NCBI GenBank assembly: GCA_964387845.1
Contig: CAYLXA010000001.1
Span: 290,627-354,626 of the forward strand
Source of the DNA: an uncultured bacterium
GTDB taxonomy: Bacteria > Omnitrophota > Omnitrophia > Omnitrophales > Abzuiibacteriaceae
DNA length: 64,000 bases
Direction of reading: 5' to 3'
In this document: positions 1 through 64,000 of the stretch, piece after piece
Layout: every line of letters begins with the position of its first letter
How positions within the stretch are numbered: the stretch's first letter is position 1
Notes under the pieces: generated by a model
The model's input: only the letters and a program-made list of their open reading frames with translations
Database searches by the model: none
Told to the model about the DNA's origin: nothing
Position numbers and translations under genes: made by a program

Positions 1-1144
1 GCTCATGGAAAGTGTCACATTCAGCGGCACTGTTTTATAGTGCCCGTCAAAATGCAGGAAACACCGCCAAAAAATTGCCGAATCATCGGAAATCATGTCT
101 ACAGGCCAATAATTCACATCAACCAGCGTTTGAAAATTCATACTGTGACTTGAAAATGTAACCAAATGGTCCGGATCCGCCGATTCAATCAGCTGGCCGA
201 ACGAAGAACCGGTATCCATCATGCGCGCAAACGCCGGGACTTCCCAGACATTGTTGTGATAAACCGGGATCGGCTGAAAACTGCACCGCATCCTGTCTTC
301 GCGGATTAGAAAATGATACGTAAGAGACGAAAAATATTCTTTTGTGACACAAGTATCCGCATCAAAACAGGAAATGAGGACATTTTGCAATGGGATTTTC
401 TGTTTTTCCAAAAACTCCTTTACCCTTTTCGCAGCCCAGCTCGCATTGGCACCTTTGACAGGCGTTTCACCGGGCAAACCATCCGGATGAAAGGTCACGA
501 GAAAATTAAAAAACACGCTGGTATAGGATTTATAAAGTTCTTCGGCCTTTAATTTCGCGCCTTCGCCTTCGCGATCTTCGAATGCCACCACCACAATCAT
601 CCGGTCAAGCGGATAGTTAGCATTCCGTATAGAATTTAAAGTATCTTTAAGGACACGCATATCTTCCCGAAACGCCGGCAGGATAACAGCGTGATAAATT
701 AAGCCGTAATCCGGAATTTCGGTTTTTGCCCGCACGAGCCGCTCGACACGGTGCAGGTATTCCGTCTGAGACCTGAATTTGCGGACTAGTTTGATTTTAT
801 TCTCGGAGCGGTGGAGTTTTTTGATTTCCTGATAAAGCCCGTTCAATCTTTCTTTAATCTTTGTTTCAAACTCACTCAAATTCATGAGTTCTTTGCACCG
901 CATTTGCCAATCCGTATCCCGCTCCTGGTCCAAAATCGAGTAAGACAACACGATTAACGTTGTCATATAAAATAAGCGGAACACCCAAAATAAATTAAAC
1001 AACAAAACCAGAATTGCGCCCGCGATGGGTTTGGCAGCAGCTGTGGCTATAAAAAGAATGAGCAGGCTCCAGCTGATAAGGCCTGGGACAATCTCGAAAA
1101 TGCGCCGAAAAAGGTAACTTTTTTTAGTAAGTGATTCTGTCATT
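1..1144 (-). CDS. Family 2 glycosyltransferase, membrane-anchored, partial (C-terminus lies beyond the window start). Not in the ORF track because no stop falls in the window.
   Basis: Manual minus-strand translation from the ATG at 1144: MTESLTKKSYLFRRIFEIVPGLISWSLLILFIATAAAKP..., an N-terminal TM, then DRMIVVVAFEDREGEGA and SCFDADTCVTKEYF (GT2 DxD-type motif). Open to position 1. The 313..552 plus-strand ORF on the opposite strand is spurious. Confidence 0.6.
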
Positions 1145-1156
1145 TTGTGGCCAACA

Positions 1157-2644
1157 CTAATCCAAAGAAATTTGAACCGGTGAATGATAGGGTTTTGTAA
1201 ATTTAATTGAAAACGGAAAAAGCGACGGCTCCAACAATTCGGCTTCGCAGATTTGCGTACGCTCATCGGAATCACAGCCGGTCCAATATATTCTGCCGCT
1301 TAGCTCGTCCAAATGAATGGACAGCTCATCACCCGCCCAATGTTCGGCGATTGTTTGGCTCGAAACCGAATTGCCGGTTGTAAAATTCATTTCGATCAGT
1401 TCGATCGTCTTAGCGGTTGCCATGACCGCATATTTTCCCTGCCGGATCATCTGCGCAAACAAGATCGGGCGGTCACTCTTCCAAATCAACCTTTTCTGCG
1501 GGCCCTCCTCAAAAAAACTGTCCCGCTTTCCCGCCGTTTGCAGGTCAAGCAGCCAAAGCTCTTTTGATTTCCAAAAGAGCAGCTGCTCGAGCCCGGGCAT
1601 CAACCTGACCGATTTGACATCCTCATCAATAAAATAAGGCAGCCGGTTCATGAGAAGCTTGCCATCCTCCGAAAGCCAAAACATGGTGCCTTTCTCGGTC
1701 ATGAAAACCCGGTACGGTTCAAAATCCTCGTCTCCGAAAAAAAACCTTTTGAATCCTTGATTCGGAAATAAATTGACGATTTTCTTTCCCTCCAAGTCAG
1801 CGGAAAAAAGATCCTGTCCGGAATCAAATCCGTAAATTTTGTCGCCGATCACTTCAAAAGAAAGAACCTTGCTGATGAGCCCCGTTTTGTGGGAGCGGCT
1901 CCCGAGATCGATTAGATCAATCCGATCTCCGTTCAGGCAAAATAACTTTTCGGAATCATTCGGATGAAAGCGCGCGTTGGAAACCGGATCCTGAGTAAAT
2001 TTTGATAGAAAAACCGGCAAGGCGTCCTCCGAAACCGTGCTGGCGACATACTCTGTCCGGGAACCGCTTTGAAACCCGATCAATACCCTTTTTTCATCTG
2101 CTGACGAACTAATTTCGACTGAATTTACTTTTGAATCCTTTTCTTCAAACTCAACAACCGGAAAGGACTTTTTCTTTTTAACGTCATGCGCCAGAATCGT
2201 TACTTTATTGCGAGCTTGGTGAACAAGAAATAAATACTTGTCGTCGTCTGAGGGCAGAAAAGCGTTGACAGGAAAAATGGTGGATTTTGATTGATGTAAC
2301 TCTTTTGGTATCAATAAGATATGCTCAATCCGAGTTACCTCCTCCTGCCGCACTTCGAGATCGCGGCTCCAAGATTGATAATCTTTACGCACAACTTCAA
2401 CATGATACCGTCCGGGCCTTAAACCCGAAATTGCCGCGGGGCTTTTCCCACGATAATGGTGGTCAACTAAAATATCCGAAGATTTAGGCTCCGACACAAC
2501 CGAGATGATTCCTGTTTTCACAAAATTTTTTGAAACAGGATCAAACACAAAACCGAGCGAATAAAGAGCGAGGACGGGCGCAGTAAGAAAATAAAGAATG
2601 ATAAACAGCCAAAAAATGACTTTGCGTAGTGTGCTGAGTCTCAT
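1157..2644 (-). CDS. PEGA-domain membrane/secreted protein with a beta-propeller-like repeat region
   Basis: N-terminal TM (VIFWLFIILYFLTAPVLALY). PEGA-like segment YRGKSPAAISGLRPGRYHVEVVRKDYQSWSRDLEV. Twelve bp downstream of the GT2 gene on the same strand. Confidence 0.5.
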   Translation of the reverse strand: MRLSTLRKVIFWLFIILYFLTAPVLALYSLGFVFDPVSKNFVKTGIISVVSEPKSSDILVDHHYRGKSPAAISGLRPGRYHVEVVRKDYQSWSRDLEVRQEEVTRIEHILLIPKELHQSKSTIFPVNAFLPSDDDKYLFLVHQARNKVTILAHDVKKKKSFPVVEFEEKDSKVNSVEISSSADEKRVLIGFQSGSRTEYVASTVSEDALPVFLSKFTQDPVSNARFHPNDSEKLFCLNGDRIDLIDLGSRSHKTGLISKVLSFEVIGDKIYGFDSGQDLFSADLEGKKIVNLFPNQGFKRFFFGDEDFEPYRVFMTEKGTMFWLSEDGKLLMNRLPYFIDEDVKSVRLMPGLEQLLFWKSKELWLLDLQTAGKRDSFFEEGPQKRLIWKSDRPILFAQMIRQGKYAVMATAKTIELIEMNFTTGNSVSSQTIAEHWAGDELSIHLDELSGRIYWTGCDSDERTQICEAELLEPSLFPFSIKFTKPYHSPVQISLD

Positions 2645-2659
2645 ATCTTAGGAAAATCT

Positions 2660-3373
2660 TTACGATTTTTTCTCAAGCCAACGGAACAATTGGGAAAAAA
2701 ACTGCACGTACCGGTGACCGACTTCCATCGCCGACTGCTTCGTCACTTGCTGCTTAATGCGTTTCTCGCCCCAATCCACCATTCCTCCGCACCAATGCGG
2801 CGCAATGTCGCTTGTCCATGCTCCGGTTTTTCCCTTCCCGAAACTTCCGAACACAAGAAGCGGCGCTTTCTTTCCGGACACTTTCTCAACAAGCTGTAGA
2901 ATGATTTTCACATTTTTTTTCGGAATCACTTGATTATAGCCAATAATCACCGGACTGACTTTGAGCGGAATATTTTTTAAAACTGCGTGGGCGTTGACTT
3001 TTCTAAAATAAGCGCCGCTTGCAAGCTGGCGCCGGTCATCTCCCCTTTTGCAGAAAACGGGCAGCGCTTTTTCAATGGGCGTTTTCCGGTAACCGCCATC
3101 CAAACCCGTAAAAGACCCCCACCCGCCAATCATGAGCAATCCGGTACCGCGCGAAACTTGGCTTACGATTTTCTTCATAACAGCCGGCGACAGGTTCTTT
3201 CGCGAATAATCACTGATGATAATCAGAGAAAAAGTTCTGGCGAGTACGGCGGCTGATACTTTTTTGCCGGGCGGAACATGAATGACGGAACGCTTCATGC
3301 GTTTTGCAATACCCAACAAATAACGTGCGTTGTGCTCAGCAGGGCCGTCGCCCAAATAAAGATACGGTTTCAT
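2660..3373 (-). CDS. Hypothetical protein, possibly class I glutamine-amidotransferase-like/ThuA-fold; function unknown
   Basis: 237-aa ORF tightly packed in the same operon-like arrangement. Motif LLMIGGWGSFTGLDGG. No confident family assignment. Confidence 0.45.
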   Translation of the reverse strand: MKPYLYLGDGPAEHNARYLLGIAKRMKRSVIHVPPGKKVSAAVLARTFSLIIISDYSRKNLSPAVMKKIVSQVSRGTGLLMIGGWGSFTGLDGGYRKTPIEKALPVFCKRGDDRRQLASGAYFRKVNAHAVLKNIPLKVSPVIIGYNQVIPKKNVKIILQLVEKVSGKKAPLLVFGSFGKGKTGAWTSDIAPHWCGGMVDWGEKRIKQQVTKQSAMEVGHRYVQFFSQLFRWLEKKS

Positions 3374-4176
3374 TATTTATCGTATCCCAATTTTTTAAAT
3401 GAAAGTTTCAGGATTTGTATCACGGTAGAGCGAGGAACTAATTTCTCAACATAATAAAGCGCCCGATTCCACAAACCGGTGATGACACTGGCCGTACGGC
3501 GGCGTGCAATCGCGCGAAACGCTTCCTCCACAACCTCCTCGGCAGTCTGTGACGGCCGTTTATCAAGCGGATGATGCTCGTAACCGGCTGCCTCTCCAAA
3601 ATTGGTTTCGGTCCTGCCGGGGCATACATTAATAATTTGAATGCCCTTTTCCGAAAATTCGGACGCAACGGCTTCTGAAAACGACGTCACAAAAGCCTTT
3701 GATGCTGCATAAACTGAAAAGTAAGGCATCGGTTGAAAACCGGCCGTTGAAGAGACGTTGATGATCATTCCGTGCTTTTGACTCACCATGCCGGGTAAAA
3801 ACAAATGCGTGAGCGCCACGAGCGCTTTGACGTTCACATCCACCATCTCTAACTGGCGCTCGAGATCTAGTCTTGTAAAACTACCGATTGCGCCAAAGCC
3901 GGCATTGTTGACGAGGCAGTCAATCACGATTCCGCCGCCTCGGATTTCTTCATAAATCTTGCGGTACAAATTGTCATGAGACAGATCGGCGGGCAAAACA
4001 ACGGTTTTGATCTGATGTTTTTGTTCGAGGACACGCGCAATGGCCGTTAACTTGTCTTCAGAACGAGCCAGCAAAACGATGTTCCAACCTTCTTTGGCAA
4101 ACCGCTCGGCAAACGCCTTTCCGATTCCGGATGATGCACCGGTGATCAGAGCCCATTTATTCTGTTTGGTGATCAT
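3373..4176 (-). CDS. Short-chain dehydrogenase/reductase (SDR) family oxidoreductase
   Basis: ALITGASSGIGKAFA (TGxxxGxG), NNAG, and the YAASKAF catalytic YxxxK. Start trimmed to MITKQNKWALITG (ATG at 4176); the longer ORF-track N-terminus overlaps a terminator hairpin. Confidence 0.8.
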   Translation of the reverse strand: MITKQNKWALITGASSGIGKAFAERFAKEGWNIVLLARSEDKLTAIARVLEQKHQIKTVVLPADLSHDNLYRKIYEEIRGGGIVIDCLVNNAGFGAIGSFTRLDLERQLEMVDVNVKALVALTHLFLPGMVSQKHGMIINVSSTAGFQPMPYFSVYAASKAFVTSFSEAVASEFSEKGIQIINVCPGRTETNFGEAAGYEHHPLDKRPSQTAEEVVEEAFRAIARRRTASVITGLWNRALYYVEKLVPRSTVIQILKLSFKKLGYDK

Positions 4177-4195
4177 AGCCGGTATTATAACACTT

Positions 4196-4236
4196 AAAAA
4201 AGCAAAAACCCTTGGCAATTTCTCGCCAAGGGTTTG
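4196..4236 (-). terminator. Rho-independent terminator downstream of nrdJ
   Basis: On the minus strand: AAACCCTTGGCgagaaattGCCAAGGGTTT (perfect 11-bp stem) followed by TTTTGCTTTTTT. Confidence 0.6.
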
Positions 4237-4342
4237 TGAATCAAATGGAAAAACAGGGTCAGGTGCCAAGGGTCATGGGTCAAGGCACAAATGAACGGTT
4301 ACTCTTGCCTTGACCCTTGCTACTTGCCCCTTGACCCTAAGA

Positions 4343-7300
4343 TCAGGAACAACCGATGCTATTGCCGCAGTTCAAACATTTATAGCAGGAGCCGTTGCGG
4401 ACAGTAATATGGCCGCAACCGTTGCAAACCGGTGCATCTCCCATCATGTGCGCCAAATGGTCGCTTAATACGGACACGCCCCCTTTGGCTTCTGCTTCTT
4501 CCTGCACGCCACCGCCGGTTGACGTATGTGCTACCGACACAGCCGCAACTGCGGTTTGTTTCGCCGAAGAAACCGGCTCTTGCGGAATCTTTTTTGCTTC
4601 AGCGGCTTTTGCCTTTTCGATTTTTTTCTGCTTCGGCGCCTCCGTAATGGCTTCAGCATCCGTCGGGCGGTGGATGAAATCGGTACGGCCGAGATATTCC
4701 ATGCCAAGCACGCGGAACACATAGTCGATCACGGAAGTCGAGAACTTAATATTCGGATGATCCACAGGCCCTTGCGGCTCAAAGCGCGTGAAGGTAAACA
4801 CATCCACGAACTCTTTCAGCGGAACTCCGTATTGAAGCCCGAGTGAAATTGAAATCGCAAAGCAGTTCATGAGACTTCTGAACGCCGCACCTTCTTTGTG
4901 CATATCGATAAAGATTTCGCCCAACGCACCATCCTCATATTCCCCGGTGCGCAGATAAACTTTGTGGCCGGCAACTTTGGCTTCCTGCGTAAATCCGGCG
5001 CGCTTTTTCGGCAAACGGCGCCTTGAGGGAGCTGCCACCACCGCTTCAACTTCTGCTTTCTTATCGGAATCTTTGGAATCACCGGTATTGGAACTTAAAG
5101 GCTGAGACGCTTTGCAGCCGTCGCGGTAAAGCGCGATGGCCTTCAAACCCAGCTTCCAACCTTCCATATAAATGTTGTAAATATCCTGTTCGGTTGATTC
5201 GTTCGGGATATTGACCGTCTTCGAGATCGCGCCCGAAATAAACGGCTGCGCGGCGGCCATCATGCGGATATGAGCCATCGGAGCAATAAAACGTTGGCCG
5301 TACTTGCCGCACTTATTGGCGCAATCAAACACCGCAAGATGTTCATTCTTCAAATGCGGTGCGCCTTCAACCGTCATGGTTCCGCAAACCACACGGCCGG
5401 CTTCTTCGATCTCAGCTTTCGAGAAACCAAACGCTTCAAGGAGACTAAATCCCGGCGTTTGATATTGCTCCGGCTTAAATCCAAGGCGTTTCAAAGTATC
5501 TTCTCCGAGAATCCAGGAAGCAAACCCATCTTTAAGTTCGAAAATAAACGGAAGCGCGTTTTCTACCTTTTCCAAATCTTCTTTGGTCAGGCCCTTATTC
5601 AAAAGCGCGGATTCGTTCACCCACGGCGAGGTTTTGAGTGAATTGGTTCCGAGCACATATTCAATGATTTCCTTAGACTCCACTTCGTTGTAGCCAAGAT
5701 GCTTGAGCGCGGACGGCACGGATTGATTGACGATTTTGAAATAACCGCCGCCTGCGAGCTTTTTGAATTTCACCAGCGCGAAATCAGGCTCAATGCCGGT
5801 TGTGTCGCAATCCATCAAAAGGCCGATGGTGCCGGTCGGCGCAATCACAGTGGCTTGCGCGTTGCGGTAACCATAACGCTTTCCGAAATTCACCGCATCG
5901 TTCCAATCTTCTTCCGCGGCTTTGAGTAGATAGGAAGGACACTTTTCAGCGCTAATGGCTTTCACGGCAGCGCGGTGTTTTTCCATCACACGCAAAGTCG
6001 GTTCCTGATTTTTTGCGTAACCGGGGAAAGCACCTTTGTGTTGTGCGATTTCGGCGGATACACGGTAACCATGGCCGGTCAAAATCGCCGTGAGCGCTCC
6101 GCAGATCGCAAAACCTTCTTCGCTGTCATACGGAATGCCGTTGACCATCAAAAGCGTTCCGAGATTCGCATAACCAAGGCCGAGCGGGCGGTAATCATGG
6201 CTGTTCTGGGCAATCTTTTGTGTCGGATAAGATGAGAAATCCACCAGGATTTCCTGCGCGGTAATCAAAATGCGGATGGCGTGGCGATAACTTTCCACAT
6301 CCACTGAACCATCTTCATTCAAGAATTTCATCAAGTTGATGGACGACAGGTTGCAGGCTGTATCATCCAAAAACATGTATTCCGAACAAGGATTGGAAGC
6401 GTTGATTTTGTCCGTGTTAGACGATGTGTGCCAATCATTGATCGTGGTATCAAATTGAACACCCGGATCCGCGCATTCCCAAGCTGAATGGCAGATTTGG
6501 TTAAAAAGCTTGCGGGCATCTAGACTTTCGCAAACTTCGCCGGTCGTGCGGAAACGTGTTTCCCATTTTCCGCCTTCGACAACGGCTTTCATAAACTCAT
6601 CCGGAACGCGGACGGAATTATTAGAATTTTGGCCGGAAACCGTACGATACGCTTCTCCGTTGAAATCAGCCGGGTAACCTGCGGCAATTAAAGCGCGGAC
6701 TTTTCTTTCTTCCTTTTCCTTCCAATTAATGAAGTCGACAATTTCGGGATGGTCCATATCGAGGCAAACCATCTTGGCCGCACGGCGTGTGGTACCGCCG
6801 GATTTCGTGGCGCCCGCGCCGCGATCAAGGACTTCTAAAAATGACATGAGGCCGGATGAAGTACCGCCGCCTGAAAGTTTTTCCTGACGGCCGCGGAGTT
6901 TTGAAAAGTTGGTTCCCGTTCCGGAGCCGTATTTGAAAAGGCGCGCTTCGGCTTTCACCAAATCAAAAATGGACATCAAATCATCGCCGACAGATTGGAT
7001 AAAGCAAGCGGAGCATTGCGGATGAGAATAAGCGTCTGTGGTCCTTTCAACTGTTCCTGTTTTCGGATTCCAGAACCAATTGCCGCCGCTTCCTTTAATA
7101 CCATATTCATGGTAGAGGCCGCAGTTGAACCATACGGGAGAATTGAAGGCCGCTTTTTGCGTCACGAGGAGATGGGTAAGCTCCATTTCAAATGCTTCGG
7201 CATCTTCCGGAGTGGCAAAATAATTTCCGAGCTCTTCACCTGCGCGGCGGATTGTGTGCGCAATACGCTTCACCACTTGCCGAACGCTGGTTTCGCCGCC

Positions 7301-7612
7301 GACGCTCGTAACACCGGCCTTCCGGAAATATTTTGAAACCACAATGTCCGTCGCAAGCTGCGTCCAAGACTTTGGAATTTCGGCGTCTTCCATTTTAAAC
7401 ACAACAGAACCATCGGGATTGCTGATCACAGATTTGCGGCGGTCCCACTCAATCTGATCGAAAGGATGAACGCCTTCTTGCGTGAATCTGCGCGCAATAT
7501 GAATCCCTTCACGCGAACTAACACCGGCACCGGCAGAAAAATGTGCTTTTCCGTTTGATCCTGCTTCAGCCGATTTATTCGCTTGTTTGGTTTTTTGTGT
7601 TTTTGCTGACAT
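4343..7612 (-). CDS. nrdJ: Class II (adenosylcobalamin-dependent) ribonucleotide reductase NrdJ
   Basis: 1089 aa. [21 protein letters not shown] active-site region, a long RNR fold, and a C-terminal Cys-rich tail [23 protein letters not shown] typical of NrdJ. SD AACGGAGG about 9 nt before the ATG. Confidence 0.9.
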
Positions 7613-7674
7613 TATGAATTCCTCCGTTATCGAATCCTTAAGCTACCTTACTAAGCCGCTTAGGAGCTTTATTG

Positions 7675-7720
7675 TAGCATATATAGTGTTCTTTTAGAAC
7701 TTCTCTACCATATCTAGTGC
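7675..7720 (-). promoter_or_regulatory. Two candidate NrdR-box-like operator half-sites in the nrdJ promoter region
   Basis: tagcATATATAGTGTt (7675-7690) and ctaccATATcTAGTGc (7705-7720), about 30 bp apart. Right halves match the NrdR-box consensus ..TATAGTGT; left halves are poor. They overlap TATAAT-like -10 candidates on the nrdJ strand. Confidence 0.3.
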
Positions 7721-7878
7721 CCGTAATGGACAATTCGGCACTCTTGGATTTTACTTAAGCTTATTTTTCTCCCTTTTTCGCTATCTGAATTAGTTGTTCT
7801 TTAGGCTAGATGTATTTGGACCTGGTTGACCCACAAAATTCACGATGGACTTTGTAAATAAACTGACAGGAAGTCAGG

Positions 7879-7925
7879 AAAAAAAACGACTGAACCGGGC
7901 TCTCTTTAAGAGCCTGGTTCAGTCG
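7879..7925 (-). terminator. Rho-independent terminator downstream of mnmE
   Basis: CGACTGAACCGGGCTC / GAGCCTGGTTCAGTCG 16-bp stem (one mismatch). On the minus strand it is followed by T8 (plus-strand A-run 7879-7886). Confidence 0.6.
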
Positions 7926-8134
7926 CTTCATTTCACTGTTGGATGTTTCGAACAAGCATTAATTATGATTCCGTTACTTTCATCCGCGACTCTGCGATTT
8001 TGATCGCTCATCGCTTCCAATCGTTCATTGAATTTTTCATCAAAGAACTTTAACTGCCGAGTGAAGAGAATTTTATGCGAGAAATAATTCAGTGTCAACA
8101 ACAAAAATATTTTTTTTTAAAATCTCGCACAAAA

Positions 8135-9511
8135 TTATTTTCCGATACAAAATTCCTTGAAAATGACATCCAAAAGGTCTTCACTGTAGATCTCGCCGAT
8201 GATCTCACGCAATGCATCCAGCGCAAGTTTTAAGTCCATCGTAACAATTTCGAGAGATTCCTGCCTTCCGAATGATTCCCTGCTCTTTTCCAGCGCTTCC
8301 AGAGACGTTTCAAGTGAACGTTTATGACGAAGCCGTATCAAAGAAGCCGATTCTTTGGCAACGCCGTTCTGCCACACCGCTGATACGACACTTTTCTCCA
8401 GTTCTTCGAAGCCAAATTTTGTTTTTGCCGAAACCAGGCATGCTTTTTGACCCTTTACAAAGTTCTTTTCTAATGTTTTTTCTAAAAGATCGGCTTTATT
8501 GATGACATGAATGACGGATTTTCCCTCCAACTCGGAGCGAATCTTCTGATCTTCCGAAGTGACGCCGGCCGGTGCATCGGTGACAAACAAAAAGAGGTCG
8601 CCAGCTTCTATATATTGGCGCGATCTTTGAAGCGCAGCTTGCTGCAAGGGATCACTGCTTTCCCAAAAACCAGCCGTATCAACCAGGCGGATAGGAATTC
8701 CGTCTAGTTCGATCATTTCTTCAAGCGTATCACGCGTTGTGCCCGGAATATCAGACACAATGGCCCGGTCACGGTCGAGAAACGCATTCAGGAGCGACGA
8801 CTTACCCACGTTCGGCCTTCCTATAATTACCGCCAGGACGCCTTCCCGCAGGATTTCGCCCTTCGTAAAGGACCCAATGAGTGATTTCATCCGGTTTGCG
8901 GTTGATTCGTAAAGATCGAGAAAGGCTTTGTTCTCATAAATCTCCAAATTTTCATCCGGAAAGTCGAGATAAGCCTCCATATGCGCGTACATTTTCATTA
9001 GGCCGTCTTTGATCCCATGAATTTCTCGGGAAAGCGAGCCTCCGAGCTGATCCATGGCGGCCTTCAACGCACGATCCGTCTTGGCTTGAATCGCATCCAG
9101 CACGGCTTCAGCTTGCGTAAGGTCAAGCCGGCCGTTCAAGAACGCGCGCTTTGTGAATTCGCCGCGCTCAGCCATGCGCGCACCGGCTTTGAGTACCGCA
9201 TCCAGAATCCGGTGCAAAGATACCGCGCCGCCGTGCGCGCTAATCTCGACCACATCTTCCTTGGTGTATGAATTCGGCGCCCGAAAAACACTCGCCAGCA
9301 CCTCATCCAGCGTTTCGTGATTTGAATCCGTGATCACGCCGTGCCGGATGGTGTGCGTTTTGGCGGAAGCAAGCGGCCGGCCGTGTTTGGATCTAAAAAT
9401 TTTATCCGCGATTTGGATTGCGTCTTTTCCGCTGAGGCGGATCATGCCGATTCCGCCTTCACCGGCCGGTGTTGAAATCGCTGCAATCGTATCTTCTGAA
9501 TTGATTATCAT
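8135..9511 (-). CDS. mnmE: tRNA modification GTPase MnmE (TrmE)
   Basis: N-terminal MIINSEDTIAAISTPAGEGGIGMIRLSG, G-domain GRPNVGKSSLLN, C-terminal CIGK motif. Confidence 0.9.
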   Translation of the reverse strand: MIINSEDTIAAISTPAGEGGIGMIRLSGKDAIQIADKIFRSKHGRPLASAKTHTIRHGVITDSNHETLDEVLASVFRAPNSYTKEDVVEISAHGGAVSLHRILDAVLKAGARMAERGEFTKRAFLNGRLDLTQAEAVLDAIQAKTDRALKAAMDQLGGSLSREIHGIKDGLMKMYAHMEAYLDFPDENLEIYENKAFLDLYESTANRMKSLIGSFTKGEILREGVLAVIIGRPNVGKSSLLNAFLDRDRAIVSDIPGTTRDTLEEMIELDGIPIRLVDTAGFWESSDPLQQAALQRSRQYIEAGDLFLFVTDAPAGVTSEDQKIRSELEGKSVIHVINKADLLEKTLEKNFVKGQKACLVSAKTKFGFEELEKSVVSAVWQNGVAKESASLIRLRHKRSLETSLEALEKSRESFGRQESLEIVTMDLKLALDALREIIGEIYSEDLLDVIFKEFCIGK

Positions 9512-9574
9512 AGTTTTAAGTCGTAAGTGGTAAGGGCTAAGTTATTCGATCGCTTAACACTTACCACTTATCAC
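9512..9574. repeat. Heptad-repeat palindrome (NNTAAGT)n ... (ACTTANN)n, copy 1, directly abutting the mnmE start codon
   Basis: TTAAGT CGTAAGT GGTAAGG GCTAAGT ... ACTTACC ACTTATC ACTTATC. Same architecture at 43396-43478 and 47192-47276. Confidence 0.55.
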
Positions 9575-10903
9575 TTATCCCTTCTTCAATTGTTCGCTCG
9601 CTTCTGCGACAAGAAATAACGATCCGGTAATCACCGTGATTGCATTCCGGTCACTGAGCCGCTTTGAATATTCCAAGGCTTCTTTTATATTTTCAGCCGG
9701 GATCATCAAATCAAAATATGCTTTGCCGGCTTCCATCATGACTTTCAAATCCTGCGCTCTCGGCTGATCAGCTTTTGTGAGAATGACTAGCTGCGCAACA
9801 CCGGCCAAAGCACCGAGCATTGATTTTAAATCTTTTTCCCGTGAGGCGCCAAAGATAACCTGGATTTTCTTTCTTGGCAATAAGCGCCTGATGTTTCGGG
9901 CTAATGCGCTCATGGAAGCATCGTTATGAGCGCCATCCAAGATAAACATGCGGCCCTTCTTATTAATCACTTCAAAACGGCCGGGCCATTTAGCCGATAA
10001 AAGACCTGTTTTTATCTGAGATTGGGATATTCCGAGACCCATTTGACGGTTTAAAACATGAATACCGGCTAAAGCCGTTGCAGCGTTTTCTGTTTGAATA
10101 TCGCCGATCAAGTGTATTCGGCAACGTGCCAGCTTGATTTTCTTCATACTGAAATCAAACACAGAGCCATTAATATCCATCCGGCGAATTCGAGCTTGGA
10201 AATCCGTGCCCGAAAAGATACCCTTCACGCCAAGCGTGCGGCATCTTTTTTGAAGTACTGATTTTGCTTCAGATGTTTGTTTCGACGATACAAACGGCGT
10301 GTTGCGCCGGATGATCATGGATTTGTCTTTCGCGATTTTGGCAATGGTGCTGCCCAGATGCTCCTGATGATCCAAACTGATCGGCATCATCACCGACAAA
10401 TTCGGATGAACGATGGTCGTTGCGTCAAGCCGTCCGCCCATTCCGACCTCGAGAACCGCCCAATCAATTTTTTGCTCCGCAAAATATAAAAAAGCAATCA
10501 GTGTTGAAATTTCAAAAAATGTGATGGGTTCAAGCAATTTAATCTCGCGGCGTCTTTTCTCGATGGTCCTTTTTACTTTCGATACCAGCTTCGCGAGTTC
10601 CGATTTTGATATCATTTTCCCGTTAACGCGGATCCGCTCGCGAAAATCAATCAAGTGCGGCGATGTGTACATCCCGGCTTTGAATCCGGCAGATTGGAGA
10701 ATCGATTGAAAAAAGACAGCGGCCGAACCTTTTCCCTTTGTTCCGCCGATTAAAATGGACGGATACTTTTTCTCGGGATTGCCGAACCAGCGCGCAAGCA
10801 CACGCATCCGCTCGATGTTGAGCTCGCGTTTGTATTCGAAATGCGACACTTTCTCGAGGTTAAAGAAGGAATAAAGATACTGAAGCGCCGAAGCGTAGGT
10901 CAT
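9575..10903 (-). CDS. folC: Folylpolyglutamate synthase/dihydrofolate synthase (Mur-ligase family)
   Basis: LIGGTKGKGS P-loop of Mur ligases and overall FolC architecture. Confidence 0.8.
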   Translation of the reverse strand: MTYASALQYLYSFFNLEKVSHFEYKRELNIERMRVLARWFGNPEKKYPSILIGGTKGKGSAAVFFQSILQSAGFKAGMYTSPHLIDFRERIRVNGKMISKSELAKLVSKVKRTIEKRRREIKLLEPITFFEISTLIAFLYFAEQKIDWAVLEVGMGGRLDATTIVHPNLSVMMPISLDHQEHLGSTIAKIAKDKSMIIRRNTPFVSSKQTSEAKSVLQKRCRTLGVKGIFSGTDFQARIRRMDINGSVFDFSMKKIKLARCRIHLIGDIQTENAATALAGIHVLNRQMGLGISQSQIKTGLLSAKWPGRFEVINKKGRMFILDGAHNDASMSALARNIRRLLPRKKIQVIFGASREKDLKSMLGALAGVAQLVILTKADQPRAQDLKVMMEAGKAYFDLMIPAENIKEALEYSKRLSDRNAITVITGSLFLVAEASEQLKKG

Positions 10904-10915
10904 GGAAAGCGGGGT

Positions 10916-12478
10916 TTAATGTTTGAAATGACGTTCGCCGGTAAAAACCATGGCAATGCCGTAATGATCGCAGGCCGCGATAACTTCCGAATCTTTAATC
11001 GAGCCGCCCGGCTGAATGATGGCACGGATACCGTTCTGATGGGCGACTTCGATATTATCCGGCATCGGGAAAAACGCATCACTCGCAAGCATGCTTCCGC
11101 GCGACCATGATTTTGCTTTTTCGCAGGCCAATTTGACGGCATCGACCCGGGACGTCAAGCCGCCGCCGATTCCCACGGTCTGCGTTCCGCGCACAAGCAC
11201 AATCGCGTTTGACTTCGTGACTTTGACGCAGCGCCAAGCAAAAAGCAGAGATGCCAATTCTTCTTTCGACGGCTTTGATTTCGTAACGGTTTTCAAATTT
11301 TTATTCAGCCTGGCTAAATGATGGTCAATCGGGTCGTCTCGGTCCTGCAGCAAAACGCCGCTTTTCACGTACCTCAAATCATACGGCCCGATGTGGCGAA
11401 ACTCTGGCACTTCAATAACGCGGAGATTTTTACGCTCCTGGAATATTTTGAGTGCTTCTTTTGAAATTTTAGGCGCAACAACGACTTCGAAGAAAGTAAG
11501 TTTGGCAAAAAGCATCCGCGCAGCAGCGGCCGTCACTGGCTGATTGACGCCCACAATACCGCCGAACGCCGAAAGCGGATCGCAATCGACAGCCTGCGCA
11601 ATCGCAGTTTCCAGATCCTGATTCACGGAAATGCCGGAAGGATTGTTGTGCTTCACCACACACGCCGCGGTTTCTTTGAATTCGCGCATGATGTCGACCG
11701 TTGCATCGATATCAAGAATATTGTTATATGAAAGTTCTTTGCCCTGAAATTGAGTAAACGAAAATTTGGGCGCCGAATCAAGCCGCGTGTAAAGCGCCGC
11801 GCGCTGGTGCGGATTTTCGCCGTACCTGAGCGTGGCGGATTTCTTAAACGGAACGCTCAAAAATTCAGGCAGGCCTTCTTCTTTCACAAATTGCTTTTCA
11901 AGATAATGCGCAATGGCATGATCATAAGCCGATGTATGCTGAAACGCTTTCAGAGCAAGTTTCTCTAGCGTTTCTGCCGATAATTTTCCGCCGTTCTTCT
12001 GCAATTCTTCAGCCAACACTGTGTAATCCGCTGCATCGGTAACGACCGCAACCGATTCGTGATTCTTCGCCGCCGAACGGATCATCGCCGGGCCGCCGAT
12101 GTCGATATTTTCAATAGCTTCGGCCAGTTTCACCTTCGGATTTTTGACCGTTTCCTGGAACGGATAAAGATTGATGACCACCATATCGATCGGCTGAATG
12201 CCGTGCTGTTTGGCTTGTTTGGCGTGCGATTTAAGGGAACGCCGGAATAAAATGCCGCCGTGAACTTTGGGGTGAAGGGTTTTGACGCGCCCGTCCATCA
12301 TTTCAGGAAAGCCGGTAAGATCCGAGATATTTTTAACCTTGAGACGCGCTTTCTTGAGCGCCGCCTCCGTACCGCCGGTTGAAATCAACTCAACGCCTAA
12401 TTTGGCAAGCGTTTTTGCGAAATCCACGACGCCGGTTTTATCGGATACGCTGATGAGTGCGCGTTTAATTTTTGCCAT
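10916..12478 (-). CDS. purH: Bifunctional AICAR transformylase/IMP cyclohydrolase PurH
   Basis: MAKIKRALISVSDKTGVVDFAKTLAKLGVELISTGGT (MGS-like IMPCH domain) followed by the AICARFT domain. Confidence 0.9.
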   Translation of the reverse strand: MAKIKRALISVSDKTGVVDFAKTLAKLGVELISTGGTEAALKKARLKVKNISDLTGFPEMMDGRVKTLHPKVHGGILFRRSLKSHAKQAKQHGIQPIDMVVINLYPFQETVKNPKVKLAEAIENIDIGGPAMIRSAAKNHESVAVVTDAADYTVLAEELQKNGGKLSAETLEKLALKAFQHTSAYDHAIAHYLEKQFVKEEGLPEFLSVPFKKSATLRYGENPHQRAALYTRLDSAPKFSFTQFQGKELSYNNILDIDATVDIMREFKETAACVVKHNNPSGISVNQDLETAIAQAVDCDPLSAFGGIVGVNQPVTAAAARMLFAKLTFFEVVVAPKISKEALKIFQERKNLRVIEVPEFRHIGPYDLRYVKSGVLLQDRDDPIDHHLARLNKNLKTVTKSKPSKEELASLLFAWRCVKVTKSNAIVLVRGTQTVGIGGGLTSRVDAVKLACEKAKSWSRGSMLASDAFFPMPDNIEVAHQNGIRAIIQPGGSIKDSEVIAACDHYGIAMVFTGERHFKH

Positions 12479-12493
12479 TTTTGTTTCCTAATT

Positions 12494-12584
12494 CCCTCTC
12501 CCTTTGGGAGAGGGCTAGGGTGAGGGATTTCTATAAATCCCACCACCCTCATCCTAACCTTCTCCCTCTAAAGAGGGAGAAGGG
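12494..12584. repeat. REP-like nested-hairpin element (family 1: CCCTCTCCC-N3/4-GGGAGAGGG plus GGGTGAGGG arms), copy 1
   Basis: CCCTCTCCCTTTGGGAGAGGG, GGGTGAGGGATTT..AAATCCCACCACCC, CTCCCTCTAAAGAGGGAG. It overlaps the last 9 codons (IPSPSLEGEG*) of the class IV aminotransferase gene. Confidence 0.6.
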
Positions 12585-13381
12585 ATAAATCGTTTCATTA
12601 ACCTGCTTGTTATAACGCCCGGAATTTCCGTGCCGATTTGACGGCCATCGAGCGACCGCACCGGCACGATGATACCTGTTGAATTGGTTAAAAAGGCTTC
12701 ATCCGCATTAAATACATCGTGACGCGTTAAGAAGGATTCTTCCGCCGAAATACCCAATTCGAGCGCATATTTTAACACAAAACGGCGGACGACTCCATTC
12801 AGGATTCCGGCTGTGGGAGGCGTTTTCAACGCGCCTTCCTTCACCATGAAGAAGTTCCAGACTCCGGCCTCGCGTACATACCCGTCTGGCCCCAGATAAA
12901 TCCGGTCAAACGAATCGGTACAATCTAAAAAAGCAAGCAGCCCATTGACCAGATCGCCTGATTTTGCTTCCGGCGGAACGCTGTTTGAGAGGTTGCGCCT
13001 CACAGCGGAAGTTTTAAGATCAACGCCTTCCCGATAAATCTTTTCGGGATAAGAGCGCACGGATACGATCGTGAAAATATTTTTCTCCGAAACAGCCAGA
13101 CGAATTGAATGGTTTGGATTTTCTTTGGCGATTTCGGCAAGTTCTTTTTCAATCCGTTCACGTTCGGTGGGAACTTCAATCCCTGAAGTTTTTGCGGATT
13201 CAAACAAACGGTCCAAATGTTCATTCAAATGCAGAATTTTACCGCTCCGGGATTGCATGGTTTCGAAAACGTTTAATCCAAGCTCCGCCGGCGATATTAT
13301 AGGAAGCTCTGCCGGTTTTATCTGTTTTCCGTTGATAAAGAGAAGCATATCCGTAAGTGACATGGGAAAAGTATAAAGCAA
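12554..13381 (-). CDS. Class IV aminotransferase family protein (PabC aminodeoxychorismate lyase / IlvE-like)
   Basis: 275 aa, fold-type IV PLP enzyme length. Its C-terminal 9 aa are encoded by the REP element. Lies 24 bp downstream of the giant ORF. Confidence 0.65.
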   Translation of the reverse strand: MLYTFPMSLTDMLLFINGKQIKPAELPIISPAELGLNVFETMQSRSGKILHLNEHLDRLFESAKTSGIEVPTERERIEKELAEIAKENPNHSIRLAVSEKNIFTIVSVRSYPEKIYREGVDLKTSAVRRNLSNSVPPEAKSGDLVNGLLAFLDCTDSFDRIYLGPDGYVREAGVWNFFMVKEGALKTPPTAGILNGVVRRFVLKYALELGISAEESFLTRHDVFNADEAFLTNSTGIIVPVRSLDGRQIGTEIPGVITSRLMKRFIPSPSLEGEG

Positions 13382-13404
13382 AAAAACAGGGCTGACTATT
13401 CGGA

Positions 13405-16400
13405 TTATGCGGAGTAGAAAACCTGCATTTGCGCGCGGAACTTGCCGACCAAATATGCCGCGGCTGATAATACATGGTCCACAAACGCTTGGTTCCAGAT
13501 TATGACCTTGTCTGCGATTTTTTCAAGAAATGGAACGGCAACCGCGTCATCTGAAACACCGATAATGGCCATGGAAAGACCGAGATTTCTAAGTTCGGCG
13601 CGCGCCTTGTGGTAATCCTCAACGGGAACAATCCTATTTTTTGGATTTGCAATGGTTGCATTAATCTCGTCGATGACGCGAAGCTCTGCGCGGTTTGTCA
13701 CGATCACCATGTAAGAACCGTAAACATCCGAAAGATTCCGGCCAACCACAGCCAGACTTCCCTTTTCGCCGAAGAAAGCGTTACGCGTAAACACTTTCCC
13801 TTCCCGCATCTCTGATCGATTTTGAAGTGCTGTAACAATCTGATTGTCAAAACTGCGAGCGTTTGACACAATCCGGCGCATTTCGCTTCTCGCTACCGGT
13901 GCAATCTCAGTTTGCAAATCTCGGAATAACGGATTTTCTTTGACTTCAACTCTTCCTTTAGCAATGGTTTTTTCAGTCTTTGCAATGACGCGGAAATTAA
14001 AAACTGTTTCACCCGAAACTTCGGACTGCACCTTGGCCATAATTAGCGGGAGCCCCAAAACTTCGCTTTGCACCTTGTCTCCGATTTCAGTATTATTGAA
14101 AGCATCTGCTTGATTTAGAATCGACTTTTCAATCGCGCTTTGAAAATCGATTGGTTTGATTTTTTGAAGGCTTTCCGGCAGCAATTCCTTGTTAATTTCG
14201 CCTTCCAAATGAATACTGACATCATAACGGCTTCCAATTGTCTTTTGAGCGATTGTAAAATTCCGGTGTTCGCTTGTTAGCGATTTGACGCCCGCCTGCT
14301 CATAAAATTGAGCATCAATAACGGGAACCTCGCGGTCTGCGATCTCTTCTAAAATCCGGACCGCGCGATGAATATATTTAGCGTGCCGGAAACTTCTTCG
14401 CTCATTTTCGCTCAGAGTCAAACTCCTGTTTTTCATCTGCAATTCCGAATACCAGCGCCGGAATAACTTCATAATTTGAATCAGCGAAAGCGGCTGGTTA
14501 GCGCCGAGCGGATTGGATGAATTTTGTTCGTAAATTCTATTAATATCTGTCTCGCTTTGAGCTGTCCAGCTTGATTTTTCCTGATTTAAAACCGCTTTAA
14601 GTACCGGAATATAAAAACCTGTGTCACGCTCAATCCACCAATTAAGCACATAAAGAGCGGCGAAGCGCGCAGATTGGCGCAGCATATCCGGATTAAAGTT
14701 TTTAGGCGCTACTTCAATGAGCGGTTTCCATTCATCAACCGGAATAACCGGTTCAGCTAAGTATTGAAGCAGTGTTTCGAGGCCAACCTCATTTCCTTTT
14801 CCAAGCTCATCGGCTCTTGTCTTCCGGATTGTAAAATTAGGATGCGACAAATTTCTAAGAAGTTTTTGCACCGAACGCAGTTCTGATTTTTGGCTGCCGG
14901 CATCAGGCCCAGGCATCGGCTCTGTCAATTTTTGGAAACGTTCGGCCAATTCGGTTTCTGAGATTTTAAACATTTCGTCAACAAACGCTTCGGAACCGCC
15001 AAGCTCCCCTCCGTCTTCTCCGAATAAACGGACTTCGACTAACTCATGAAACGCAACGGCAAATCTTTCGGCCGATATCCTTTCTTCATCCGTTTTGAAT
15101 TCAAACTGAAAAGCGAGACGCGTATCCTTAACCGCTTCAAGCGTCATCAAGGCCATCGGATTATCCGCTTCGATCCATTCAGCACTCCCTTTGTTCAGAT
15201 TTTTGATCTTAACAGAAACATTTTTTGCTAGGGCGGCTTGCGCCATTTCGACAATGAACATCGCTGGACTCGCATGGACACCTTGCCGGTTCTTGACCGT
15301 AACATTGATCTCAATGCTGTTACTTTCCCCTTCCCGCAATTCCGACATGTTTCTATCAGTCGGCGTTACGGACTTTTTATATTCATTAATCTGATGATCG
15401 AGAAAAGCTTCGTAACTATCAATGGCCTGGCTTGTTTGCGCCAACCACTCTTCTTCTTCTTTCAATAATAGGCCATGTTCTTCTTTCATTCCCTTCAAAG
15501 CAGACTTTGCTTTTCGAAGCTCTGGTAATATTCTGAGATAATAATCGTTCGCTTCCGCGGCTAGAGAATTGCCTCGATCCGAAACTGACAAAATAAAGCT
15601 GCTGAAACGATTCAACAAAACTTCCGTGCGGCTCAATAAAATCTTAATTCTGAGCTGCTGTTCATCCAAAGCGATTCGCCTCGGTTTGATAAGAGAATAA
15701 TAAAGGAGCGCTCCGACTCCTATGCCTATCGCGCCCGCTGAAATACCGATAACGGTATAATTTCGTAATTCAGAACGATGTTTAGGCGGACGGGGAAAAC
15801 TTTGAAAAGGCCCCCTGCGCGCAGCGCGGACAGCCTGAATTCTCGCCGTCACTTCTTCAATAGTATCTAAGTCACCGGCTAATTCTGCGTTATGAAGCTC
15901 GACTTCCAATCTTGCCAAATCCGTCGAGTGATGCGATTGGTCTACAGCAAACGGAAGCTCGATCGGCTCCTCATTTTCCAAATCATTGCGCAGTTCCGAA
16001 CGGACACCGGATTTTTCGCGAGGCGGCTGTTCAGATTTCGGCGGAACCGGGATCCATCCTTCCCACCGGCGGTAAACATGCGTAGGCCGCGTCCCTACTT
16101 CATTGGAAATATTTTTACCGCGCACGCCATGAACCTGATGGGCTTCATCACGCCGTAAAACTTCGGCTCTTTGTGCACGAAAATAATCATCCGTAAAATG
16201 AGTGATTTCGCCGGTTTTTAAGCCCGCGCGGCGCCAGTCAATGTGCCCTTCGGGATGAACAACACGCATATCTTTCTTCAGTACCTGCAAAGCTCCGGAA
16301 AATGCGGCGTGATTAAACAAAATAACTGTTTTCCCGCGATACTGCTCGTTCATGCGTTTCCAAAAAGCGGCGGCGCGGATGATTAAATGGGCAAAACTTT

Positions 16401-19400
16401 CGCCATGCTCAGGTTTCGCCAAAACACTCCACTTTTGATAACTTCGCGCGGCCTTGAATTGTTCCCGGCCAAACTGCGCCTTAATTTGCTCATTGGTGAG
16501 CCCTTCCCATTCGCCTTGAAAAATTTCTTTTGTATCGGGATCAATCATCACTTTCAGTTCAATTCCTAATTTTTCACGTACCAACCGGATAAATGGTTCT
16601 GCCGTATCCCGCACACGCCCAAGCGGATTAATGATCACCACAAACTGATCCGGATTTGCTGTGATTTGGTCTTTAAACTTTTCAAATAATTTTTCAGCGT
16701 CAGCTTGCGCTTGCACGCGCCCTTTTGGCGTCAACTGCGCGCCTTCGTTATCCATACCGCTTCCCTGAAACCTCTTTCTCCCTGTTCTTAGCCCTTCCGC
16801 AATGATGTGAGTTTCTCCGTGGCGGATAACGTAAAGATCCAGATCAAGCGCCGGTGGGAAATAAGGCTCTTTATAAAAAAGCTGCCCGGTCGATTGATTG
16901 ACCCAAAAACCCATTTGTTGCAATGTTTCGGAAACATTTTTTCGCAATTCCACCCTCGCCTTCATTAATAAATCCGGCTGTATTGCACTGGTCGGAACCA
17001 CAAGTTTGCCGTTTTCCCAATAGACCAGCGCACTCAAAAACTGGAACATGACCGGATCATGTTTTCTCACAAAATCAGGGTCAAGCCAGTAAAGAGACTG
17101 GGCTTCAAAGAAAAACTCTCGCGCAGAAACAATGCTGTATCGGCTCAAAAACTGCGTTTCAATTTCTTCTTGAGAATAATCAAGCACCTGCTTCTTTTTC
17201 CCAAATTGCCTTTCAAGTGCCTGCAGCCTAGTCTCATAAATCCGTTTTGCAATCTGATAAACTGCTGTTTTATCGTGTGGAATGTTCACAATAGAGAGTG
17301 GTAAATTTTTATTCGCAAAATGCTCTAAGCGCTCAAAGTTAATCGGCAGCGCATACTGATTATGCTCAACGAGCGTTTCCGCAAGTTCGTGAGTCAGGAG
17401 CCGTTCTAAATAAGTAAAGTCCTTATCCCTCACCTTCAAAAATTCATCGCTCACTGGCCCGTCATAGGAGATCGGATGATCGCCCGCATAAAGTGAAAGA
17501 AAGATCGATTTAACATTGGACAGCACAGGATGAAGGGAGTGATAGGTAACGCCTCCCAAATGATCTCCGTTGCGTCTTACGATAGAACGCGCAATAAATA
17601 CTTGGGCATTGAGCATTTTAAAAAGCGGTGCAATTGCAATGCCGGCCCTATGGCTTTCAAGGAAATGATTGAGCTGGCCATATAACTTACGCGCTAATCT
17701 CCAGTCGGTTTCACTGTTTAATCCATGCAATACATCAGTCCGAATATGTGCAGAAGAGCCTTGTAGATAACCCAAAACAATTTGACGCAATTCCGCCCTT
17801 GCCCCCTTTGAAGAAACATTTTCATGATCCGCTGGGGCCGAGGGGCTTTCTTGTAGTTCTTGCAAAATTAATATCACTTCGTCCGGAAGTCCTAATGCGC
17901 TTAAAGCATCCTTGGCGCTTTCGAGCTGATGAAAACTGAAATGATCCGCAAATCTTTCTGCGCGAGACTTATTTCCCAGCAACCCTGTCAAAAATGGGAT
18001 AGCCAACTCACGAAAATGAATGCACCATGGCTCCGCTTGAAGAATCCGGTTGGTCAGATAAAGCAGTTTTTTAAGCTGTTTAAACGATAAATCGCTATCT
18101 TGAAGCGCGGCACGGATTGCGTCATGGCCTGCATCCAACAACATAGTCTTAGGGGCAGCACTTTCCGCTTCGGAATTCCTGAGCTCGGAACGTATGGCTC
18201 TAGATTTAATAGCAACGCTGCCGAGATACACATTGCCGCTCTGGTGATAAAGAAGCGGGTTTTCGTGGCCATCCATGCTGATAACGTCTCCATCCGCGAT
18301 ATCACGGCCGGCGATGAGCCAAAGATGCTTTTCCGGCTGGAACACCATGTCCGGAACGCCATAAACGGCCGAAATGCCTTCTTTCTGCGCCAGCGTTTCC
18401 GCATGCACTGAAATGGTCTTCGCTAAAATATGAACCCCTTTTGGAATCCGGTTAATCATTTCGGGATTCACTCTGTCCAAGATCAAAATAACGCCGTCAA
18501 CATCCGCTCGGGGATGAGAAACAAGTTCGCCCAAAAGCTTTTCCGCTGCTTCTATCGAATTAGCCGCCAAACCGCGAATCGCACCGCCGCTCACGCCATG
18601 GCCGCGCGCAATCGGCTGATTGTCAGTCGAGTCGGCAAATTCCGGATATTGATCCGTCACAAAATCATCATTGCTTTGGACAATCCATATCTTTCCGCGC
18701 TCAATCGTGAATTCAAACTGCTGGTTGTAACGGAAAATGTTCTTGAGCTTACGCGCGTACTCGAACACTTGTGCGTAAAGCTCCGGCTGCAATGCTTCAA
18801 ATGTTTGTTCATCCGGCCGGATTCGCTCACCATTTCCGATTAAAATGTAATTTTGGCCGGCACGGCTCATCAATTGATCGCCGATCGAGTGAAACCGAAA
18901 TTTACCTTGGAGCACGTCATGGCCGTCCGGAAGTGTTCTCAAAACTGCGTGCCCCGCGCCTGAAATTTTCCCGTCATCAGTCGGCTTTAAATTTCCGAAA
19001 ACGCCTTTCTGCAGAATAACGACCGTTCCCCACTCTTGCGAAATCTGATGCCGTGTACGATACGCGCGTGCCTCTTCGGAGTCCCACGATGCATAAACCG
19101 CTTCGACTGCCATCATGACCTGATCCATCATGTCGTTTGGAATTATTTTGCCGTGCCGCGCCACGATTGCTTTGCACTGTTCCACCACTGCCTTCATGCC
19201 GTCTGCCGACAAATCTTCCTTTTCTTTAACATTCAAAACCTGCTCAAATTCCGCCTCAGGAATACCGAGCACATTGATCGAAAATGACCGGATAAATTCC
19301 GCGTAGGTGTCATACGCAAACCACGCATCGCCGCTTTTTTGGGCAAGCGCTTCGGCTTCCGCGTCGTTCATGCCCACATTCGACACAGTAGCCAAAAGGC

Positions 19401-22400
19401 CGGGCAGCATGAAAGCAGAACCGCTTCGCGCGTACAAAATAAGCTTGAGGTCGGGATACTCGGAGTAGCGTTTGAGCCGTTCGATTTCGGCTGCGATTTT
19501 TTGACGGAATTCGTCCGACCTGAAAATGTCGGGTTTCGTCACTAACTTGGCGCTCAAGATGACACCCGGCGGTACGGGAATCCTCTCGTGCGTCATGCGG
19601 ATCAAGTTCAGGCCCTTTTTGCTCCAAAGCGAGAGAAGTTCCGGCCGTTCATCCGTTTCATTTTCGCCAAACCGGTACAAATGTTGCTCGAAATCATCCG
19701 GCCTTTCCGCGCCGGCATCCTCACGGATGGCTTCGTCCTGGCCTTGCGAAAGCGCAGAAGCGAGAACAGCATCAAATTTCATGAGCGCGCGGTCAAATGC
19801 CGTCGCGCCGGAATTCCGGATCAGCTCATCAATCACCGCGGCTTCAAGTCTCTCTTTTCCTTCAGGCGGAAAGTCATAAATTTGATAAGTCTGATCATCC
19901 TCTGTTTTGGTTTTGATTTTAAAGAGGCTGGTATGTTCGCGCCATAATTTTGCCAGATCGTGATAACCAACTTCATCCAAGCTGTATTGCATGGCCGCGC
20001 GCATGGTGTTATTTAGTTGCCGGGTAATTTTGTGGACTTCGGCCTCAAGCGTGTGGACCAAATCGTAGAGCTGCGACGCCTTAATGCTGCCCGAATCAAG
20101 CTCAACCATCAATTGATCAAAATCGACACCACCCAGCCCTGAAGCCTGAATAAACCGGCCGAGCGCAATGAGATTGGGCAATTCGCGCCGCAAATCGTCT
20201 ACAGAATTTATTTTTTCAATCTTTTCCTGGACGTGAGCAATCTTTTCCGAAGCTAAAATCGATAATTTCTCGCTCATTTCAACCAACGTGCGTAAATCAT
20301 ATAGATAATCACCTTCTTCATGCATATCGTTCCACTCCTGGTCTATATCATCCGCATCCTCATCGGCCGAATCTTCGCCGTCCCGCCCAATGCTCTTCTC
20401 TGCCTGTCCCAATACTTTTTTCTGATTTTCCTCTCCGGAAAGCAAAAACTCTTTAAGATCATTTTGCACTTTCACGATGGCGGAGAAAATGGCCGCATGA
20501 TCATCAGAATCGATCAACATAAGCAGCCGATCGTAATCCTCCCGCATAAACCGGGTAATGGCCGTCATTTTCTTTTTCAAGTACCCACCGTCACGCAGAT
20601 CTTCAGTTTCTCCTTTTAAGAAAGGAACGATCGTCGCGACGCGAGTTCCGAAATGATCCGCAAAAGCCAAATAAAGTTGAGTCATTAATTGAACGCGTTC
20701 ATAGTCAATCTCGGACACATCTTCATCCCGGTTCGCTTCTTCATAAATCGCGACTACTTCACGCTCCGGAATGTCCAGGATTTCATCCAGAAAAGCCTCC
20801 GGATCGCTTTTGCTGATTTTCCCTTTGGCCGCAAGCGCTTTGACAAAACGGTTCAAGAGTTTTGAATAAGTTTGAAGAGTCGCTGGATTGAAATCTTTTG
20901 TCATATCATCCCGCAGCAGAGTCCAGTTGCTTTCCTTTAAAATAGACTCATCAAGCGTCAACCAATAAGCAAGAACTCTTCTCGTATTCTCAAAGTCACT
21001 TCTATTCAAGTTTCGATGAATACCGTCTCTAAAATGGCTGAACCATCCGCGGCCAAACTCGCCGGGATAAGAGGCATTATTATCAAGCCGTCTTGAATAG
21101 CTGATAATACGGTCCTGCGAATTATCCGTAGAGACGCCGCCCTTGCGTTCGGCTTCGATGACTTTCATTAAATAAAAATAGGCCGCTCGGGCGTTTGGTT
21201 GATGGAGCAAATACAAGGACATCTGCGGATACTCTATGCGCTTTCTGCCTTCGCTTGGAATATCACGCACAAGGCCTTGGGCTGCCACAAAAGCAGCGGC
21301 AAGCGGATCCGCCGGTGAAACGCTCAGCAAGATAGAAATCAGTTCCCTGAAAAATTCGTGGCCTATGGTTCGGAGGTGCAGCAGAAGGTGAATCAGTTTA
21401 CCCAAGTCGTCAGGACTTGCTTGGCGGAAAGTTGCTTCTAAATCATGGTGGATATCAGCTTTGATGTAATGCTCATTAAAGTAAGCGGCTGCCAACTCAA
21501 GAAAAATCCGGTTCTCTTCCGGCGAATTTGTTTTAGAGAGGTAAATCGGAATCAAATGCTCTTTAAAGAAAGCATCCGTCATTCTATAGCGGTCGGGCGA
21601 CATCGCGCTCGACACGTACCACAAGTAGCTCTGTTTCTTATCCAGCGGTAAATCTGCTTTTAAAATAAACTCGCGAATCAAATTCTGCAGATGCTCTTTA
21701 GAATTTTTTTTAAGTAGGTCGATAATCGCCTCTTTCCTCGCCCCGACGGCTTGATTTTGCTCAAACGACAGGTGCTTGCCGCCTCTTCCAAAACTTAGTT
21801 TCATGAGTGTTTGGTAATCGCGCAGCGCTTTTTCGAATTCTTTATAAGACATTGGGTTTGTACGACCGTCCGACCTGAGCTCGGAACGTTTTTGGGCAGT
21901 AAGTGTTTTTAAATTCGGAAAAAGTGTGCGGAACGGTTCGCCGAAAAAGAGGCGGCGTCGGACAGCCTCTTTGCGGCGATGAATAAATGCGGCTTGAGTC
22001 GGAAAAATAAGATGCCTCGGCAGAGGAGCGTATTTTAAATAAACAGGAGCTGATGTATTGATACCAACATTTAATTCCGGGTCTTGCAAATTCGGCAGCG
22101 GAAGCGTGAGCACCGCATCCCGCAGAGGATTTTTACTGCGGTCACCGATTGTGCGAATCAGCATGCTGGCTTGAACCTCGCTTACATCCCACGGTGAACG
22201 GAATCCCAGCCGAACCCAGTCAGATTCATTACGCGATAAAACTTCCGCGACCAGTTTTTCTATTTTTTCATTCGAAATTTTTCGGCCCGTTTCAACACCG
22301 TTCTGATCCAGTTCGGGAACATCGGTCAGCATCCGGCTTAGATATTCCGTCATGGATTGTTTTCCGGTGCGGCGTTTTGTATCGTCCGGCCAAAATCTGG

Positions 22401-25400
22401 CGCCATACTTCAGTGAGAATATTTTTACGCCCAGATCTGTGGATCTGTAACCAAACTTCCAATCATGAACGTCTTGATCCAGCATGACCGATAAGGCCCA
22501 TAGCATCAAATTTCGATACGTGAAACCCGGATAAGACTGCGAGAATTTTCGTGTAGACGGCGGTATATCGGCCAAACGTTCTTCGGGCCATGCCGATACA
22601 ACACTAATGAACCGCTTGACATAATCGGCCAGCAGCTCGTTGTCCGAGGGTTTCTTGATTTCTTTCCCGTCAAATTCCTCAATATGAAGACCGGTCGGAC
22701 GCAGATGTATGACTTGCGTCAAGCCCAATGTCCAGTAAGCGTAAAATAAATCCTCTAAACCACCCGCAAGCAGATGATCCAGACGGCCTGCAAATTTTTC
22801 AAATTCGTCCAGGTCTTTGAAATAGGGATCGATTAACGTTGCCAAAAATTGGTTGAGGTTGCCGAATTTCTTGTCAAGGCCCCGGTTTTCCCATTCCCGG
22901 CGCAATTCGACGCCGAGCTCGCGTAATTCCCTATTCGAAAATCCTTCGGGCAATACCTTGCTCCAATAAATGCGCCTGTCCTCTGAGCCGCTTCTGGGCC
23001 AAAACCGATTGGAGTCGTGCGGGCTCAATAGAAACGTCAGAGCTTCAAGGATATCGCCTTCCGTCAGACTGTCATAAATCTTATTCGGAGAGCCCGCTTG
23101 ATCCATCAAATCGCGAATCACATCCATAACTTGATCGACTTTTGAACGTTGGGTGACCGCGGCAGTTTGCCTAAGTTCCGAACGGTTTTTCAGAATTTGC
23201 CGCCGTTCTTCGAGCGTAAAAAATTGTTTTTCGTAAGCTCTTTTTGCGGCTTCCCGGATTTTTCTATTAAACCGGTCTAAATCAGTTATTTCCTTCTTTA
23301 AAAAATCAAGCCACTGTTTTGGTTCAATGGTCATTTCCCCGAAAAATTCGTCGCTCAAAAGCATCAACAGCTGCACAAATGCGACTTTGTACAAAGGATC
23401 TTCCTGATCCAAGGCAGCCCGCATCGCATCTGATACCGGAAGTACCGGATTCAGATAAGGGAACAGGATTTGAGCCGGATAGGACGACCGGATTAATTCA
23501 TTCAATTTAGCTTCTACTTCAAAGTAAGCATGGGCCAACAACCCCTGCTGATCGCCTTCATACCCGCCCAGCGCATGAGCCAGCAAACTTCCGGGACGCA
23601 GGATAGCTTTCATCACATTAATCCAATAGAGCGATGTTGAGTAATCGTTTTCTCCCTTATAAAATTCGTTTGCAAACACATAGGCATCGGAATGGCTAAG
23701 TTCCTCCTCTAAAACTCCGCTCCGGTATAATTGTGCGACATACCCATAATCGCCCAAACTATAAAAATGCATTTGAATCCAATCTCGTAAGTAAGCGACG
23801 GGTGATTGATCAAAATTGGGAAATTGATACTGGCCCGTTTCATATAACTTTTTCAAATTTTGGTAATAATCAAAATTTTCTATCGAAGGAACGTCGGTGC
23901 CTTCAATAATGACAATATGCCTGTCTTTCGCAAATGCACTTAGGTAACTGTCGCTCTTTCCGTCTCTCGATTTGAGGCGAACGGTGTAAACCGGAACAAA
24001 CCGGCCTGCCGCAGAGCGCTGAGATTCCCTTTTGATAATTTTACCGACCAAGAGTCCGCTGCCGTTCACTATGTCCACGATCAGGCCACGTGGAATTAAA
24101 ATATCGTCCGCGATTTTTGTTCCTATTTTTCCGATATCATAAATAGAAATCAAATCTTTGTGGCCAAATGAAAAAGCGGCATCAAAATCCGGTGAAAGAG
24201 GCCTGAGAACCTGGTTGAATGTTTCAACGGCCTCAAGACGGTTTAAGTCATTTAGACTGGCTTTTTCGACTAGGTACTTTAGCTTCGGCCAATAGCTCAC
24301 CCAAAACCATTCCACAACATCAAAGCTGGGGCTATCCGGATTTAGGAGCCTAAACTCTCTGATTAAGTTGAGAATTTGATTCGCCTGGCTGGTGTTGAGC
24401 GTGATCTTTCCGCGCAAAGCTTTGATAATGCCTTGCGCATTTAAATTTTGAGTTTCCAAAAATTCTTTCAGAACATCTACGGTAAAAAAGCGTTTAATAT
24501 TTTTTACGCTTAATTTCGAAATGATGAGAGCATGCAGCGTTTGAACCGGATCCGTATTTACTGCTTGTGCCGTCTGATTGCGCAATTCAGAGCGGAGTAG
24601 CTCAGACTGCGGGGCAGCGGTTTGACCTTGCAACGGGATTTCCCAGAAATTGCGGGCGTTGCGGGCAGAATCGAAGAATGCTCTGGCTTTCGCACGGTTG
24701 CCTTTGGTTAACTCGAATAATCCAAAAATAATTGCGTAAGCTCTTTCCGTAAAGCTACGCGACTTTTTTAGCACAAAGTCACGGGCCAGCCACCGGTAAC
24801 GGAATGCGTCAAAATGATACTGAAAACCGGCTTCCGGATCGTGAATCTTTTTAATTGTATTGCGCGAGGCTCCCTGAGAGTAGTGCTGATCTAAATAATC
24901 GCGGCCGTAGTTGGTAATCCCTGCATAGATCTTCTTAAAGCCCGAACGCCGCGCGACATCTTGAAGAATCTGAATCGCTTCCGGCATCAGTTCATCGAAA
25001 TATTTTGCACCGTCATTGTTAAACTCGAAACTGTTGACCGTTAGTACCGGATCTCCATTGTCTTCCGATGCAATCATCCACATCTGTGCCCGATGCTGAT
25101 AGGCATCGCCTGAACCCTTGTGATCGATGTCCGCCAGGATAATTCCGTCGTCACTCAGGAGAGAGGGCAAAATCCAGGAGACAAAATGCTGCAGAGAAAT
25201 ACAATTTCCGATGGCTTCACTTGAAGTGAGAAAATCTATCGCGCCTTTCAGGGTCTTTTTGTCGTGAATTCTTATTCGAATTCCCTTTTCTTTATTTTCG
25301 TAAACCCTGCCCTTCTCAAATTCAGAAACATTGATGCCGATTGCCTGCATTTTTTTCTCAATGGCTGAAACATGGCCTGTTTTGCGAAGTCTTTCTGACA

Positions 25401-28400
25401 AATAATCACGCAATCTTTTGTAATACAAAATTCCGGGCGCAATATTGAGCCGCGTGCTGATCAAAAAAGTTCCTGGCGCGATAATTCCCATCAAAATAAA
25501 AAACAAGGCAGCATTTGAAATGAGAGGATAAATGGTAAAAACGCCGAACCCGACCAGAAACGCGAAAGCGGTCGGCGCCACCCAAGCATAAATGGGCCTT
25601 GGCGGCTTTCTAAGGCCTTTCAAAATGCGTGGATTCATCGTGACAATGTCGAGAGCATCTGCAATGCTGATCCCGAGTGCGCGCCGCACTTTGGCAATTT
25701 CGGAAATTTTCATGCGGCTCAGGCGCGTGGCTTTCATAAATTTCTGAACCGCCATGAGTTTGTCAAAAGCGTCTTTTTTAAGACTGTCCCGCACCGCTTT
25801 GTCTTCGGAAAGCCTGCGCATAGCTTCTTGATTTGAGGCTGACCAGACTACGGCAATAACTTCTTCCGTTTTTTTCCGCTGGTCAGGCGAAAGTTTATCC
25901 AAAAACTTAAGCACATTGACGAGATCGCCGTCTTTAACGGACACGTTGTACAGAATTTCTTCAAAAAAGTACCGCAAATTCCGGTTTGGACTTGGAAAAT
26001 ATTCGAGCAACTTTTCAAGTTTCGCGATTGCGCGCGGAGGATAGCTCATTTTCTGCGCAACGGGATTTTCATTAATTTCAGCGAGAATGGTTTCGATAAA
26101 TTTTGGATATGCGCGGAGCTCGGATCGCTGCTCATCGGTTTTTTTTGCGATTGCCCTCCTTTCAGACTTATGCTGAAACCACCACATTCCTCCAAAAAGA
26201 AGCAGAAGCGGCGGGATCAAGGAAGCATTGTCCGTAAGCCAGGCAACGGGCCCGGTCACAACAAGAACAAGCGAGGCTGTAATTGCCTTAAGAAAATATT
26301 GTTTCCGGAACTTAAACCACCACGTTTTATACTGAGTCGGAAAAATCTTAACGCGGTTCGATGGTTGAATTAAATCCGTTACATAACCAATCACTTCACC
26401 TTTTGGGAAAGCATACTCCAAAGGCTCGACCGGATACCCATAAACGTCTAAATATTGTTTTTGGGAAGGATCGGCATATTCGATCGATACAAGCTCGGGC
26501 TGTTTGCCGGATTTCTTAACATAATCGACAAGCCTCTTAGGCCCTTGATTGAGCGGATAAGCAAAATAAAGAACTGATTTAAATCCGCATGCCCGGGCAT
26601 AGTTCTCGATGATTTTTTGAATTCCCTTCGCCTTTGCATCAAAAATTCGCCCCTCCACACCGTCCACAAATAAAATCGGCTGTTCTTTTCCGTCTTGATC
26701 CTTATAAATCGCGGCGGCGATTCTGGCCCGTACCCGGCGGCCTTCGCGCGTACGGAAATCAATCGCTGAAATACTTTTGTTGTGCAAATAATTAAACGGG
26801 CCCAGCGCACCTTTTGTTCTCCGGTTTAATTTGTCAAGCCACGTGTTGCCGCGAAGCGACGCCGAAGAAAAGAAATCCTTTTGATTGGTTAAATCAAACC
26901 ACGGATCGCGCCGCCAAATCCGGGCTTCTACAATTGAGTCCGGTAAATTTCCCCAATCGTCAATCTTGGAGATACTTTTCTGAAGGTATTGATTGGCCTT
27001 CGCGGCATTGGGGTTTACATATTGGCCCAGCTCTTGCAGCAACTTTTTTCCTTCCTCGACAGGCAATTCACCTCTTTTATTCCTGGCCAATTCTTCTTTG
27101 TGCGCATTGAAAAATTGAGTGACCGACTTCTTACCCTCCTTTAAATTGGGCGTGTACTGTCCGGGCTTAAACTGGCGGTCTTCGGTTGAACCCAAAAAAT
27201 CCCTGAGTATTTTCTGGATAAACTCGGGGATGGTTTGATTTTCCGCGTCTTCGAATTCCCCTGCCGGTACTTTTTCAATATTATCCCCGCGAATTTGATA
27301 ATAGACTTTGTAATCCGGATTATCCCAATTTTCGTTGATGCCGACCGATTTGAGACGCTCCATGGTTTGAATCGCTGCCTCGGTCTGGTCAAACCATTGC
27401 CGGTAACTTCGCCGCTTAAGCATGGAGGCCAGATCCAACGCGGAAATTGTTTTCCACGAAAAAATGAACATTCGTTTCGCAAATACCGCCAAAATGTAAA
27501 CCAAGGCTGTGAAACCTGACGCCACAAACAAGCTTTCAATCCATCCTGCGGGATCAGAATTGTTGATCATTTCCCTAATATTTAAGCTTGCTAAATTTCC
27601 ATCCATCCAAAAAGAAATAGCGGAATAGAAAATTGTGAGCGCTGCGCGTTGAACCGAAGCATAGAAATATCCAATAACGCCAGTGAAGGAAACCGCGAGA
27701 AGATGCAGCCACGGGTTCTGAATGAGCGCCGTACGGGCGTGCGCAATCCGTGCGCGTTCTAATTTTTCTTCGTTAATTTTGTTCAAGTCAATCTTTAAAC
27801 TTTTAAACTTTTTCCACAAAAATTTCAGCTCCGGGAAACCGTCTTTCTCCATCCGCTCGTCGATTTCGGCAATGGTGAGATCTGAATTCTCACGCAGTTC
27901 ACTGGCTGCCTTTGGATTTTTGCTTTTTCCGTTTCCGGAAAAAGCGTTGCGCGTCAGAACACCGATCGTTTTAAACACCAGCGCGGTGTTATAAAGTGCC
28001 GACCGGTCCCGGATATCGTTTAACTCCAGCTCTATGTCATGCGTGTCCATGCCAAACTTTCCGGTTCCGATACCCCGCTTTAGAGCGCTTGAGCTGAGAA
28101 AACCCGGCTTGGTGTGATGTAAAACACTTTCGATATAATTTTGATCAACTTCCAAAGGTAAGCGCGGCCTTGGCCCAAACCATTGCATGTCACCGCGGAC
28201 AATCGACAAGAGCTGCGGAAGCTCATCAAGCCCCGTTCTGCGCAAAAACCATTCGTAAGGCGTAATGCTTTCATCTGAAATGTTGAAATCAAGTTTCATG
28301 GTTTTAATTTTTCGTATCACAATCGTCTTGCCCTGAAAACCGATTCGCTCTTGAATAAAAAACATGGGGCCGCTTGTGATAATTTTCCGGATAAAGGCAA

Positions 28401-31332
28401 GCAAATAAACCAGCGGAAGAGTTAAAACCCACAAAACGAGCGCTGTGATTCTCCCTGCCGCCTCGGACAGATCAGGTTTCTTTGCCGCGGGAAGCGATAA
28501 AGCATTGGTTTCCTTCAAGCGCAATTCCGAGCGCGCTTTATCGATGTCGTTCGATTGAGAAGCCGAAGTCGGTATTTCTCCGGTTGGGTGATTGCTGCTT
28601 ACCGCATTTGCTTTTCCTTTTGAATGCAAATAAAAGGTGCCGACGGCGGATGTTAAATGTCCCAATCCGGCCAGAAGCACAACCTCGTTTGAATCTTTTC
28701 TGGATCCAAGATACGCGGTTTCTGCCATAAAAGATCCTCTGTCTTTTGCTTTGTCGTTGGGATGTGTCAAATAATCAGGGGCGAATAACTGGTGCGACTC
28801 GATAGATTTCAACCATTTGGTAAAAAGCAGAATGAGAGAAACCACAAGAAACCACGGTGCAAAAAATGCAGCTATTAAACTATCCCGAAGCGAATCCCCA
28901 TGATCAAATATTTCACTGCCAACCTGCAATTTGTAAAGCAGGCGAAAATTTCGCTCGTGAAAAAATGGGATGCCTTCTCTCGCTAAGAAATAAGATAACT
29001 CCCGTACTTTTTTCTTGTTTAGCAGCATAAATTCAGAACCATGCACAATGCCAATCACATGAAAAGTACGCCCGCCGATTTTGACCATCTTACCGGAAAA
29101 ACCAAAGCGTTCCGCAATCGGCGAATCTTGAAATTGCGCCATGGTTTCAGAAGCCGCCTTTCGCCAAATTGGAGTAGCGAAGTCTGAAAATACTCGGCGG
29201 TGATAACCGATATTTTTGCCTAAAAGACCGGCTTTTTTAAATTTCTGAAACAATTCGATGGGTTTTGATGATTCAATCATCCAAGTTCCGATAGTCCTTT
29301 CTGAAATTTTTAATTCACCCGCTCGATCCCAAAATTGTTTCTCAGACGGGTAACGTAAAACATTGATCAATAGCGGGAGGATAAACTTTTGAACAAAATC
29401 AGCGTAGGTAAAATTGAAACTTAAGAGAACCACATTCGCCAAAAGCCACGTGATAAAAATACTAATGGGAAAGCCAAACCGTGAAAGACTTAGCTGCATA
29501 AGTGCCTGTTTAATGCTTGATAAAAAATGAGCTGCGAGTGGATAGGTTTTGGGGAATAGAAGCATTAAAATCAAGGATCCCGACATTGCGGCTATCCCGT
29601 AAAATAAAAATGGAATAGCTTTCATCCCGATTTTTAATAGATGCTTCCGCTTTGCATCCGGGCTCCCGTTCTTGAGTCTAGATTCAGCATGAATGACATC
29701 CCCGGTTACCCGCAATTCCGACCGAGGCGCGGTTGGCGACAAGTGCAATTCCGAGCGCGGCTCTGCGCTTGCGGCAAACTCGTCAGGAATGACCGGCGAT
29801 TCCAATAAGATATCCGATACATAATCGGCAGCAGTGCGGCGAACAACCGGGTCGGAATCACCAGCAGCAATAGCCATAACGGAAACAGCGCGCCAGTCGT
29901 GGTGGCGCGTTTGGTACAAGTAATCAAGTAAATTCAGAAGTTTGATTTTAAATTTTTGGAGATGCGGGTTTGGGGTGCTTGATCCCGATTGAAGTTCCAG
30001 AGCTTCTGAAAATGTGGCAAACAAAATATCGGGCGATACTTCATACAAAGAAAATTTTGAGTCGTAAGCCAGCAAATGTTCAATTCGGTCGATGATTGCA
30101 AAATTTCCACTTTGATATGCATTATAGAAATTGATCATGATTTGGCCCGCAACAATTCGCTGAACTAATTTTGAAACTTCCCCGCCCGTTACTTTAAAAT
30201 AATATTTTTTTCTGGCTTTGAGCCCATCCAATTCGAATAACTCCCGCAGATTTTCTTCCACTTCCCTCTTGATTCTTTCAAATTCTATCCTTTTTTCAGA
30301 AAGAACATCTTCGAGCGGTTTTTGAGCGGCTTCCAAATTTTCCGTGGCTGGTATTTTCAGCTTTGGTTCTTTTTGGCCGGGCTGAGTAGAAAACTGAGAA
30401 CACCCGACCGAAGCTAGTCCGATTAAAGAGAACAACTGAATCAATTTCAATATTTTGAATGCGCGCAGCTCTGAGGATTGAGATATTTTTGTGTAAACTT
30501 GAAAACTGGAGGAGCTATCCGGATGGATCTTGACTGTAACGCGTGAAAAATCGGGAGATGAAAAATAAGGCATCAATTCATGCTCAACGCCATAGTTGAC
30601 CAATTTTCCGCCGGCTTTGAGATTTCTTTTGATCGTACTGGCTAGCCGCGCACGATTAGCTGTGCCATAACTATAATAATAGACAATATCAGCTTGCTGC
30701 AAAAGCGCGGTCCAGCGCGTGTCATTAAAATCTCCGCGCAAAAATTCTACTTGGCCTTTTTTGATAATCCCGCGCTCCTCGGCCACAGAAAGTAACCGGA
30801 GACTGTCTGCGTAGAGATCCGGATCATATTCGATGCCGGTGATTTTTAAATTCGGATAACGGTGAGCAAGCATCAATGCATAAGCGCCCTGGCCATGGCC
30901 CAAGTCCACCATGGTAACCGGCTGGTCATGCGGGATCGGAAATTTTTCGACCGTTGCATTTATCGAATCAAGCCGGGTCTGTAGGTGAACGCCTTTTTCC
31001 GTGCGCCGGAGCTGAGCTGAGCTAAAATCAACTCCGGAATTTCGGAACAAAAGGCCGAGCACTTCCCTTGGATCCCTGGCCAATTCGACTGCTCGCAATT
31101 CCGAGCGCGGCTGAGTGTTTAATTTAACTGTGCCGCGGGCGATGGTGGGTAAATCCAGATCCAGAATACCGCCATGCTGATTGGCTAAGCGATGGACTCC
31201 GACGGTGGTGAAATTATTTTTGAAGGATTCCGCGATCACAGACGAATCGCCGTAAGCGATCGTGCTGGTAACTGAAAAGGTAAGGACAAGTGTCAGAGCA
31301 ACACTTTTTAAAAGATATGAGTTTAACTTCAC
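13405..31332 (-). CDS. Giant 5975-aa multi-module protein. In order: signal peptide, SAM-dependent methyltransferase, lipoprotein-like signal, TM-rich regions, PglC/WbaP-type bacterial sugar transferase, PPDK/PEP-synthase-like ATP-grasp plus phosphohistidine module, histidine phosphatase (RHG), HPr-like domain. Modules are separated by recurring RSELR motifs.
   Basis: One uninterrupted 17,928-nt ORF, GTG start at 31332, N-terminus MKLNSYLLKSVALTLVLTFSVTSTIAYG. MTase motif I MVDLGHGQGAYAL ... LRGDF. Sugar transferase SGPMFFIQERIGFQGKTIVIRKIKTM ... DELPQLLSIVRGDMQWFGPRP. PPDK_N-like RSGSAFMLPGLLATVSNVGMND and mobile-His region GHGVSGGAIRG ... TISVHAETLAQKEG. Histidine phosphatase LYVIRHGETH ... 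EIFQGEWEG. HPr-like NRQGVHASPAMFIVEMA. Confidence 0.7.
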   Translation of the reverse strand: MKLNSYLLKSVALTLVLTFSVTSTIAYGDSSVIAESFKNNFTTVGVHRLANQHGGILDLDLPTIARGTVKLNTQPRSELRAVELARDPREVLGLLFRNSGVDFSSAQLRRTEKGVHLQTRLDSINATVEKFPIPHDQPVTMVDLGHGQGAYALMLAHRYPNLKITGIEYDPDLYADSLRLLSVAEERGIIKKGQVEFLRGDFNDTRWTALLQQADIVYYYSYGTANRARLASTIKRNLKAGGKLVNYGVEHELMPYFSSPDFSRVTVKIHPDSSSSFQVYTKISQSSELRAFKILKLIQLFSLIGLASVGCSQFSTQPGQKEPKLKIPATENLEAAQKPLEDVLSEKRIEFERIKREVEENLRELFELDGLKARKKYYFKVTGGEVSKLVQRIVAGQIMINFYNAYQSGNFAIIDRIEHLLAYDSKFSLYEVSPDILFATFSEALELQSGSSTPNPHLQKFKIKLLNLLDYLYQTRHHDWRAVSVMAIAAGDSDPVVRRTAADYVSDILLESPVIPDEFAASAEPRSELHLSPTAPRSELRVTGDVIHAESRLKNGSPDAKRKHLLKIGMKAIPFLFYGIAAMSGSLILMLLFPKTYPLAAHFLSSIKQALMQLSLSRFGFPISIFITWLLANVVLLSFNFTYADFVQKFILPLLINVLRYPSEKQFWDRAGELKISERTIGTWMIESSKPIELFQKFKKAGLLGKNIGYHRRVFSDFATPIWRKAASETMAQFQDSPIAERFGFSGKMVKIGGRTFHVIGIVHGSEFMLLNKKKVRELSYFLAREGIPFFHERNFRLLYKLQVGSEIFDHGDSLRDSLIAAFFAPWFLVVSLILLFTKWLKSIESHQLFAPDYLTHPNDKAKDRGSFMAETAYLGSRKDSNEVVLLAGLGHLTSAVGTFYLHSKGKANAVSSNHPTGEIPTSASQSNDIDKARSELRLKETNALSLPAAKKPDLSEAAGRITALVLWVLTLPLVYLLAFIRKIITSGPMFFIQERIGFQGKTIVIRKIKTMKLDFNISDESITPYEWFLRRTGLDELPQLLSIVRGDMQWFGPRPRLPLEVDQNYIESVLHHTKPGFLSSSALKRGIGTGKFGMDTHDIELELNDIRDRSALYNTALVFKTIGVLTRNAFSGNGKSKNPKAASELRENSDLTIAEIDERMEKDGFPELKFLWKKFKSLKIDLNKINEEKLERARIAHARTALIQNPWLHLLAVSFTGVIGYFYASVQRAALTIFYSAISFWMDGNLASLNIREMINNSDPAGWIESLFVASGFTALVYILAVFAKRMFIFSWKTISALDLASMLKRRSYRQWFDQTEAAIQTMERLKSVGINENWDNPDYKVYYQIRGDNIEKVPAGEFEDAENQTIPEFIQKILRDFLGSTEDRQFKPGQYTPNLKEGKKSVTQFFNAHKEELARNKRGELPVEEGKKLLQELGQYVNPNAAKANQYLQKSISKIDDWGNLPDSIVEARIWRRDPWFDLTNQKDFFSSASLRGNTWLDKLNRRTKGALGPFNYLHNKSISAIDFRTREGRRVRARIAAAIYKDQDGKEQPILFVDGVEGRIFDAKAKGIQKIIENYARACGFKSVLYFAYPLNQGPKRLVDYVKKSGKQPELVSIEYADPSQKQYLDVYGYPVEPLEYAFPKGEVIGYVTDLIQPSNRVKIFPTQYKTWWFKFRKQYFLKAITASLVLVVTGPVAWLTDNASLIPPLLLLFGGMWWFQHKSERRAIAKKTDEQRSELRAYPKFIETILAEINENPVAQKMSYPPRAIAKLEKLLEYFPSPNRNLRYFFEEILYNVSVKDGDLVNVLKFLDKLSPDQRKKTEEVIAVVWSASNQEAMRRLSEDKAVRDSLKKDAFDKLMAVQKFMKATRLSRMKISEIAKVRRALGISIADALDIVTMNPRILKGLRKPPRPIYAWVAPTAFAFLVGFGVFTIYPLISNAALFFILMGIIAPGTFLISTRLNIAPGILYYKRLRDYLSERLRKTGHVSAIEKKMQAIGINVSEFEKGRVYENKEKGIRIRIHDKKTLKGAIDFLTSSEAIGNCISLQHFVSWILPSLLSDDGIILADIDHKGSGDAYQHRAQMWMIASEDNGDPVLTVNSFEFNNDGAKYFDELMPEAIQILQDVARRSGFKKIYAGITNYGRDYLDQHYSQGASRNTIKKIHDPEAGFQYHFDAFRYRWLARDFVLKKSRSFTERAYAIIFGLFELTKGNRAKARAFFDSARNARNFWEIPLQGQTAAPQSELLRSELRNQTAQAVNTDPVQTLHALIISKLSVKNIKRFFTVDVLKEFLETQNLNAQGIIKALRGKITLNTSQANQILNLIREFRLLNPDSPSFDVVEWFWVSYWPKLKYLVEKASLNDLNRLEAVETFNQVLRPLSPDFDAAFSFGHKDLISIYDIGKIGTKIADDILIPRGLIVDIVNGSGLLVGKIIKRESQRSAAGRFVPVYTVRLKSRDGKSDSYLSAFAKDRHIVIIEGTDVPSIENFDYYQNLKKLYETGQYQFPNFDQSPVAYLRDWIQMHFYSLGDYGYVAQLYRSGVLEEELSHSDAYVFANEFYKGENDYSTSLYWINVMKAILRPGSLLAHALGGYEGDQQGLLAHAYFEVEAKLNELIRSSYPAQILFPYLNPVLPVSDAMRAALDQEDPLYKVAFVQLLMLLSDEFFGEMTIEPKQWLDFLKKEITDLDRFNRKIREAAKRAYEKQFFTLEERRQILKNRSELRQTAAVTQRSKVDQVMDVIRDLMDQAGSPNKIYDSLTEGDILEALTFLLSPHDSNRFWPRSGSEDRRIYWSKVLPEGFSNRELRELGVELRREWENRGLDKKFGNLNQFLATLIDPYFKDLDEFEKFAGRLDHLLAGGLEDLFYAYWTLGLTQVIHLRPTGLHIEEFDGKEIKKPSDNELLADYVKRFISVVSAWPEERLADIPPSTRKFSQSYPGFTYRNLMLWALSVMLDQDVHDWKFGYRSTDLGVKIFSLKYGARFWPDDTKRRTGKQSMTEYLSRMLTDVPELDQNGVETGRKISNEKIEKLVAEVLSRNESDWVRLGFRSPWDVSEVQASMLIRTIGDRSKNPLRDAVLTLPLPNLQDPELNVGINTSAPVYLKYAPLPRHLIFPTQAAFIHRRKEAVRRRLFFGEPFRTLFPNLKTLTAQKRSELRSDGRTNPMSYKEFEKALRDYQTLMKLSFGRGGKHLSFEQNQAVGARKEAIIDLLKKNSKEHLQNLIREFILKADLPLDKKQSYLWYVSSAMSPDRYRMTDAFFKEHLIPIYLSKTNSPEENRIFLELAAAYFNEHYIKADIHHDLEATFRQASPDDLGKLIHLLLHLRTIGHEFFRELISILLSVSPADPLAAAFVAAQGLVRDIPSEGRKRIEYPQMSLYLLHQPNARAAYFYLMKVIEAERKGGVSTDNSQDRIISYSRRLDNNASYPGEFGRGWFSHFRDGIHRNLNRSDFENTRRVLAYWLTLDESILKESNWTLLRDDMTKDFNPATLQTYSKLLNRFVKALAAKGKISKSDPEAFLDEILDIPEREVVAIYEEANRDEDVSEIDYERVQLMTQLYLAFADHFGTRVATIVPFLKGETEDLRDGGYLKKKMTAITRFMREDYDRLLMLIDSDDHAAIFSAIVKVQNDLKEFLLSGEENQKKVLGQAEKSIGRDGEDSADEDADDIDQEWNDMHEEGDYLYDLRTLVEMSEKLSILASEKIAHVQEKIEKINSVDDLRRELPNLIALGRFIQASGLGGVDFDQLMVELDSGSIKASQLYDLVHTLEAEVHKITRQLNNTMRAAMQYSLDEVGYHDLAKLWREHTSLFKIKTKTEDDQTYQIYDFPPEGKERLEAAVIDELIRNSGATAFDRALMKFDAVLASALSQGQDEAIREDAGAERPDDFEQHLYRFGENETDERPELLSLWSKKGLNLIRMTHERIPVPPGVILSAKLVTKPDIFRSDEFRQKIAAEIERLKRYSEYPDLKLILYARSGSAFMLPGLLATVSNVGMNDAEAEALAQKSGDAWFAYDTYAEFIRSFSINVLGIPEAEFEQVLNVKEKEDLSADGMKAVVEQCKAIVARHGKIIPNDMMDQVMMAVEAVYASWDSEEARAYRTRHQISQEWGTVVILQKGVFGNLKPTDDGKISGAGHAVLRTLPDGHDVLQGKFRFHSIGDQLMSRAGQNYILIGNGERIRPDEQTFEALQPELYAQVFEYARKLKNIFRYNQQFEFTIERGKIWIVQSNDDFVTDQYPEFADSTDNQPIARGHGVSGGAIRGLAANSIEAAEKLLGELVSHPRADVDGVILILDRVNPEMINRIPKGVHILAKTISVHAETLAQKEGISAVYGVPDMVFQPEKHLWLIAGRDIADGDVISMDGHENPLLYHQSGNVYLGSVAIKSRAIRSELRNSEAESAAPKTMLLDAGHDAIRAALQDSDLSFKQLKKLLYLTNRILQAEPWCIHFRELAIPFLTGLLGNKSRAERFADHFSFHQLESAKDALSALGLPDEVILILQELQESPSAPADHENVSSKGARAELRQIVLGYLQGSSAHIRTDVLHGLNSETDWRLARKLYGQLNHFLESHRAGIAIAPLFKMLNAQVFIARSIVRRNGDHLGGVTYHSLHPVLSNVKSIFLSLYAGDHPISYDGPVSDEFLKVRDKDFTYLERLLTHELAETLVEHNQYALPINFERLEHFANKNLPLSIVNIPHDKTAVYQIAKRIYETRLQALERQFGKKKQVLDYSQEEIETQFLSRYSIVSAREFFFEAQSLYWLDPDFVRKHDPVMFQFLSALVYWENGKLVVPTSAIQPDLLMKARVELRKNVSETLQQMGFWVNQSTGQLFYKEPYFPPALDLDLYVIRHGETHIIAEGLRTGRKRFQGSGMDNEGAQLTPKGRVQAQADAEKLFEKFKDQITANPDQFVVIINPLGRVRDTAEPFIRLVREKLGIELKVMIDPDTKEIFQGEWEGLTNEQIKAQFGREQFKAARSYQKWSVLAKPEHGESFAHLIIRAAAFWKRMNEQYRGKTVILFNHAAFSGALQVLKKDMRVVHPEGHIDWRRAGLKTGEITHFTDDYFRAQRAEVLRRDEAHQVHGVRGKNISNEVGTRPTHVYRRWEGWIPVPPKSEQPPREKSGVRSELRNDLENEEPIELPFAVDQSHHSTDLARLEVELHNAELAGDLDTIEEVTARIQAVRAARRGPFQSFPRPPKHRSELRNYTVIGISAGAIGIGVGALLYYSLIKPRRIALDEQQLRIKILLSRTEVLLNRFSSFILSVSDRGNSLAAEANDYYLRILPELRKAKSALKGMKEEHGLLLKEEEEWLAQTSQAIDSYEAFLDHQINEYKKSVTPTDRNMSELREGESNSIEINVTVKNRQGVHASPAMFIVEMAQAALAKNVSVKIKNLNKGSAEWIEADNPMALMTLEAVKDTRLAFQFEFKTDEERISAERFAVAFHELVEVRLFGEDGGELGGSEAFVDEMFKISETELAERFQKLTEPMPGPDAGSQKSELRSVQKLLRNLSHPNFTIRKTRADELGKGNEVGLETLLQYLAEPVIPVDEWKPLIEVAPKNFNPDMLRQSARFAALYVLNWWIERDTGFYIPVLKAVLNQEKSSWTAQSETDINRIYEQNSSNPLGANQPLSLIQIMKLFRRWYSELQMKNRSLTLSENERRSFRHAKYIHRAVRILEEIADREVPVIDAQFYEQAGVKSLTSEHRNFTIAQKTIGSRYDVSIHLEGEINKELLPESLQKIKPIDFQSAIEKSILNQADAFNNTEIGDKVQSEVLGLPLIMAKVQSEVSGETVFNFRVIAKTEKTIAKGRVEVKENPLFRDLQTEIAPVARSEMRRIVSNARSFDNQIVTALQNRSEMREGKVFTRNAFFGEKGSLAVVGRNLSDVYGSYMVIVTNRAELRVIDEINATIANPKNRIVPVEDYHKARAELRNLGLSMAIIGVSDDAVAVPFLEKIADKVIIWNQAFVDHVLSAAAYLVGKFRAQMQVFYSA

Positions 31333-31458
31333 AGTTTGAGCGAGCTGCCTTTCAAAATCGGGAATGGATAGATAATATCACAGATAAACTGATTTTCAAG
31401 TATAAGAGGGTTTTAATATAAAATAAGAAGATATATATAGAACTAATAAGTTCTATTA

Positions 31459-32952
31459 TTATCTGTTGGAAAGGGCTTCGACAAGCGCTTTTCCCTTGTG
31501 AAGCGTCTCTTGATACTCTGCGGCGGGTTTTGAATCATGCACAATACCGGCGCCGACTTGGAAGTAACCCTTTTGCTGATTAATCACGATTGTGCGGATC
31601 ACAATGTTGAGATCCAGATCACCATCAAAACCAAAATAGCCAATGGAGCCGGTATAAATCCCGCGTTTGAAAGGTTCCAGCTCTTCGATAATTTCCATAC
31701 AGCGAATCTTTGGGCATCCCGTGATAGTTCCGCCCGGGAACATCGCGCGTACCAAATCAAATTGATCCGCATCATCACGAAGCTCGCCCTTTACGTTTGA
31801 GACAATGTGCACAACGTGTGAATATTCCTCAAGCGCCATCATCTCGCTCACGCGCACCGTGTGCGGCTTGCACACGCGCCCCAAATCATTGCGTTCCAGA
31901 TCTACTAGCATAATGTGCTCGGCGCGCTCTTTATCATTTGAGATAAGTTCACTGCGCAGTTTCTGATTTTGCACTGCCGTTTTCCCGCGCGGCCGGGTCC
32001 CTGCAATCGGGCGCGTTTCGCACGCACTTCCCCGCTTTTTGATGAGGCGCTCCGGCGAAGAGCTAATCACCTGCAAATCGCCGAGACGAAAGAAACTGGA
32101 AAAAGGTGACGGATTGATATCCCGCAAACGTTCATAGAGTTTCTCAGAACTTCCTGAGAAATCAAACGAGAACCGCTGTGAAAGATTGGCTTGATAAATA
32201 TCGCCTGCCTCTATGTAATCTTTGCCTTTTTTGACAATCGCTTCGAATTTTGATTTTTGAATATCAGATTTAAAATTCTGAATTTGTATTTGTCCATTTT
32301 GATAAAGCGTTTGATTGAGTTTCGAGAGAGTCTCTTGAATCCAATTTTGACTTTCACTTAGCTGATCCTCAAAACTCTTTCTCTCGGAAGGCATTAAATT
32401 GCTGATGAGATAAATCGCTTTCTTTGATTCATCGTAAGCGATCAAATTTCGGATGAATAGGAAAACAGCTTCATCCAGTTTTTGGTCATTCTTCGCCCGG
32501 TTGGGCAGGCGTTCAAAATCCCACGCCAAATCATAGGAAAAATAACCAACCGCGCCGCCTAAAAATTCAGGGCCGGCGTTCCATTTTCTTCCGCGATAAG
32601 TTTTAAAGAGCTTGCGCATTTCCAGAAGAAAATCACCGCGTTTTTTTACGACCCTCACCCTGCCCTCTCCCTCAGGGAGAGGGAAACGCGAAGCGTGGGT
32701 GAGGGATTTTTCGATCGAAATATTTTTACCCTGCTTTCGCAAGATTAAAAACGGGTCGCTGGCCATATAGGAAAATGTACCGGTTTTCTGGTGAAAGCGC
32801 GCGCTATCCAGGATAAACGAATTTTCGGAAGACTGGATCCTGCGGAAAGTTTCCCAGGAACTCAACGAAGCGGGGATTTTTTGGATCAGCGGAACAATGA
32901 AGCCTTTTTGGAAATATTTTCGAAGTGTCGTGATGGGCAGAACGTTATTCAT
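31459..32952 (-). CDS. Chorismate-utilising enzyme, anthranilate/para-aminobenzoate synthase component I family (PabB/TrpE-like), carrying an in-frame REP insertion
   Basis: GDIYQANLSQRFSF, PERLIKKRGSACETRPIAGTRPRG, PGGTITGCPKIRCMEIIEELEP, GAGIVHDSKPAAEYQETLHKGKAL. No trpG/trpD adjacent. The PabC-like gene and folC are nearby. Confidence 0.8.
   Translation of the reverse strand: MNNVLPITTLRKYFQKGFIVPLIQKIPASLSSWETFRRIQSSENSFILDSARFHQKTGTFSYMASDPFLILRKQGKNISIEKSLTHASRFPLPEGEGRVRVVKKRGDFLLEMRKLFKTYRGRKWNAGPEFLGGAVGYFSYDLAWDFERLPNRAKNDQKLDEAVFLFIRNLIAYDESKKAIYLISNLMPSERKSFEDQLSESQNWIQETLSKLNQTLYQNGQIQIQNFKSDIQKSKFEAIVKKGKDYIEAGDIYQANLSQRFSFDFSGSSEKLYERLRDINPSPFSSFFRLGDLQVISSSPERLIKKRGSACETRPIAGTRPRGKTAVQNQKLRSELISNDKERAEHIMLVDLERNDLGRVCKPHTVRVSEMMALEEYSHVVHIVSNVKGELRDDADQFDLVRAMFPGGTITGCPKIRCMEIIEELEPFKRGIYTGSIGYFGFDGDLDLNIVIRTIVINQQKGYFQVGAGIVHDSKPAAEYQETLHKGKALVEALSNR
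32650..32705. repeat. REP-like family 1, copy 2, translated in-frame inside the PabB-like gene
   Basis: CCCTCACCCTGCCCTCTCCCTCAGGGAGAGGGAAACGCGAAGCGTGGGTGAGGG encodes ...SRFPLPEGEGRVRVVKKRG... within the ORF. Confidence 0.6.
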
Positions 32953-34261
32953 GCCGGTACATCAAAAACCCTGAGCCCAACTTCGGGTAAAAATAAGTAG
33001 ACTTTTGCGGCATCAATTCTCCCGAAGCGCAAATAGCCTGCATCACTTTGGCTTCAATCGGCGGCACAATCACAGCCGCGTCAAACTTCTTGGAGCGTAC
33101 GCCTTCGAGTGCCTCATCCGAAAAGCGCGTGTATTCGAGAAAATGCTCGAGATTTTTATCATCAACACCAAGATGTTTCAAAACCAAATGTGAAACCTGC
33201 GCGACTTCAAGCCGGTACCAAATGTCGGGTTTTCCGGCCGGCATCTCCGCGCGTGCTTTTTGAATGTCTTTGATTTTAAATAAAATCGATTCACCGGGAA
33301 AACAAACCGCGAAAGCGTCCCTGATTTTTCCCTGCGCGAGTTCTTTTACTTCCGTCTCGGAAATTTTTCTCGAGTCAAATAAGGGCGAAAGGATTTGCGA
33401 CAATTCTGACGCGCTTACTTTTTTGATGTTCTTGAGCTGCCGATGGATGGGAAAAATTAAAAGCCCTTCATCTTCCAATTCCACAAGCCCCATTAAGCAA
33501 TAATCGGAAGGCTGCAAGCTGCCAGCTTCAGGCTTCAAGCTTGAAGTTTGCAATTTGGAGCCTGCAGCTTGAAGCTTGCGGCTTGCGGCTTGTTCTTGGC
33601 TATAGCGCAAAGCGGTTTCATAACGGTGATGGCCATCCGCGATTAAAACCTGCTTATCGGAAAACATTTTTGAAATCTGCGTTTTGTCGGATGAATCCGA
33701 AACCGCCCAAAGTTTGTGCGCTTCACCGTCAGAAAATTTAAATTCGTATAACGGTTTTTGTTTCTCAAATTTCTTTCTCAGTTCCTGGGCGGTTCTTTCA
33801 GAATCTTGATAAAGCCCATAAACCGGCGAAATGTTGGTTTTGATTGCTGAGAGCAGCTTGAACCGATCTTCCTTCGGGCCGGAATGCGTTTTTTCGTGCG
33901 GCAAAATCACTTTTGATTCAAAAGGCTCCACTTGAAACAGACCAAAAATCACGACGCGCGTCTTGATGCGGCCCGATTCTGGGTCTTTGAAGATGGTTTC
34001 GTAAAGATAAAAACTCTCTTTTGTGTCTTTTTCGAGAATTTGCTTCCTCAGCCATTCGTTCAGAAATTCAGAAGCTTTTTGATATTTCACACTCGCATCT
34101 TCTTTACCGTATTCGATACGAATGATGTTGTAGGGACTTTTACCGTAAAGCGCTTCCTGCTCGGCAGGTGAAATAATATCGTAAGGCGGAGCAACCACTT
34201 GATCCATTTTGACGGACCCGGAATTGTAACGCAGTGCGCGGAAAGGTTTGATAATAGCCAT
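32945..34261 (-). CDS. Conserved uncharacterised protein, DUF1015-like (family name from memory, unverified), with an in-frame low-complexity insert
   Basis: 438 aa, ADGHHRYETALRYS motif. Insert LQAAGSKLQTSSLKPEAGSLQPSDY is encoded by palindromic AAGCTT/CAGCTG-type repeats at 33511-33600. Confidence 0.5.
   Translation of the reverse strand: MAIIKPFRALRYNSGSVKMDQVVAPPYDIISPAEQEALYGKSPYNIIRIEYGKEDASVKYQKASEFLNEWLRKQILEKDTKESFYLYETIFKDPESGRIKTRVVIFGLFQVEPFESKVILPHEKTHSGPKEDRFKLLSAIKTNISPVYGLYQDSERTAQELRKKFEKQKPLYEFKFSDGEAHKLWAVSDSSDKTQISKMFSDKQVLIADGHHRYETALRYSQEQAASRKLQAAGSKLQTSSLKPEAGSLQPSDYCLMGLVELEDEGLLIFPIHRQLKNIKKVSASELSQILSPLFDSRKISETEVKELAQGKIRDAFAVCFPGESILFKIKDIQKARAEMPAGKPDIWYRLEVAQVSHLVLKHLGVDDKNLEHFLEYTRFSDEALEGVRSKKFDAAVIVPPIEAKVMQAICASGELMPQKSTYFYPKLGSGFLMYRHE
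33511..33600. repeat. Low-complexity palindromic DNA (CAAGCTG / AAGCTTGAAG / GCGGCTTGCGGCTTG units) inserted in-frame in the DUF1015-like gene
   Basis: gctgcaagctgccagcttcaggcttcaagcttgaagtttgcaatttggagcctgcagcttgaagcttgcggcttgcggcttg. Contains a perfect 14-bp palindrome CTTCAAGCTTGAAG. Confidence 0.5.
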
Positions 34262-34350
34262 ATTAACGTAAATTCAAATCTCAAATTTCAAAATAATTTT
34301 GATATTTGAAATTTGAATTTGTTTTGAGATTTGATATTTGAATTTTGAAA

Positions 34351-34695
34351 TTACTTAACAATTGCTCCAGACGGTAAATCTTTTTCGGGAGTTAGAAATG
34401 CGAGACTTGAATCCGTGCTTGCGGCCAGCAGCATGCCTTGTGATTCAACGCCGCGGATCACGGCCGGAGCCAGATTTTTCACCACCACGATTTTTTTACC
34501 GACCAGCTCTTCAGGTTTATAGAATTGTTTAATACCGGCCACGATGGTCCGTTGCTCATCGGCAATCTTAATCCTCAAAACCCACAAACGGTCGGCGTTG
34601 GGATGCGGCTCCACTGCCAGGATTTCGGCCACCCGCAGCTCCAGCTTCTTAAAATCATCGTATGTAATGGTTTCAGTCGTCATTTGAGCCGCCAT
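34351..34695 (-). CDS. tRNA-binding protein (CsaA / EMAP-like OB-fold, MetRS C-terminal-domain-like)
   Basis: MAAQMTTETITYDDFKKLELRVAEILAVEPHPNADRLWVLRIKIADEQRTIVAGIKQFYKPEELVGKKIVVVKNLAPAVIRGVESQGMLLAA. Start trimmed to the Met at 34695. The longer ORF-track N-terminus runs through a palindromic repeat. Confidence 0.65.
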   Translation of the reverse strand: MAAQMTTETITYDDFKKLELRVAEILAVEPHPNADRLWVLRIKIADEQRTIVAGIKQFYKPEELVGKKIVVVKNLAPAVIRGVESQGMLLAASTDSSLAFLTPEKDLPSGAIVK

Positions 34696-34735
34696 TCTAT
34701 CACTAACCAAATAACGGTGGCAAGAAGGCTTCTCT

Positions 34736-34889
34736 AGCAGTATGGGATATCTCTTCCGGCACCAGCAGTTCGCAAGCTCCTGCGGCTTGCGCCTGCCTGC
34801 GCGCTCGCCCGTTGAACCCGCCGAAAAGCATGGCGGGGCCAAGCTTCAACGGGCTCCGCGAGCTGCCTTTAGAGATATCCCATACTGCT
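34736..34889. repeat. MITE-like palindromic element with perfect 19-bp terminal inverted repeats
   Basis: AGCAGTATGGGATATCTCT (34736-34754) and its exact reverse complement AGAGATATCCCATACTGCT (34871-34889) flank 116 bp containing further imperfect inverted repeats (GCTCGCCCGTTGAACCCGCC / GGCGGGGCCAAGCTTCAACGGGCTCCGCGAGC). Confidence 0.5.
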
Positions 34890-34949
34890 TTACTTTAATA
34901 GCGGAAAACAGAAAATCGTTAAAGCTTACCTTCGGAGGGAATAATTTGC

Positions 34950-35050
34950 CGAATGCGGCTCACGGAACCACGAGGAGCTAGGCCCCCCGACTCTATTTCG
35001 CAAAGCGAGACAGCGGGGGTCCGAGTGGTGAGTGCGCAGGCGGCTTGACG
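34950..35050. repeat. GC-rich roughly 90-bp element, copy A (second copy at 38320-38405, same orientation)
   Basis: gagctaggccccccgactctatttcgcaaagcgagacagcgggggtccgagtggtgagtgcgcaggcgg versus gagcttggtcccccaccgttttgtttcgcaaagcgaggcagcgggggtctgaaggatgagagcgcaggcgg; about 80-85 % identity by eye. Potential stems GGCCCCCCG/CGGGGGTCC and CGCAAAGCG. Confidence 0.5.
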
Positions 35051-35361
35051 CCGCAGCCCGTCACCTACATTGAATTTCCTATTGAAGGTGAGGGCTGTCC
35101 CAATTCACCTATGAATAAACGTCTTAAGGCTTTAATGATAATTGGGACTGGAACGGCCGAAGTGCCGGTGCCGGCAGACAATCCTTGCCGGTGCTTAATA
35201 AAGATGGAAAACTAGTTTATTGTTGTAAGTTATTATAAATAAATGACTTATGGAATATAGTTTTTCTTGTCAGGTAGCGAAAAAATGATAGAATATCGGT
35301 CTCATTTTTGACTTTGTATCCGCGAATGTGGCCCTCAGTAAGCGTCTAAAGGGAGAGAAAA

Positions 35362-36471
35362 TTGGGAAAGATTAAAATAGCAGTCGTCGGTGTCGGGAAT
35401 TGCTGCGCTTCCCTGGTCCAGGGAATCGAGTTCTACCGCCATCAAAACGGCACCATTGCCAAGAGCCGTGAGCATCTGGGTTTGATGCATTATAACCTAG
35501 GCGGCTACTTACCGGAAGACATCGAAATCGTCGCTGCGTTTGATATCGATAAACGTAAGGTCGGTGAACGCCTTGATGTCGCGCTAAAAGCCAAGCCCAA
35601 TAATGTGCTCGAGCTTTTCGGCGATATTCCCCGCAGCCGTGTCGTGGTTCAAATGGGAACCGTGTTGGATGGGTATTCGGAACACATGTCAGAATATCCT
35701 GTTGATCGCACATTTGTCCTCGCGAAACAAAAACCTGCCAATGTAGAACGCGTTCTGAAAGAGAGCGGCGCTGAAATTCTTTTGAATTATTTACCGGTTG
35801 GATCCGAGGAAGCCACACAATTCTACGCGGAAGCTTGCCTCAAAACGGGCGTGAGCTTCATTAATTGCATGCCTTCCTTTATTGTTTCAGATCCCAAATG
35901 GTCAAAGCGTTTTGAAGATAAGCGAATTCCCGTGATTGGCGATGATATTAAGGCTCAGCTGGGTGCTACAATTGTTCACCGCACGCTTGCGAAATTGTTT
36001 GCAGACCGCGGCGTCAAGATTGACCGCACCTATCAATTAAATACCGGCGGCAACACTGACTTTTTGAATATGCTCAACCGCAAACGCCTGGCATCCAAGC
36101 GCATTTCAAAGACGGAAGCCGTCCAAAGCCAGCTCGAAATTCCGCTGGATGAGGAAAATATTCACATCGGGCCTTCGGATTATGTCGCGTGGCAGAACGA
36201 CAACAAAGTTTGTTATTTGCGCATGGAAGGCCGCGGATTTGCCGGTTTCCCGGTGAATGTCGAACTCAGGCTTTCTGTGGAAGATTCCCCCAATAGCGCC
36301 GGTGTCGCGATCGATGCGATCCGCTGCTGCAAGCTCGCGCGTGAACGCAATATCGGCGGGCCGCTCGTTTCAATTTCAGCTTACGCGATGAAACATCCGC
36401 CGAAACAACTTCCCGATACCCAAGCCCGTGAACTCGTCGAAAAGTTCATCCAAGGCACTTGCCAGCGCTAA
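35362..36471 (+). CDS. myo-Inositol-1-phosphate synthase (inositol-3-phosphate synthase), bacterial/archaeal short type
   Basis: N-terminus (M)GKIKIAVVGVGNCCASLVQGIEFY matches the characteristic MIPS Rossmann start. 369 aa. TTG start with GGGAGAG SD-like 5 nt upstream. Only sizeable plus-strand gene in the window. Confidence 0.75.
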   Translation: MGKIKIAVVGVGNCCASLVQGIEFYRHQNGTIAKSREHLGLMHYNLGGYLPEDIEIVAAFDIDKRKVGERLDVALKAKPNNVLELFGDIPRSRVVVQMGTVLDGYSEHMSEYPVDRTFVLAKQKPANVERVLKESGAEILLNYLPVGSEEATQFYAEACLKTGVSFINCMPSFIVSDPKWSKRFEDKRIPVIGDDIKAQLGATIVHRTLAKLFADRGVKIDRTYQLNTGGNTDFLNMLNRKRLASKRISKTEAVQSQLEIPLDEENIHIGPSDYVAWQNDNKVCYLRMEGRGFAGFPVNVELRLSVEDSPNSAGVAIDAIRCCKLARERNIGGPLVSISAYAMKHPPKQLPDTQARELVEKFIQGTCQR

Positions 36472-36476
36472 CCCGT

Positions 36477-36518
36477 CATTGCGAGGCGCTTAAATTGTCG
36501 CCGAAGCAATCTACGTTT
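36477..36518. repeat. Repeat family 2 (TCATTGCGAG..GAAGCAATCTACGTT), copy 1; second copy at 43991-44074
   Basis: tcattgcgaggcgcttaaattgtcgccgaagcaatctacgtt versus tcattgcgagacatagtgattggtgtcgaagcaatctacgtt. Confidence 0.5.
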
Positions 36519-36519
36519 T

Positions 36520-36699
36520 AAGCTTTGAAGAAGCCCTTCGCTCAGTGAATTCAACGTGAGAAATCTATTTGCTTAGGCATTGGAACACCTTCCACCGTTC
36601 CTACAATACTTAACGCTGTAGGCCGTCGGCTTTCCAACGCCTTCACACATGATTTCTCTCTCACGAATTCAATTCGCTTCGGCGCTTCTTCAAAGCTTT
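36520..36699. repeat. MITE-like element with about 45-bp imperfect terminal inverted repeats (outer 15 bp perfect)
   Basis: AAGCTTTGAAGAAGC (36520-36534) versus GCTTCTTCAAAGCTT (36684-36698). Inner arms ...TCAGTGAATTCAACGTGAGAAATC / GATTTCTCTCTCACGAATTCAATTCG. Confidence 0.45.
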
Positions 36700-36751
36700 C
36701 CGCGCCACCCGCATCTAAATCCTAAGGCCGCAAATTGCGACCTTAGAATTT

Positions 36752-37291
36752 CTACCCAATCTTCCCGGGCCGATGCGGATCCATCTCAAAACCAATCGCA
36801 TCCGTAGTCGGCGGCGCCAAAAGCGGCCTAATCATTTTGAACAATCTCTGCAAAGCTCTGTCGTGATCGAGCAGAACCTTCTCAATTTCATCCAATCGTC
36901 CGTGCAGAATTTGATTCAGGTTGAAAACTTCTCTCAATCTCACAAAAGCACGGATCACGTAAACGCTCATACGGACAGCTCGGTCACTGTTTAAAATGTT
37001 GGCTGCCATTAACGCCCCGTGTTCTGTGAAAGCAAAAGGAAGATACCGATCGCCACCCCGACCCTCTTTCTTTGAGGTCACAATCTGTGACCTCAAAAAT
37101 TCTGCTTCCTCCAGAGTAAGCTGAAACATGAAATCTGCCGGAAAACGGCTTCGGTTACGTTTGACAGCTTGATTGAATGCTTTTGTGCTCACCCCATAAA
37201 GCTCCGCTAAGTCACGGTCAAGAATAACGCTCTGACTCCGGATGATGAGAACACGATTTTCTACAGCTAATTTAGGACCTCTTTTAGACAT
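36752..37291 (-). CDS. ORF6N / KilA-N-family DNA-binding-domain protein (family seen on phages and mobile elements)
   Basis: MSKRGPKLAVENRVLIIRSQSVILDRDLAELYGVSTKAFNQAVKRNRSRFPADFMFQLTLEEAEFLRSQIVTSKKEGRGGDRYLPFAFTEHGALMAANILNSDRAV is the typical ORF6N-domain signature (from memory). Confidence 0.55.
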   Translation of the reverse strand: MSKRGPKLAVENRVLIIRSQSVILDRDLAELYGVSTKAFNQAVKRNRSRFPADFMFQLTLEEAEFLRSQIVTSKKEGRGGDRYLPFAFTEHGALMAANILNSDRAVRMSVYVIRAFVRLREVFNLNQILHGRLDEIEKVLLDHDRALQRLFKMIRPLLAPPTTDAIGFEMDPHRPGKIG

Positions 37292-37444
37292 GAAACACCC
37301 CTCTTATTGGTTTTAAATGGAGGGGGGATTTTAATTTTGTTTTTTACTGCGGGAGATATGGAATTATATATAACTTTTACGATTAATCAACACTCAACTT
37401 CTAGCCTGTCCCCTTAGAAGGTGCCTGGCACTTTTTTTATGAGA

Positions 37445-38113
37445 TCAAATGACCCCTTTCATTAATGTTTCTTTAACTTTCTTGGCATTTTTTAGTCCTT
37501 CGTCAATCAAAGAAATAAAATACTCAATTTCTCCATTTAAAGTACTAGGATAAAAATCTCCAACCCGACAGCATCCTTCACAAATTCCATCCATAGCTTG
37601 AACGTAAGCGGTTTCAGCAAATGTAAGCCATTCACGCGTTTCATTCCATGTTTCCTTCCCATCATGAGTACGCCAGGGGAAATTATGAACACGTTGAATA
37701 TTCCGATGAGGATTTATCTTGTCACTAATATCTTTTATTTTTTCCTCGTACTCATCAAAATGAGATAAAAACTCTTTTCGTTGTTGTTTTAACCTATCTT
37801 TTGAGAAAGTCTGTCTTTCTAATTTTAGTTCAATATTTTCTTCTGAAACTTCTTTGCTTTTTTGCATTAAATTCCATAAACTAGCTTCACTAGAACGACC
37901 AAAAATCTTTCCTAAAGCGAGAATGTACTTTGTTTCCAAAGCATCTCGAATAAAGCTGAATAAGCCACCAAATTCTCGTTCAAATCCTTCTGATTGAACA
38001 AGCCCGTTATTCCATTTGAATAATAAAGCATGGAAAATGTTAGCCTCGCAAAGATCTCTGCTTACACAGGTTTCTATTACCTTCAGTGAATCTTGAACTT
38101 CATCCATCATCAA
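37445..38113 (-). CDS. Hypothetical protein encoded by a markedly AT-rich gene; contains a possible HEPN-like Rx4-6H motif (RNIQRVH)
   Basis: 222-aa ORF. Local GC visibly lower than flanks (long A/T runs). No recognisable family. Lies between the ORF6N gene and a GC-rich repeat cluster. Confidence 0.45.
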   Translation of the reverse strand: MMMDEVQDSLKVIETCVSRDLCEANIFHALLFKWNNGLVQSEGFEREFGGLFSFIRDALETKYILALGKIFGRSSEASLWNLMQKSKEVSEENIELKLERQTFSKDRLKQQRKEFLSHFDEYEEKIKDISDKINPHRNIQRVHNFPWRTHDGKETWNETREWLTFAETAYVQAMDGICEGCCRVGDFYPSTLNGEIEYFISLIDEGLKNAKKVKETLMKGVI

Positions 38114-38195
38114 CCTCCAATAAATTCATGATTCTGTACCAATTATAAAAGCATTCATATTTTATGCCCCCAATTCGCAGAAGACAACCTGGTTC

Positions 38196-38290
38196 TCGAA
38201 ATAGAACGCCCTCACCCCCTCCGGGCCTAAGGCCCGATAGGGCCGGAGGCTCACCCTACCCCTCTCCCAAAGGGAGAGGGAAAAACAAAG
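38196..38290. repeat. REP-like family 1, copy 3, plus extra GC hairpins
   Basis: CCCTCTCCCAAAGGGAGAGGG and CCTCCGGGCCTAAGGCCCGATAGGGCCGGAGG. The 38164..38448 plus-strand ORF in the track is a spurious translation of this repeat DNA. Confidence 0.55.
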
Positions 38291-38319
38291 GAAGAATCTG
38301 GCTTTGTGGAGGCGGCTCT

Positions 38320-38405
38320 CGGAATCCTTCAGAGCTTGGTCCCCCACCGTTTTGTTTCGCAAAGCGAGGCAGCGGGGGTCTGAAGGATGAGAGCGCAGGC
38401 GGTCG
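38320..38405. repeat. GC-rich roughly 90-bp element, copy B (see 34950-35050)
   Basis: Direct-orientation duplicate. Together the two copies bracket the ino1, ORF6N and AT-rich gene segment. Confidence 0.5.
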
Positions 38406-38455
38406 AGCCCGCGGGAGGCGAGAACCGCCGGCGCCGGAACAAAGCTAGATTCTGA

Positions 38456-39337
38456 CTAAATTAGTGCTAATCCGATTAATTTGTAAATAAGGCGCGCGAC
38501 GAGGAAATTGGGGGCGTGAAGCTTTTCTATCGGTGATAATTCCATGACATCAAAACCAACAATTTTTCGTGACTTGGCGATTTCCCTAAAAAGCGCCATG
38601 GCTTCATGCCACAAAAGACCGTTGGGTTCCGGTGTTCCGGTTGCGGGCATAATCGAAGGGTCAAAACCATCTACATCGATCGTAATATAAACTTCATCCG
38701 TTAAATTGGTCAGCGCGGTGTGAATCCAATCTTGAATTGCCATCTTTTTGATTTCGTGCGCGTATAAAATGTTTACGTTTTGCTTCTTGGCGACCCTGAT
38801 TTGATCCGGTGAAATGCTGCGGATACCGACTTGCGAAAGCGGGCACTTTCCTGCAATGCGCGCCGCAATTGAGGCGTGCGAATAAGGCGTTCCCTCATAA
38901 GAATCGCGCAAATCCGCGTGAGCGTCGATCTGCAGAACGGACATTTTGGGATATTTCTTCAAGTGTGATTTGATTAACGCGCTTGAAATAGAATGTTCAC
39001 CGCCGATTCCGACCAGGAATTTATTTTCCGAGAGAATTTCATCCGATCGCTTTTCCAATCTTTCGATAAATTGCTTCGGGTCTTTTTCCTTTGCGGCAGG
39101 TTTGAAGCTTGGAAGTGTCGCAATCGATACCTTTTTACATGTTTCAACACCCAATTCCTCATCGTAATACTCCACATAACGAGAAGCATCAATAACAGCT
39201 TTGGGGCCGCGGGATGTGCCTTTTCCGTAAGAGACCGTTCCTTCATAAGGAACCGGCAAAACAGCAACTTTGGATTTGGTGTAAGCGGGTTCGGGATCCT
39301 GGCCTAAAAAGTTAAATGGGGCTTTTTCGTGCTGCAT
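38456..39337 (-). CDS. speB: Agmatinase (ureohydrolase / arginase family)
   Basis: GGEHSIS, DAHADLRDSYEG, ITIDVDGFDPS Mn-binding motifs of the arginase fold. Adjacent to the pyruvoyl arginine decarboxylase. Confidence 0.7.
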   Translation of the reverse strand: MQHEKAPFNFLGQDPEPAYTKSKVAVLPVPYEGTVSYGKGTSRGPKAVIDASRYVEYYDEELGVETCKKVSIATLPSFKPAAKEKDPKQFIERLEKRSDEILSENKFLVGIGGEHSISSALIKSHLKKYPKMSVLQIDAHADLRDSYEGTPYSHASIAARIAGKCPLSQVGIRSISPDQIRVAKKQNVNILYAHEIKKMAIQDWIHTALTNLTDEVYITIDVDGFDPSIMPATGTPEPNGLLWHEAMALFREIAKSRKIVGFDVMELSPIEKLHAPNFLVARLIYKLIGLALI

Positions 39338-39387
39338 AGGTAATCCTTCGAGAAACTCAGGATGAGTGGGTCAGCAAGCTGACCTCC

Positions 39388-39933
39388 TCACACGATAAAA
39401 ACGCAGGAAGCGAGAACGGTGGTCCAGCGGCCGTCTTTATCGCCTTCGGCGCTTTGCGTCACTTCCGTGGTACGGACGATTTGATTTGAAATTTTCCAGA
39501 TTTCGCGCTTAGCGTCGTAACTAGAATCCGGATCAAACTTCACACCGGAGACCGTTGCCAACATTTCAGCCGCCAAGTCTTCGGCATAATCGCCCGTTTT
39601 TTTATCCGTCCAGCCGTAAGCGTGATGTTCTGACAAATAGCCGTGCTGGTTCGAGTCTTTTGGAATCGCAATGCCGACACTGGCTGAAATCAACCTGTTG
39701 GGCTCGTTCGTTGCATTGTCGCTCATCACGCAAAACACGATTTGGCCGGCTGAAAGATACTTCAAACCTTCTTTGCTCGGAATGATTTTGCAGTTGGGTG
39801 GGAAAATGCTCGATACTTTTACCAAATTATAGTTCGCAATACCGGCATCGCGCAGCGCAAGCTCAAAGCTGGCCAATTTTTCAAGATGAATGCCGACGCC
39901 TTTCGTCATAAAACATTTTTTGGGTAGAATCAC
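39388..39933 (-). CDS. pdaD: Pyruvoyl-dependent arginine decarboxylase (PdaD)
   Basis: MILPKKCFMTKGVGIHLEKLASFELALRDAGIANYNLVKVSSIFPP with the self-processing VSSI serinolysis site. About 180 aa. Confidence 0.75.
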   Translation of the reverse strand: MILPKKCFMTKGVGIHLEKLASFELALRDAGIANYNLVKVSSIFPPNCKIIPSKEGLKYLSAGQIVFCVMSDNATNEPNRLISASVGIAIPKDSNQHGYLSEHHAYGWTDKKTGDYAEDLAAEMLATVSGVKFDPDSSYDAKREIWKISNQIVRTTEVTQSAEGDKDGRWTTVLASCVFIV

Positions 39934-39949
39934 GTTCGAGTCTCCTTAA

Positions 39950-41329
39950 TTAACGGTCCACAATATCGTCTGAAGCAACAATCGGAATCAAGCCGCCGTT
40001 CTGCATAATGTTAATCACAGTTTCATCGCCAAGTTTTGAAATACCGCCTGCGTATTTCCAATCAAACACAAAAGCGCCGACGCTCACGCGGCGATAAACC
40101 ATCTCGAGTTTGTTATTCACGATGGCCGGAACGGTCATTTTGGGAACGCTCACATATTCCTGAATGATCCAATTGTTCTTGAGCGCCTTGTCGATCGCGG
40201 CGTTCCAATCTTCATCGCGTGTTTCGGCGCCGATCACGACATCGCCCCGGTTTCCGTAGCCGATGGTGGGTTTTAAAACCAAAGAATCCTTTTCATCTTT
40301 CAAAAAATCAATCAAATAGCTTTTCCGCCTGCCGTAAAAACGTTCGGCATCCGACACCTGGCGCGTCCACGGCAGATGATTTTGCTTAAACTCATTTTCT
40401 TTGTCCGTGAAATAACGGTCGTAATCGGGATTCGTTAAAATAGATATCAAGGCACGGCTCGAGGCGAGGCGCGACCTTAAAGGATTAACCATGCACACCG
40501 CACGTTCACGGTAAGCCTTCAGAAAATCTTGGATTTCATCGGCTTTTTCGGCGAGCTCATGACAAACGACGCGGCGGTATACCAAATCAACCCTGAAATT
40601 ACCATGATAAAGCTTTCCGGTCTTGAATTTAAGCTCTCTGGGGTCTGCAATGGTTGCCTTGTAGCCTTTGGACTCAAAAAATGCCTTTAGGATCTCAAAT
40701 TCGGGGCGCGTGCGGACCGATTTCCAATCCACAATCGCAATATTGGGCGTCTCAAATCCGCCGAATTCCTCATAAGCGCTTAAAAGTGCCGAGAGAAGTC
40801 TCTCGAAGCGCTCTTCTTTCTTAAAATGAAACTCGGCAAAAAAATCTTTCAAATCCGGTGTTTCAAAAATGATTTTCTCAAGCTCATTGGCATAAGCCGT
40901 ACCGGCCGGCGCATCGCAGTTGAGCTGAATAAACTTGAGTGCTTCGCCTTCTAAGAATCCATCCAGACGCATCATCACGACATTGCGTGAATAACCGGGA
41001 TCGATTTTGATTAATTCCTGGATTTCCGGCGTGTAGCGAAAGTGCTCCGCCACCACGGGATCCGTAAAATAAAGGTTGGTTGCTTTGTTGACAATGGAAA
41101 GAAAACTATCGGAAACCGTCCGAAGAATTTTTTCCTGCTTGGCCGTAATAAAATGCGGCTTCAGGAAAGCCGGAACGATGAAGCGGCCGTACTTGATATT
41201 CTGCTTTTTGAGCTCTTCCTGGAAATGATTGATGGCTTTCGGGAAACTCTTTTCATGCGCCATCACGAATTGATCGAAGGCGTAATCGATGCTTTTATTG
41301 GAATCAATGGATGAAGGTGTCCACGCCAT
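39950..41329 (-). CDS. Circularly permuted ATP-grasp type 2 family protein (glutathionylspermidine-synthase-like / YgiC-like)
   Basis: 459 aa. Architecture and linkage to the polyamine genes. Assignment from general resemblance only. Confidence 0.4.
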   Translation of the reverse strand: MAWTPSSIDSNKSIDYAFDQFVMAHEKSFPKAINHFQEELKKQNIKYGRFIVPAFLKPHFITAKQEKILRTVSDSFLSIVNKATNLYFTDPVVAEHFRYTPEIQELIKIDPGYSRNVVMMRLDGFLEGEALKFIQLNCDAPAGTAYANELEKIIFETPDLKDFFAEFHFKKEERFERLLSALLSAYEEFGGFETPNIAIVDWKSVRTRPEFEILKAFFESKGYKATIADPRELKFKTGKLYHGNFRVDLVYRRVVCHELAEKADEIQDFLKAYRERAVCMVNPLRSRLASSRALISILTNPDYDRYFTDKENEFKQNHLPWTRQVSDAERFYGRRKSYLIDFLKDEKDSLVLKPTIGYGNRGDVVIGAETRDEDWNAAIDKALKNNWIIQEYVSVPKMTVPAIVNNKLEMVYRRVSVGAFVFDWKYAGGISKLGDETVINIMQNGGLIPIVASDDIVDR

Positions 41330-41332
41330 AGG

Positions 41333-42226
41333 TTATTTCTTTACCAGAATACCCGCTTCCTCAAGACGTTTCTGCATTGTATTGCCGATTTCGGCCGGGC
41401 TGTCTGCAACCGGAATTCCGAGTCCGCGCAACGTCTTGATTTTGTCAGCCGCAGTGCCGCTTCCTCCTGAAATAATAGCACCTGCGTGGCCCATCCGCTT
41501 TCCGGGCGGTGCCGTTTGACCGGCTATAAAGGCAACGACCGGTTTTTTCATCTTTTTATTAATAAATTCTGCGGCCTTCTCCTCCGCCTCACCGCCGATT
41601 TCACCGATCATGAGCACGGCCTGCGTGCCGGGATCTTTCTCGAAAAGTTCGAGGCAATCAATAAAATTGGTTCCCAAAACAGGGTCTCCGCCGATTCCGA
41701 TACAAGTCGATTGCCCAATACCGAGATTCGTGAGCTGCCAAACTGCTTCATAAGTGAGCGTTCCGCTGCGCGAAACAACGCCGACAGCCCCGGCTTTATG
41801 AATATAGCCCGGCATAATGCCGATTTTGCAAGCACCCGGCGTGATGACACCCGGACAATTCGGTCCGATTAAACGTACAGGCTTGCCCGCGAGTTTCTTT
41901 TTGACTTCGATCATATCTAATGTCGGAATGCCTTCTGTGATACACACCACAAGGCGAATTCCGCCGTCGGCAGCTTCTAAAATCGCGTCTTTGGCAAATT
42001 TTGCGGGAACATAAATAACACTCGCATCGGCTTTGGTGGCTTGAACGGCGTCTTTGACGGAATTAAAAACAGGAATTTCATCAACCTTCTGGCCGCCTTT
42101 TCCGGGCGTGACGCCGCCGACAACTTTGGTGCCGTATTCCACCATCTGCTTAGCATGAAACGCGCCGTGCGTACCGGTAATGCCCTGCACAATCACGCGC
42201 GTTTCGGAATTGACTAAAATAGACAT
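41333..42226 (-). CDS. sucD: Succinyl-CoA synthetase alpha subunit
   Basis: [45 protein letters not shown], and the catalytic His region SRSGTLTYE. Confidence 0.9.
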
Positions 42227-43395
42227 TACTTCTTCCCTTGTGACGCCGCGACCACTTTTTTGGCAGCGTCCGTTAAATTTTCTGCGAGTGAAATATTGAG
42301 GCCCGAGCTCTTTAAAATCGCGAGGCCTTCTTTAACATTGGTGCCTTCGAGGCGAACGACAAGCGGCACTTTGATCTGCACTTGCTTCGCCGCAGCCACG
42401 ATTCCTTGCGCCACCACATCGCATTTCATGATCCCGCCAAAAATATTGACCAAAATGGCTTTTACATTCGGGTCCTGCAGGATGATTTTAAAAGCGGCCG
42501 ATACTTTATCAACGCTCGCGCCGCCGCCCACGTCTAAAAAATTTGCCGGCTCTCCGCCGTGCAGCTTGATAAGATCCATCGTCGCCATCGCAAGCCCGGC
42601 GCCGTTCACCATGCAGCCGATATTGCCGTCGAGGCCGACATAACTAAGATCAAATTTTTTAGCTTCCACTTCCCGTGCATCTTCTTGAGATGTGTCGCGC
42701 ATTTCGGCAATTTCCGGATGCCGGAAAAGCGCATTATCATCGAAAACTGCTTTCGAATCGACGATAAACACATCGCCGCTTTCTAAAACGCCGAGCGGAT
42801 TAATTTCCAGAAGAGAAATGTCCTTTTTAACAAACACCTGCGACAAAACCGAAATGATTTTGGCGATCTGCTTTTTCTGTGCTTCCGTTAGAGATGCTTT
42901 TTGAATCAGCTTCAAAGCATCGGCTTCCTTAACACCCGCCGCCGGATCAAAATGAAGCTTCATGATTTTATCCGGATGCGTTTTGGCGACTTCTTCTATG
43001 TCCATACCGCCCATTTCCGAAAAAACCACACACGGAAGTTCTTTTTCGCGATCCATCACGGCCGCCAAATAAAGTTCTTTTTTAAGAATACTCGCAGATT
43101 CTAATAATACAGAATTGATTGGCTGGCCCTTTCCGGCAGTCTGATATGTCACCAGCGATTTTCCGATAAGAGACTGGGAAAACTCGAAAGCTTCTTTCAC
43201 AGTCTTCACGATTTTAACGCCGCCGGCTTTTCCGCGGCCGCCGGCATGGACTTGGGCCTTCACAACCAGCGGCAATTTGCCGATCGCGGCAATGTCGTTT
43301 TCCGACAAAGTGTCTTTGGTAAACACTTTCCCGGTCGGGACCGGAAGCCCTTCGGCTCTAAAAATTTCTTTGGCTTGATATTCGTGTACTTTCAT
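42226..43395 (-). CDS. sucC: Succinyl-CoA synthetase beta subunit
   Basis: [25 protein letters not shown]-grasp N-terminus. Overlaps the sucD start. Confidence 0.9.
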
Positions 43396-43478
43396 TTTTT
43401 ATCCAGTGTTAAGTTGTAAGTGATAAGTTTTAAGTTATTCAATTACTTACCACTTATAACTTATCACTTACCACTATG
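43396..43478. repeat. Heptad-repeat palindrome, copy 2, beginning right after the sucC ATG (in its 5' leader)
   Basis: GTTAAGT TGTAAGT GATAAGT TTTAAGT ... ACTTACC ACTTATA ACTTATC ACTTACC. Confidence 0.55.
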
Positions 43479-43994
43479 TTACAAACTTACAAAACGTCCC
43501 CGCGCGTGTTCCGCTGCAAGCTGAGCGTACCGCTTGGCCCATTCGATCTGGCCTTTGACTTCTTTCTTGGTCAATTTCCGCTTAAATTTAGCCGGCATTC
43601 CAAGATATAAACTCTCAGGTTTTACCTTCATCCCTTCCGTCACAAGCGCTCCGGCGCCCACGAGTGCGCCTTCGCCAATCACCGCGTCATTTAAAATAAT
43701 CGCGCCCATTCCGATCAAGGCGCCCGATTTTACCGTACACGCATGCAAAATCACATTGTGCCCAACCACGCAATAATCACCCACGTAACAGCCGCGCTCG
43801 CGCTCTAAATGTACGAGCGAGAGATCCTGAATGTTTGTGTATTTACCGATCACAATTTCATTAATGTCGCCGCGCAGCACCACGCCGGGCCAGATATTGG
43901 CATAATCCTTGAGCGTCACGCGCCCGATCACTTGCGCAGACGGATGAACCCAGACATTCTTCCCGAGTTTCGGCTTATAAGTAAAAGTCGTCAT
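43479..43994 (-). CDS. Gamma-carbonic-anhydrase-like / hexapeptide-repeat (LbH) family protein
   Basis: MTTFTYKPKLGKNVWVHPSAQVIGRVTLKDYANIWPGVVLRGDINEIVIGKYTNIQDLSLVH. Start trimmed to the Met at 43994. Confidence 0.65.
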   Translation of the reverse strand: MTTFTYKPKLGKNVWVHPSAQVIGRVTLKDYANIWPGVVLRGDINEIVIGKYTNIQDLSLVHLERERGCYVGDYCVVGHNVILHACTVKSGALIGMGAIILNDAVIGEGALVGAGALVTEGMKVKPESLYLGMPAKFKRKLTKKEVKGQIEWAKRYAQLAAEHARGRFVSL

Positions 43995-44074
43995 TGCGAG
44001 ACATAGTGATTGGTGTCGAAGCAATCTACGTTCTGAGATTGCTTCGGCGAAGTTTTCAAAGCGCCTCGCAATGA
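43991..44074. repeat. Repeat family 2, copy 2, with internal hairpin GTCGAAGCAATC..GATTGCTTCGGC and outer TCATTGCGAG/CTCGCAATGA arms
   Basis: Intergenic between sdhB and the LbH gene. See copy 1 at 36477. Confidence 0.5.
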
Positions 44075-44085
44075 CGGTATTTGCA

Positions 44086-44835
44086 TTATTTCTTCAAAAA
44101 ATCCAATAGATTGACCGTGATCTGGCGGTTGACTTCGGCAATCGAAGTGACGAGCGGAATCTGCTTTGGGCAGGCCTTCACACAATTCTGCGCATTCCCA
44201 CAATCTTCAATGCCGCCTTTTTCCATCAAAGCTTCTAAACGTTCTTTTTTCAGCACGGCGCCGGTCGGATGCGCATTGAACAGCCTGACTTGGCTGATCA
44301 CGGCAGCACCGACAAAATCCGAGCGGTCGTTAATCTGCGGACAAACTTCCATGCAGCAGCCGCAGGCAATACAGCGCGACAGTTCATAATTTTCGAGCGC
44401 TTGCTCGGGCTGAATCCGGGGCCCCGGCCCAAGCGCATAAGTTCCGTCAATCGGAACCCAGGTTTTTGTGCGTTTCAAACTTTTAAAAATGCGGCTTCGG
44501 TCGACCGCCAAATCACGCACGACCGGGAATTTGGTCATCGGTTCAATTGTGATTTCATCGCCCAAATGATCGACGAGCGTTGAGCACGCCTGCCTGACTT
44601 TTCCGTTAATCACCATCGTGCACGTGCCGCACACTTCTTCAAGGCAGCTGGCTTCCCAGGTAATGACCGATGTTGCGCGGCCGTCAAAAGTTTTTGGATT
44701 TTTACGCAGATCCTGGAGGCACGTGATGATATTCATGTACGGGCGGTACTTGATTTTATACTCTTCCCAATACGGTTTCGTATTCGGCCCGTCCTGGCGC
44801 TTGATTTTGATTTTAATCGAATCAAATTTTGCCAT
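44086..44835 (-). CDS. sdhB: Succinate dehydrogenase / fumarate reductase iron-sulfur subunit
   Basis: 2Fe-2S CxxxxCxxC..C (CLEEVCGTCTMVINGKVRQAC) and 4Fe-4S CIACGCCMEVCPQ plus CGNAQNCVKACP clusters. Confidence 0.85.
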   Translation of the reverse strand: MAKFDSIKIKIKRQDGPNTKPYWEEYKIKYRPYMNIITCLQDLRKNPKTFDGRATSVITWEASCLEEVCGTCTMVINGKVRQACSTLVDHLGDEITIEPMTKFPVVRDLAVDRSRIFKSLKRTKTWVPIDGTYALGPGPRIQPEQALENYELSRCIACGCCMEVCPQINDRSDFVGAAVISQVRLFNAHPTGAVLKKERLEALMEKGGIEDCGNAQNCVKACPKQIPLVTSIAEVNRQITVNLLDFLKK

Positions 44836-46574
44836 TAATATTTCCGCTCTCGCGGCTCATAAAGTGATGTGTCTACTTTTTCGTAACTTAATTCCGGAGC
44901 GTCCAGTTTATATTTTGCGATCGTGGTCTTGAGAAAATCTTTGTCGTTCCGGTCCGGAAATTCCGGCTTGTAATGCGCGCCGCGGCTTTCATTGCGCTTT
45001 AAAGCGCCGATCGTGATCACGCGCGCAAGCTGAAGCATGTTGATCAGTTCCCGTGTAAACACAAGCGGCTGATTGGCCCAGTTTGACATGTCATGAATAT
45101 TAACGTCATTTGTACGCTCAATCAGTTCAACTAATTTTTTATCCGTTTCCTCAAGCGTTTTGTTGACCCGGACAACCGTCACATTATCCGTCATCACCTT
45201 TGCCATTTCTTCCCACAGCTGGTAAGGATTTTCTTTGCCGCGCGAGCGCATGACTTTTTCATTTAAATCTTTTTGCCTACTGACTTCCTCATCAAAAATT
45301 TTCTGGCTCGACGATTCAGAACTTTGCTCGAGCCCGCCCACATATTTCACAGCTGTTGTGGCCGCCACCGCGCCGCCATAAATGCACGACAACAAGGAAT
45401 TTGCTCCGAGCCGGTTAGCGCCGTGATATTGATAATCGCACTCACCCGCCGCCAAAATACCTTTTACGTTTGTCATGTGCTCGTCGTCGATATACATGCC
45501 GCCCATCGTGTAATGAACTGAGGGAAACACGCGCATCGGAACTTTGCGCGGATCGTCACCGACAAATTTTTCATAAATTTCAATCACGCCGCCCAGTTTC
45601 GCTTCCAATGATTTGCGATCGAGATGCGAAATATCGAGATAGACGACATCTTTTCCGTCTAATCCGAGTTTCTGCTCACGGCAAACTTTGAAAATGGCGC
45701 GGCTTGCAATGTCGCGCGGCACGAGATTGCCGTATTTGGGATACATTTCTTCGAGAAAATACCAGGGTTTTCCATTTTTATAAGTCCACACGCGCCCGCC
45801 TTCGCCGCGGATCGCCTCCGACATCAACCGGTTTTTATCTTCACCCGGAATCGCGGTCGGATGAACTTGAATGAATTCGCCGTTTGCGTACCAAACACCT
45901 TGCTCAAAGAGCGCGCCCGCCGCGGAACCTGTGCAGATTGTAGAGTTGGTGCTGCGCCCATAAATCATCCCCACGCCGCCCGTGGCCATCACAACCGCAT
46001 CCGCGCGGAAAGCTTTGAGTTCGAGTGAAGCGAGATTGATCGCCGTAATTCCGCGCGCTACTTTTTGATCATCCAGAACAGCCGATAGAAATTCCCAGCC
46101 TTCATAGCGCGTGATAAGTCCGTCGGATTCAAAACGGCGGGTTTGTTCGTCGAGCGCGTAAAGCAGCTGTTGTCCTGTGGTGGCGCCTGCAAAAGCCGTC
46201 CGGTGAAACCGTGTGCCGCCGAAACGGCGGAAATCCAGCATGCCTTCGGCCGTCCGGTTAAACGGAACACCCATCCGGTCAAACATGTGAACAATGCCGG
46301 GCGCTGCTTCGCACATGCCGAGCACAAGTTTTTGGTTTGCCAAAAAGTCGCCGCCGAAAATGGTTTCCTCAAAATGAATGCGCGGCGAGTCGCCTTCACC
46401 TTTTGTATTGATAGAAGCATTGATGCCGCCTTGCGCGCATACAGAATGCGATCTTCGGCACGGAATAATGGAAAAAATATCAACCGCGAGGCCTTGCTCG
46501 GCCAGCTTTACGGCCGTCATCAGTCCCGCAAGACCGCCGCCAACTACGATGTATTTACCTTTCGCAACGCCCAT
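44835..46574 (-). CDS. sdhA: Succinate dehydrogenase / fumarate reductase flavoprotein subunit
   Basis: FAD-binding MGVAKGKYIVVGGGLAGLMTAVKLAEQG; HYTMGG; 579 aa. Confidence 0.9.
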   Translation of the reverse strand: MGVAKGKYIVVGGGLAGLMTAVKLAEQGLAVDIFSIIPCRRSHSVCAQGGINASINTKGEGDSPRIHFEETIFGGDFLANQKLVLGMCEAAPGIVHMFDRMGVPFNRTAEGMLDFRRFGGTRFHRTAFAGATTGQQLLYALDEQTRRFESDGLITRYEGWEFLSAVLDDQKVARGITAINLASLELKAFRADAVVMATGGVGMIYGRSTNSTICTGSAAGALFEQGVWYANGEFIQVHPTAIPGEDKNRLMSEAIRGEGGRVWTYKNGKPWYFLEEMYPKYGNLVPRDIASRAIFKVCREQKLGLDGKDVVYLDISHLDRKSLEAKLGGVIEIYEKFVGDDPRKVPMRVFPSVHYTMGGMYIDDEHMTNVKGILAAGECDYQYHGANRLGANSLLSCIYGGAVAATTAVKYVGGLEQSSESSSQKIFDEEVSRQKDLNEKVMRSRGKENPYQLWEEMAKVMTDNVTVVRVNKTLEETDKKLVELIERTNDVNIHDMSNWANQPLVFTRELINMLQLARVITIGALKRNESRGAHYKPEFPDRNDKDFLKTTIAKYKLDAPELSYEKVDTSLYEPRERKY

Positions 46575-47189
46575 TTAGACTCTCACTAAGTGAATCAGCG
46601 AACTGAGGCCCATCGTGAAAACAATTACGCCAAGAAGCGCGGAAAACACGGCTGAGACTCTTTGTGATTTTGGCCCGACCGTAATGCCCCAGCTGATTGC
46701 AAATCCCCAAAGGCCGTTTGCAAAATGGAAACACACGGCAGCAAGACCAACGATGTAAAACCAAAATGTAAACGGATTCGCCATAAGTTCCTGCATCCGC
46801 GCAAAACTCACTTCCGTTCCGTAAAGCGCGTGCATAATGCGTGTTTCATAAACGTGGTACAAAATATAGGCAAACGTAATCAAGCCCGTCCAGCGCTGAA
46901 GTACATAGAGAAAATTTTTTGTGTTCGGATAAGACGACAGGTTGGATTTTCCGCTAAACCAGACGTAGAAACCGTAACCGGCATGATACAAAATCGGAAG
47001 CGCGATAAAGATGATTTCAAGTGCAACCACAAACGGCAAACTTTGCAGGAATTCGATTTTTTCGTTGTAAGCTTCCGGGCCTTGTGTAATGAAGGAATTC
47101 GTGAACATGTGCTCCAGCAAAAAAGCGCCGATCGGAAATACGCCGGAAAGCGAGTGGAGCCTTCTAAGCCAGAATGAGGATTTAGACAT
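46575..47189 (-). CDS. Succinate dehydrogenase / fumarate reductase cytochrome b membrane subunit
   Basis: 204 aa, 5 predicted TM helices with conserved His. Immediately upstream of sdhA-sdhB. Confidence 0.6.
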   Translation of the reverse strand: MSKSSFWLRRLHSLSGVFPIGAFLLEHMFTNSFITQGPEAYNEKIEFLQSLPFVVALEIIFIALPILYHAGYGFYVWFSGKSNLSSYPNTKNFLYVLQRWTGLITFAYILYHVYETRIMHALYGTEVSFARMQELMANPFTFWFYIVGLAAVCFHFANGLWGFAISWGITVGPKSQRVSAVFSALLGVIVFTMGLSSLIHLVRV

Positions 47190-47191
47190 TT

Positions 47192-47276
47192 TTCAGTCGT
47201 AAGTTGTAAGTGGTAAGTCGTAAGTTAATAAAATGGTAAGTTTTTGCTTCTTACTTACCACTTATCACTTACGACT
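47192..47276. repeat. Heptad-repeat palindrome, copy 3, between the mdh stop and the sdh cytochrome b start
   Basis: CGTAAGT TGTAAGT GGTAAGT CGTAAGT ... ACTTACC ACTTATC ACTTACG ACTTACA. Confidence 0.55.
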
Positions 47277-48205
47277 TACAACTGGAGTTTACCGATACTT
47301 TCTTTCACATGCGCAACCGACTTTTGAAGCGCTGCTTGATCAGCGGCAGAAATTTTAAGCTCGATCACTTTTCGGACGCCGCTTTTATCCAAACTCACCG
47401 GAACACCGCAATAAGTACCGGAAATTCCGTATTCACCGTTCAAAAGTACGCAGCACGGCAAAATTCGGCCTGAGTCATTCAAAATTGCTTCGACCATTGC
47501 AACTGCCGAACTTGACGGCGCATAATACGCGCTGCCTGTTTTAAGCAAATTCACAATTTCGATTCCGCCGTCGCGCGTGCGCTGATTAATTGCATCGATT
47601 CTTTCTTTCTTGATGAGCTGTGTAATCGGAACGCCGTTCACGGTCGAGAAATCAGGGACCGGAACCATCGAATCGCCGTGGCCGCCCAACACCATCGCGC
47701 GAACGTCTTTCGGTGATACTTTGAGTTCTTCGGCAATAAAATACGCATAACGCGAGGAATCCAGAACGCCCGCCATACCGATCACGCGCTTTGAATCAAA
47801 CCCTGATTTCTTCCACGCCAGATAAGCCATGACATCCAGCGGGTTTGTGACAATAACGAGAATTGCTTTTGGAGAATATTTGACAATTTCGGTGACGATA
47901 CCGCCCACGATTTCGGCGTTTTTGGCCTGCAAATCATCACGGCTCATGCCGGGCTTTCGGGCGAGGCCTGCTGTGATCACAACGACGTCAGAATCTTTTG
48001 TATCAGCGTAGGAATTGGTGCCGACGATTTTGGTATCGAATTGCTCGAATGAGGAAGATTCCATCATATCAAGCGCTTTTCCCTGCGGCATTCCTTCAAC
48101 CACATCGACTAAAACGACATCCGCCAATTCTTTTTCAAGGATTCTTTGAGCGCAAGTGGCTCCGACGAAACCTGCTCCGACTACGGTCACTTTTGAACGA
48201 TTCAT
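47276..48205 (-). CDS. mdh: Malate dehydrogenase (LDH-like, NAD-dependent)
   Basis: KVTVVGAGFVGATCA Rossmann motif; VVITAGLARKPGMSRDDL; catalytic GGHGDSMVP. Confidence 0.85.
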   Translation of the reverse strand: MNRSKVTVVGAGFVGATCAQRILEKELADVVLVDVVEGMPQGKALDMMESSSFEQFDTKIVGTNSYADTKDSDVVVITAGLARKPGMSRDDLQAKNAEIVGGIVTEIVKYSPKAILVIVTNPLDVMAYLAWKKSGFDSKRVIGMAGVLDSSRYAYFIAEELKVSPKDVRAMVLGGHGDSMVPVPDFSTVNGVPITQLIKKERIDAINQRTRDGGIEIVNLLKTGSAYYAPSSSAVAMVEAILNDSGRILPCCVLLNGEYGISGTYCGVPVSLDKSGVRKVIELKISAADQAALQKSVAHVKESIGKLQL

Positions 48206-48324
48206 ATAGACTCCAAGCTTAAAAGATGAGAAGAAACGCGTAAGCCAATATTATCTGTTATTTTGAAAAACATGCAAGAAGTTTTAGGTGTAGTAATTAC
48301 GAGAAACAAAAGCAGAAATACAAA

Positions 48325-49524
48325 TTAACGGCCGGCGGCGAGAAGTAAATATCTTTGAAGATCGATCGGGTGCTGGCTGATGAGATTGTCCCACTGGCGG
48401 TGCGCGATTTCAAACTGTGCGCGGGCATCTTTCATTTTCTGGTGCGCCATTTCGTGAAAATCGTGCGAACGTTTATCCCACTCATTGCGAATTACTTTTT
48501 GATATTCCATCGCGGCGCGCTCCCAAGTCACCAAACTGTGACGCAAATCTTCATAACGCTGCCGGAACACTTCGAAAACCGGCACCAACCCGTGATGATG
48601 CTCCGCGGTTTTTAAAAGATCGTGGGTTCTCTGATGTTCCGCCGCCAAACGCGCATGCAAAATCTGAAACCGAGAAACCGTTCTTAAATCATGCGTCAGC
48701 CCGACACGGCTTAAAAACGCGATCACCCATTTGCTCGGATCCCATTGATACCAACGAACGCCGTTGCGGTAATCCGACGGAAAACGGTGATGAAAATTGT
48801 GATAGCCTTCTCCGTAAGTCATCATCGCCACAAACCAATGGTCCTTCGCGGTTGCGTAAATATCGTACGTCGCCTTTCCGAACATGTGGCAGACAGAATT
48901 AATGCAGAACGTTGAATGATAAACAATTGTGATTCTGGCGCAAACCGCGAAAATAAACGCGCCGAGCGCGTGTCCTGTCATGGCGCCGATTGCAATGGGT
49001 AGTAAAATTCCGGATGTAAACGCCCAAAGTAAGAAATATTTGTGCTGATGCATCACGAGCTTGGATTTCTGAAGGTCTTTGACGTTATCAAAATTGTATT
49101 GGTGATGCCAGAAAATCAGCCAGCCGATGTGCGCGTAGAAAAAACCTTTTTTAATGCTGTAAGGGTCGTCATCCGTGTCCACATATTGATGATGATCGCG
49201 GTGCTGAGAAGCCCATTTGAGTGCCGATTGCTCGAAAGCGGCGGAACCAAAGAAGAGAAGTAAAAACTGAATAATCGGATTTGCTTTGTAAGTCACATGG
49301 GCGAAAAGCCGGTGATAGCCAACCGTAATGCCTAAACCGCTGACCACCATATAAAAGGCAAACAGCCAAATTTCGGGCGCTGAAATACCATACTTATAGA
49401 TGTAAATCGGTGCACCAATTAAGGTTACAAGCATCGTAATGGCGAAGAATATAATATTCTCCCAGACGTAACCCTTGGTGAGTTTGGCTTTCGGTGTCTC
49501 TTGCTTCATAGGATAAGTAGCCAT
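48325..49524 (-). CDS. Membrane fatty-acid desaturase (Delta-9 acyl-CoA/acyl-lipid desaturase-like)
   Basis: Three His boxes: HRLFAH, HRDHH, HNFHHRF. N-terminal TM helices. Confidence 0.8.
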   Translation of the reverse strand: MATYPMKQETPKAKLTKGYVWENIIFFAITMLVTLIGAPIYIYKYGISAPEIWLFAFYMVVSGLGITVGYHRLFAHVTYKANPIIQFLLLFFGSAAFEQSALKWASQHRDHHQYVDTDDDPYSIKKGFFYAHIGWLIFWHHQYNFDNVKDLQKSKLVMHQHKYFLLWAFTSGILLPIAIGAMTGHALGAFIFAVCARITIVYHSTFCINSVCHMFGKATYDIYATAKDHWFVAMMTYGEGYHNFHHRFPSDYRNGVRWYQWDPSKWVIAFLSRVGLTHDLRTVSRFQILHARLAAEHQRTHDLLKTAEHHHGLVPVFEVFRQRYEDLRHSLVTWERAAMEYQKVIRNEWDKRSHDFHEMAHQKMKDARAQFEIAHRQWDNLISQHPIDLQRYLLLAAGR

Positions 49525-49576
49525 ATTATCCAGTTTATCGGTCAGGATTGCAAGTTTTTTAGAAAAAAGACGGTTT

Positions 49577-52312
49577 TTAACCTGTGCTTTTCATGCCAAA
49601 AGCAATGCCATTTAGGGCTAATAAAAGCACGTCTTTTATCTGATTCTGGCGGACAGCACTTTGGTTTGTGCTCTTTTTTGATTCTTCTAAAAACCGGACT
49701 TGAAGAAAATTCAAGGGATCAACGTACGGATTCCGCAAACGAATTGACTCTTTGAGAACCGGATGAAACCCCAATAAGTCGTCTTGCCCGGTAATTTCAA
49801 GAATTTGATCACAGCTCCGCGCATACTCTTCTTTGATCCGGCCGAAAATCTCAGACCGCACGGCCTCGGAATCCACCAAAGCAGAATACCGTTCGGCAAT
49901 ATACATATCCGCTTTTGCGAGAGATACGCGCGCATTGTCAATCAACATATGAAAAAAGGGCCATTTTTGGTACATTTCGCGAAGTTCGGCCAAACCTTTT
50001 TTGCCTGACTGCTTGATCTCCGCTTCAAGTGCATAGCCGATCCCATACCAGGCCGGTAAAATAAACCTCGACTGAACCCAGCTGAATACCCACGGAATCG
50101 CGCGCAGATCTTGAAATTCCCGCGAACGCTTGCGCGATGCCGGCCGTGAGCCGATCTGCGCAATCCCAAAAAGCTGAATAGGTGTTGCGGAATAAAAGAA
50201 TTCTTTAAAACCGGGCGAATCAAAAACCAAATCGCGATAAAATCTGAGCGATGTTTGGCATAGTTCTTCCATCTTTTTCTCCCATTCGGCAATTTTACGG
50301 CTTCTTGCCCATTCATGCTTGCCGACTAAATTGGTCCAAATGACGGCAGTCGCCAGCTGCTCCAAATTTCTTTGCGCAATCATCAGGTTGGCATACTTCT
50401 GCGAAACGACTTCGCCCTGCTCCGTAATCCTGATCTTTCCGCCCACCGCCGCATACGGCTGCGCCAAAATGGCTTTATGCGACTGTCCGCCTCCGCGGTC
50501 GATGGTGCCGCCTTTGCCGTGGAAAAACCGGACGGCGACATTAAATTTCTCGGCCATTTCGACCATCCGCTTCTGTGCAAGGTACAACTTCCAATTCGCC
50601 GCAAAATATCCGCCGTCTTTGTTGCTATCCGAATAGCCGAACATGATTTCCTGCAAATTGCCTTGGCTTTGCACATAGGAACGGTAAAGCGGAAGTGAAA
50701 AAAGTTTTTGCATAATCAAATGAGCTTCTGCTAGCGATTCGATTTTTTCAAAAAGCGGCACAATCGCCAGACAGCTTTCAACGACTTTTTTGCCTTTAAC
50801 TTTGATTAAGCCCGCACGAACCGCCAAATACATAAACCCAAGAATATCTTCGGGCTTTTCAGCCATGCTTAATAAATAATTCTTCACATAAGAGCGGCCC
50901 ATTTTTTCCTGAATTTCTTTGATGAGCTCAAGCTGCCGGATGATATCTTTGGATTCGGCGGATAGCCGGCGCGCTTTTTTAAACTGCGCGTTTTTCTTCG
51001 TGATTGCGCCAATCAATTGCCCGGCGGTTGGTTCAAATCCGAAAAGCTCCTTGACCGCATGCATGATTTTCCGGCTGTCGTCCCGGAAATCCAAAGCGGC
51101 CAAATGAAAACCGAATACGCGCACCTGGCAAATTAAATTTTCTAAATCACCCGCCACCGCAAACCGGCCTTTGTTCTTCTGCAGACTTTCTTGAATAATC
51201 AAAAGATCCGCCAAGAATTCATCCGGCGATTGATACTGAACGGATTTTTGCTGATACGTGTTTGAAAGTTTTCGGTGAATAAAAGAAAGTTTTTTTCGAT
51301 AGAGTTCGCTCGACTCATATTTGTCGAGTTCGGAAGCCAACTTGGGCATCAAGCGGCGGTCGTTGGCAAGCGAAGCCAAAAAGGAACGCCCGGCGCCGAT
51401 CATTTGGTCTGATTGGCTGAATTTCAGCATCAGCGCTTCGCAAGCGTTCAGGTAGAGCGTAAAAATAAGCTCTCGGTGGCGCCTTGCGGTTTCTTCGGTC
51501 ACCTGGCAAGTCACATTGGGATTACCGTCGCGGTCGGCACCGACCCAGGAGCCAAAACGCACCAGCGGCAAATCGCTGATTTTTCCCGTTGATTCATAAA
51601 ATTCATCATGACTTTTTTGAACGATTCGATGAAAAGCCGGAATCAGGGGGAAAATGGTTTTCTCAAAGAAAAAGAGAGTTTGGTCCACTTCATCCAAAAC
51701 CGAAACTTTTTTCGTGCGGGTTGGTTTTGTCTGCCATAAAATTTCGAGCAATTCCTTGATCTTTAATGTATGAGTTTCCTTTTCGAAATTGGTAGCGTCC
51801 GGGTGATTGATTTGAGACAAGCTCGACGCGATTTCTAGAATATGGCTCAGAATGGTCCGCCGTTTGACTTCGGTCGGGTGCGCCGTTAAAACCAATTCGA
51901 TATCCAAGCGATTGACAAGCCGGCTGACTTTTCGCTCGGAAATTTTTCGCTTAGACAAATCATGAAATAGTTTCCGGACCGACATATGCTGCAGCTGATT
52001 GTGCTTATCATATGCGCGTAGGCGGCGGATTCTTTCTGCTTCTTCGGCGATATTCGCGAGCTGAAAATAAATGGTGAATGCGCGCGCGATTTTGTACGCT
52101 TCCGGCACACTGAGTGATTGAATCAGCCGCCTTTTTTTGGCAATGAACGCCGGCGCATGGCTCTTCCGGATTTGCTTCGCAAAATGCCGGATTTTCTCGA
52201 TCTTATTTAATAACGCAACCCCCTCCTGATCCCGGATCACATCGCCCAGAATTTTTCCGAGAAACCGGACATCCTGCCGCAATAGACTGTTTGACATGTT
52301 TTTATTTCTCAT
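49577..52312 (-). CDS. ppc: Phosphoenolpyruvate carboxylase
   Basis: VLTAHPTE, FHGKGGTIDRGGG, and the C-terminal ...MKSTG ending typical of PEPC. 911 aa. Confidence 0.9.
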   Translation of the reverse strand: MRNKNMSNSLLRQDVRFLGKILGDVIRDQEGVALLNKIEKIRHFAKQIRKSHAPAFIAKKRRLIQSLSVPEAYKIARAFTIYFQLANIAEEAERIRRLRAYDKHNQLQHMSVRKLFHDLSKRKISERKVSRLVNRLDIELVLTAHPTEVKRRTILSHILEIASSLSQINHPDATNFEKETHTLKIKELLEILWQTKPTRTKKVSVLDEVDQTLFFFEKTIFPLIPAFHRIVQKSHDEFYESTGKISDLPLVRFGSWVGADRDGNPNVTCQVTEETARRHRELIFTLYLNACEALMLKFSQSDQMIGAGRSFLASLANDRRLMPKLASELDKYESSELYRKKLSFIHRKLSNTYQQKSVQYQSPDEFLADLLIIQESLQKNKGRFAVAGDLENLICQVRVFGFHLAALDFRDDSRKIMHAVKELFGFEPTAGQLIGAITKKNAQFKKARRLSAESKDIIRQLELIKEIQEKMGRSYVKNYLLSMAEKPEDILGFMYLAVRAGLIKVKGKKVVESCLAIVPLFEKIESLAEAHLIMQKLFSLPLYRSYVQSQGNLQEIMFGYSDSNKDGGYFAANWKLYLAQKRMVEMAEKFNVAVRFFHGKGGTIDRGGGQSHKAILAQPYAAVGGKIRITEQGEVVSQKYANLMIAQRNLEQLATAVIWTNLVGKHEWARSRKIAEWEKKMEELCQTSLRFYRDLVFDSPGFKEFFYSATPIQLFGIAQIGSRPASRKRSREFQDLRAIPWVFSWVQSRFILPAWYGIGYALEAEIKQSGKKGLAELREMYQKWPFFHMLIDNARVSLAKADMYIAERYSALVDSEAVRSEIFGRIKEEYARSCDQILEITGQDDLLGFHPVLKESIRLRNPYVDPLNFLQVRFLEESKKSTNQSAVRQNQIKDVLLLALNGIAFGMKSTG

Positions 52313-53409
52313 AGATTAATCTTTGAACTTGGCTTGATTGAACGAATAAACAAAATGAAGATCGTCACGACTGTAATGGGTATTATAAATGCAAACATGA
52401 TAGAACTAAAGATCGGCAGAGCGTCGTGTTGTGTCGATTGAAAAAGCAAATAACAAACATACGACACATAATAGCCGAAGAAAAGAGTCCCTTCCCATCT
52501 GGCAATCAAATGACCCGTAAAAAAAATGGGAAAGCAAGCAACAGATACTGCCACCATGACAGGTATGTCAAAATTAAGCGCTGCTTTCGAAACTTGAATC
52601 CCCTCCGGAGCGAGCACAGCGGTTAAACCCACGACGGCAAGGATGTTATAAATATTCGAACCAACGATATTTCCTACCGCGATGTCACGCTCACCCCGCA
52701 ATGTAGCAACAATAGATGTAGCGATTTCAGGCAAGCCGGTGCCAATCGCGACAACCGTGAGGCCTATCACGAGCTCGCTGATTCCAAAAAGTCTGGCAAT
52801 CTGAACCGAACCATCCACAAACCATTTCGCCCCTAAAATTACGGCCAACAAACTTACAGCAATCCAGAGCAGCTTGGAAAAAATTATGGCTTTCTTGCTG
52901 TGGCTTGATGCTCTTTTTCCAAATTCCTTTTCATATTCCTCTTTGACTTGCCCAGCTTCTTTCTTGCTCATTTTTACGACAAACCAGGTATACAAAAAGA
53001 TACCAGAAATCAGCAAAATACCGTCGAAACGGCCGATCGTTCCGTCCCATGCGGCAGCAAACAAAACACAAGACACCAGAATCATAACGGGAACATCCCA
53101 GCGCACAATCTGCTGAGCTACAAATAACGGAGCAATCATGGCGCAAGTCCCTAGAATTAGCAGCACATTCGATATATTGCTTCCCACTACATTGCCGAGC
53201 GAAATATCAGATTGGCCGGAAAACCCGGTTTGAAGGCTCACAATGAGTTCGGGTGTGCTAGTTCCGTAAGCAACCACCGTTAAACCAACCAACAAAGGCG
53301 AGATTCCCAATCGAACGGCAAGTTGCGATGAATGACGAACCAAAAGCTCAGCCCCTACAATGAGCAATCCAAGTCCGCCGCTTAAATAAAACCATGTTAC
53401 GGCATTCAT
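52309..53409 (-). CDS. Ca2+/Na+ antiporter (CaCA family, YrbG-like)
   Basis: Two alpha-repeat motifs, GNVVGSNISNVLLILG and GNIVGSNIYNILAVVG. 366 aa polytopic. Confidence 0.75.
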   Translation of the reverse strand: MNAVTWFYLSGGLGLLIVGAELLVRHSSQLAVRLGISPLLVGLTVVAYGTSTPELIVSLQTGFSGQSDISLGNVVGSNISNVLLILGTCAMIAPLFVAQQIVRWDVPVMILVSCVLFAAAWDGTIGRFDGILLISGIFLYTWFVVKMSKKEAGQVKEEYEKEFGKRASSHSKKAIIFSKLLWIAVSLLAVILGAKWFVDGSVQIARLFGISELVIGLTVVAIGTGLPEIATSIVATLRGERDIAVGNIVGSNIYNILAVVGLTAVLAPEGIQVSKAALNFDIPVMVAVSVACFPIFFTGHLIARWEGTLFFGYYVSYVCYLLFQSTQHDALPIFSSIMFAFIIPITVVTIFILFIRSIKPSSKINL

Positions 53410-53412
53410 TAT

Positions 53413-54531
53413 TTATTTGCTCAATTTCGCGGCGGGAGGAGAAGAAGAAAGCCAGATAACAGCCGCAATGAAGAACCCGGTCAAGAGCAAATTCAAGGCA
53501 AGGCTCATGCCGGCCAGTGCAATGGCAGAGCCGCTAATCCCGTAGCTTAAAGCAACCAATAAAACACCTGCACCGACTTCGCCGCGAGGGAACATCGCAA
53601 CGCTTACCGCGATTCGCTCGCGGAGAGTTGCTTCTTTGCCGTAACAAAATATCGGAAAACATTTGCCCACATTTGAGAGCACCGTTAAAAGCAGGACATG
53701 GATCACGGCCATTCCGATTGTGATTTCTCCAAGCTGAACTTTGGGAAGCGAACACCCGACCAAAAACATGAAACCCGCTTTAATCGTCGGATCCACCATC
53801 GATTCTATTTGCTGAGGCAAAGTTTGGCGCGAAGCAGCTTGCGGCGCATGATGATGGCCTGCATGAGGATGATACAAAACACAACCCAGCACGAATGCCG
53901 GCAAAAGCACCTCAAGATGAACTCCGGCTACAATTTCTACAAGAGAGCAAATGGCTACTATAATGATCGAATACAACAAAATCCAAAGATTGCCCACCGG
54001 GAATTTCAAACTATGCAAATACCGGTAAGCCAGAACCAAAAGAATGACAATAACGACTATGATCGCACCGAGTTCGGGTTTTGCGCCGACAATCATGATT
54101 TTCAGCGGAATCATTAACAAAATAGTATCTAAGTCATCAAAAATTGCCAATATTCGGACTTTTCGGAAGATCCAAGTCGCACCAAGACCTGCAGCTAATA
54201 ACATCGTAAACAAAACGCCGGCTGAAGTTGGTGCCGCAAAACGCCCCGCCAGTAGAGATTCTTGCCAATCCATTCCAAAAATATATACAAAATATGCCGC
54301 GCAAAAAATCCATGGAAAAGCAGCGGCCGTGGCGGCAACCAAATAATCTGTGGCGTAGGATTTGAGATTATTTTTATCAATTGTAAATTCAAGCCCTACT
54401 TGAATCATGATGTAGGCCAGACAGGTCATCGTTACCGCGTATAACAGCCCCTGAACTTTGGCCAAATCAAGGAATTGAGATATGCCCATCCCTAATACAA
54501 GTAATAGGCTGAAAATAAAAACTTTCTTCAT
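53413..54531 (-). CDS. Cation:proton antiporter family membrane protein (Na+/H+ exchanger-like)
   Basis: 372-aa polytopic protein with FAAPTSAGV and MFPRGEVG segments. Family assignment tentative. Confidence 0.5.
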   Translation of the reverse strand: MKKVFIFSLLLVLGMGISQFLDLAKVQGLLYAVTMTCLAYIMIQVGLEFTIDKNNLKSYATDYLVAATAAAFPWIFCAAYFVYIFGMDWQESLLAGRFAAPTSAGVLFTMLLAAGLGATWIFRKVRILAIFDDLDTILLMIPLKIMIVGAKPELGAIIVVIVILLVLAYRYLHSLKFPVGNLWILLYSIIIVAICSLVEIVAGVHLEVLLPAFVLGCVLYHPHAGHHHAPQAASRQTLPQQIESMVDPTIKAGFMFLVGCSLPKVQLGEITIGMAVIHVLLLTVLSNVGKCFPIFCYGKEATLRERIAVSVAMFPRGEVGAGVLLVALSYGISGSAIALAGMSLALNLLLTGFFIAAVIWLSSSPPAAKLSK

Positions 54532-54627
54532 TGTTACCCTGTCATGATTTTTAGATTACCACGGCACAAGCCGCACAATTTATCAAATGCGCGGCGCGTC
54601 GTTACTAAAGCAAGCTTCTCAAAAAAT

Positions 54628-56412
54628 CTACGAACGAACTTTATGATAGCGGCTTCTTAATAGCAAGAGAAAAGCAACATCTGCCGCTACCACGGCGGAA
54701 ACATACCCCACACCACCGCCGCCAAAACCATAACTATGAAGCCCGGCCGCTAAGACAAAATTCACGCCGTACCAGGCCATGATCACCGTCAAAAAGCAGA
54801 CCGCGCACCAAAACGCGGTCGCGAATGAATCCAGCCAGCCGGCAGTTCGCCCATGCATAACCGCCAAATACGCAAGTAACGCAATCAAAGCCCAGGTTTC
54901 CTTCGGATCCCAGCCCCAAAACCGGCCCCATGAATAATTCGCCCAAACGCCGCCCAGGATTGTTCCGGCAGCGAGCAAAATAAGCCCAATTTGAAGCGAA
55001 CGATAAAGAAAAGTAATAAGCTCATCTAACGTTTTATTATTTTTTTTCTTAAAAGCATAGTGAAACACAACCACATGCGCGACACCCCAATTGAGCAAAA
55101 ACGCACCATAGCCGAGCGTAATCGTCAGCACATGAACTGTGAGCCAAAAATTGCTGCGCAAAACGGGAACCAAAGGCGAAATCGACTGGTCCAAAACCGC
55201 CGGTAAATTTTCGCTGATCAAGAGCGCCAGAATGGATACGGACGCTGCGATCATCGGAATCAAATAGGACCTGTAAAAAGCAAAAAGAATGAGCGAGAAA
55301 AGCACAACACTCCACGACACCCAAATGACTGACTCATACATGTTCGTCACGGGCGGACGCCCGGCGATTAAACAACGCAGCACAAAACCCAACGTATGAA
55401 CCGCAAAAGCCGCGGTAAAAAATGAGAAAGCGATTTTATTGGCGCGTTTTTTATTTCTCAGTGTCAGCCAGATCAGAAGGCTGCCTAAATAAATTGCCCA
55501 TGCCGTATGAAACGGGCGAAATTTGAGATAGAAAAGCTCGTAATGAATCAACGTCCGGTCGATGATGATGTCGCGCGATTCCAGTAATTTTGTAAGCGCA
55601 TTGGCGAAAAATGAAGCAGATACGCCGGCCATTTCGATTTTTTCATCCCGCAAGCGGCCGAGGAGAAATGAAAGTGAGTTACTCGCTTCCTTCACATTCG
55701 CCGCGGGATACATGGTTTCCAAAATGGAAATACCGTGATCGCTCGCAAGCCCCTCAAGCGGAACCCACCCCGCCTGTGGATCATCGGGATGCGGAATAAA
55801 GCCCGGCATTTCTCCGCGCCCGATAGCCTGAAACAGACGCGCTCTGCTTCCGAGTTCAATCATTGCCTTTTCGTATTCGTTTAGTTTTTCTTTTCTGTCC
55901 TGCTTAGCCCTTACTTCACCTGTTCTTGCCGTAAAATTCAAATCGGCGAGAACAAGAGAAGGTGCGATTCTATTGTTTTCCAGATCCGCGGAGAAATCCT
56001 TTCGTAACTCGGGATTTGAAACAGGTAAAATAGCCTTCGCGCTCCAAATATCGGGGGCCGCAATCCATCGCCACACCAGTTCGGTTGGCTCCATTTTTTG
56101 AAAATGTGTTTTGCCGGTCATATAGAGGACGATTTCTTTCGCGAAACTCTCAAACGGCTTGACGCGGCCGCCCTGCTGAACCGGAATTCCACCCAAAACT
56201 TCGTGCGCATTACCTTCGGATTGATTGGCAAAGGATTGGGGCGAGAAAAACATCGCCAAGAGAATGACTAAAGAAAGACTGACAATAAATTTACAATACA
56301 CCCCCTCACCCTTTCCCTCTCCCTGAGGGAGAGGGGAATTGTTTAACTCACTCCCTCTCCCGCTTGCGGGAGAGGGCTGGGGTGAGGGTTGATTATTTAG
56401 AAATTGTCTCAT
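54628..56412 (-). CDS. ccsA: Cytochrome c biogenesis protein CcsA/ResC (System II haem-handling, W-rich domain); the N-terminal 40 codons are REP-encoded and the start is ambiguous
   Basis: WGRFWGWDPKETWALIALLAYLAVMHG (WWD domain). The ATG at 56412 overlaps the ccsB stop as TAATG, suggesting translational coupling. Alternative start near GTG at 56292 or M54. Confidence 0.75.
   Translation of the reverse strand: MRQFLNNQPSPQPSPASGRGSELNNSPLPQGEGKGEGVYCKFIVSLSLVILLAMFFSPQSFANQSEGNAHEVLGGIPVQQGGRVKPFESFAKEIVLYMTGKTHFQKMEPTELVWRWIAAPDIWSAKAILPVSNPELRKDFSADLENNRIAPSLVLADLNFTARTGEVRAKQDRKEKLNEYEKAMIELGSRARLFQAIGRGEMPGFIPHPDDPQAGWVPLEGLASDHGISILETMYPAANVKEASNSLSFLLGRLRDEKIEMAGVSASFFANALTKLLESRDIIIDRTLIHYELFYLKFRPFHTAWAIYLGSLLIWLTLRNKKRANKIAFSFFTAAFAVHTLGFVLRCLIAGRPPVTNMYESVIWVSWSVVLFSLILFAFYRSYLIPMIAASVSILALLISENLPAVLDQSISPLVPVLRSNFWLTVHVLTITLGYGAFLLNWGVAHVVVFHYAFKKKNNKTLDELITFLYRSLQIGLILLAAGTILGGVWANYSWGRFWGWDPKETWALIALLAYLAVMHGRTAGWLDSFATAFWCAVCFLTVIMAWYGVNFVLAAGLHSYGFGGGGVGYVSAVVAADVAFLLLLRSRYHKVRS
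56300..56390. repeat. REP-like family 1, copy 4 (two inner hairpins inside a CCCTCACCC/GGGTGAGGG outer stem), lying in the 5' end of the ccsA ORF
   Basis: CCCTCTCCCTGAGGGAGAGGG and CCCTCTCCCGCTTGCGGGAGAGGG. Translated as ...PSPQPSPASGRGSELNNSPLPQGEGKGEG... Confidence 0.6.
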
Positions 56413-58172
56413 TAGATTTTCCTCATTTTGGGGTCACTGGTCTTAAGCGTCGAATATTGTTTTAAATAGAATAACAAAATAATTCCGACTATCATCACAA
56501 TCGAACCCGCATATTTAACCGGGATACCGGGGTCGCGCGCAACTGTAAAGACGGAAATATCCGGCTCGCCGGGCGTCACTTGATACGCAGATTGATACAC
56601 TTTGAAACTACGATGAACGAGCGGTTCATTCATCTGAATCAATTGATCGCGGCTGATTCCCTTCGCTACGTCTTTCAAAGTGACCTGGCTTTTGAAACTG
56701 GCGGGCCGGTTGGTGCCGGGATCCGTATCCATTAAAAAATCATTCAATTGAATCGTGAAGCCCAGCGGTTGCGTCTCAAGCCCATAAACAAAGTGCCAAT
56801 CATGGCCGCCTAACTGAGTCCGTTCAACCTGGCCCTGCCGAAGCCATAAATTTTGAGATTCATTTCCGTCCGATAGTTCGATTTGAATGACGCGAGTTGC
56901 GCCTGTGCGCTCTGAAGCGAGAGGAATCGGAGAAAATGAACGTTCTACTTCGGCATGATGATAAAAAGCATCAACACTGAATTTAAAATCCATCCATCCG
57001 GTTTCAATTTGTTTGCCGATTTCGACAATGCCGTCCGTAAGCAAATCGCCCTTTTTAACTTGATAGCGCGGTAAACCGTCCGGATTATAAATGAACCGAA
57101 GTTCGTTCTTTGAAGCCGCTTGATCCGCTTGGCCGGCCATTTTCATCGCAATCCGCATTCCGGAAGCGCTTGGCGCCATGCCATGCACAGTCGGAAAATC
57201 GGGAAAATTCGCGAAAATGGTATGCTGTTCGTTCAATCCATCGCCTTCCAAGATCAATTCCACCGCGGGGTTCCGCCACTCCTTGGAACGGTCAATCAAT
57301 TTGTTTTGATCTACAATCGCATCACGCAAAATACGGTTGAGCTTAGCGCGGATTTTAGTGCCTTGAAGCGTAAATGATTTTGGTTTGTCGGATTCCTTGA
57401 TCGGAACCTGAATGATTTTACCCGATTTGAGCATAAATTCTAAATGCGCAAATTCATCTCCCGATTTTTTCTTCGGTTTCTCGATGTCAATCGGTTGGCG
57501 CGCAAAATGAATGACGGCGGCACCCATGGCTAGCTGATTTTTTTCGGGATTATCCAAGAAAAGCCAATCGTTGGTTTGCGCCATCGATCCGGATAGTGAA
57601 AATTGAATGGCGGGAGACCCTTTGGCGGATTCTTTGACAGATTCTCCCAAAACCGCTTTCGGGAAATCCTGCAAAACATGGATCTGAACGGAGCTTTTCG
57701 GCTTCAATTCCAATTTCCGGCGCCCGGACCACGGAAACACGCTTGGTTTATAATGCATGACAAAATGTTCTTTCAAATCGGGAGAGAAAATTTCAAGTAT
57801 CGGATTCGCCAAAGTCATACGGCTTTCGGAATCGCCTTCCTGAATCGACACCTGCCCTTCAATCCCGAAACGCTGCGTGATCAAAGAACCAATGAGAATC
57901 AAGATGATTCCGAGATGGGTCAAAAGAAAACCGATGTGCTGCTTGCGCCACGGCCAACGGCTGATTGCGGATGCGGCTAAATTAATCGCCAGTAAAACCA
58001 AAACAATCGAAAACCAAGGAGTATAATAAATCAAGCGCTGGGCGGCTTCCGCACCGTGATACGACTCGATGAAGGTGCCGGCAGCCACAATAATCGCGAC
58101 AGTTACAATAAGCAGAACCGCGCACCAAAGCGAAGCAAAAAATTTGAATAGGTCGGACAATAGATGATTCAT
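56412..58172 (-). CDS. ccsB: Cytochrome c biogenesis protein CcsB/ResB
   Basis: N-terminal TM MNHLLSDLFKFFASLWCAVLLIVTVAIIVAAG, a large periplasmic domain, then a C-terminal TM. Immediately upstream of ccsA. Confidence 0.7.
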   Translation of the reverse strand: MNHLLSDLFKFFASLWCAVLLIVTVAIIVAAGTFIESYHGAEAAQRLIYYTPWFSIVLVLLAINLAASAISRWPWRKQHIGFLLTHLGIILILIGSLITQRFGIEGQVSIQEGDSESRMTLANPILEIFSPDLKEHFVMHYKPSVFPWSGRRKLELKPKSSVQIHVLQDFPKAVLGESVKESAKGSPAIQFSLSGSMAQTNDWLFLDNPEKNQLAMGAAVIHFARQPIDIEKPKKKSGDEFAHLEFMLKSGKIIQVPIKESDKPKSFTLQGTKIRAKLNRILRDAIVDQNKLIDRSKEWRNPAVELILEGDGLNEQHTIFANFPDFPTVHGMAPSASGMRIAMKMAGQADQAASKNELRFIYNPDGLPRYQVKKGDLLTDGIVEIGKQIETGWMDFKFSVDAFYHHAEVERSFSPIPLASERTGATRVIQIELSDGNESQNLWLRQGQVERTQLGGHDWHFVYGLETQPLGFTIQLNDFLMDTDPGTNRPASFKSQVTLKDVAKGISRDQLIQMNEPLVHRSFKVYQSAYQVTPGEPDISVFTVARDPGIPVKYAGSIVMIVGIILLFYLKQYSTLKTSDPKMRKI

Positions 58173-58272
58173 AACAGTTTAAGATAAGGGGTAATTATAC
58201 ATGATTGGCATAGCACACGTCATTAGAAACCGAAATTAGTTTAAGCGGGAATTAATTAGACTGATTGAAGAA

Positions 58273-60360
58273 TCAGCCCCAAGCCAAGCTGATTTCGCAG
58301 GAAATTAAATGCGCAATGTAATCGCCAAATTCGGCGTTGGAATTGGCAAGATAGTAATAAAGTCCGTATTTTGGCTCAACAGTTACTTTTTCATTCACAT
58401 TCCATTTCAAGCCCGCTTCCAAATCCAGTTTCCGATAATCAGATCCGATCGGCAAGCCTCTGGCAGTAAAATCATTAAAATTATCAGCACGGGCATATTG
58501 CACCGATTGAATAAACGAAACATTTTCTTTCGGCATGTAGCTCGTACTCAATGTCCACGTATCCACATTCGCGTTAAAACCCGGCAGGTTACCGCTTAAT
58601 GCGCCGGCGGCCGGAGTATTGGTGTTTGACATAAGCTTTGAATAGGAGCCCAGAATCATTACATTTTCAACGGGTTGCGATGTAAAATCAAAAATAAAAT
58701 TATTTGAGGTTGTTTCCGTATCAACGCCTGCTAAATTTTCAATGTTCGTCCTGTAATTTGTATCGCGCCCGATAAACCGAAAAGACGGCTGAAGATATTT
58801 GGTTAATGTCAATGCCAACCTCATCATGAATTCATTAATATAGGTGTGCTGGCTGTCAAAAAATGCAGATTTTGAAACTCCTGATGAAACAGTTTCGTAA
58901 ATATCATCGTAATCCGTCATTTTAAGAGTCCTTCGAAAATGCGAAGTAATCCGCACAAATGAAAACGGCGCTGCGTGCCCGCCTAAAGTCATCACGCCAC
59001 GCTGGATGTTTGTAATCGTTTCGCGAATAAAAACTTCACTTGCACTCGCCCCCGACTGTCCGCCAACGCTATCCCGATTTTCAGACATCGGTAACCGGTC
59101 TTGTTCTAATTCCAATTCTGTATAAATAGCCGTCCGCGGAATCGCCGTAAATCTGGCCGTAATCCCTTGTCCCCACCTGAAACCGCTCATACGCGTATCG
59201 CTGACGTCAAATCGGTTAATGCGATTATCGGGCGGATCTGTGGTCTCAACGTTATAAGTAGACTCTCCGCGGCGATTTAAAAATTCTGACTTAACCTTTG
59301 CGCCGATATTGAACCATTTTGTGACCAGGGCCATCATATTAGCAACCCAGGTGTTGGAATGAAAATGGTTGGTTGCGATATTGCCAAAACGGTTTTCAGC
59401 ATTTGCAAATGAACGCGGATTACCATTTTCGTCAAACTCTCGGATATCTTCCCATTCTTTGTTATGGATTTGTGCATATCGATACCCAGCCGAAGTGTAC
59501 ACTTTGTCCTTTAAAAACCACTTCGCGATTCCAAATATTGAGCTGAAAGTGTGTGCTTCCGGCTTTTGCTGCTGCTTTCTAATTAATTTATTACCAGCCG
59601 TAGCATCAGAGTCAGCGCCAAAATATTTCTCGACGCGTGTGTTATCGGATTTCACAATTTCAAATTTTTGCTCGCTTTTAAGTTCATAACCTTTAACGGT
59701 ATGGTCGACTTTCAAGCCAAACGTATCCGCCACTTCGCTCACATCCTGATAGGAAGGCGCTATTTTCCGCGTCACACCGCTCTGAACCACGTCTCCCCAT
59801 GTTAATCTGGATTTTGCACCATTTTTAAATTCGCGCTCATACCCAATCATTACTTTTGGAAAATCCGGTATATCCAGCTCCGCTTCAACGCCGAAATGGC
59901 CGATGTCCAGTTCTAAATCTTTAACCGCGTCGCCAACCCGGAGTGTGTAGTCGCCCCGCGTTAGATTAAACGGATGATAAACACCGCCCGTCCGGTCATA
60001 ATATTTCCGGAACTCTTGGTAATCAAATTTGATTTGTCCCACTTCTTTTTTCTTGATGATGACAACGCCTTCGTAATCATTGTCCGCGGGGATTGCCTTG
60101 CCTTCCATTTTTACCGTAATATCATTCGGAAGCCTGTAAAAAGAATAAAATTCCTCAACGCCTGCGGCGTAATTGTTGCTCTTCCAATGATGCGCTCTGA
60201 ATTTATCGGCTTCCCCGTCCACAAAAATATAACGGACCGGAAGAGGTGTGATATCAAGATGATTTTCTGAATTATTTTCCGAAGCTGCGTATAGAGATTG
60301 AGTGACGGCCAAAGAGACATACGCTAAAACGAATATTAACTTCCAATATGAGCGTCTCAT
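58273..60360 (-). CDS. Outer-membrane beta-barrel (porin-like) protein, candidate porin partner of the adjacent multihaem cytochromes
   Basis: Start trimmed to MRRSYWKLIFVLAYVSLAVTQSLYAASE (signal peptide; TAAGGAGG SD 7 nt upstream). Alternating amphipathic beta-strand-like composition. C-terminus ...ISLAWG with an aromatic-rich end. Confidence 0.5.
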   Translation of the reverse strand: MRRSYWKLIFVLAYVSLAVTQSLYAASENNSENHLDITPLPVRYIFVDGEADKFRAHHWKSNNYAAGVEEFYSFYRLPNDITVKMEGKAIPADNDYEGVVIIKKKEVGQIKFDYQEFRKYYDRTGGVYHPFNLTRGDYTLRVGDAVKDLELDIGHFGVEAELDIPDFPKVMIGYEREFKNGAKSRLTWGDVVQSGVTRKIAPSYQDVSEVADTFGLKVDHTVKGYELKSEQKFEIVKSDNTRVEKYFGADSDATAGNKLIRKQQQKPEAHTFSSIFGIAKWFLKDKVYTSAGYRYAQIHNKEWEDIREFDENGNPRSFANAENRFGNIATNHFHSNTWVANMMALVTKWFNIGAKVKSEFLNRRGESTYNVETTDPPDNRINRFDVSDTRMSGFRWGQGITARFTAIPRTAIYTELELEQDRLPMSENRDSVGGQSGASASEVFIRETITNIQRGVMTLGGHAAPFSFVRITSHFRRTLKMTDYDDIYETVSSGVSKSAFFDSQHTYINEFMMRLALTLTKYLQPSFRFIGRDTNYRTNIENLAGVDTETTSNNFIFDFTSQPVENVMILGSYSKLMSNTNTPAAGALSGNLPGFNANVDTWTLSTSYMPKENVSFIQSVQYARADNFNDFTARGLPIGSDYRKLDLEAGLKWNVNEKVTVEPKYGLYYYLANSNAEFGDYIAHLISCEISLAWG

Positions 60361-60370
60361 GACGGCCTCC

Positions 60371-61153
60371 TTAATATCGAAGATGATCGTCAAAATTGGA
60401 ACCATGAACCGCCGTGTGGCACTTCGCGCTGAAGCAAGTGCCTTGCGCAAGGCGCGTAGCATGATTAGAACTTCCGATGAACGGAAAATTATCTTGTGTA
60501 TGACAACGTAAACATAAATTACTGTCGCGGGCAATCAGCATTTTGTCAGTAATCGAGCCATGAACTTGATGACATGTCGTGCAGCCTTCGCGCAGCGCTT
60601 CATGCTCCCACACAAACGGGCCGCGTTGTTCTTTATGACATTTAAAGCATGCTTCGTTGACATCTTCCATGGTTGTGGATGACCATGGCCTGACTTCCGG
60701 TCCGTGCGGACTATGGCAGTCCGAACAACTCATCTTTCCTTCGAGCACGGGATGGTGGTGCGGAAGATTAAATTCTACTTTTTTATCGGTATGACACGCA
60801 AAACAGACGGACGGATCTTTTCTGGGATTAATGATTTTCTTATCTTGGCTGGATTCTTTTAACTTATCATCCATATCGACATGTAGACTTCCGGGGCCAT
60901 GACAAAGCTCGCAGCCTTGTACCGCCATATCTTTTCCGGGAATGCTGATACGGGAATGGGTCGAAAGTTCAAACTCTTTGACTTCTTTTTCATGGCAAGC
61001 GGCGCAAGTATCCATACCGACATACTCCGCGCCTTCTATGTTATGAACTTCGAGAACTTTTTGGAGGGCTTCTTCGTCGTATTTGCAAGAAGTGACACTG
61101 AGAACGAGGGATAATACCGCAAAACTAACAAAAATGCTGGCTTTTTGATTCAT
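60371..61153 (-). CDS. Multihaem cytochrome c lipoprotein (7 CxxCH plus one CX4CH-like site)
   Basis: Lipoprotein signal MNQKASIFVSFAVLSLVLSVTSC. Haem motifs CAACH, CELCH, CFACH, CSDCH, CFKCH, CTTCH, CLRCH and CFSAKCH. Confidence 0.8.
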   Translation of the reverse strand: MNQKASIFVSFAVLSLVLSVTSCKYDEEALQKVLEVHNIEGAEYVGMDTCAACHEKEVKEFELSTHSRISIPGKDMAVQGCELCHGPGSLHVDMDDKLKESSQDKKIINPRKDPSVCFACHTDKKVEFNLPHHHPVLEGKMSCSDCHSPHGPEVRPWSSTTMEDVNEACFKCHKEQRGPFVWEHEALREGCTTCHQVHGSITDKMLIARDSNLCLRCHTQDNFPFIGSSNHATRLAQGTCFSAKCHTAVHGSNFDDHLRY

Positions 61154-61286
61154 GCTAGCGGTTTATGATTTGTGTTTGCGTACGAATTATATTGTTTTAT
61201 TAAGAAATGACAATCGCTTTTATGGCAGTGAAATTATCGACATTTCCTGAAAAACTTTATGTGACATCTGTCACTTAAATTGACGT

Positions 61287-62777
61287 TTATGCAGGGCCGC
61301 CGGTATGGCAATCCATGCACGATATTTCTTTCCATGATTCTTGATCGCCGTCGGGATGCTTAAATTCCAGCCCATCTACCGAACTTTCCATAGCGCCAAA
61401 TGGACCTTGAGCAATAATCCCGTGGCAAATTTTGCAATCATTTGAAATGATTTTACCCTGCGGGCTTTCATGCTTGCCGTCATGGCAACGGAAACAACCT
61501 GGCGCCATCATGTGCCCGATATTGTCCGGATACGCTTTCCAAGACACATTCATACCCGGGAAAAAGTTGGATTGATAAATTTCAACAATGGCTTGAATAG
61601 AACGGTCTAACTTGTTTTTCTGATTCTGGAAAACTTCCGGATAATTATCCTCGTAAAATTTTTCCAACCGCGACCGAATCTGAGCAGCCGCATCATCATG
61701 AGACTCGTATTTGCCGACCAAAACCTTGACGGCTTCGCGTTTCATATAAGGGAGCTCGGCGGCAATATCGCCTTTTCCCATTGCTTTATTGACAGACCTG
61801 GAAGGCGCTTCATATTGATGGCTGGGCCGATTGTGGCAATCGATGCAGTCCATTTTTCGGATTTCGCCTTGCGGCGGTTTGCTAGCAGAAAATTTTGACT
61901 CACTGTCTACAAAATATTCTTCGCGGCCATCCTCATAAACCACTTTGACCCATGGAATTATTTGACGTTTTTCGTCAGTTGAAACATAGTAAACTTTGTT
62001 CGCAGGGTTCACATGCCAATGGCTTCCATGCGCCTTTTCCCCGCCGCCCACATACATCAGCATGCGGGTGTTCCAAAGTGTGTTACTTTCGTCTGACATG
62101 AAATATTGATGATCCTTCTCAATGGCTCCAAAAAACTTCTCGGGCCAATGACAATGTTCGCATGTTTCTTGAGCGGGCCGTAAATTCTTGACCGGCGCCG
62201 GAATGGGTTTGGAATATTTCTTGAAAATAGATGAATAAATTTGATGGGCGCCGTTAATTTTAGACTTCAAATAATAATCAGGCCCTGGGCCGACATGGCA
62301 TTCAACGCAGGAAACGCGGGCATGCGGCGATTTGTGATACGCGGTAAATTCCGGATGCATGACTTGATGGCAGGTTTTTCCGCAAAATGTCACGGATTCC
62401 GAAAATTGATAAGCCTTGTAAGTTCCAAACATAGAAAAAATCAAGAAAACCGTGAAAAACCCAATGCCGATTAACGCCCAGCGTTGATGGGCCGGATTAT
62501 TAAAATCAATCTGCGGAAACTTGCGGACATAACCTCTTTTCCGGCGCGCCGAACGTTCCCGCCAAGCGCCAAAAAAAATTAAAAAAAGAGTGAGTATAAG
62601 GAAGGCCGGAAGCCCGACATAAGTGATGGATTGCGTGTAGGGATTAATTTCTTTTGAAAGGAATTCGAGGACAATTAAAACTAAGATAGCAGAGAAAATG
62701 ACAATGGAAAGAATTGCGCCGATAATGCTGAGCCAATTTTGAAAAAGGCTTTTGTTTGAATTTGGCAATTCAGACAT
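61287..62777 (-). CDS. Membrane-anchored multihaem cytochrome c with NapC/NirT/NrfH-like N-terminal quinol-dehydrogenase region (6 CxxCH)
   Basis: N-terminal TM, then CGKTCHQVMHPEFTAYHKSPHARVSCVECH, CEHCH, CIDCH, CFRCH, CKICH, CMDCH. Confidence 0.75.
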   Translation of the reverse strand: MSELPNSNKSLFQNWLSIIGAILSIVIFSAILVLIVLEFLSKEINPYTQSITYVGLPAFLILTLFLIFFGAWRERSARRKRGYVRKFPQIDFNNPAHQRWALIGIGFFTVFLIFSMFGTYKAYQFSESVTFCGKTCHQVMHPEFTAYHKSPHARVSCVECHVGPGPDYYLKSKINGAHQIYSSIFKKYSKPIPAPVKNLRPAQETCEHCHWPEKFFGAIEKDHQYFMSDESNTLWNTRMLMYVGGGEKAHGSHWHVNPANKVYYVSTDEKRQIIPWVKVVYEDGREEYFVDSESKFSASKPPQGEIRKMDCIDCHNRPSHQYEAPSRSVNKAMGKGDIAAELPYMKREAVKVLVGKYESHDDAAAQIRSRLEKFYEDNYPEVFQNQKNKLDRSIQAIVEIYQSNFFPGMNVSWKAYPDNIGHMMAPGCFRCHDGKHESPQGKIISNDCKICHGIIAQGPFGAMESSVDGLEFKHPDGDQESWKEISCMDCHTGGPA

Positions 62778-62814
62778 TTTTTACTTTTTTCCCGTATCGA
62801 TACAGTGCCGACTG

Positions 62815-63378
62815 TTACGATTTCGGTTTTGGATGTGCAATCTTTGCTTGGCGCTCTTTGTAATCAAACGGCTTGTAGGTCGGGCTTTCCTGATTATGGC
62901 ACTTCACGCACGTACTTTCATCCGGTAACAACAAACCATTTTCAATCGATGCCTGGCGGTCTTCCATAACACTTTTCTTCATATAATCCTTACCGGGCCC
63001 GTGACAGCTTTCGCAGGAAACACCTTCCTCTACCGGAATCGCATCAGAAACTTTTGTTTCGCCAAACCAATAAGCCGTTGAGTGGCATTTTAAACACTTG
63101 CCGCTGGTTTGAGGATCGCTAATACCTAATTTGGCAGCCGCTTCTTTCGCGGCGGGTGTGCCGAGTGTTTCAAATGCTTTAGCATGCATGGATTCCTGCC
63201 AAATCCGGAATTGCTCACCTTCTTCCGGTTTTTTGTGGCACAGGGAACATTTTTTGGCTCCGATAAATTCATGTGCAGGCGCTGCTGCAAAAACAGGTTG
63301 ATGGCTGAGAAAAAATACGGAAATAACAGCTAGGAAATATTTGAGAAAAATACCGGAATGAAACGAGTGCTTTGACAT
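62815..63378 (-). CDS. Tetrahaem cytochrome c, periplasmic
   Basis: Start trimmed to MSKHSFHSGIFLKYFLAVISVFFLSHQPVFAAAPA (signal peptide). CSLCH, CLKCH, CESCH, CVKCH. Confidence 0.7.
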   Translation of the reverse strand: MSKHSFHSGIFLKYFLAVISVFFLSHQPVFAAAPAHEFIGAKKCSLCHKKPEEGEQFRIWQESMHAKAFETLGTPAAKEAAAKLGISDPQTSGKCLKCHSTAYWFGETKVSDAIPVEEGVSCESCHGPGKDYMKKSVMEDRQASIENGLLLPDESTCVKCHNQESPTYKPFDYKERQAKIAHPKPKS

Positions 63379-63652
63379 ATTTTGGTGGCTCCTGTTTAGC
63401 TTCCTACTTTGCACTCTTATATACGAAATGCCCGCTCGTGCATGTGACATTCATCACTGCCCCAGCGTAACTTTAAAACAAAAATCACACTCTAATTAGA
63501 ACGCTGGGACTGGACTCATTTCCTCTAGACTCACGCTTTTCTCAATGAAAATGAGTCCTGCACGAATTTTATCAATAAATGAAGATAGAAAGCAATTGCC
63601 AATAATTCTCACAAATTATCGTAATTTGCCGTCAATTTATGAAGAAAATAAT

Positions 63653-63686
63653 TGACCCATATCAGCGAAGTGCTAGAGTAAACAAA
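63653..63686 (+). promoter_or_regulatory. Putative sigma70-like promoter (TTGACC-N16-TAGAGT) for the right-edge small gene
   Basis: ttgacccatatcagcgaagtgctagagt, about 20 nt upstream of a GAGGAGG SD and the ATG at 63707. Sequence resemblance only. Confidence 0.25.
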
Positions 63687-63706
63687 AAGTTGAGGAGGTG
63701 CTCACA

Positions 63707-64000
63707 TGCAAAGCGTGTTACTATTAATTGCTCTCGGTTTTGGCTTTAAAATATTCGCGGAAGCCAGTGAAAAGCAGAAAAAACCCATTAAACAGCTCGG
63801 CCGGTTGGTCGGTATTATCATCATGATTGTCAGCCTTTGCGGCGTTTTGTGCAGCATTTTCGCCTGCATGAAAGGCAGCCCCTGTGGTCCGGCGACGGCC
63901 GGCTATTGCCCTACTCATGGATCCGAAAAAGGAATGATGGGTTTCGGCCATTACGGGATGAAAAAGGATAAGGCGATGTGCCCCTTGTTTGGTTCAGCCG
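63707..64000 (+). CDS. Small Cys-rich membrane protein, partial (runs off the window end). Not in the ORF track because there is no stop in the window.
   Basis: Strong SD GAGGAGGTG 7 nt before ATG. MQSVLLLIALGFGFKIFAEASEKQKKPIKQLGRLVGIIIMIVSLCGVLCSIFACMKGSPCGPATAGYCPTHGSEKGMMGFGHYGMKKDKAMCPLFGSA. The overlapping minus-strand ORF 63724..63951 is judged spurious. Confidence 0.45.

Follow-up and report, generated by a model that had tools for sequence, protein, structure and literature searches.

Heptad-repeat palindromes as insertions at stop-to-start junctions of housekeeping genes in an Omnitrophales genome

Three gene junctions in the 64,000-nucleotide stretch of DNA analysed here (the window) are filled by palindromes built from a 7-nt unit, NNTAAGT, and these elements, E1, E2 and E3, belong to a widespread class of heptameric repeats in bacteria that was noticed long ago and still lacks an explanation. 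We consider it somewhat likely that they are copies of a recently active, dispersed family which resembles REP sequences and MITEs, falls within the heptameric-repeat class and was inserted between stop and start codons. Heptameric repeats of the STRR type were reportedly flagged as early as 1990, and to our knowledge nobody has explained their 7-nt period, their origin or their function.

Results

Each of the three elements is 70-90 nt in size, consists of some four NNTAAGT heptads opposed by a similar number of ACTTANN heptads, and lies between the stop and start codons of housekeeping neighbours, filling the folC/mnmE, hexapeptide-transferase/sucC and mdh/sdhC gaps (Table 1). They can be aligned in register as xAGT, four heptads, a centre, four heptads and ACT, with ends of the form (Y)AGT...ACT(R) around a body that is a heptad array; the direct heptads of E1, for example, read TTTAAGT CGTAAGT GGTAAGG GCTAAGT on the plus strand. 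Our reading confirmed the palindromes at all three sites described in the initial annotation, and a search with TAAGTNNTAAGTNNTAAGT allowing up to two mismatches returned 19 matches, all within E1-E3, against 0.05 expected from shuffles. TRF gave period 7 at all sites, and runs of at least three AGT or ACT triplets occurred at period 7 only, bar one ACT run at period 11 (periods 4-12 examined). The site description itself needed amending, since the genes lie on the minus strand and the third gap has the limits given in Table 1.

The start codons had been described as abutting the palindromes, and they do lie only 3-12 nt past the last heptad, but all three elements equally abut the upstream TAA stop, which sits in or beside the first heptad and is contained in E1 and E3. 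Specifically, the folC stop (9577-9575) falls inside the outermost heptad of E1 and the mnmE ATG (9511-9509) comes immediately past the terminal ACT on the mRNA strand, while the mdh stop (47278-47276) is within the outermost full heptad of E3 and the sdhC ATG is at 47189-47187. At E2 the stop of the hexapeptide-transferase gene occupies 43481-43479, and the sucC ATG (43395-43393) is preceded by an A-rich 9-nt spacer. A Logan assembly from the same sample breaks inside E3.

Table 1 Heptad palindromes in the window.
Element	Type and unit	Position	Strand	Parts (plus strand)	Gene context
E1	TAAGT-type heptad palindrome	9512..9579	-	AGT 9512-9514; four heptads 9515-9542; 9-nt centre; four inverted heptads 9552-9579	fills folC-like/mnmE gap
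E2	TAAGT-type heptad palindrome	43405..43475	-	AGT 43405-43407; four NNTAAGT 43408-43435; 9-nt centre; four ACTTANN 43445-43472; then ACT	in hexapeptide-transferase/sucC gap (43396-43478)
E3	TAAGT-type heptad palindrome	47195..47283	-	AGT 47195-47197; four NNTAAGT 47198-47225; 27-nt centre; four ACTTANN 47253-47280; then ACT	in mdh/sdhC gap (47190-47275)
E4	heptad palindrome, GGGTCAA ... TTGACCC (mRNA strand)	4255..4338	-		
E5	heptad palindrome, unit WTTCAAA ... TTTGARA	34262..34353	-		
E6	in-frame heptad palindrome, unit CAAGCYK, ~84 nt	33509..33595	-		inside DUF1015 gene

The original count of three holds for the TAAGT type, of which three mutually diverged copies are visible in ~73 kb of this genome, but the window contains three additional heptad palindromes with other units. 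E4 begins ~4 nt past the TGA stop of the ribonucleotide-reductase gene and occupies the gap up to the short-chain dehydrogenase gene, and E5 starts at the TAA stop of a tRNA-binding-domain gene and ends 10 nt ahead of the DUF1015 ATG. The E5 junction of a close relative (L208) carries a diverged version with TTCGAAA-like units, both unit sequence and copy number having changed in situ. E6 codes for a low-complexity insert that is absent from a 95%-identical homologue (P0122).

At least four heptad unit types besides TAAGT, all of 7-nt period, are present in those 73 kb, and this bears on the idea that the elements act as DNA-level protein-binding arrays or as transcription terminators. The strict periodicity, the conserved 5-nt core and the palindromic layout would suit an iteron-like repeat-binding protein, a suggestion that is disfavoured by a 7-bp spacing kept across several unrelated unit sequences in one genome; nor were replication or partition genes found near E1-E3 among the window ORFs scanned. 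As for termination, we agree with the first description that these are not canonical intrinsic terminators, since neither a GC-rich stem with a U-run nor a terminator-like call was found at E1, E2 or E3, whose tails read AAAACUAUG, GGAUAAAAAAUG and GAAAAAUG, and since the sites lie within operons, ahead of essential TCA-cycle or tRNA-modification genes. We hold binding arrays or terminators to be very improbable.

The housekeeping genes flanking E1-E3 are syntenic in relatives, where the three gene pairs overlap (ATGA) or sit 1-3 nt apart. In L200 folC and mnmE overlap as ATGA; in L208 (~88-90% nucleotide identity) E2 is absent and the hexapeptide-transferase gene and sucC overlap as ATGA, with the same junction reading TAA-T-ATG in L120; and in L122 and L124 mdh and sdhC are 2 nt apart or overlapping. 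The nearest relatives are at least 10% diverged, so these junctions are not exact empty sites. The comparison identifies E1, E2 and E3 as insertions, and their abutment with start codons follows from insertion into junctions that formerly had no spacer.

TAAGT-type copies were recovered from over 118 stretches of genome spanning many phyla, 92% of the copies adjoining a gene's 3' end. Classified by their flanking genes, 74 copies from other genomes comprised 46 between co-directional, 22 between convergent and 6 between divergent gene pairs. Stop codons fall mostly from -10 to +21 of the element edge and start codons a median of ~9 nt past it, and the gap remaining once the element is removed has a median of 17.5 nt. 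The initial annotation had proposed that the elements target sequence just 5' of start codons; this was not supported, as the closest association is with stop codons and the convergent pairs offer no start codon at all. Period 7 dominated among short repeats: 583 kb of related loci contained 31 such arrays against none in shuffles (periods 8, 10 and 11 showing no excess), and 824 kb of sequence drawn from 118 genomes contained 316, where periods 6, 8 and 9 gave 6-15. Discrete copies at unrelated loci in other genomes were 80-100% identical, examples being those of Nostoc NMS4 (L041/L066; 100% over 166 nt) and of a Pyrinomonadaceae MAG (80-92% over ~80 nt). The suggestion of a dispersed REP-type family is supported by absence from the same junctions in relatives, a single architecture and copies up to fully identical elsewhere.

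These observations also make it rather improbable that the elements grew locally without mobility, by polymerase slippage of 7-nt units and a strand-switch duplication, the family being only apparent. Among the longer simple repeats of bacteria, heptamers are the most over-represented, for which slippage is a proposed cause (Mrazek 2007, as cited in PMC4679880 and PMC4692102), and both the in-situ shift of E5 and the freely varying arm lengths would suit such growth. However, ancestral junctions with 0-3 nt of spacer held no seed repeat, and local growth would have to produce an identical unit, a four-plus-four architecture and a similar centre at three independent sites, besides the identical discrete copies at unrelated loci in other genomes. 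The outer ends are moreover phase-defined, AGT being conserved there at 76-86% versus 43-45% for TA.

The fold-energy check called for by the initial annotation supported a stable hairpin: RNA of the mRNA (minus) strand folds at -26.1, -25.1 and -37.3 kcal/mol for E1, E2 and E3, with z-scores of -5.5, -3.8 and -7.8. No Rfam covariance model reached the gathering threshold across the window; E3 gave sub-threshold matches only, to generic long hairpins (miRNA precursor). Such folds, together with the stop-to-start placement within operons and the lack of any Shine-Dalgarno-like motif found upstream of mnmE, sucC and sdhC, could indicate evolved cis-regulatory RNA hairpins that set the expression ratio of neighbouring cistrons via an RNase III processing site, a 3' stabiliser of the upstream mRNA or obligatory translational coupling, and translational regulation has indeed been proposed for TAACTGA repeats by MacGregor (PMC4679880). 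We think this unlikely. The transcribed strand folds no better than its complement (mean -26.5 on both, n=46, p=0.84), and the NN positions of the two arms are complementary in 53% of cases in mirror register versus 51-54% when shifted by one heptad, the arms thus behaving as independent convergent arrays and not as mirror copies. Furthermore, 30% of copies lie between convergent genes, plain overlaps suffice in close relatives, E6 is in frame within a gene, and no regulatory role was found for the Xanthomonas counterparts (Rehm et al., PMC4692102). Nothing here shows E1-E3 to be a purpose-built regulatory switch.

Regarding the means of insertion, no 3-4-nt target-site duplication was found, and only TA, itself part of the unit, is enriched at both flanks (36 observed versus 26.8 expected, p=0.009). 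The window ORFs scanned, from which four larger ones (including one of 5975 aa) were left out, contained no transposase, RAYT, reverse transcriptase or SLATT.

Discussion

The hallmarks of intergenic heptameric repeats (STRR) were all found here, namely 7-nt tandem units, an intergenic position near 3' ends, convergent arrays and variation among relatives. Convergent GGGAATC repeats of Xanthomonas and GGGGAYT heptamers of Nostoc PCC 7120 have been described (Rehm et al. 2015, PMC4692102), and they share with our elements the 7-nt tandem units with conserved and variable positions, typically about four in number. Two arrays converge on opposite strands in 70-75 cases per genome; the repeats are ~90% intergenic, near the upstream 3' end and under-represented between divergent genes; they are transcribed, vary in length and sequence among close species, and had no function that those authors could find (PMC4692102). 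They differ in that the Xanthomonas and Nostoc PCC 7120 unit is G-rich and quadruplex-forming whereas that of E1-E3 is the AT-rich TAAGT, in that a mean distance of 160 nt separates the Xanthomonas repeats from the gene downstream while E1-E3 span the entire stop-to-start gap, and in that insertion into formerly overlapping genes, seen for E1-E3, is not reported for them (PMC4692102).

Intergenic TAACTGA and STRR heptamer arrays are likewise known from cyanobacteria, Bacteroidetes and Beggiatoaceae (MacGregor 2015, PMC4679880). They resemble the TAAGT elements in often lying a few nt from a start codon, in their patchy spread across phyla and in 7-nt indel steps between strains; their unit differs, and they are mostly direct arrays, with one indirect repeat in a Beggiatoa genome (PMC4679880). 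The proposal that TAACTGA repeats are the binding site of a translational regulator upstream of start codons (PMC4679880) does not suit elements that, as here, are palindromic, occur in both orientations and also lie between convergent genes.

Other classes of small element agree in part. Like REP, BIME and REPIN sequences, the elements are short extragenic palindromes in many copies with genome-specific sequences, enriched past gene 3' ends and between convergent or co-directional genes and forming hairpins in operon mRNAs. Unlike REPs, which have no 7-nt internal periodicity, they are heptad-built, and their outer ends are AGT...ACT instead of the GTAG/GGAG head recognised by RAYT; this head and the 20-40-nt palindrome unit of REP/REPIN proper are both absent from E1-E3. 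With MITEs they share small size, AT-richness, lack of coding capacity, inverted ends, presence or absence among relatives and, in some genomes, discrete identical copies at unrelated loci (the 166-nt Nostoc unit). In contrast to MITEs, whose terminal inverted repeats are fixed, they have arms made of tandem arrays that are prone to slippage and differ in length, and neither target-site duplication beyond TA nor a parent IS was seen for E1-E3. The integron attC core (GTTRRRY / RYYYAAC) was absent by reading, and the syntenic housekeeping neighbours likewise do not suit such an assignment.

A telomerase-like reverse transcriptase origin is an intriguing lead, albeit a weak one. DRT10/UG17 systems consist of a reverse transcriptase, a SLATT effector and a ncRNA whose A-B-A' template corresponds to the repeat. 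In one DRT10 system, (AGTAATA)n cDNA is copied from 5'-ACUUAUUACU-3'; both ACU triplets of this template are essential, changes between them are tolerated, and the product is detected as both strands (bioRxiv 10.64898/2026.04.29.721553). AGTAATA corresponds to NNTAAGT with NN=AA and is identical to the unit of the Nostoc copies. Its anchoring on an ACU/AGT triplet, with a tolerant middle, parallels how the genomic heptads are conserved (Tang et al. 2025, PMC12632851; Sanchez-Nieto et al. 2026 preprint). A template-resetting enzyme of this kind might extend both 3' ends of a DNA break with AGT-anchored heptads, the ends being then joined, leaving scars whose arms are convergent arrays and not mirror copies, whose best-conserved triplets, AGT/ACT, mark the outer ends, and which carry no target duplication, as found here. 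Nonetheless we hold this to be very improbable. The resemblance is one of unit sequence only, the DRT10/UG17 cDNA being an extrachromosomal defence product and the TAAGT elements chromosomal; synthesis is protein-primed and its product mainly single-stranded, and template units vary widely in length and sequence, e.g. 9 nt (PMC12632851). Given this variability the AGTAATA match, which came from searching the literature for the motif itself, may be coincidence. The scanned window ORFs included no reverse transcriptase, AGT is missing from other unit types of this genome, and genomic integration has not been reported. The broader notion that convergent heptad arrays, STRR included, are a bacterial counterpart of interstitial telomeric repeats, with a reverse transcriptase, DRT10-like or an unrecognised relative, extending the ends of a chromosomal break with AGT-anchored 7-nt units before rejoining, is just as speculative. 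If true, it would account for a period of strictly 7 nt, arrays that point inward on either strand, AGT...ACT ends in defined phase, loosely kept variable positions, missing target duplications and the use of one unit at several new sites.

Under the reading that we favour, dispersed insertion, each copy would consist of two converging heptad arrays, NNTAAGT pointing inward on both strands and AGT...ACT forming the ends, set down between stop and start codon in gene pairs that ancestrally overlapped or abutted. Three TAAGT heptads would present a TAA in every frame to genes reading in from either side, and the elements may persist at gene junctions because they do next to no harm in such places. 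The occurrence of several unit types in a single genome is hard to square with a mobilising enzyme that is sequence-specific; the different types may stem from in-situ concerted evolution, as the difference between E5 and its L208 counterpart would suggest.

In the polycistronic mRNA the insert would fold into a 25-34-bp hairpin and so loop itself out, leaving the upstream stop at its 5' foot and, a few nt beyond its 3' foot, the AUG of the next gene. Since mnmE, sucC and sdhC have no Shine-Dalgarno motif, the initiation region might be sequestered until a ribosome completing the upstream gene melts the stem foot, and the old translational coupling would thereby be preserved or enforced. Occlusion of the initiation region with coupling to upstream translation is plausible, and the hairpin probably forces or preserves such coupling as a side effect; the lack of a sense-strand folding advantage argues for a consequence and not an evolved purpose. 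The presence of elements between convergent genes, where coupling is irrelevant, counts against this account. RNase III might in addition act on stems of this length.

For annotation the elements carry a warning, as housekeeping genes can owe their stop codon and a short run of C-terminal residues to repeats, and assemblies are prone to break at heptad palindromes. More generally, this locus offers three clean filled-versus-empty comparisons of a 63-86-nt heptad palindrome set between formerly overlapping, translationally coupled genes, in an architecture that recurs across many phyla. These comparisons make approachable the question of the copying mechanism, be it a transposase, slippage or a templating polymerase. 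Termination-reinitiation is abolished beyond a linear spacer of ~20 nt (PMC10666635), and the same comparisons bring within reach the question of whether a self-looping hairpin can rescue or enforce coupling across a spacer far longer than that.

Heptad palindromes fill three intergenic gaps

The entire gap between two co-directional genes is taken up by a palindrome at E1, E2 and E3, in each of which about four NNTAAGT heptads (NN being variable positions) face about four ACTTANN heptads. The sequence reads as the initial annotation had described it: the motif TAAGTNNTAAGTNNTAAGT, allowing two or fewer mismatches, matches the window 19 times, with 19/19 matches in E1-E3, against 0.05 in shuffled sequence. 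When periods 4-12 were checked, AGT and ACT runs occurred only at a spacing of 7, bar one ACT run at period 11. Alignment revealed a register common to all three (xAGT, four heptads, a short centre, four inverted heptads, ACT), the centre being TCGAATA or TTGAATA and enlarged in E3. Such an alignment is as expected of a single, recently active repeat family. By its MnmE and DUF1015 homologues, the window belongs to Candidatus Omnitrophota. In a Logan assembly containing the window's exact proteins, the break falls within E3.

Positions of the heptad palindromes and other features in the window
Feature	Position	Context	Unit or description
E1 gap	9512-9574	minus-strand genes, folC-like Mur ligase / mnmE	TAAGT-type heptads
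E2 gap	43396-43478	minus-strand genes, hexapeptide transferase / sucC	TAAGT-type heptads
E3 gap	47190-47275	minus-strand genes, mdh / sdh cytochrome b gene (sdhC)	TAAGT-type heptads
E4	4255-4338		GGGTCAA/TTGACCC
E5	34262-34353		WTTCAAA/TTTGARA
E6	33509-33595	within DUF1015 gene (ORF 32945-34261)	in-frame CAAGCYK array, ~84 nt
Non-heptad palindrome	44025-44085	sdhB / hexapeptide transferase	CGTCATTGCGAG ... GAAGCAATCT-N-AGATTGCTTC
GTAAGT-containing codons	43482-43500	3' end of hexapeptide-transferase gene	TTT GTA AGT TTG TAA
ORF6N/HEPN island	36752-38113	arginase / inositol-1-phosphate synthase	ORF6N-domain gene and HEPN/AbiU2-like gene
Upstream gap	7613-8134	upstream of ribonucleotide-reductase gene	522 nt
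Hairpin	7887-7925	in upstream gap	17 bp, GC-rich
Sigma-70-like match	8098-8070	in upstream gap	strong, 11/12
Large ORF	13405-31332	minus strand	single ORF, 5975 aa

The fold energies that the initial annotation had proposed calculating came to -26.1, -25.1 and -37.3 kcal/mol for the sense strands of E1, E2 and E3, with z-scores of -3.8 to -7.8. Its view that these are not canonical intrinsic terminators holds, as the U-run is absent at each element and a terminator scan made no terminator-like call at E1-E3. The promoter scan likewise left the three uncalled, and an Rfam search of the window had no match at the gathering threshold, the E-value threshold adding nothing but generic hairpins. At E1 and E3 the upstream TAA stop is part of the outermost heptad, and at E2 it precedes the element by 4 nt, so that the elements sit as tightly against the stop as against the start, a detail that the initial annotation did not give.

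Just upstream of E2, the last codons of the hexapeptide-transferase gene read TTT CTG AGT TTG TAA in the compared stretch L120 and TTC CTG AAT TTA TGA in that of a close relative, L208. The GTAAGT motif seen there in the window was made by two substitutions, and could reflect chance or spread of the repeat motif.

The elements were inserted into zero-spacer junctions

Insertion was into junctions with essentially no spacer. Relatives preserve the ancestral state. At the E1 junction, L200 has an ATGA overlap of folC with mnmE; at the E2 junction, L208, at a DNA identity of ~88-90%, has an ATGA overlap of the hexapeptide-transferase gene with sucC, and L120 reads TAA-T-ATG; at the E3 junction, the mdh and sdhC genes of L122 and L124 overlap or are separated by 2 nt. 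By parsimony, E1, E2 and E3 were all gained in the lineage of the window. The non-heptad palindromic family that occupies the sdhB|hexapeptide-transferase gap was also present in L208 (72-162) at the same junction, and in L120 (2537-2644) at mdh|sdhC, the junction holding E3 in the window.

A dispersed family biased towards gene ends

E1-E3 belong to a repeat family. A scan of 185,579 species genomes, in which three TAAGT heptads had to face two of ACTTA, returned at least 118 matching stretches, for a chance expectation of ~0.03 by our own arithmetic. Going by record titles, in which errors of MAG binning are possible, the carriers among the matches listed include Bacteroidota, Acidobacteriota, Omnitrophota, Cyanobacteriota, several Pseudomonadota, Verrucomicrobiota, Planctomycetota, Patescibacteria and others.

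Crude ORF calls allowed 74 copies among the matches listed to be classified, with 46 lying between co-directional, 22 between convergent and 6 between divergent genes. In the same set, stop codons are concentrated between -10 and +21 nt relative to the element edge, and are often formed by a heptad's TAA or by the TGA in TAAGTGA. Start codons lie at a median of ~9 nt past the element, and with the element subtracted the median spacer is 17.5 nt. What the elements track is therefore the end of a gene and a minimal spacer rather than the start codon itself, and the proposal that the region 5' of start codons is targeted finds no support, with 22/74 classified copies convergent. On viral contigs the inward arrangement had 4 matches versus 2 for the outward one, too few to use.

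In some genomes the element is dispersed as a discrete unit. Two loci of Nostoc sp. NMS4 (L041:5807-5972 and L066:449-614) share a 166-nt segment at 100% identity, another MAG has a 182-nt segment at 98% identity, and copies of ~80 nt in one Pyrinomonadaceae MAG are 80-92% identical. The core of the Nostoc repeat, listed alongside L075:2698-2855, is a TAAGTAA palindrome; with a TTGACA-like motif at its start and a terminator-like hairpin and T-run at its end, the repeat resembles a small transcribed unit in sequence.

Two convergent arrays with phase-defined ends

At heptads left unconstrained by the search pattern, AGT/ACT was kept in 76-91% while the preceding TA was kept in 43-45% at the outer edge; the ends are therefore phase-defined, AGT...ACT. 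Complementarity of the NN positions between arms was 53% in the mirror register versus 51-54% when shifted by one heptad, and arm lengths are often unequal, which marks the arms as convergent arrays of like units instead of mirror copies. A snap-back origin, which would give a perfect mirror, is rejected, as the mirror register brings no gain in NN complementarity over the one-heptad shift.

No target-site duplication beyond TA was found at the element flanks. IS630/Tc1-like elements have CAGT ends flanked by TA, and the flanks of E1-E3 do not fit such ends. Selection at the RNA level was also considered and rejected: mean folding energy was -26.5 kcal/mol on both the sense and antisense strands (n=46, p=0.84), and a strand-specific RNA signature is absent.

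The period, not the TAAGT unit, is the shared feature

Heptad palindromes in the window are not confined to TAAGT, as E4, E5 and E6 are built from other units. E6 encodes a low-complexity insert, AASRKLQAAGSKLQTSSLKPEAGSLQP, that is absent from a 95%-identical homologue (P0122) and present in a 79%-identical one (P0123), so that heptad arrays can come or go within coding sequence. In the same genome, ~17 kb left of the window, a NATAGCG/CGCTNNN palindrome (L210:19467-19575) runs from stop to start; it is a fourth intergenic unit type, and the end of its last heptad makes the downstream ATG. Because the same genome holds these other units with the same period, we set aside the iteron-like repeat-binding protein suggested by the initial annotation.

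In 583 kb of Omnitrophota loci chosen regardless of repeats there were 31 period-7 arrays versus 0 in shuffles, with no excess at periods 8, 10 and 11, and coding repeats accounting for periods 9 and 12; the 5975-aa ORF is the source of part of this coding signal. Palindromes adjoining sdhB in relatives have the units TCGTA, GTCACC, GAATTGC and TCGATTG. Among the matches listed, the 118 TAAGT-selected loci hold 316 period-7 arrays, compared with 6-15 at periods 6, 8 and 9; over 100 have unrelated units. The TAAGT unit is not special to the phenomenon, and its candidacy as a universally recognised motif is weakened, since genomes carrying it also hold many others. By our own rough estimate, a unit type defined at 5 of 7 bases would turn up in ~100 genomes by chance if heptad palindromes of arbitrary unit were common.

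The counterpart of E5 at the same junction in L208 differs in unit and count, which suggests rapid concerted evolution in place. Under such a process old insertions would gain private units, and recent ones (TAAGT) would still have theirs in common.

Proposed basis of persistence and translational coupling

We propose that the elements survive at spots of least harm. Whichever side a gene reads in from, three TAAGT heptads would offer it a TAA in each of the three frames, and in an operon mRNA the insert would fold back, with the upstream stop at its 5' foot and the AUG 3-12 nt past its 3' foot. No SD-like motif was found upstream of mnmE, sucC or sdhC, the ancestors of which may have relied on overlap coupling. 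Since linear spacers of ~20 nt abolish termination-reinitiation (PMC10666635), expression of these three genes probably depends on the terminating ribosome melting the foot of the stem, and coupling would be kept or even enforced by the hairpin. Cleavage of the 25-34-bp stems by RNase III is a further possibility. Both effects would be consequences and not purposes, because the elements also occur between convergent genes and inside a gene.

Other features of the window

The ORF6N/HEPN island is missing from the syntenic region of L208, so that insertion of a defence or mobile module is the probable explanation. Across 1-64000, 34/35 large ORFs are on the minus strand and GC skew is persistently negative, which fits a long co-oriented stretch belonging to one replichore. 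In the ribonucleotide-reductase upstream gap, which contains the hairpin and sigma-70-like match listed in the table, no riboswitch known to Rfam was found.

Origin and relation to known repeats

The ORFs of the window that were scanned, all but four larger ones among which is that of 5975 aa, contained no transposase, RAYT or RT. One conceivable source is the healing of breaks by a DRT10-like reverse transcriptase, akin to interstitial telomeric repeats, which we regard as very improbable. One DRT10/UG17 reverse transcriptase makes (AGTAATA)n from the template ACUUAUUACU, in which the ACU triplets are essential and the middle is tolerant (bioRxiv 10.64898/2026.04.29.721553). AGTAATA is the NN=AA form of the genomic heptad, a real identity of units, found by a literature search for the motif itself, and the behaviour of the template parallels what the genomic copies show: conservation anchored on AGT, convergent polarity and no target duplications. 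However, DRT10 is protein-primed with a largely single-stranded product, its templates differ in length and sequence (PMC12632851), and many heptad units at the 118 TAAGT-selected loci, among the matches listed, have no AGT. Given the protein priming and the variable template units, we treat the link as a weak lead, of low probability and high value.

The closest likeness is to heptameric repeats; among long simple repeats in bacteria, heptamers are the most over-represented according to Mrazek (2007) as cited in PMC4679880 and PMC4692102. Xanthomonas genomes carry 70-75 convergent GGGAATC pairs each, which are transcribed, ~90% intergenic, placed near the upstream ORF and seldom found between divergent genes, and for which Rehm et al. 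found no function (PMC4692102); TAACTGA direct repeats lie just 5' of start codons in Beggiatoaceae, cyanobacteria and Bacteroidetes (MacGregor, PMC4679880). The present elements show every defining feature of this class testable here and lack those of intrinsic terminators, attC sites and Rfam families. The suggestion of a REP-type mobile family survives insofar as the family is dispersed and inserted, but the GTAG head that defines REP is missing. We therefore file the elements in the known, unexplained heptameric class, as an AT-rich TAAGT addition from Omnitrophota and many other phyla. The class was already known; what is new is the clean comparison of filled with empty junctions, the TAAGT family that crosses phyla and the anatomy tests, and these results sharpen an old question: why seven, and how the elements get copied.

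Follow-up and report, generated by a model that had tools for sequence, protein, structure and literature searches.

Four loci within a 64-kb stretch of an Omnitrophota genome, the whole of which we call the window, are copies of the BoxC/PIT/TM-ECO repeat. Three of the four reside in ancestral coding sequence (pabC, pabB and ccsA) at sites that are empty in relatives, in agreement with the original prediction of in-frame insertions within genes and of copy 3 as the only intergenic member. We consider it quite probable that the copies entered this lineage after its split from the nearest sampled relatives, and that the in-gene survivors keep their genes working. This explanation builds on the identity of the copies with a known motif, their presence or absence in relatives, exact insertion points, conservation of reading frame and location in a loop, each of which is established below. 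We infer that the repeat segments are translated, and that the genome carries them as neutral passengers and not for any function.

The in-gene Omnitrophota copies are a new instance of a known phenomenon and not a new kind of element. In the roughly 30 years since BoxC/PIT/TM-ECO repeats became known, neither a function nor a mode of spread has been assigned to them, and they were described as strictly intergenic and mainly proteobacterial. What these loci add is the occurrence of BoxC units in Omnitrophota and many other phyla, their placement in frame within housekeeping genes, and clean presence or absence at defined codons between very close relatives. Such filled and empty sites make it practical to approach the insertion mechanism and to measure the contribution of repeats to protein length variation.

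Identity of the repeat family

The predicted hairpin family is real. The pattern CCCTCTCCC-N2-8-GGGAGAGGG has five exact matches in the window, at positions 12494, 32663, 38260, 56315 and 56353, which represent four loci, and has none in 100 dinucleotide-preserving shuffles. The sequence CCCTCACCC/GGGTGAGGG occurs six times, versus 0.23 expected. Single-strand folds of all four loci are much better than those of shuffled versions (z of -3.8 to -7.3), with predicted energies of -22 to -32 kcal/mol. The nested hairpin arrangement originally proposed holds for copies 2 and 4, where outer CCCTCACCC/GGGTGAGGG arms surround the hairpins, but not for copies 1 and 3; the nested appearance arises from inverted pairs of units, or from a single hairpin with an arm on either side.

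Although these loci were first taken for an undescribed REP-like family, BoxC/PIT/TM-ECO repeats have been described since the 1990s (PMC4666352; PMC2869309). Each unit consists of a C-rich block, its G-rich complement, and a further G-rich block that could pair with the hairpin as the third strand of a triplex, a design formalized as the TM-ECO “intrastrand triplex motif” pattern CCCTCNCCC-N3-6-GGGNGAGGG-N3-GGGNGAGGG (Holder 2015, PMC4666352). This pattern is matched exactly at 12494-12526(+), 56353-56388(+) and 56303-56335(-). The remaining copies depart from it in that the second loop of copy 2 is 2 nt and the third block of copy 3 is interrupted. By inspection at the sequence level, the third block GGGTGAGGG, aligned in antiparallel orientation with GGGAGAGGG, is compatible with purine-motif triplets (G*G:C, A*A:T, T*A:T) at nine of nine positions. 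When the region 56296-56395 from copy 4 was used as a blastn query, matches were found in 3519 of 5426 complete E. coli genomes, with at least 80% of the query covered in 24 genomes at 73-79% identity; the two E. coli matches inspected are both intergenic. A scan of the whole window against Rfam at gathering thresholds gave no match, and a literature search for Omnitrophota-specific reports of such repeats returned nothing relevant.

A unit in a surface loop of PabB

The clearest in-gene case is copy 2:

32650..32706 (-): copy 2, 19 codons (SLTHASRFPLPEGEGRVRV) in pabB, made up of a three-block unit whose second loop is 2 nt and a leftover CCCTCACCC arm, delimited by orthologue comparison

Across 32650-32706, the pabB-like ORF (31459..32952, minus strand) reads ...IEKSLTHASRFPLPEGEGRVRVVKKRGDF..., whereas its closest orthologue (P0002, locus L001), at 87-90% identity, shows no such segment and carries GGK at this place, as do outgroups. 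Thus, 19 codons stand in place of three, a net gain of 15. These results counter the two ways in which the original prediction could have failed, namely that orthologues without the repeat share the 18-aa segment or that the gene is a pseudogene: the ORF is intact, retains all of the more than 100 invariant columns, and yields an AlphaFold2 model with a pLDDT of 89.9. In this model, pLDDT falls below 50 only at residues 87-96, between strands 77-83 and 99-105, which places copy 2 at the predicted tip of a surface beta-hairpin. This hairpin is dispensable, being entirely absent from more distant orthologues. Copy 2 would therefore extend this tip by about 15 residues.

It is very improbable that these segments are native coding sequence resembling the repeat, or metagenome assembly errors. 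Low-complexity Gly/Glu/Pro loops do occur natively and assemblers can be misled by repeats, but identical nine-base blocks are present at four loci versus zero expected, orthologues lack the segments, and independent assemblies concur.

At the pabB site, the repeat is absent in the closest relative and present in a more distant one, with a full inverted pair located at the same codon in loci L002 and L003. To account for this pattern, either the repeat inserted twice, or it was lost once, or a short tract underwent gene conversion, and the flanking sequences suggest a short recombination tract.

Insertion at the pabC/purH junction

Copy 1 lies where pabC and purH overlapped ancestrally, and comprises the following features:

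12486..12586 (-): copy 1, whole insertion of about 101 nt, defined by the ancestral pabC/purH overlap and empty in relatives
12494..12526 (+): canonical triplex-motif unit CCCTCTCCC-TTT-GGGAGAGGG-CTA-GGGTGAGGG, an exact TM-ECO match (PMC4666352)
12544..12583 (-): diverged three-block unit CCTTCTCCCTC-TTTA-GAGGGAGAAGG-TTA-GGATGAGGGTG, identified from sequence and fold

The two units form an inverted pair with their third blocks innermost. In the diverged unit, block 3 (GGATGAGGGTG) set antiparallel to block 2 (GAGGGAGAAGG) gives G*G, A*A or T*A at 11 of 11 positions by inspection. In relatives L007 and L009, pabC and purH overlap by 14 and 11 nt, respectively, and carry no repeat. The window reads ...CGA TTT [insert] AACAAAAATGGCAAAAATTAA at this junction, such that the insertion point falls six codons before the ancestral pabC stop, and the ancestral PabC tail KQNGQN with its stop codon is still recognizable downstream of the insert. 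An identical sequence is present in an independent assembly (L010).

The pabC-like ORF (12554..13381, minus strand) now has the C-terminus ...KRFIPSPSLEGEG, and its TAG stop (12554-12556) is within the repeat. As had been predicted, copy 1 supplies the end of pabC, with the diverged unit providing the last 10 codons and the stop. Insertion of copy 1 would have removed the last six pabC codons, provided 10 new codons plus a stop, and moved purH 75 nt away.

An insertion at the start of ccsA

The prediction that copy 4 forms the beginning of ccsA is likewise supported, as an in-frame insertion of 38 codons rather than the first 40. The relevant features are:

56293..56406 (-): copy 4 in full, an insertion of exactly 114 nt (38 codons) that separates ccsA codons 2 and 3, from comparison with L004
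56303..56335 (-): unit 4a, CCCTCTCCC-TCA-GGGAGAGGG-AAA-GGGTGAGGG, exact TM-ECO pattern
56353..56388 (+): unit 4b, CCCTCTCCC-GCTTGC-GGGAGAGGG-CTG-GGGTGAGGG, exact TM-ECO pattern
56410..56412 (-): ancestral ccsA start ATG, preceded by GAGGA and overlapping with the stop codon of resB (TAATG), an arrangement common to L004 and L005
56299..56301 (-): alternative ccsA GTG start that would give MYCKFIVSLSLVILLAMFFSPQSFA, a normal signal peptide, and that aligns with the N-terminus of P0122, MRKVIAITTLFISALTVFSPQSFA

Units 4a and 4b are an inverted pair with third blocks outermost, and similar pairs occur in E. coli genomes as judged by blastn. In L004, ccsA begins ATG AGG / AAA GTA ATT..., overlapping the resB stop, and the window has ATG AGA [114 nt] AAA TTT ATT.... 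The ccsA ORF (54628..56412, minus strand) begins MRQFLNNQPSPQPSPASGRGSELNNSPLPQGEGKGEGVYCKF... and passes through 56293-56406; the ribosome-binding site and ATG of the ancestral gene are both retained. The same 594-aa CcsA is found in an independent assembly (P0121, sources ncbi and lgn). In L005, another repeat family occupies the same place, at 96 nt and also in frame. A metagenome scan with the CcsA alignment, aimed at an unbiased view of frame conservation among insertions at the resB/ccsA junction, recovered, among the matches listed, mostly distant relatives (29-60% identity). In CcsA, copy 4 would place 38 in-frame codons after the start codon and ahead of the signal-peptide core.

These 38 codons may nonetheless escape translation, because a start at the internal GTG would yield a normal signal peptide free of repeat-encoded residues. 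The originally asserted translation of the copies is accordingly better worded as likely than as observed. More broadly, the repeats might be effectively intergenic and appear within genes through ORF calling at gene ends, with ccsA starting at the GTG and few pabC codons derived from a repeat. We view this account as a credible but somewhat doubtful one. The start of the closest CcsA orthologue, 24 residues ahead of the SFA cleavage motif, corresponds to the GTG in the window; other CcsA orthologues carry long N-terminal extensions that look repeat-derived; and Di Nocera et al. place many N-terminal “intragenic” REPs upstream of the true start (PMC3733652). Set against this, the ancestral GAGGA and the ATG overlapping the resB stop are intact, only 2 nt separate the G-rich block from the GTG, copy 4 is exactly 114 nt and free of stops, and the 96-nt insert of L005 at the same place, from a different repeat family, is also in frame. 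Moreover, an artefact of this kind is inapplicable to copy 2, and the stop codon of copy 1 is in the repeat whatever the start. ORF callers do lengthen or shorten genes through repeats, and the annotated starts and C-termini of genes in such genomes should therefore be verified.

The intergenic copy and the question of function

The remaining locus occupies a 342-nt spacer between 38113 and 38456:

38209..38281 (-): copy 3, intergenic unit with its third block split by a 32-nt palindrome (38218-38249), identified from sequence and fold

The palindrome has the direct repeat CTCACCC on its flanks. The adjacent gene encodes HEPN_AbiU2 in the window and is different in relative L002. A role for copy 3 as a terminator was considered and dropped, as no terminator-like T-run is present 3′ of the copy.

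An alternative to neutral carriage is that the copies are selected RNA or DNA elements, with proposed roles in stabilization of upstream mRNA, uncoupling of cistrons, Shine-Dalgarno-like action of the G-rich blocks, or triplex-mediated replication pausing or recombination. The great stability of the folds, the placement of two copies exactly at operon gene junctions, the variable gene beside copy 3 and the putative recombination tract at pabB are all compatible with such roles, and E. coli TM-ECO loci vary more than control loci. However, experiments in E. coli in vivo revealed no promoter, terminator or polymerase-blocking activity and detected no triplex, copy 3 lacks the T-run noted above, copy positions are not conserved, and close relatives work without the copies at every locus tested. 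Selected function is thus decidedly unlikely in our estimation, and we continue to regard the copies as tolerated passengers.

Tolerance in a gene-dense genome

Only ∼3.1 kb of spacer is present in 62 kb according to the ORF list, or about 95% coding. With neighboring genes that also overlap, insertions at junctions or loops land in coding sequence, and presumably only those that leave genes working would persist. A BoxC unit is free of stops in five of its six reading frames, and these frames encode flexible Pro/Ser/Gly/Glu/Arg peptides (PSPxGRG, PLPxGEG, LSxxER), which helps to explain why units are tolerated; by the same token, an open frame across a unit is by itself weak evidence.

No clear target-site duplication was found at four filled/empty pairs (pabB, ccsA, pabC/purH and FolC), whose flanks are A/T-rich and diverged. 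No RAYT, transposase or mobilizing function was detected among the seven window ORFs scanned with Pfam or the annotated genes of syntenic relatives. The case for insertion is therefore a comparative one. When 360 retrieved homologues were searched with a peptide regular expression, excluding false positives from a native LLSxKERAEH motif, canonical units were present in only three PabB, one CcsA and no other PabC proteins. With so few units among homologues, the set in the window looks like a lineage-specific burst.

Related repeats in other genomes

The exact hairpin, searched alone, is found at 120 or more loci in at least 12 phylum-level groups, and the full three-block unit is present at 68 of 120 such loci among the matches listed. 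A separate search places the full unit on at least 120 IMG/VR viral contigs. In a six-frame ORF test of 162 hairpins from 120 genome loci, 55 were flagged as inside long ORFs, many of which are spurious high-GC ORFs; the Pfam check was therefore confined to seven hand-picked hairpin-bearing ORFs, all of which have domain hits. MetRS, IleRS, ValRS, LigA and a terminase of other phyla contain in-frame units flanked on either side by Pfam domains. FolC of L007 carries an in-frame insert, and a MoaC/MogA-like gene in another Omnitrophica genome owes its C-terminus and its stop codon to a unit.

The units in the window share with BoxC/PIT/TM-ECO repeats the same 9-nt blocks, the three-block order, loops of 3-6 nt and about 3 nt, and direct blastn similarity. 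Both are dispersed and multicopy, present or absent between close relatives, and frequent as inverted pairs and in both orientations. Third blocks outermost (copy 4) and innermost (copy 1) are both represented in Table 1 for E. coli (PMC4666352). The window differs in having one 2-nt second loop, one diverged 11-nt block and one palindrome-interrupted unit, and in its Omnitrophota host as opposed to E. coli and other Proteobacteria; PIT/BoxC also occurs in Enterobacter sp. 638 (PMC2869309). Also, all 23 BoxC copies of E. coli MG1655 are intergenic (“always”), compared with one of four loci here. The intrastrand triplex of an E. coli TM-ECO oligonucleotide formed in vitro but was not detected in vivo.

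In-frame palindromes, originally thought uncommon, are documented as Rickettsia RPEs and as intragenic GTAG/CGTC REPs (PMC10969869, PMC3733652). RPEs are palindromic repeats that lie in frame in unrelated housekeeping genes and add peptide where folding allows, and in-frame insertion in ORFs of functional genes is found here at pabB, ccsA and pabC. RPEs are, however, apparently unrelated in sequence, about 100-150 bp long, conserved in encoded peptide and restricted to Rickettsia. Since the present units are 33-36 nt, match the BoxC/TM-ECO pattern and span many phyla, we treat RPEs as an analogue and not as the same family.

GTAG/CGTC REPs and RAYT-mobilized REPINs are also short palindromes, often inverted dimers (Di Nocera 2013, PMC3733652). 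GTAG/CGTC REPs are mostly intergenic, sometimes occur in genes that include tRNA synthetases and DNA ligase, and sometimes give stop codons (PMC3733652). REPs possess nothing equivalent to the third G-rich block, and among all units inspected no GTAG or CGTC tag is consistently present at unit ends, GTAG being confined to the second loops of copy 3 and the L007 copy. To our knowledge, no RAYT gene is associated with BoxC. MITEs are likewise small non-autonomous repeats with inverted ends, and in-frame fusions with host ORFs are known for them. In contrast to MITEs, the spacers of the present units are not conserved between copies. No clear target-site duplication was found at the four filled/empty pairs. 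We know of no parent insertion sequence for BoxC-type units.

A broader reading, which we think unlikely, is that BoxC/TM units are an actively propagating repeat class of many bacterial phyla without a known mobilizing enzyme. Units of such a class would repeatedly enter gene junctions and the surface loops of essential proteins (PabB, MetRS, IleRS, ValRS, LigA), and would contribute stop codons, N-terminal extensions and loop residues. If so, clean filled and empty alleles in Omnitrophota populations would make the targeting mechanism inferable.

Distinct palindrome families are found at identical codons in two genes, at ccsA codons 2-3 and in FolC after the FDFxxK motif. On this broader reading, the use of the same codons by distinct families hints at a shared targeting or repair mechanism, and not tolerance alone.

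A triplex-motif repeat family at four loci

The original observation of a repeat family in the window is borne out. The hairpin motif CCCTCTCCC-N2-8-GGGAGAGGG matches exactly five times (at 12494, 32663, 38260, 56315 and 56353), at four loci, and is absent from all 100 dinucleotide-preserving shuffles of the window. Moreover, CCCTCACCC/GGGTGAGGG occurs 6 times in the window versus 0.23 expected, each time adjoining one of the hairpins, and a one-mismatch search of the window yielded no locus beyond the four. Single-strand folding of all four loci is far better than that of shuffled sequence (z -3.8 to -7.3).

A full-text literature search with the block sequence led to the TM-ECO motif, defined as 5'-CCCTCNCCC N3-6 GGGNGAGGG N3 GGGNGAGGG (Holder et al. 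2015, PMC4666352). These elements were named BoxC at first description and later PIT (potential intrastrand triplex) elements. They number 3610 copies in 262 proteobacterial genomes. E. coli MG1655 has 23, all intergenic, with inverted pairs at five sites. Triplex formation by the purine-rich strand was seen in vitro but not detected in vivo, no promoter or terminator activity was found, and TM-ECO loci vary more between strains than control loci (PMC4666352). Enterobacter sp. 638 also has 100 reported occurrences of the hairpin part (PMC2869309). Judged by sequence, the window family is BoxC/TM-ECO, with units that compare with the published pattern as follows.

Three-block units in the window
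12494-12526, plus strand: TM-ECO unit, exact pattern match (copy 1, pabC/purH)
56353-56388, plus strand: TM-ECO unit, exact pattern match (copy 4, ccsA)
56303-56335, minus strand: TM-ECO unit, exact pattern match (copy 4, ccsA)
32650-32706 (locus), minus strand: copy 2 unit in pabB, second loop of 2 nt (pattern comparison)
38209-38281 (locus), minus strand: copy 3 unit, intergenic, third block interrupted (pattern comparison)

The nested-hairpin appearance described earlier is explained by inverted pairs of units (copies 1 and 4) or by one hairpin flanked by two arms (copy 2). The third blocks are outermost in copy 4 and innermost in copy 1, and both orientations are present in the E. coli table (PMC4666352). 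The second member of copy 1 is a diverged unit, CCTTCTCCCTC-TTTA-GAGGGAGAAGG-TTA-GGATGAGGGTG, whose third block is triplet-compatible at all 11 positions on inspection of sequence and fold. A blastn search with copy 4 hit 3519 of the 5426 complete E. coli genomes; the two matches inspected are intergenic (tauD/pseudogene and wzc/wcaA).

The label “REP-like” is not retained, as the units match the already known pattern and lack the consistent GTAG or CGTC tag of REPs in the RAYT sense. Assignment as RPEs was likewise rejected because the units, much shorter than RPEs, fit the BoxC/TM-ECO pattern. Nor are they demonstrably MITEs, as four filled/empty site pairs showed no clear target-site duplication.

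Insertions within genes

All genes concerned lie on the minus strand, and homologues assign the organism to Candidatus Omnitrophica/Omnitrophota. Pfam domains (Anth_synt_I_N plus Chorismate_bind, Aminotran_4, Cytochrom_C_asm, and ResB upstream of ccsA) confirm the identities of the pabB-, pabC- and ccsA-like genes and of resB. The translations proposed earlier proved correct when the ORF sequences were checked: the pabC-like ORF ends in ...KRFIPSPSLEGEG*, the pabB-like ORF reads ...IEKSLTHASRFPLPEGEGRVRVVKKRGDF across copy 2, and the ccsA ORF begins with MRQFLNNQPSPQPSPASGRGSELNNSPLPQGEGKGEGVYCKF. The repeat-encoded peptides predicted for the genic copies are FPLPEGEGR, QPSPQPSPASGR / GSELNNSPLPQGEGK, and FIPSPSLEGEG. 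The inserted segments are probably translated.

Among 30 aligned PabB orthologues, the nearest is P0002 (87-90% identical, locus L001), which reads ...IVTER-GGK-VRRRRGDF, and outgroups have NGK, SGR or RGA at the GGK position. The window protein shows 19 residues (S83-V101) there, a segment that the nearest orthologue lacks. The possibility that pabB is a pseudogene is excluded because the invariant columns of the family are all intact. An alignment-based AlphaFold2 model of the window protein (mean pLDDT 89.9, pTM 0.90) contains only one stretch with pLDDT <50, residues 87-96, which lie in the loop between strands 77-83 and 99-105. The whole beta-hairpin is missing in more distant orthologues, and therefore this region is dispensable.

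A further orthologue, P0003 (74-80% identical, loci L002/L003), carries a longer segment at the same codon, and its DNA is a complete inverted pair. The window copy therefore looks like this pair minus one hairpin, a kind of decay described for E. coli inverted pairs (Holder et al., PMC4666352). The pabB repeat is thus absent in the closest relative (L001) and present in a more distant one. Close to the insert the sequence is L002-like, over 10 nt downstream and ∼30 nt upstream, and farther out it is L001-like, which suggests a short gene-conversion tract.

The closest CcsA relative (P0122, 89% identical, locus L004) has an N-terminus of MRKVIAITTLFISALTVFSPQSFA, and the ATG that starts it shares bases with the resB stop. 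The window retains both the GAGGA upstream and this TAATG overlap, and then carries an insert of exactly 114 nt (38 codons, no stop) between codon 2 and the codon that corresponds to K3 in L004. The homologous signal-peptide core follows the insert (KFIVSLSLVILLAMFFSPQSFA). Initiation at the ancestral ATG is the reading we favor, with reasonable though far from complete confidence. Alternatively, ccsA may start at an internal GTG (56299-56301), which would leave the 38 repeat codons untranslated and yield a normal 25-residue signal peptide. The open frame through copy 4 is weak evidence for translation, as five of six reading frames of a unit are found on inspection to be free of stops anyway. 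Some CcsA orthologues appear to begin within repeat-derived sequence, which also speaks against translation. Relative L005 has a 96-nt in-frame ccsA insertion of another palindrome family at the position of copy 4 (L005 10001-10170; GTCATTCCCGTGAATGCGGGAATC..., peptide IVIPVNAGI...AGMT).

At pabC/purH, the two genes overlap by 14 and 11 nt in relatives L007 and L009, where PabC ends in KQNGQN* or HQDES*. Copy 1, ∼101 nt in length, is inserted directly after the Phe codon that precedes the ancestral PabC tail. The pabC ORF enters the repeat for 10 codons and terminates at a TAG that arises where the diverged unit's second loop meets its third block. Past copy 1 the former tail can still be recognized (AAC AAA AAT GGC AAA AAT TAA), because it now serves solely as purH leader and start. 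The copy 1 sequence is also present in an independent Logan assembly (L010).

Copy 3 and other hairpin repeats

Copy 3 resides in a 342-nt spacer beside a HEPN_AbiU2 gene, in whose place a relative has a different gene. No terminator-like T-run was found after copy 3. A 32-nt palindrome (38218-38249, CCTCCGGGCC...GGCCGGAGG) lies inside its third block, flanked by the 7-nt direct repeat CTCACCC (38211-38217, 38250-38256), an arrangement that would fit an independent small element and its target-site duplication. Short ORFs span copy 3 on both strands (38164-38448, plus, 94 codons; 38162-38362, minus, 66 codons); these are probably artefacts of stop-free repeat frames, liable to be mis-called as genes.

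Only ∼3.1 kb of 62 kb is non-coding according to the ORF list, and several short spacers are made almost wholly of other hairpin repeats.

Other hairpin repeats in the window
9517-9577, 43412-43475, 47187-47284: GTAAGTN-heptamer hairpin family, short intergenic spacers
4255-4338: hairpin with 7-nt periodicity, AGGGTCA-type
34270-34345: hairpin with 7-nt periodicity, AAATTCA-type
33515-33592: hairpin with 7-nt periodicity, CAAGCTG-type

The folC and trmE genes share an ATGA stop/start overlap in L007 and L009 and are separated by 63 nt in the window, where a GTAAGTN hairpin fills the spacer and provides the folC stop (GGA TAA). Given this insertion and the repeat-filled spacers, palindrome insertion at overlapping-gene junctions is a general habit of the lineage and not peculiar to TM-ECO. 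The CAAGCTG-type hairpin lies in frame within a DUF1015 ORF (KLQAAGSKLQTSSLKPEAGSLQ), as it does in the L002 orthologue. FolC of L007 contains an in-frame unit flanked by an arm on both sides (∼7017-7067, PPHPPLSPFKGERGRGE), FolC of L009 (12362-13819) has other repeat families at the same codon (VILSEAKNQRS..., SEAKQS...APRNDW), and the window FolC has no insert there.

In the syntenic contig of a relative (L002, L005 and L009 together, ∼52 kb), the sole three-block unit is that in pabB, and canonical units occur in just 3 PabB and 1 CcsA among 360 retrieved homologues. This rarity makes the window's set look like a recent lineage-specific burst. Separately, the minus strand contains a single ORF of 5975 codons (13405-31332), whose counterparts in relatives have no Pfam annotation.

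Novelty and wider distribution

The window elements are genuine and recent insertions into coding sequence, and they are compatible with the reading frame. This part of the original interpretation stands, whereas the repeat family itself was already known. In-frame palindromic insertion is also known from other families, being established for Rickettsia RPEs (PMC10969869) and for GTAG/CGTC REPs, which occur within genes for tRNA synthetases and DNA ligase and also provide stop codons (Di Nocera et al., PMC3733652). In-frame genic insertion is therefore novel for BoxC/TM-ECO, reported as always intergenic in E. coli, but not as a phenomenon. What is new is this genic location together with the host phylum, Omnitrophota.

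Species-representative genomes scanned with the exact hairpin gave at least 120 loci. The listed matches fall in Alpha-, Beta- and Gammaproteobacteria, Chloroflexota, Planctomycetota, Verrucomicrobiota, Cyanobacteria, Acidobacteriota, Nitrospirota, Bipolaricaulota, Zixibacteria, Ignavibacteria, another Omnitrophica and a Bifidobacterium bin, and 68 of the 120 listed loci contain the full three-block unit. Seven hairpin-spanning ORFs were checked against Pfam. Matches lie on either side of in-frame units in MetRS, IleRS (Gallionellaceae), ValRS (Sphingorhabdus, inverted pair), LigA (Planctomycetota) and a phage-type terminase (large subunit); a PrmC-like methyltransferase (Vampirovibrionales) and an HODM-like protein with in-frame units have Pfam matches too (loci outside MetRS: L104, L125, L130, L082, L029, L019). 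The MetRS of a betaproteobacterial bin (L034 2111-2649) carries a DUF559 endonuclease-like domain between its anticodon-binding and tRNA_bind domains, bracketed by in-frame triplex-motif units. In the other Omnitrophica genome (L083 1138-1181), a MoaC/MogA-like gene takes its last ∼ten codons and its stop from a unit (...PLTLPSPRGRGIG), paralleling copy 1. The 2015 description found no association of TM-ECO with phages, nor with plasmids (PMC4666352); in contrast, at least 120 IMG/VR viral contigs (L213-L292 among them) carry an exact copy of the full three-block unit.

Follow-up and report, generated by a model that had tools for sequence, protein, structure and literature searches.

A giant open reading frame (ORF) in the 64,000-nucleotide stretch of DNA analysed here (the window) encodes a 5975-aa protein (NCBI record P0001), which consists of about 18 modules of 70–1227 aa with 21 copies of the pentapeptide R-S-E-L-R and its close variants between them (Table 1). 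This punctuated modular architecture is very probably common to P0001 and a family of giant modular proteins of Omnitrophota and Elusimicrobiota. In the best explanation, P0001 is the genuine single gene product of a divergent Omnitrophota-like bacterium, is of the beads-on-a-string giant multi-enzyme type of these lineages and is polyprotein-like; this reading, cleavage included, has about an even chance. The first-pass annotation had offered three readings, namely a processed polyprotein, a gene train whose stops were lost and a multi-enzyme scaffold. The processed polyprotein is now the leading one, supported by the linkers at the module boundaries and by their presence in a large family, whereas the cleavage itself is what we infer from them.

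The ORF is almost certainly real. As had been noticed in the letters, its frame is uninterrupted, with zero internal stops, and its protein product is deposited at NCBI on a 409-kb contig. The Logan assembly of run SRR15237813, made by a different assembler, is 100% identical to the window across 21,563 bp (positions 916–22478). The overlap with the ORF is limited to its last 9 kb, where 9,074 nt carry the identical open frame and the predicted gene (3,627 aa) is truncated by the end of the contig. The assembly re-check suggested in the first-pass annotation thus returned the same frame in this part. Another of its suggestions, a search for relatives in which the modules are separate genes, revealed nothing closely related to the entire ORF in the GTDB genomes and JGI metagenomes scanned, and hence no orthologue with split modules. 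Membership in a family of repetitive giant proteins with a single fold, which had also been considered, is not indicated by P0001, in which BLAST detected no internal repeats; Pfam searches detected no PKS, NRPS or repetitive-adhesin domains.

Judged from the domain matches, each module of P0001 appears to be as large and as complete as an independent protein. All of the enzyme modules previously named from the letters were recovered by Pfam or NCBIfam: Methyltransf_25 (aa 142–242), Bac_transf (aa 962–1126, profile positions 7–177 of 179), the N-terminal ATP-grasp domain of PPDK (aa ~3883–4221; PPDK_N in Pfam, TIGR01828 with E 1e-62), His_Phos_1 (aa ~4832–5014) and PTS-HPr (aa ~5340–5415), the HPr profile beginning 6 aa past a linker. 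The proposed absence of the PEP/pyruvate-binding TIM barrel from module 10 was also confirmed, because the TIGR01828 match is confined to profile positions 2–334 of 865; a PEP-utilizers swivel domain is weakly matched at aa ~4279–4357 (E 0.014, under the cut-off), and the linker follows ~25 aa past this region. Approximately 60% of P0001 has no Pfam or NCBIfam match. Both of the signals that had been proposed exist as hydrophobic segments (aa 7–25 and 291–309), but the ‘lipobox’ of the second, A-S-V-G-C, is imperfect. Four modules open with a hydrophobic signal or anchor located 9–45 aa past a linker. Module 4 (aa 542–933) was considered as an embedded TraB/TIKI-like protease on the basis of motifs recognized by eye (GIVHGSE...HERN...AGLGHLTS). 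This idea was unsupported: the module has no Pfam/NCBIfam match, no PDB sequence match, no homologue among 5.8 billion proteins and no hhalign match to the head domain of the family described below, and its single-sequence AlphaFold model was unusable (pLDDT 46).

The modules were thus correctly listed in the first-pass annotation, but the recurrent linker between them was overlooked. SELR occurs 14 times in P0001 against an expectation of 0.21 (maximum of 3 among 500 shuffles) and RSELR 10 times against 0.02, and neither occurs in the ~15,300 aa of the window's other long ORFs. The motif is conserved at the peptide level: 20 of the 21 copies differ in the underlying 15-mer, with every codon family of Arg, Ser and Leu represented. 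As the codons beneath the motif vary freely, the linkers contain no RNA signal. The information is restricted to the five residues, of which position 4 accepts L, M, V or I; the flanks are enriched in P/T/N/Q/S/G and depleted in W/C/Y/F/H. The last 160 aa of P0001 contain four closely spaced degenerate copies, unlike boundaries between proteins.

Table 1. Coordinates of the giant ORF, its modules and linkers, and a promoter candidate (residues in P0001; for linkers, position of the first residue)
Feature	Residues (aa)	Window positions	Strand	Remarks
Giant ORF		13405..31332	-	GTG start at 31332; stop codon 13405-13407; P0001
Module 1, Sec-type signal-like peptide + ~50 aa	1-75	31108..31332	-	Hydrophobic segment aa 7-25
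Linker 1 RSELR	76	31093..31107	-	
Module 2, class I SAM methyltransferase	81-285	30478..31092	-	Pfam Methyltransf_25; equally bounded homologues in P0004, P0031
Linker 2 SSELR	286	30463..30477	-	
Module 3, signal/lipoprotein-like hydrophobic start, remainder orphan	291-525	29758..30462	-	
Linker 3, double: RSELH + RSELR	526, 537	29710..29757	-	
Module 4, orphan membrane protein, 3 TM-like segments	542-933	28534..29709	-	TraB-like motifs by eye only
Linker 4 RSELR	934	28519..28533	-	
Module 5, PglC/WbaP-type phosphoglycosyl transferase, N-terminal membrane helix	939-1142	27907..28518	-	Pfam Bac_transf E 1e-27, full length
Linker 5 ASELR	1143	27892..27906	-	
Module 6, orphan	1148-1735	26128..27891	-	TM-like segments ~1267-1292 and 1681-1699
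Linker 6 RSELR	1736	26113..26127	-	
Module 7, orphan	1741-2241	24610..26112	-	Two TM-like segments at ~1914-1959
Linker 7, double: QSELL + RSELR	2242, 2247	24580..24609	-	
Module 8, soluble orphan	2252-2716	23185..24579	-	
Linker 8 RSELR	2717	23170..23184	-	
Module 9, orphan	2722-3148	21889..23169	-	P0090 homologue begins exactly at P0090's linker
Linker 9 RSELR	3149	21874..21888	-	
Module 10, ~730-aa orphan region, then PPDK-type ATP-grasp + weak phosphohistidine swivel domain	3154-4380	18193..21873	-	
Linker 10 RSELR	4381	18178..18192	-	
Module 11, small orphan	4386-4511	17800..18177	-	
Linker 11 RAELR	4512	17785..17799	-	
Module 12, orphan	4517-4792	16957..17784	-	
Linker 12 RVELR	4793	16942..16956	-	
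Module 13, histidine phosphatase (branch 1)	4798-5110	16003..16941	-	Pfam His_Phos_1 E 2e-20
Linker 13 RSELR	5111	15988..16002	-	
Module 14, 70-aa acidic/helical peptide	5116-5185	15778..15987	-	
Linker 14 RSELR	5186	15763..15777	-	
Module 15, N-terminal TM anchor, then helical region	5191-5328	15349..15762	-	Anchor 9 aa past linker
Linker 15 MSELR	5329	15334..15348	-	
Module 16, HPr-like phosphocarrier	5334-5481	14890..15333	-	Pfam PTS-HPr, NCBIfam TIGR01003
Linker 16 KSELR	5482	14875..14889	-	
Module 17, orphan	5487-5814	13891..14874	-	
Linker 17 RSEMR	5815	13876..13890	-	
Module 18, C-terminal region	5820-5975	13408..13875	-	Three further degenerate linker copies; end ...YSA
Degenerate copy RSEMR	5839	13804..13818	-	
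Degenerate copy RAELR	5881	13678..13692	-	
Degenerate copy RAELR	5911	13588..13602	-	
Sigma-70-like promoter candidate TTGAAA-16-TG-TATTAT		31372..31399	-	~40 nt upstream of start; 10/12 consensus matches, extended -10

The family, defined by profile A1, consists of TIKI-headed giant modular proteins of Omnitrophota/Elusimicrobiota and contains 9,567 cluster representatives; the loci of relatives were collected by a degenerate DNA pattern scan. The head comprises a signal peptide followed by a ~500-aa N-terminal domain of the TIKI/TraB fold (QD[AV]H ... E ... R ... GGxH). This domain has no Pfam or NCBIfam match, retains intact catalytic residues in the relatives and differs from the TIKI/TraB/PrgY/ChaN/erythromycin-esterase superfamily by a ~200-aa helical insertion. 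An hmmsearch with the domain profile found no such domain in P0001 or any other ORF of the window, and P0001 has only the signal-like peptide and ~50 aa ahead of linker 1.

The RSE[LMV]R dialect of the linker is also found in P0004, P0013, P0031, P0064, P0098, P0124, P0129, P0152, P0155 and other members, with 12, 17 and 20 linker copies in P0004, P0031 and P0101, respectively. With patterns defined after inspection of the data, class A (RSExR) has 224 copies versus 7 expected and class B (xxSLG) has 161 versus 20 expected; 22 proteins use only class A, 18 only class B and none both. Paralogues from one genome share their dialect (class A in 4 of 4 from Taenariivivens and 2 of 2 from C24, class B in 2 of 2 from OFTM55), and the tandem neighbour of P0002 carries the same RSEVR as P0002 itself. 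The dialects, therefore, exclude one another and stay constant within a genome. RAETR and GAR[ML]A represent further dialects. However, the punctuation is not universal, because no dialect was recognisable in ~60% of the sampled family members with lengths of ≥1500 aa or in any of the 16 Elusimicrobia-labelled loci.

Homology between family members respects the linkers. Only 16% of 95 HSPs cross a linker, compared with 65% (minimum 45%) when positions are random, and 29% start at equal offsets relative to linkers, compared with 2% in the random case. No linker lies inside a Pfam domain (0 of 78 versus 9.8 expected), and two-domain enzymes such as hexokinase and glycogen synthase are kept whole in a single module; the median module size in the family is 306 aa. 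Modules of P0001 have counterparts with the same type of boundary in P0004, P0031, P0090, P0002, P0020 and P0059. The methyltransferase, sugar transferase, PPDK-like and one orphan module have linker-bounded matches in seven members, and the homologues of module 10 in P0002, P0020 and P0059 likewise end at a linker. The sugar transferase follows RSELR in P0001 and ASLG in P0003, which, like P0006, is a protein from an Omnitrophota MAG. Thus, modules are shuffled among family proteins as linker-bounded units without conserved order, and the pentapeptide is held while module identity among the proteins is <30%. TM-like segments are present within 80 aa past the linker in 25 of 62 cases family-wide (~10 expected), whereas a strict pattern detected no lipobox-type signals past linkers across the family.

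The C-terminus was also compared. Ala is the last residue in ~100 of 154 family members, where x-Ala follows an amphipathic stretch; P0001 agrees weakly, ending in ...QVFYSA with a C-terminal module that is a singleton without sequence relatives. A single C-terminal module common to the family was considered and rejected, because the C-terminal regions split into sub-families that have only the terminal x-Ala in common. An attempt to guess the scissile bond by comparing this x-Ala with the residue preceding the linker was also abandoned, as position -1 is too weakly small (A 20%, S 16%).

These features suggest, with good probability, that the linker motif is read by a specific factor. In the processed-polyprotein reading, ~18 autonomous modules would be translated as one chain with RSELR or a close variant at each junction, and the pentapeptide would be the recognition site of a trans-acting, genome-specific factor. 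Most likely, this factor would be an endopeptidase with site specificity, acting on the chain while it is being translated or shortly afterwards, and each released product may then follow its own targeting signals to be exported, inserted into the membrane or retained in the cytoplasm. Such cleavage would resolve the paradox of cytoplasmic catalytic domains located behind secretion signals; we place its probability at about one in two. Somewhat more tentatively, Omnitrophota may possess a cellular polyprotein system in which giant genes are ‘protein operons’ and a dedicated endopeptidase cuts a genome-specific code (RSE[LMV]R, xxSLG, RAETR or GAR[ML]A), thereby yielding dozens of ordinary proteins destined for the cytoplasm, the membrane or export. 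As P0001 keeps the code without the head domain, the reader in such a system would act in trans. Pfam and NCBIfam searches detected no protease domain in P0001 or the window, and no protease or secretion-system gene was found as a conserved neighbour of the relatives' loci. The TIKI-fold head domain of the relatives is a candidate protease. However, it sits behind a signal peptide and would thus be on the wrong membrane side for cytoplasmic linkers, and none of its positions discriminates class A from class B or co-varies with the dialect.

The scaffold proposed in the first-pass annotation remains a live, though less probable, rival. According to this explanation, P0001 stays intact as a membrane-anchored mega-enzyme or assembly line, and the pentapeptide is read for something other than cleavage, such as docking of a chaperone or insertase, modification of its Ser or action as a folding hinge. 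This is consistent with the failure of domain searches and head-domain comparison to reveal a protease for the linkers, and with Ser being, among the small residues, the best conserved one in each of the two main dialects. The TM segments scattered along P0001 could thread alternate membrane sides, a phosphotransfer theme (PPDK-like, HPr-like and histidine phosphatase modules) could gain from tethering, and a 2026 preprint (bioRxiv 10.64898/2026.06.07.730766) treats such proteins as single membrane-anchored molecules with a signal peptide and TM helices. However, passive linkers are usually variable and of low complexity, in contrast to an invariant charged pentapeptide between modules of such low identity. 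A Sec signal ahead of SAM- and ATP-dependent enzymes and signal-like segments directly past linkers are also difficult to reconcile with one continuous chain, and the shuffling of modules argues against an ordered assembly line.

It is unlikely that P0001 is a secreted multi-effector protein similar to MARTX toxins, delivered to the inside of prey or host cells, where it would be processed at the linkers into effectors acting in the cytoplasm. Omnitrophota have been proposed to be predatory or host-dependent in published papers, the family head has the fold of the MARTX effector endopeptidase RRSP, and the shuffled modules would suit effectors. The MARTX protease domain cleaves after Leu, of which the aliphatic position 4 in both main dialects is reminiscent, and type I secretion signals lie at the C-terminus, where the conserved x-Ala tail is found. 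However, Pfam detected no RTX repeats, C80 protease domain or C39 domain in P0001, no type I secretion genes are present near the ORF, which resides among housekeeping genes in a core-genome context of native composition, and the cargo is housekeeping-like (phosphoglycosyl transferase with a membrane helix, HPr, hexokinase and glycogen synthase) rather than toxic.

Production of several proteins without a protease, by internal initiation past each linker or by ribosomal skipping, is very improbable. A general analogy with viral 2A, a short conserved junction peptide, is all that favours it; in-frame ATGs past linkers number 11 (11.4 at random positions), an SD-like sequence is present at none, and both the codons beneath the motif and its position 4 are variable. 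Bacterial ribosomes are not known to have 2A-like activity. Finally, although the sequence is from a metagenome-assembled genome and lacks a close relative in the databases scanned, mis-assembly, sequencing error or a gene train with lost stops can almost certainly be dismissed. The junctions are a conserved, selected peptide rather than decayed stop/spacer/start remnants, and in-frame starts and SD sequences are not over-represented past them. In the last 9 kb, the second assembly is identical in sequence and frame. A run of 5975 codons without a stop is beyond chance at 46% GC, and hundreds of relatives have the same architecture.

The impression in the first-pass annotation that giant bacterial genes are mostly of the repetitive adhesin or NRPS/PKS types is outdated, as giant multi-enzyme proteins have been described for Omnitrophota (West-Roberts et al. 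2023, bioRxiv 10.1101/2023.11.21.568195; bioRxiv 10.64898/2026.06.07.730766), the phylum from which the window probably derives. P0001 resembles them in that one extended frame is a succession of unrelated enzyme Pfams (methyltransferases, sugar enzymes, kinases and phosphotransferases), includes a signal peptide and has TM helices spread along it, but is small (6 kaa versus 10–147 kaa). A recurrent linker peptide, a head of the TIKI/TraB fold and a conserved C-terminal x-Ala go unmentioned in both reports, and the 2023 study stated that cleavage points were unknown. Similar to the polyproteins of viruses (picornavirus 3C and potyvirus NIa), one ORF encodes several complete proteins, both membrane and soluble, with a short putative recognition peptide at the junctions whose consensus is lineage-specific and co-varies with the genome. 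Unlike them, the P0001 gene is cellular and chromosomal, its chain contains no protease, its cargo consists of metabolic and envelope enzymes, and its cleavage is putative. MARTX proteins are likewise bacterial giants with exchangeable modules and unstructured linkers containing an aliphatic residue. Fusion enzymes and megasynthases (AROM, CAD and PKS/NRPS) also carry many catalytic units per chain, but their pathways are ordered, their domain order is conserved and no invariant peptide punctuates them. In P0001 and its family, by contrast, the modules are functionally unrelated and variable in order, and P0001 has no internal repeats.

A text search of the literature for the RSELR motif or bacterial polyproteins found nothing relevant, and the linker code of the Omnitrophota giants appears to be new. 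According to its authors, the 2023 study (bioRxiv 10.1101/2023.11.21.568195) could not be taken further for lack of known cleavage points, for which the lineage-specific pentapeptides now offer explicit candidates in hundreds of proteins. These pentapeptides allow the giants to be divided in silico into modules that are tractable for structure prediction, predicted neo-termini to be searched for in existing metaproteomes and simple reporter assays to be designed. If cleavage is true, a general polyprotein strategy would be known for the first time from cellular prokaryotes. Proteins could then be co-expressed at fixed stoichiometry by a route other than operons, and orthogonal protease/site pairs would become available. 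If it is refuted, the motif would still mark a recognition system across a family with >9,500 cluster representatives.

The giant ORF is located between genes for a chorismate-binding enzyme and a class-IV aminotransferase, with spacers of 126 and 23 bp (recomputed from the 127 and 24 bp first given). This agrees with the earlier description of the flanks as pabB-like and pabC-like, but all of the TrpE, PabB, BCAT and PabC models score under their curated cut-offs (PabB-clade2, 397 versus 409). FolC is encoded two genes further downstream, behind PurH, and scores above its own cut-off. A pabB/pabC pair is, therefore, plausible given the nearby FolC, but unproven given these scores. The earlier idea of an inserted, probably co-transcribed cassette is also weak, because the GC and GC3 of the ORF are those of the neighbouring genes, the pabB/pabC identities fall under the cut-offs and the upstream spacer contains a promoter candidate of its own, predicted solely from its consensus match. 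The closest named matches of the PEP carboxylase encoded in the window are from Ca. Omnitrophica, with only 53–55% identity.

The giant ORF (P0001) starts with a GTG codon and, as the first-pass annotation had claimed, encodes 5975 aa without internal stops; the same frame is maintained over the 9,074 nt of the ORF carried by a Logan contig from run SRR15237813. This contig matches the window at 100% identity over 21,563 bp without gaps, and its gene call at the ORF is a 3,627-aa product that continues past the contig end; the assembler differs, the underlying reads being possibly identical. The full protein is also present in NCBI on a 409-kb contig, and the GC content of the gene (0.461; GC3, 0.475) is similar to that of the adjoining housekeeping genes. 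The second assembly and the protein family described below exclude an artefact as far as possible.

Coordinates of the features discussed in the window and on two other contigs
Sequence	Position	Strand	Feature
Window	916-22478		Match to Logan contig (SRR15237813)
Window	13405-31332	-	Giant ORF, P0001
Window	13408-13890	-	P0001 aa 5815-5975, degenerate linker copies
Window	28534-29709	-	P0001 aa 542-933, orphan module with three TM segments
Window	31459-32952	-	Chorismate-binding gene
Window	32945-34261	-	DUF1015 gene
Window	32945-32952		8-nt overlap of the two preceding genes
Window	35362-36471	+	Myo-inositol-1-phosphate synthase gene
Window	36752-37291	-	ORF6N-domain gene
Window	37445-38113	-	HEPN AbiU2-domain gene
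Window	52001-56000		Raised AT skew
Window	54628-58172		Cytochrome c maturation genes (ResB/CcsA)
Window	58273-60534	-	753-aa ORF
Window	60371-61153		260-aa ORF
Window	61287-62777		NapC/NirT-type cytochrome gene
L121	15885-18623		Two family genes in tandem
L078	5755-5793	-	Head-domain signature
L078	6587-6625	+	Head-domain signature

Pfam and NCBIfam searches identified SAM methyltransferase, PglC-type sugar transferase (Bac_transf), PPDK-type ATP-grasp, branch-1 histidine phosphatase and HPr-like domains in P0001. All of the enzyme segments named previously were thus correctly recognized, including the lack of the TIM barrel in the PPDK-type segment (TIGR01828, E 1e-62, profile positions 2-334 of 865 only); approximately 60% of the chain has no match in either database. 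The pentapeptide RSELR recurs as a linker 10 times in P0001 (0.02 expected) and its core SELR 14 times (0.21 expected; maximum of 3 in 500 shuffles). When the variants SSELR, ASELR, KSELR, MSELR, RAELR, RVELR, RSEMR and RSELH are counted, there are 21 copies, and the peptide is absent from the other long ORFs of the window (∼15,300 aa). Because the coding 15-mers differ in 20 of the 21 copies, with all Arg, Ser and Leu codon families used, conservation acts on the peptide and not on a DNA or RNA element. The linker flanks are enriched in P, T, N, Q, S and G and depleted in aromatic residues and Cys.

These copies divide P0001 into ∼18 pieces of 70-1227 aa, and each recognized enzyme is confined to a single piece, in which its profile is covered over almost its full length. 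The Bac_transf match covers positions 7-177 of the 179-position profile inside a piece of 204 aa; the HPr match begins 6 residues past a linker. Four pieces open with a hydrophobic signal or anchor located 9-45 residues past the linker (linker 286 and TM 299, 537 and 583, 934 and 970, and 5186 and 5200). The four degenerate copies in the last 160 aa (RSEMR, RSEMR, RAELR and RAELR) are spaced by 24-42 residues, which is too tight to separate proteins. By eye only, the orphan module with three TM segments (GIVHGSE...HERN...DRGSFMAE...AGLGHLTS) recalls TraB/TIKI motifs. A speculative role for the enzymes of P0001 (phosphoglycosyl transferase, methyltransferase, PPDK-like ATP-grasp with a putative swivel domain, HPr-like carrier and His phosphatase) would be in glycoconjugate or envelope chemistry coupled to phosphotransfer.

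A search with residues 1-5000 of P0001 yielded only four weak relatives, all of them giant proteins of mixed Pfam content; the MAGs of origin belong to Omnitrophota (P0003) and Elusimicrobiota (P0005). Linkers are also present in relatives: RSELR occurs 12 times in P0004, RSE[MV]R is used in P0002, and GASLG and its variants occur ∼15 times in P0003. An N-terminal domain of ∼550 aa behind a signal peptide (the head domain, of the TIKI/TraB fold) is common to the four relatives and was not found in P0001. Searched against 1.84 billion proteins, its profile matched 9,567 cluster representatives with E ≤ 1e-3, of which 6,191 have E ≤ 1e-30; these proteins range from 436 to 7,700 aa in length, and the match is N-terminal in every case. 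A degenerate DNA pattern of its signature was found at at least 118 loci in GTDB genomes; among the matches listed, all are located close to the beginning of a long ORF, often several per genome, and nearly all are in Omnitrophota or Elusimicrobiota MAGs. On the P0002 contig (L121, Logan DRR438491), the gene after P0002 begins with a head domain (E 1e-61) and carries RSEVR at aa 574. In Omnitrophota ZLKRG04 (L078), two signatures less than 1 kb apart on opposite strands suggest divergently transcribed family genes. The last module of P0005 contains HEGYH, an HExxH-like motif noticed by eye.

Giant multi-enzyme proteins of Omnitrophota have already been described (bioRxiv 10.1101/2023.11.21.568195; 10.64898/2026.06.07.730766), and in the former preprint West-Roberts et al. 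suspected cleavage, the cleavage points being stated as unknown; the latter preprint reports 176 complete genomes of the phylum. P0001 is a small, atypical and headless member of this known class. The recurrent linker, its dialects, the TIKI-fold head domain and an x-Ala C-terminus are mentioned neither in the two preprints nor in the other literature found; the punctuation code is, as far as can be told, new, and turns the question of whether these giants are cleaved into a directly testable one.

The relationship between linkers and modules was analysed in 37 proteins using either RSE[LMV]R-type (class A) or xxSLG-type (class B) linkers. Their internal modules have a median length of 306 aa (interquartile range, 142-555); the head domain is the sole universal module, and the remainder (cargo) is extremely diverse. 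Only 16% of 95 cargo HSPs between proteins span a linker, versus 65% (minimum 45%) with randomized linkers, and in 29% the distance between the upstream linker and the HSP start is equal (≤10 aa) for both partners, versus 2% (maximum 7%) at random. The methyltransferase module of P0001 (76 to 286) matches 2983 to 3191 of P0004 and 4314 to 4518 of P0031, and the P0090 match to an orphan module of P0001 (2717 to 3149) begins exactly at a P0090 linker. A linker stands at the end of the PPDK-like module in all four proteins carrying it, and the sugar transferase lies 11 aa past RSELR in P0001 and, as a homologue, 13 aa past ASLG in P0003. None of 78 linkers in six proteins falls within a Pfam domain (9.8 expected, P < 0.0002), and two-domain enzymes (hexokinase_1 with hexokinase_2; glycogen-synthase GT5 with GT1) remain undivided within one module. 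The 80 residues that follow a linker show a ∼2.5-fold excess of TM-like segments (25 of 62 versus ∼10), the excess being not significant for the first 40-residue bin taken alone. On these sequence comparisons, the linkers delimit whole proteins rather than domains.

In 154 family proteins, the best-scoring ∼150 of the 9,567, there are 224 copies of R[SA]E[LMVIA]R (7.4 expected) and 161 of [GASQR][ASQR]SLG (19.8 expected), both patterns having been drawn up only after inspection of the data. In the subset of 104 proteins with ≥1500 aa, 22 contain at least three copies of the former and essentially none of the latter, 18 show the class B pattern with class A essentially missing, none contains both and 64 contain neither; contig ends cut many members of the family short. 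Further dialects are RAETR, GAR[ML]A and xARLA (loci L067, L096, L108 and L071), and all dialects share a small residue (A/S) at position 2 and an aliphatic residue or Thr at position 4. Paralogues within a genome share one dialect: class A in Candidatus Taenariivivens baikalensis (Omnitrophota; 4/4) and C24 (2/2) and class B in Omnitrophota OFTM55 (2/2). The family gene directly downstream of P0002 likewise uses the RSEVR of P0002. Of 16 Elusimicrobia-labelled loci whose ORFs reach 1000 aa or more, none showed either main dialect. Two loci (L064 and L091) contain ordinary tandem low-complexity repeats (KEIP and IPKAE) in place of linkers, and one lone RSELR ('LNLGRSELRIKF') was noticed by eye near the C-terminus of P0003, a class B protein.

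The five-residue core is invariant while the modules share <30% identity, is exchanged as a unit from one lineage to another and does not vary within a genome, a behaviour that would be that of a recognition site of a co-evolving factor. Endoproteolytic release of the individual proteins at the linkers would be the most economical explanation, because the linkers separate whole proteins, several products have their own N-terminal targeting signals, and enzymes that depend on SAM or ATP would end up behind a Sec signal if the chain stayed uncut; we hold such cleavage to be an evenly balanced proposition. The last point weighs on the main alternative, an intact mega-enzyme anchored in the membrane, with the motif used for docking, modification or folding, which we consider rather unlikely. 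Neither protease nor secretion genes flank the P0001 ORF or its relatives. A MARTX-like delivered train of effectors, a variant that likewise involves cleavage, seems quite improbable. Internal initiation after each linker is disfavoured by the in-frame ATGs past linkers, which number 11 versus 11.4 at random positions and of which none has an SD-like sequence, and an RNA-level signal is excluded by codon diversity.

As for the factor that would read the linkers in endoproteolytic release, the presence of linkers in the headless P0001 argues for a reader acting in trans. The head domain itself cannot be claimed as the reader, because no positions discriminating class A from class B were found in it and it is located behind a signal peptide; its identity within a class is barely above that between classes. 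Its invariant residues (D72-x-H74, E102 and H399, with H, E and H present in 56/56 members) agree with the 2His/2Glu catalytic set of the superfamily, including the 28-residue His-to-Glu spacing of RRSP (H3902/E3930) and Bcr135 (H85/E113) (PMC6254334), and it therefore looks like an active hydrolase, as predicted from these residues.

The flanking genes, previously called pabB-like and pabC-like, both score below curated cut-offs, whereas FolC nearby reaches its cut-off. By consensus matching only, a sigma70-like promoter (TTGAAA-16-TG-TATTAT) is present in the 126-bp spacer upstream of the P0001 gene, and no terminator-like site was found in the 23-bp gap downstream. The best named matches of the PEP carboxylase encoded in the window are from Candidatus Omnitrophica (53-55% identity); judged from this one protein, the window probably derives from a divergent member of the Omnitrophota. 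The overlap between the DUF1015 gene and the start of the chorismate-binding gene suggests translational coupling. The small, adjacent ORF6N and AbiU2 genes possibly represent an abortive-infection or mobile island in an otherwise housekeeping region. The 753-aa ORF, which has no Pfam or NCBIfam match, partially overlaps the 260-aa ORF and adjoins the cytochrome c maturation and NapC/NirT-type cytochrome genes. Strand bias is extreme, essentially all substantial ORFs except the myo-inositol-1-phosphate synthase gene being on the minus strand, and GC skew is below zero across the entire window. AT skew rises to +0.16 to +0.19 in one region, coinciding with the genes of Na/Ca exchangers, Na/H exchangers and CcsA, which are integral membrane proteins.
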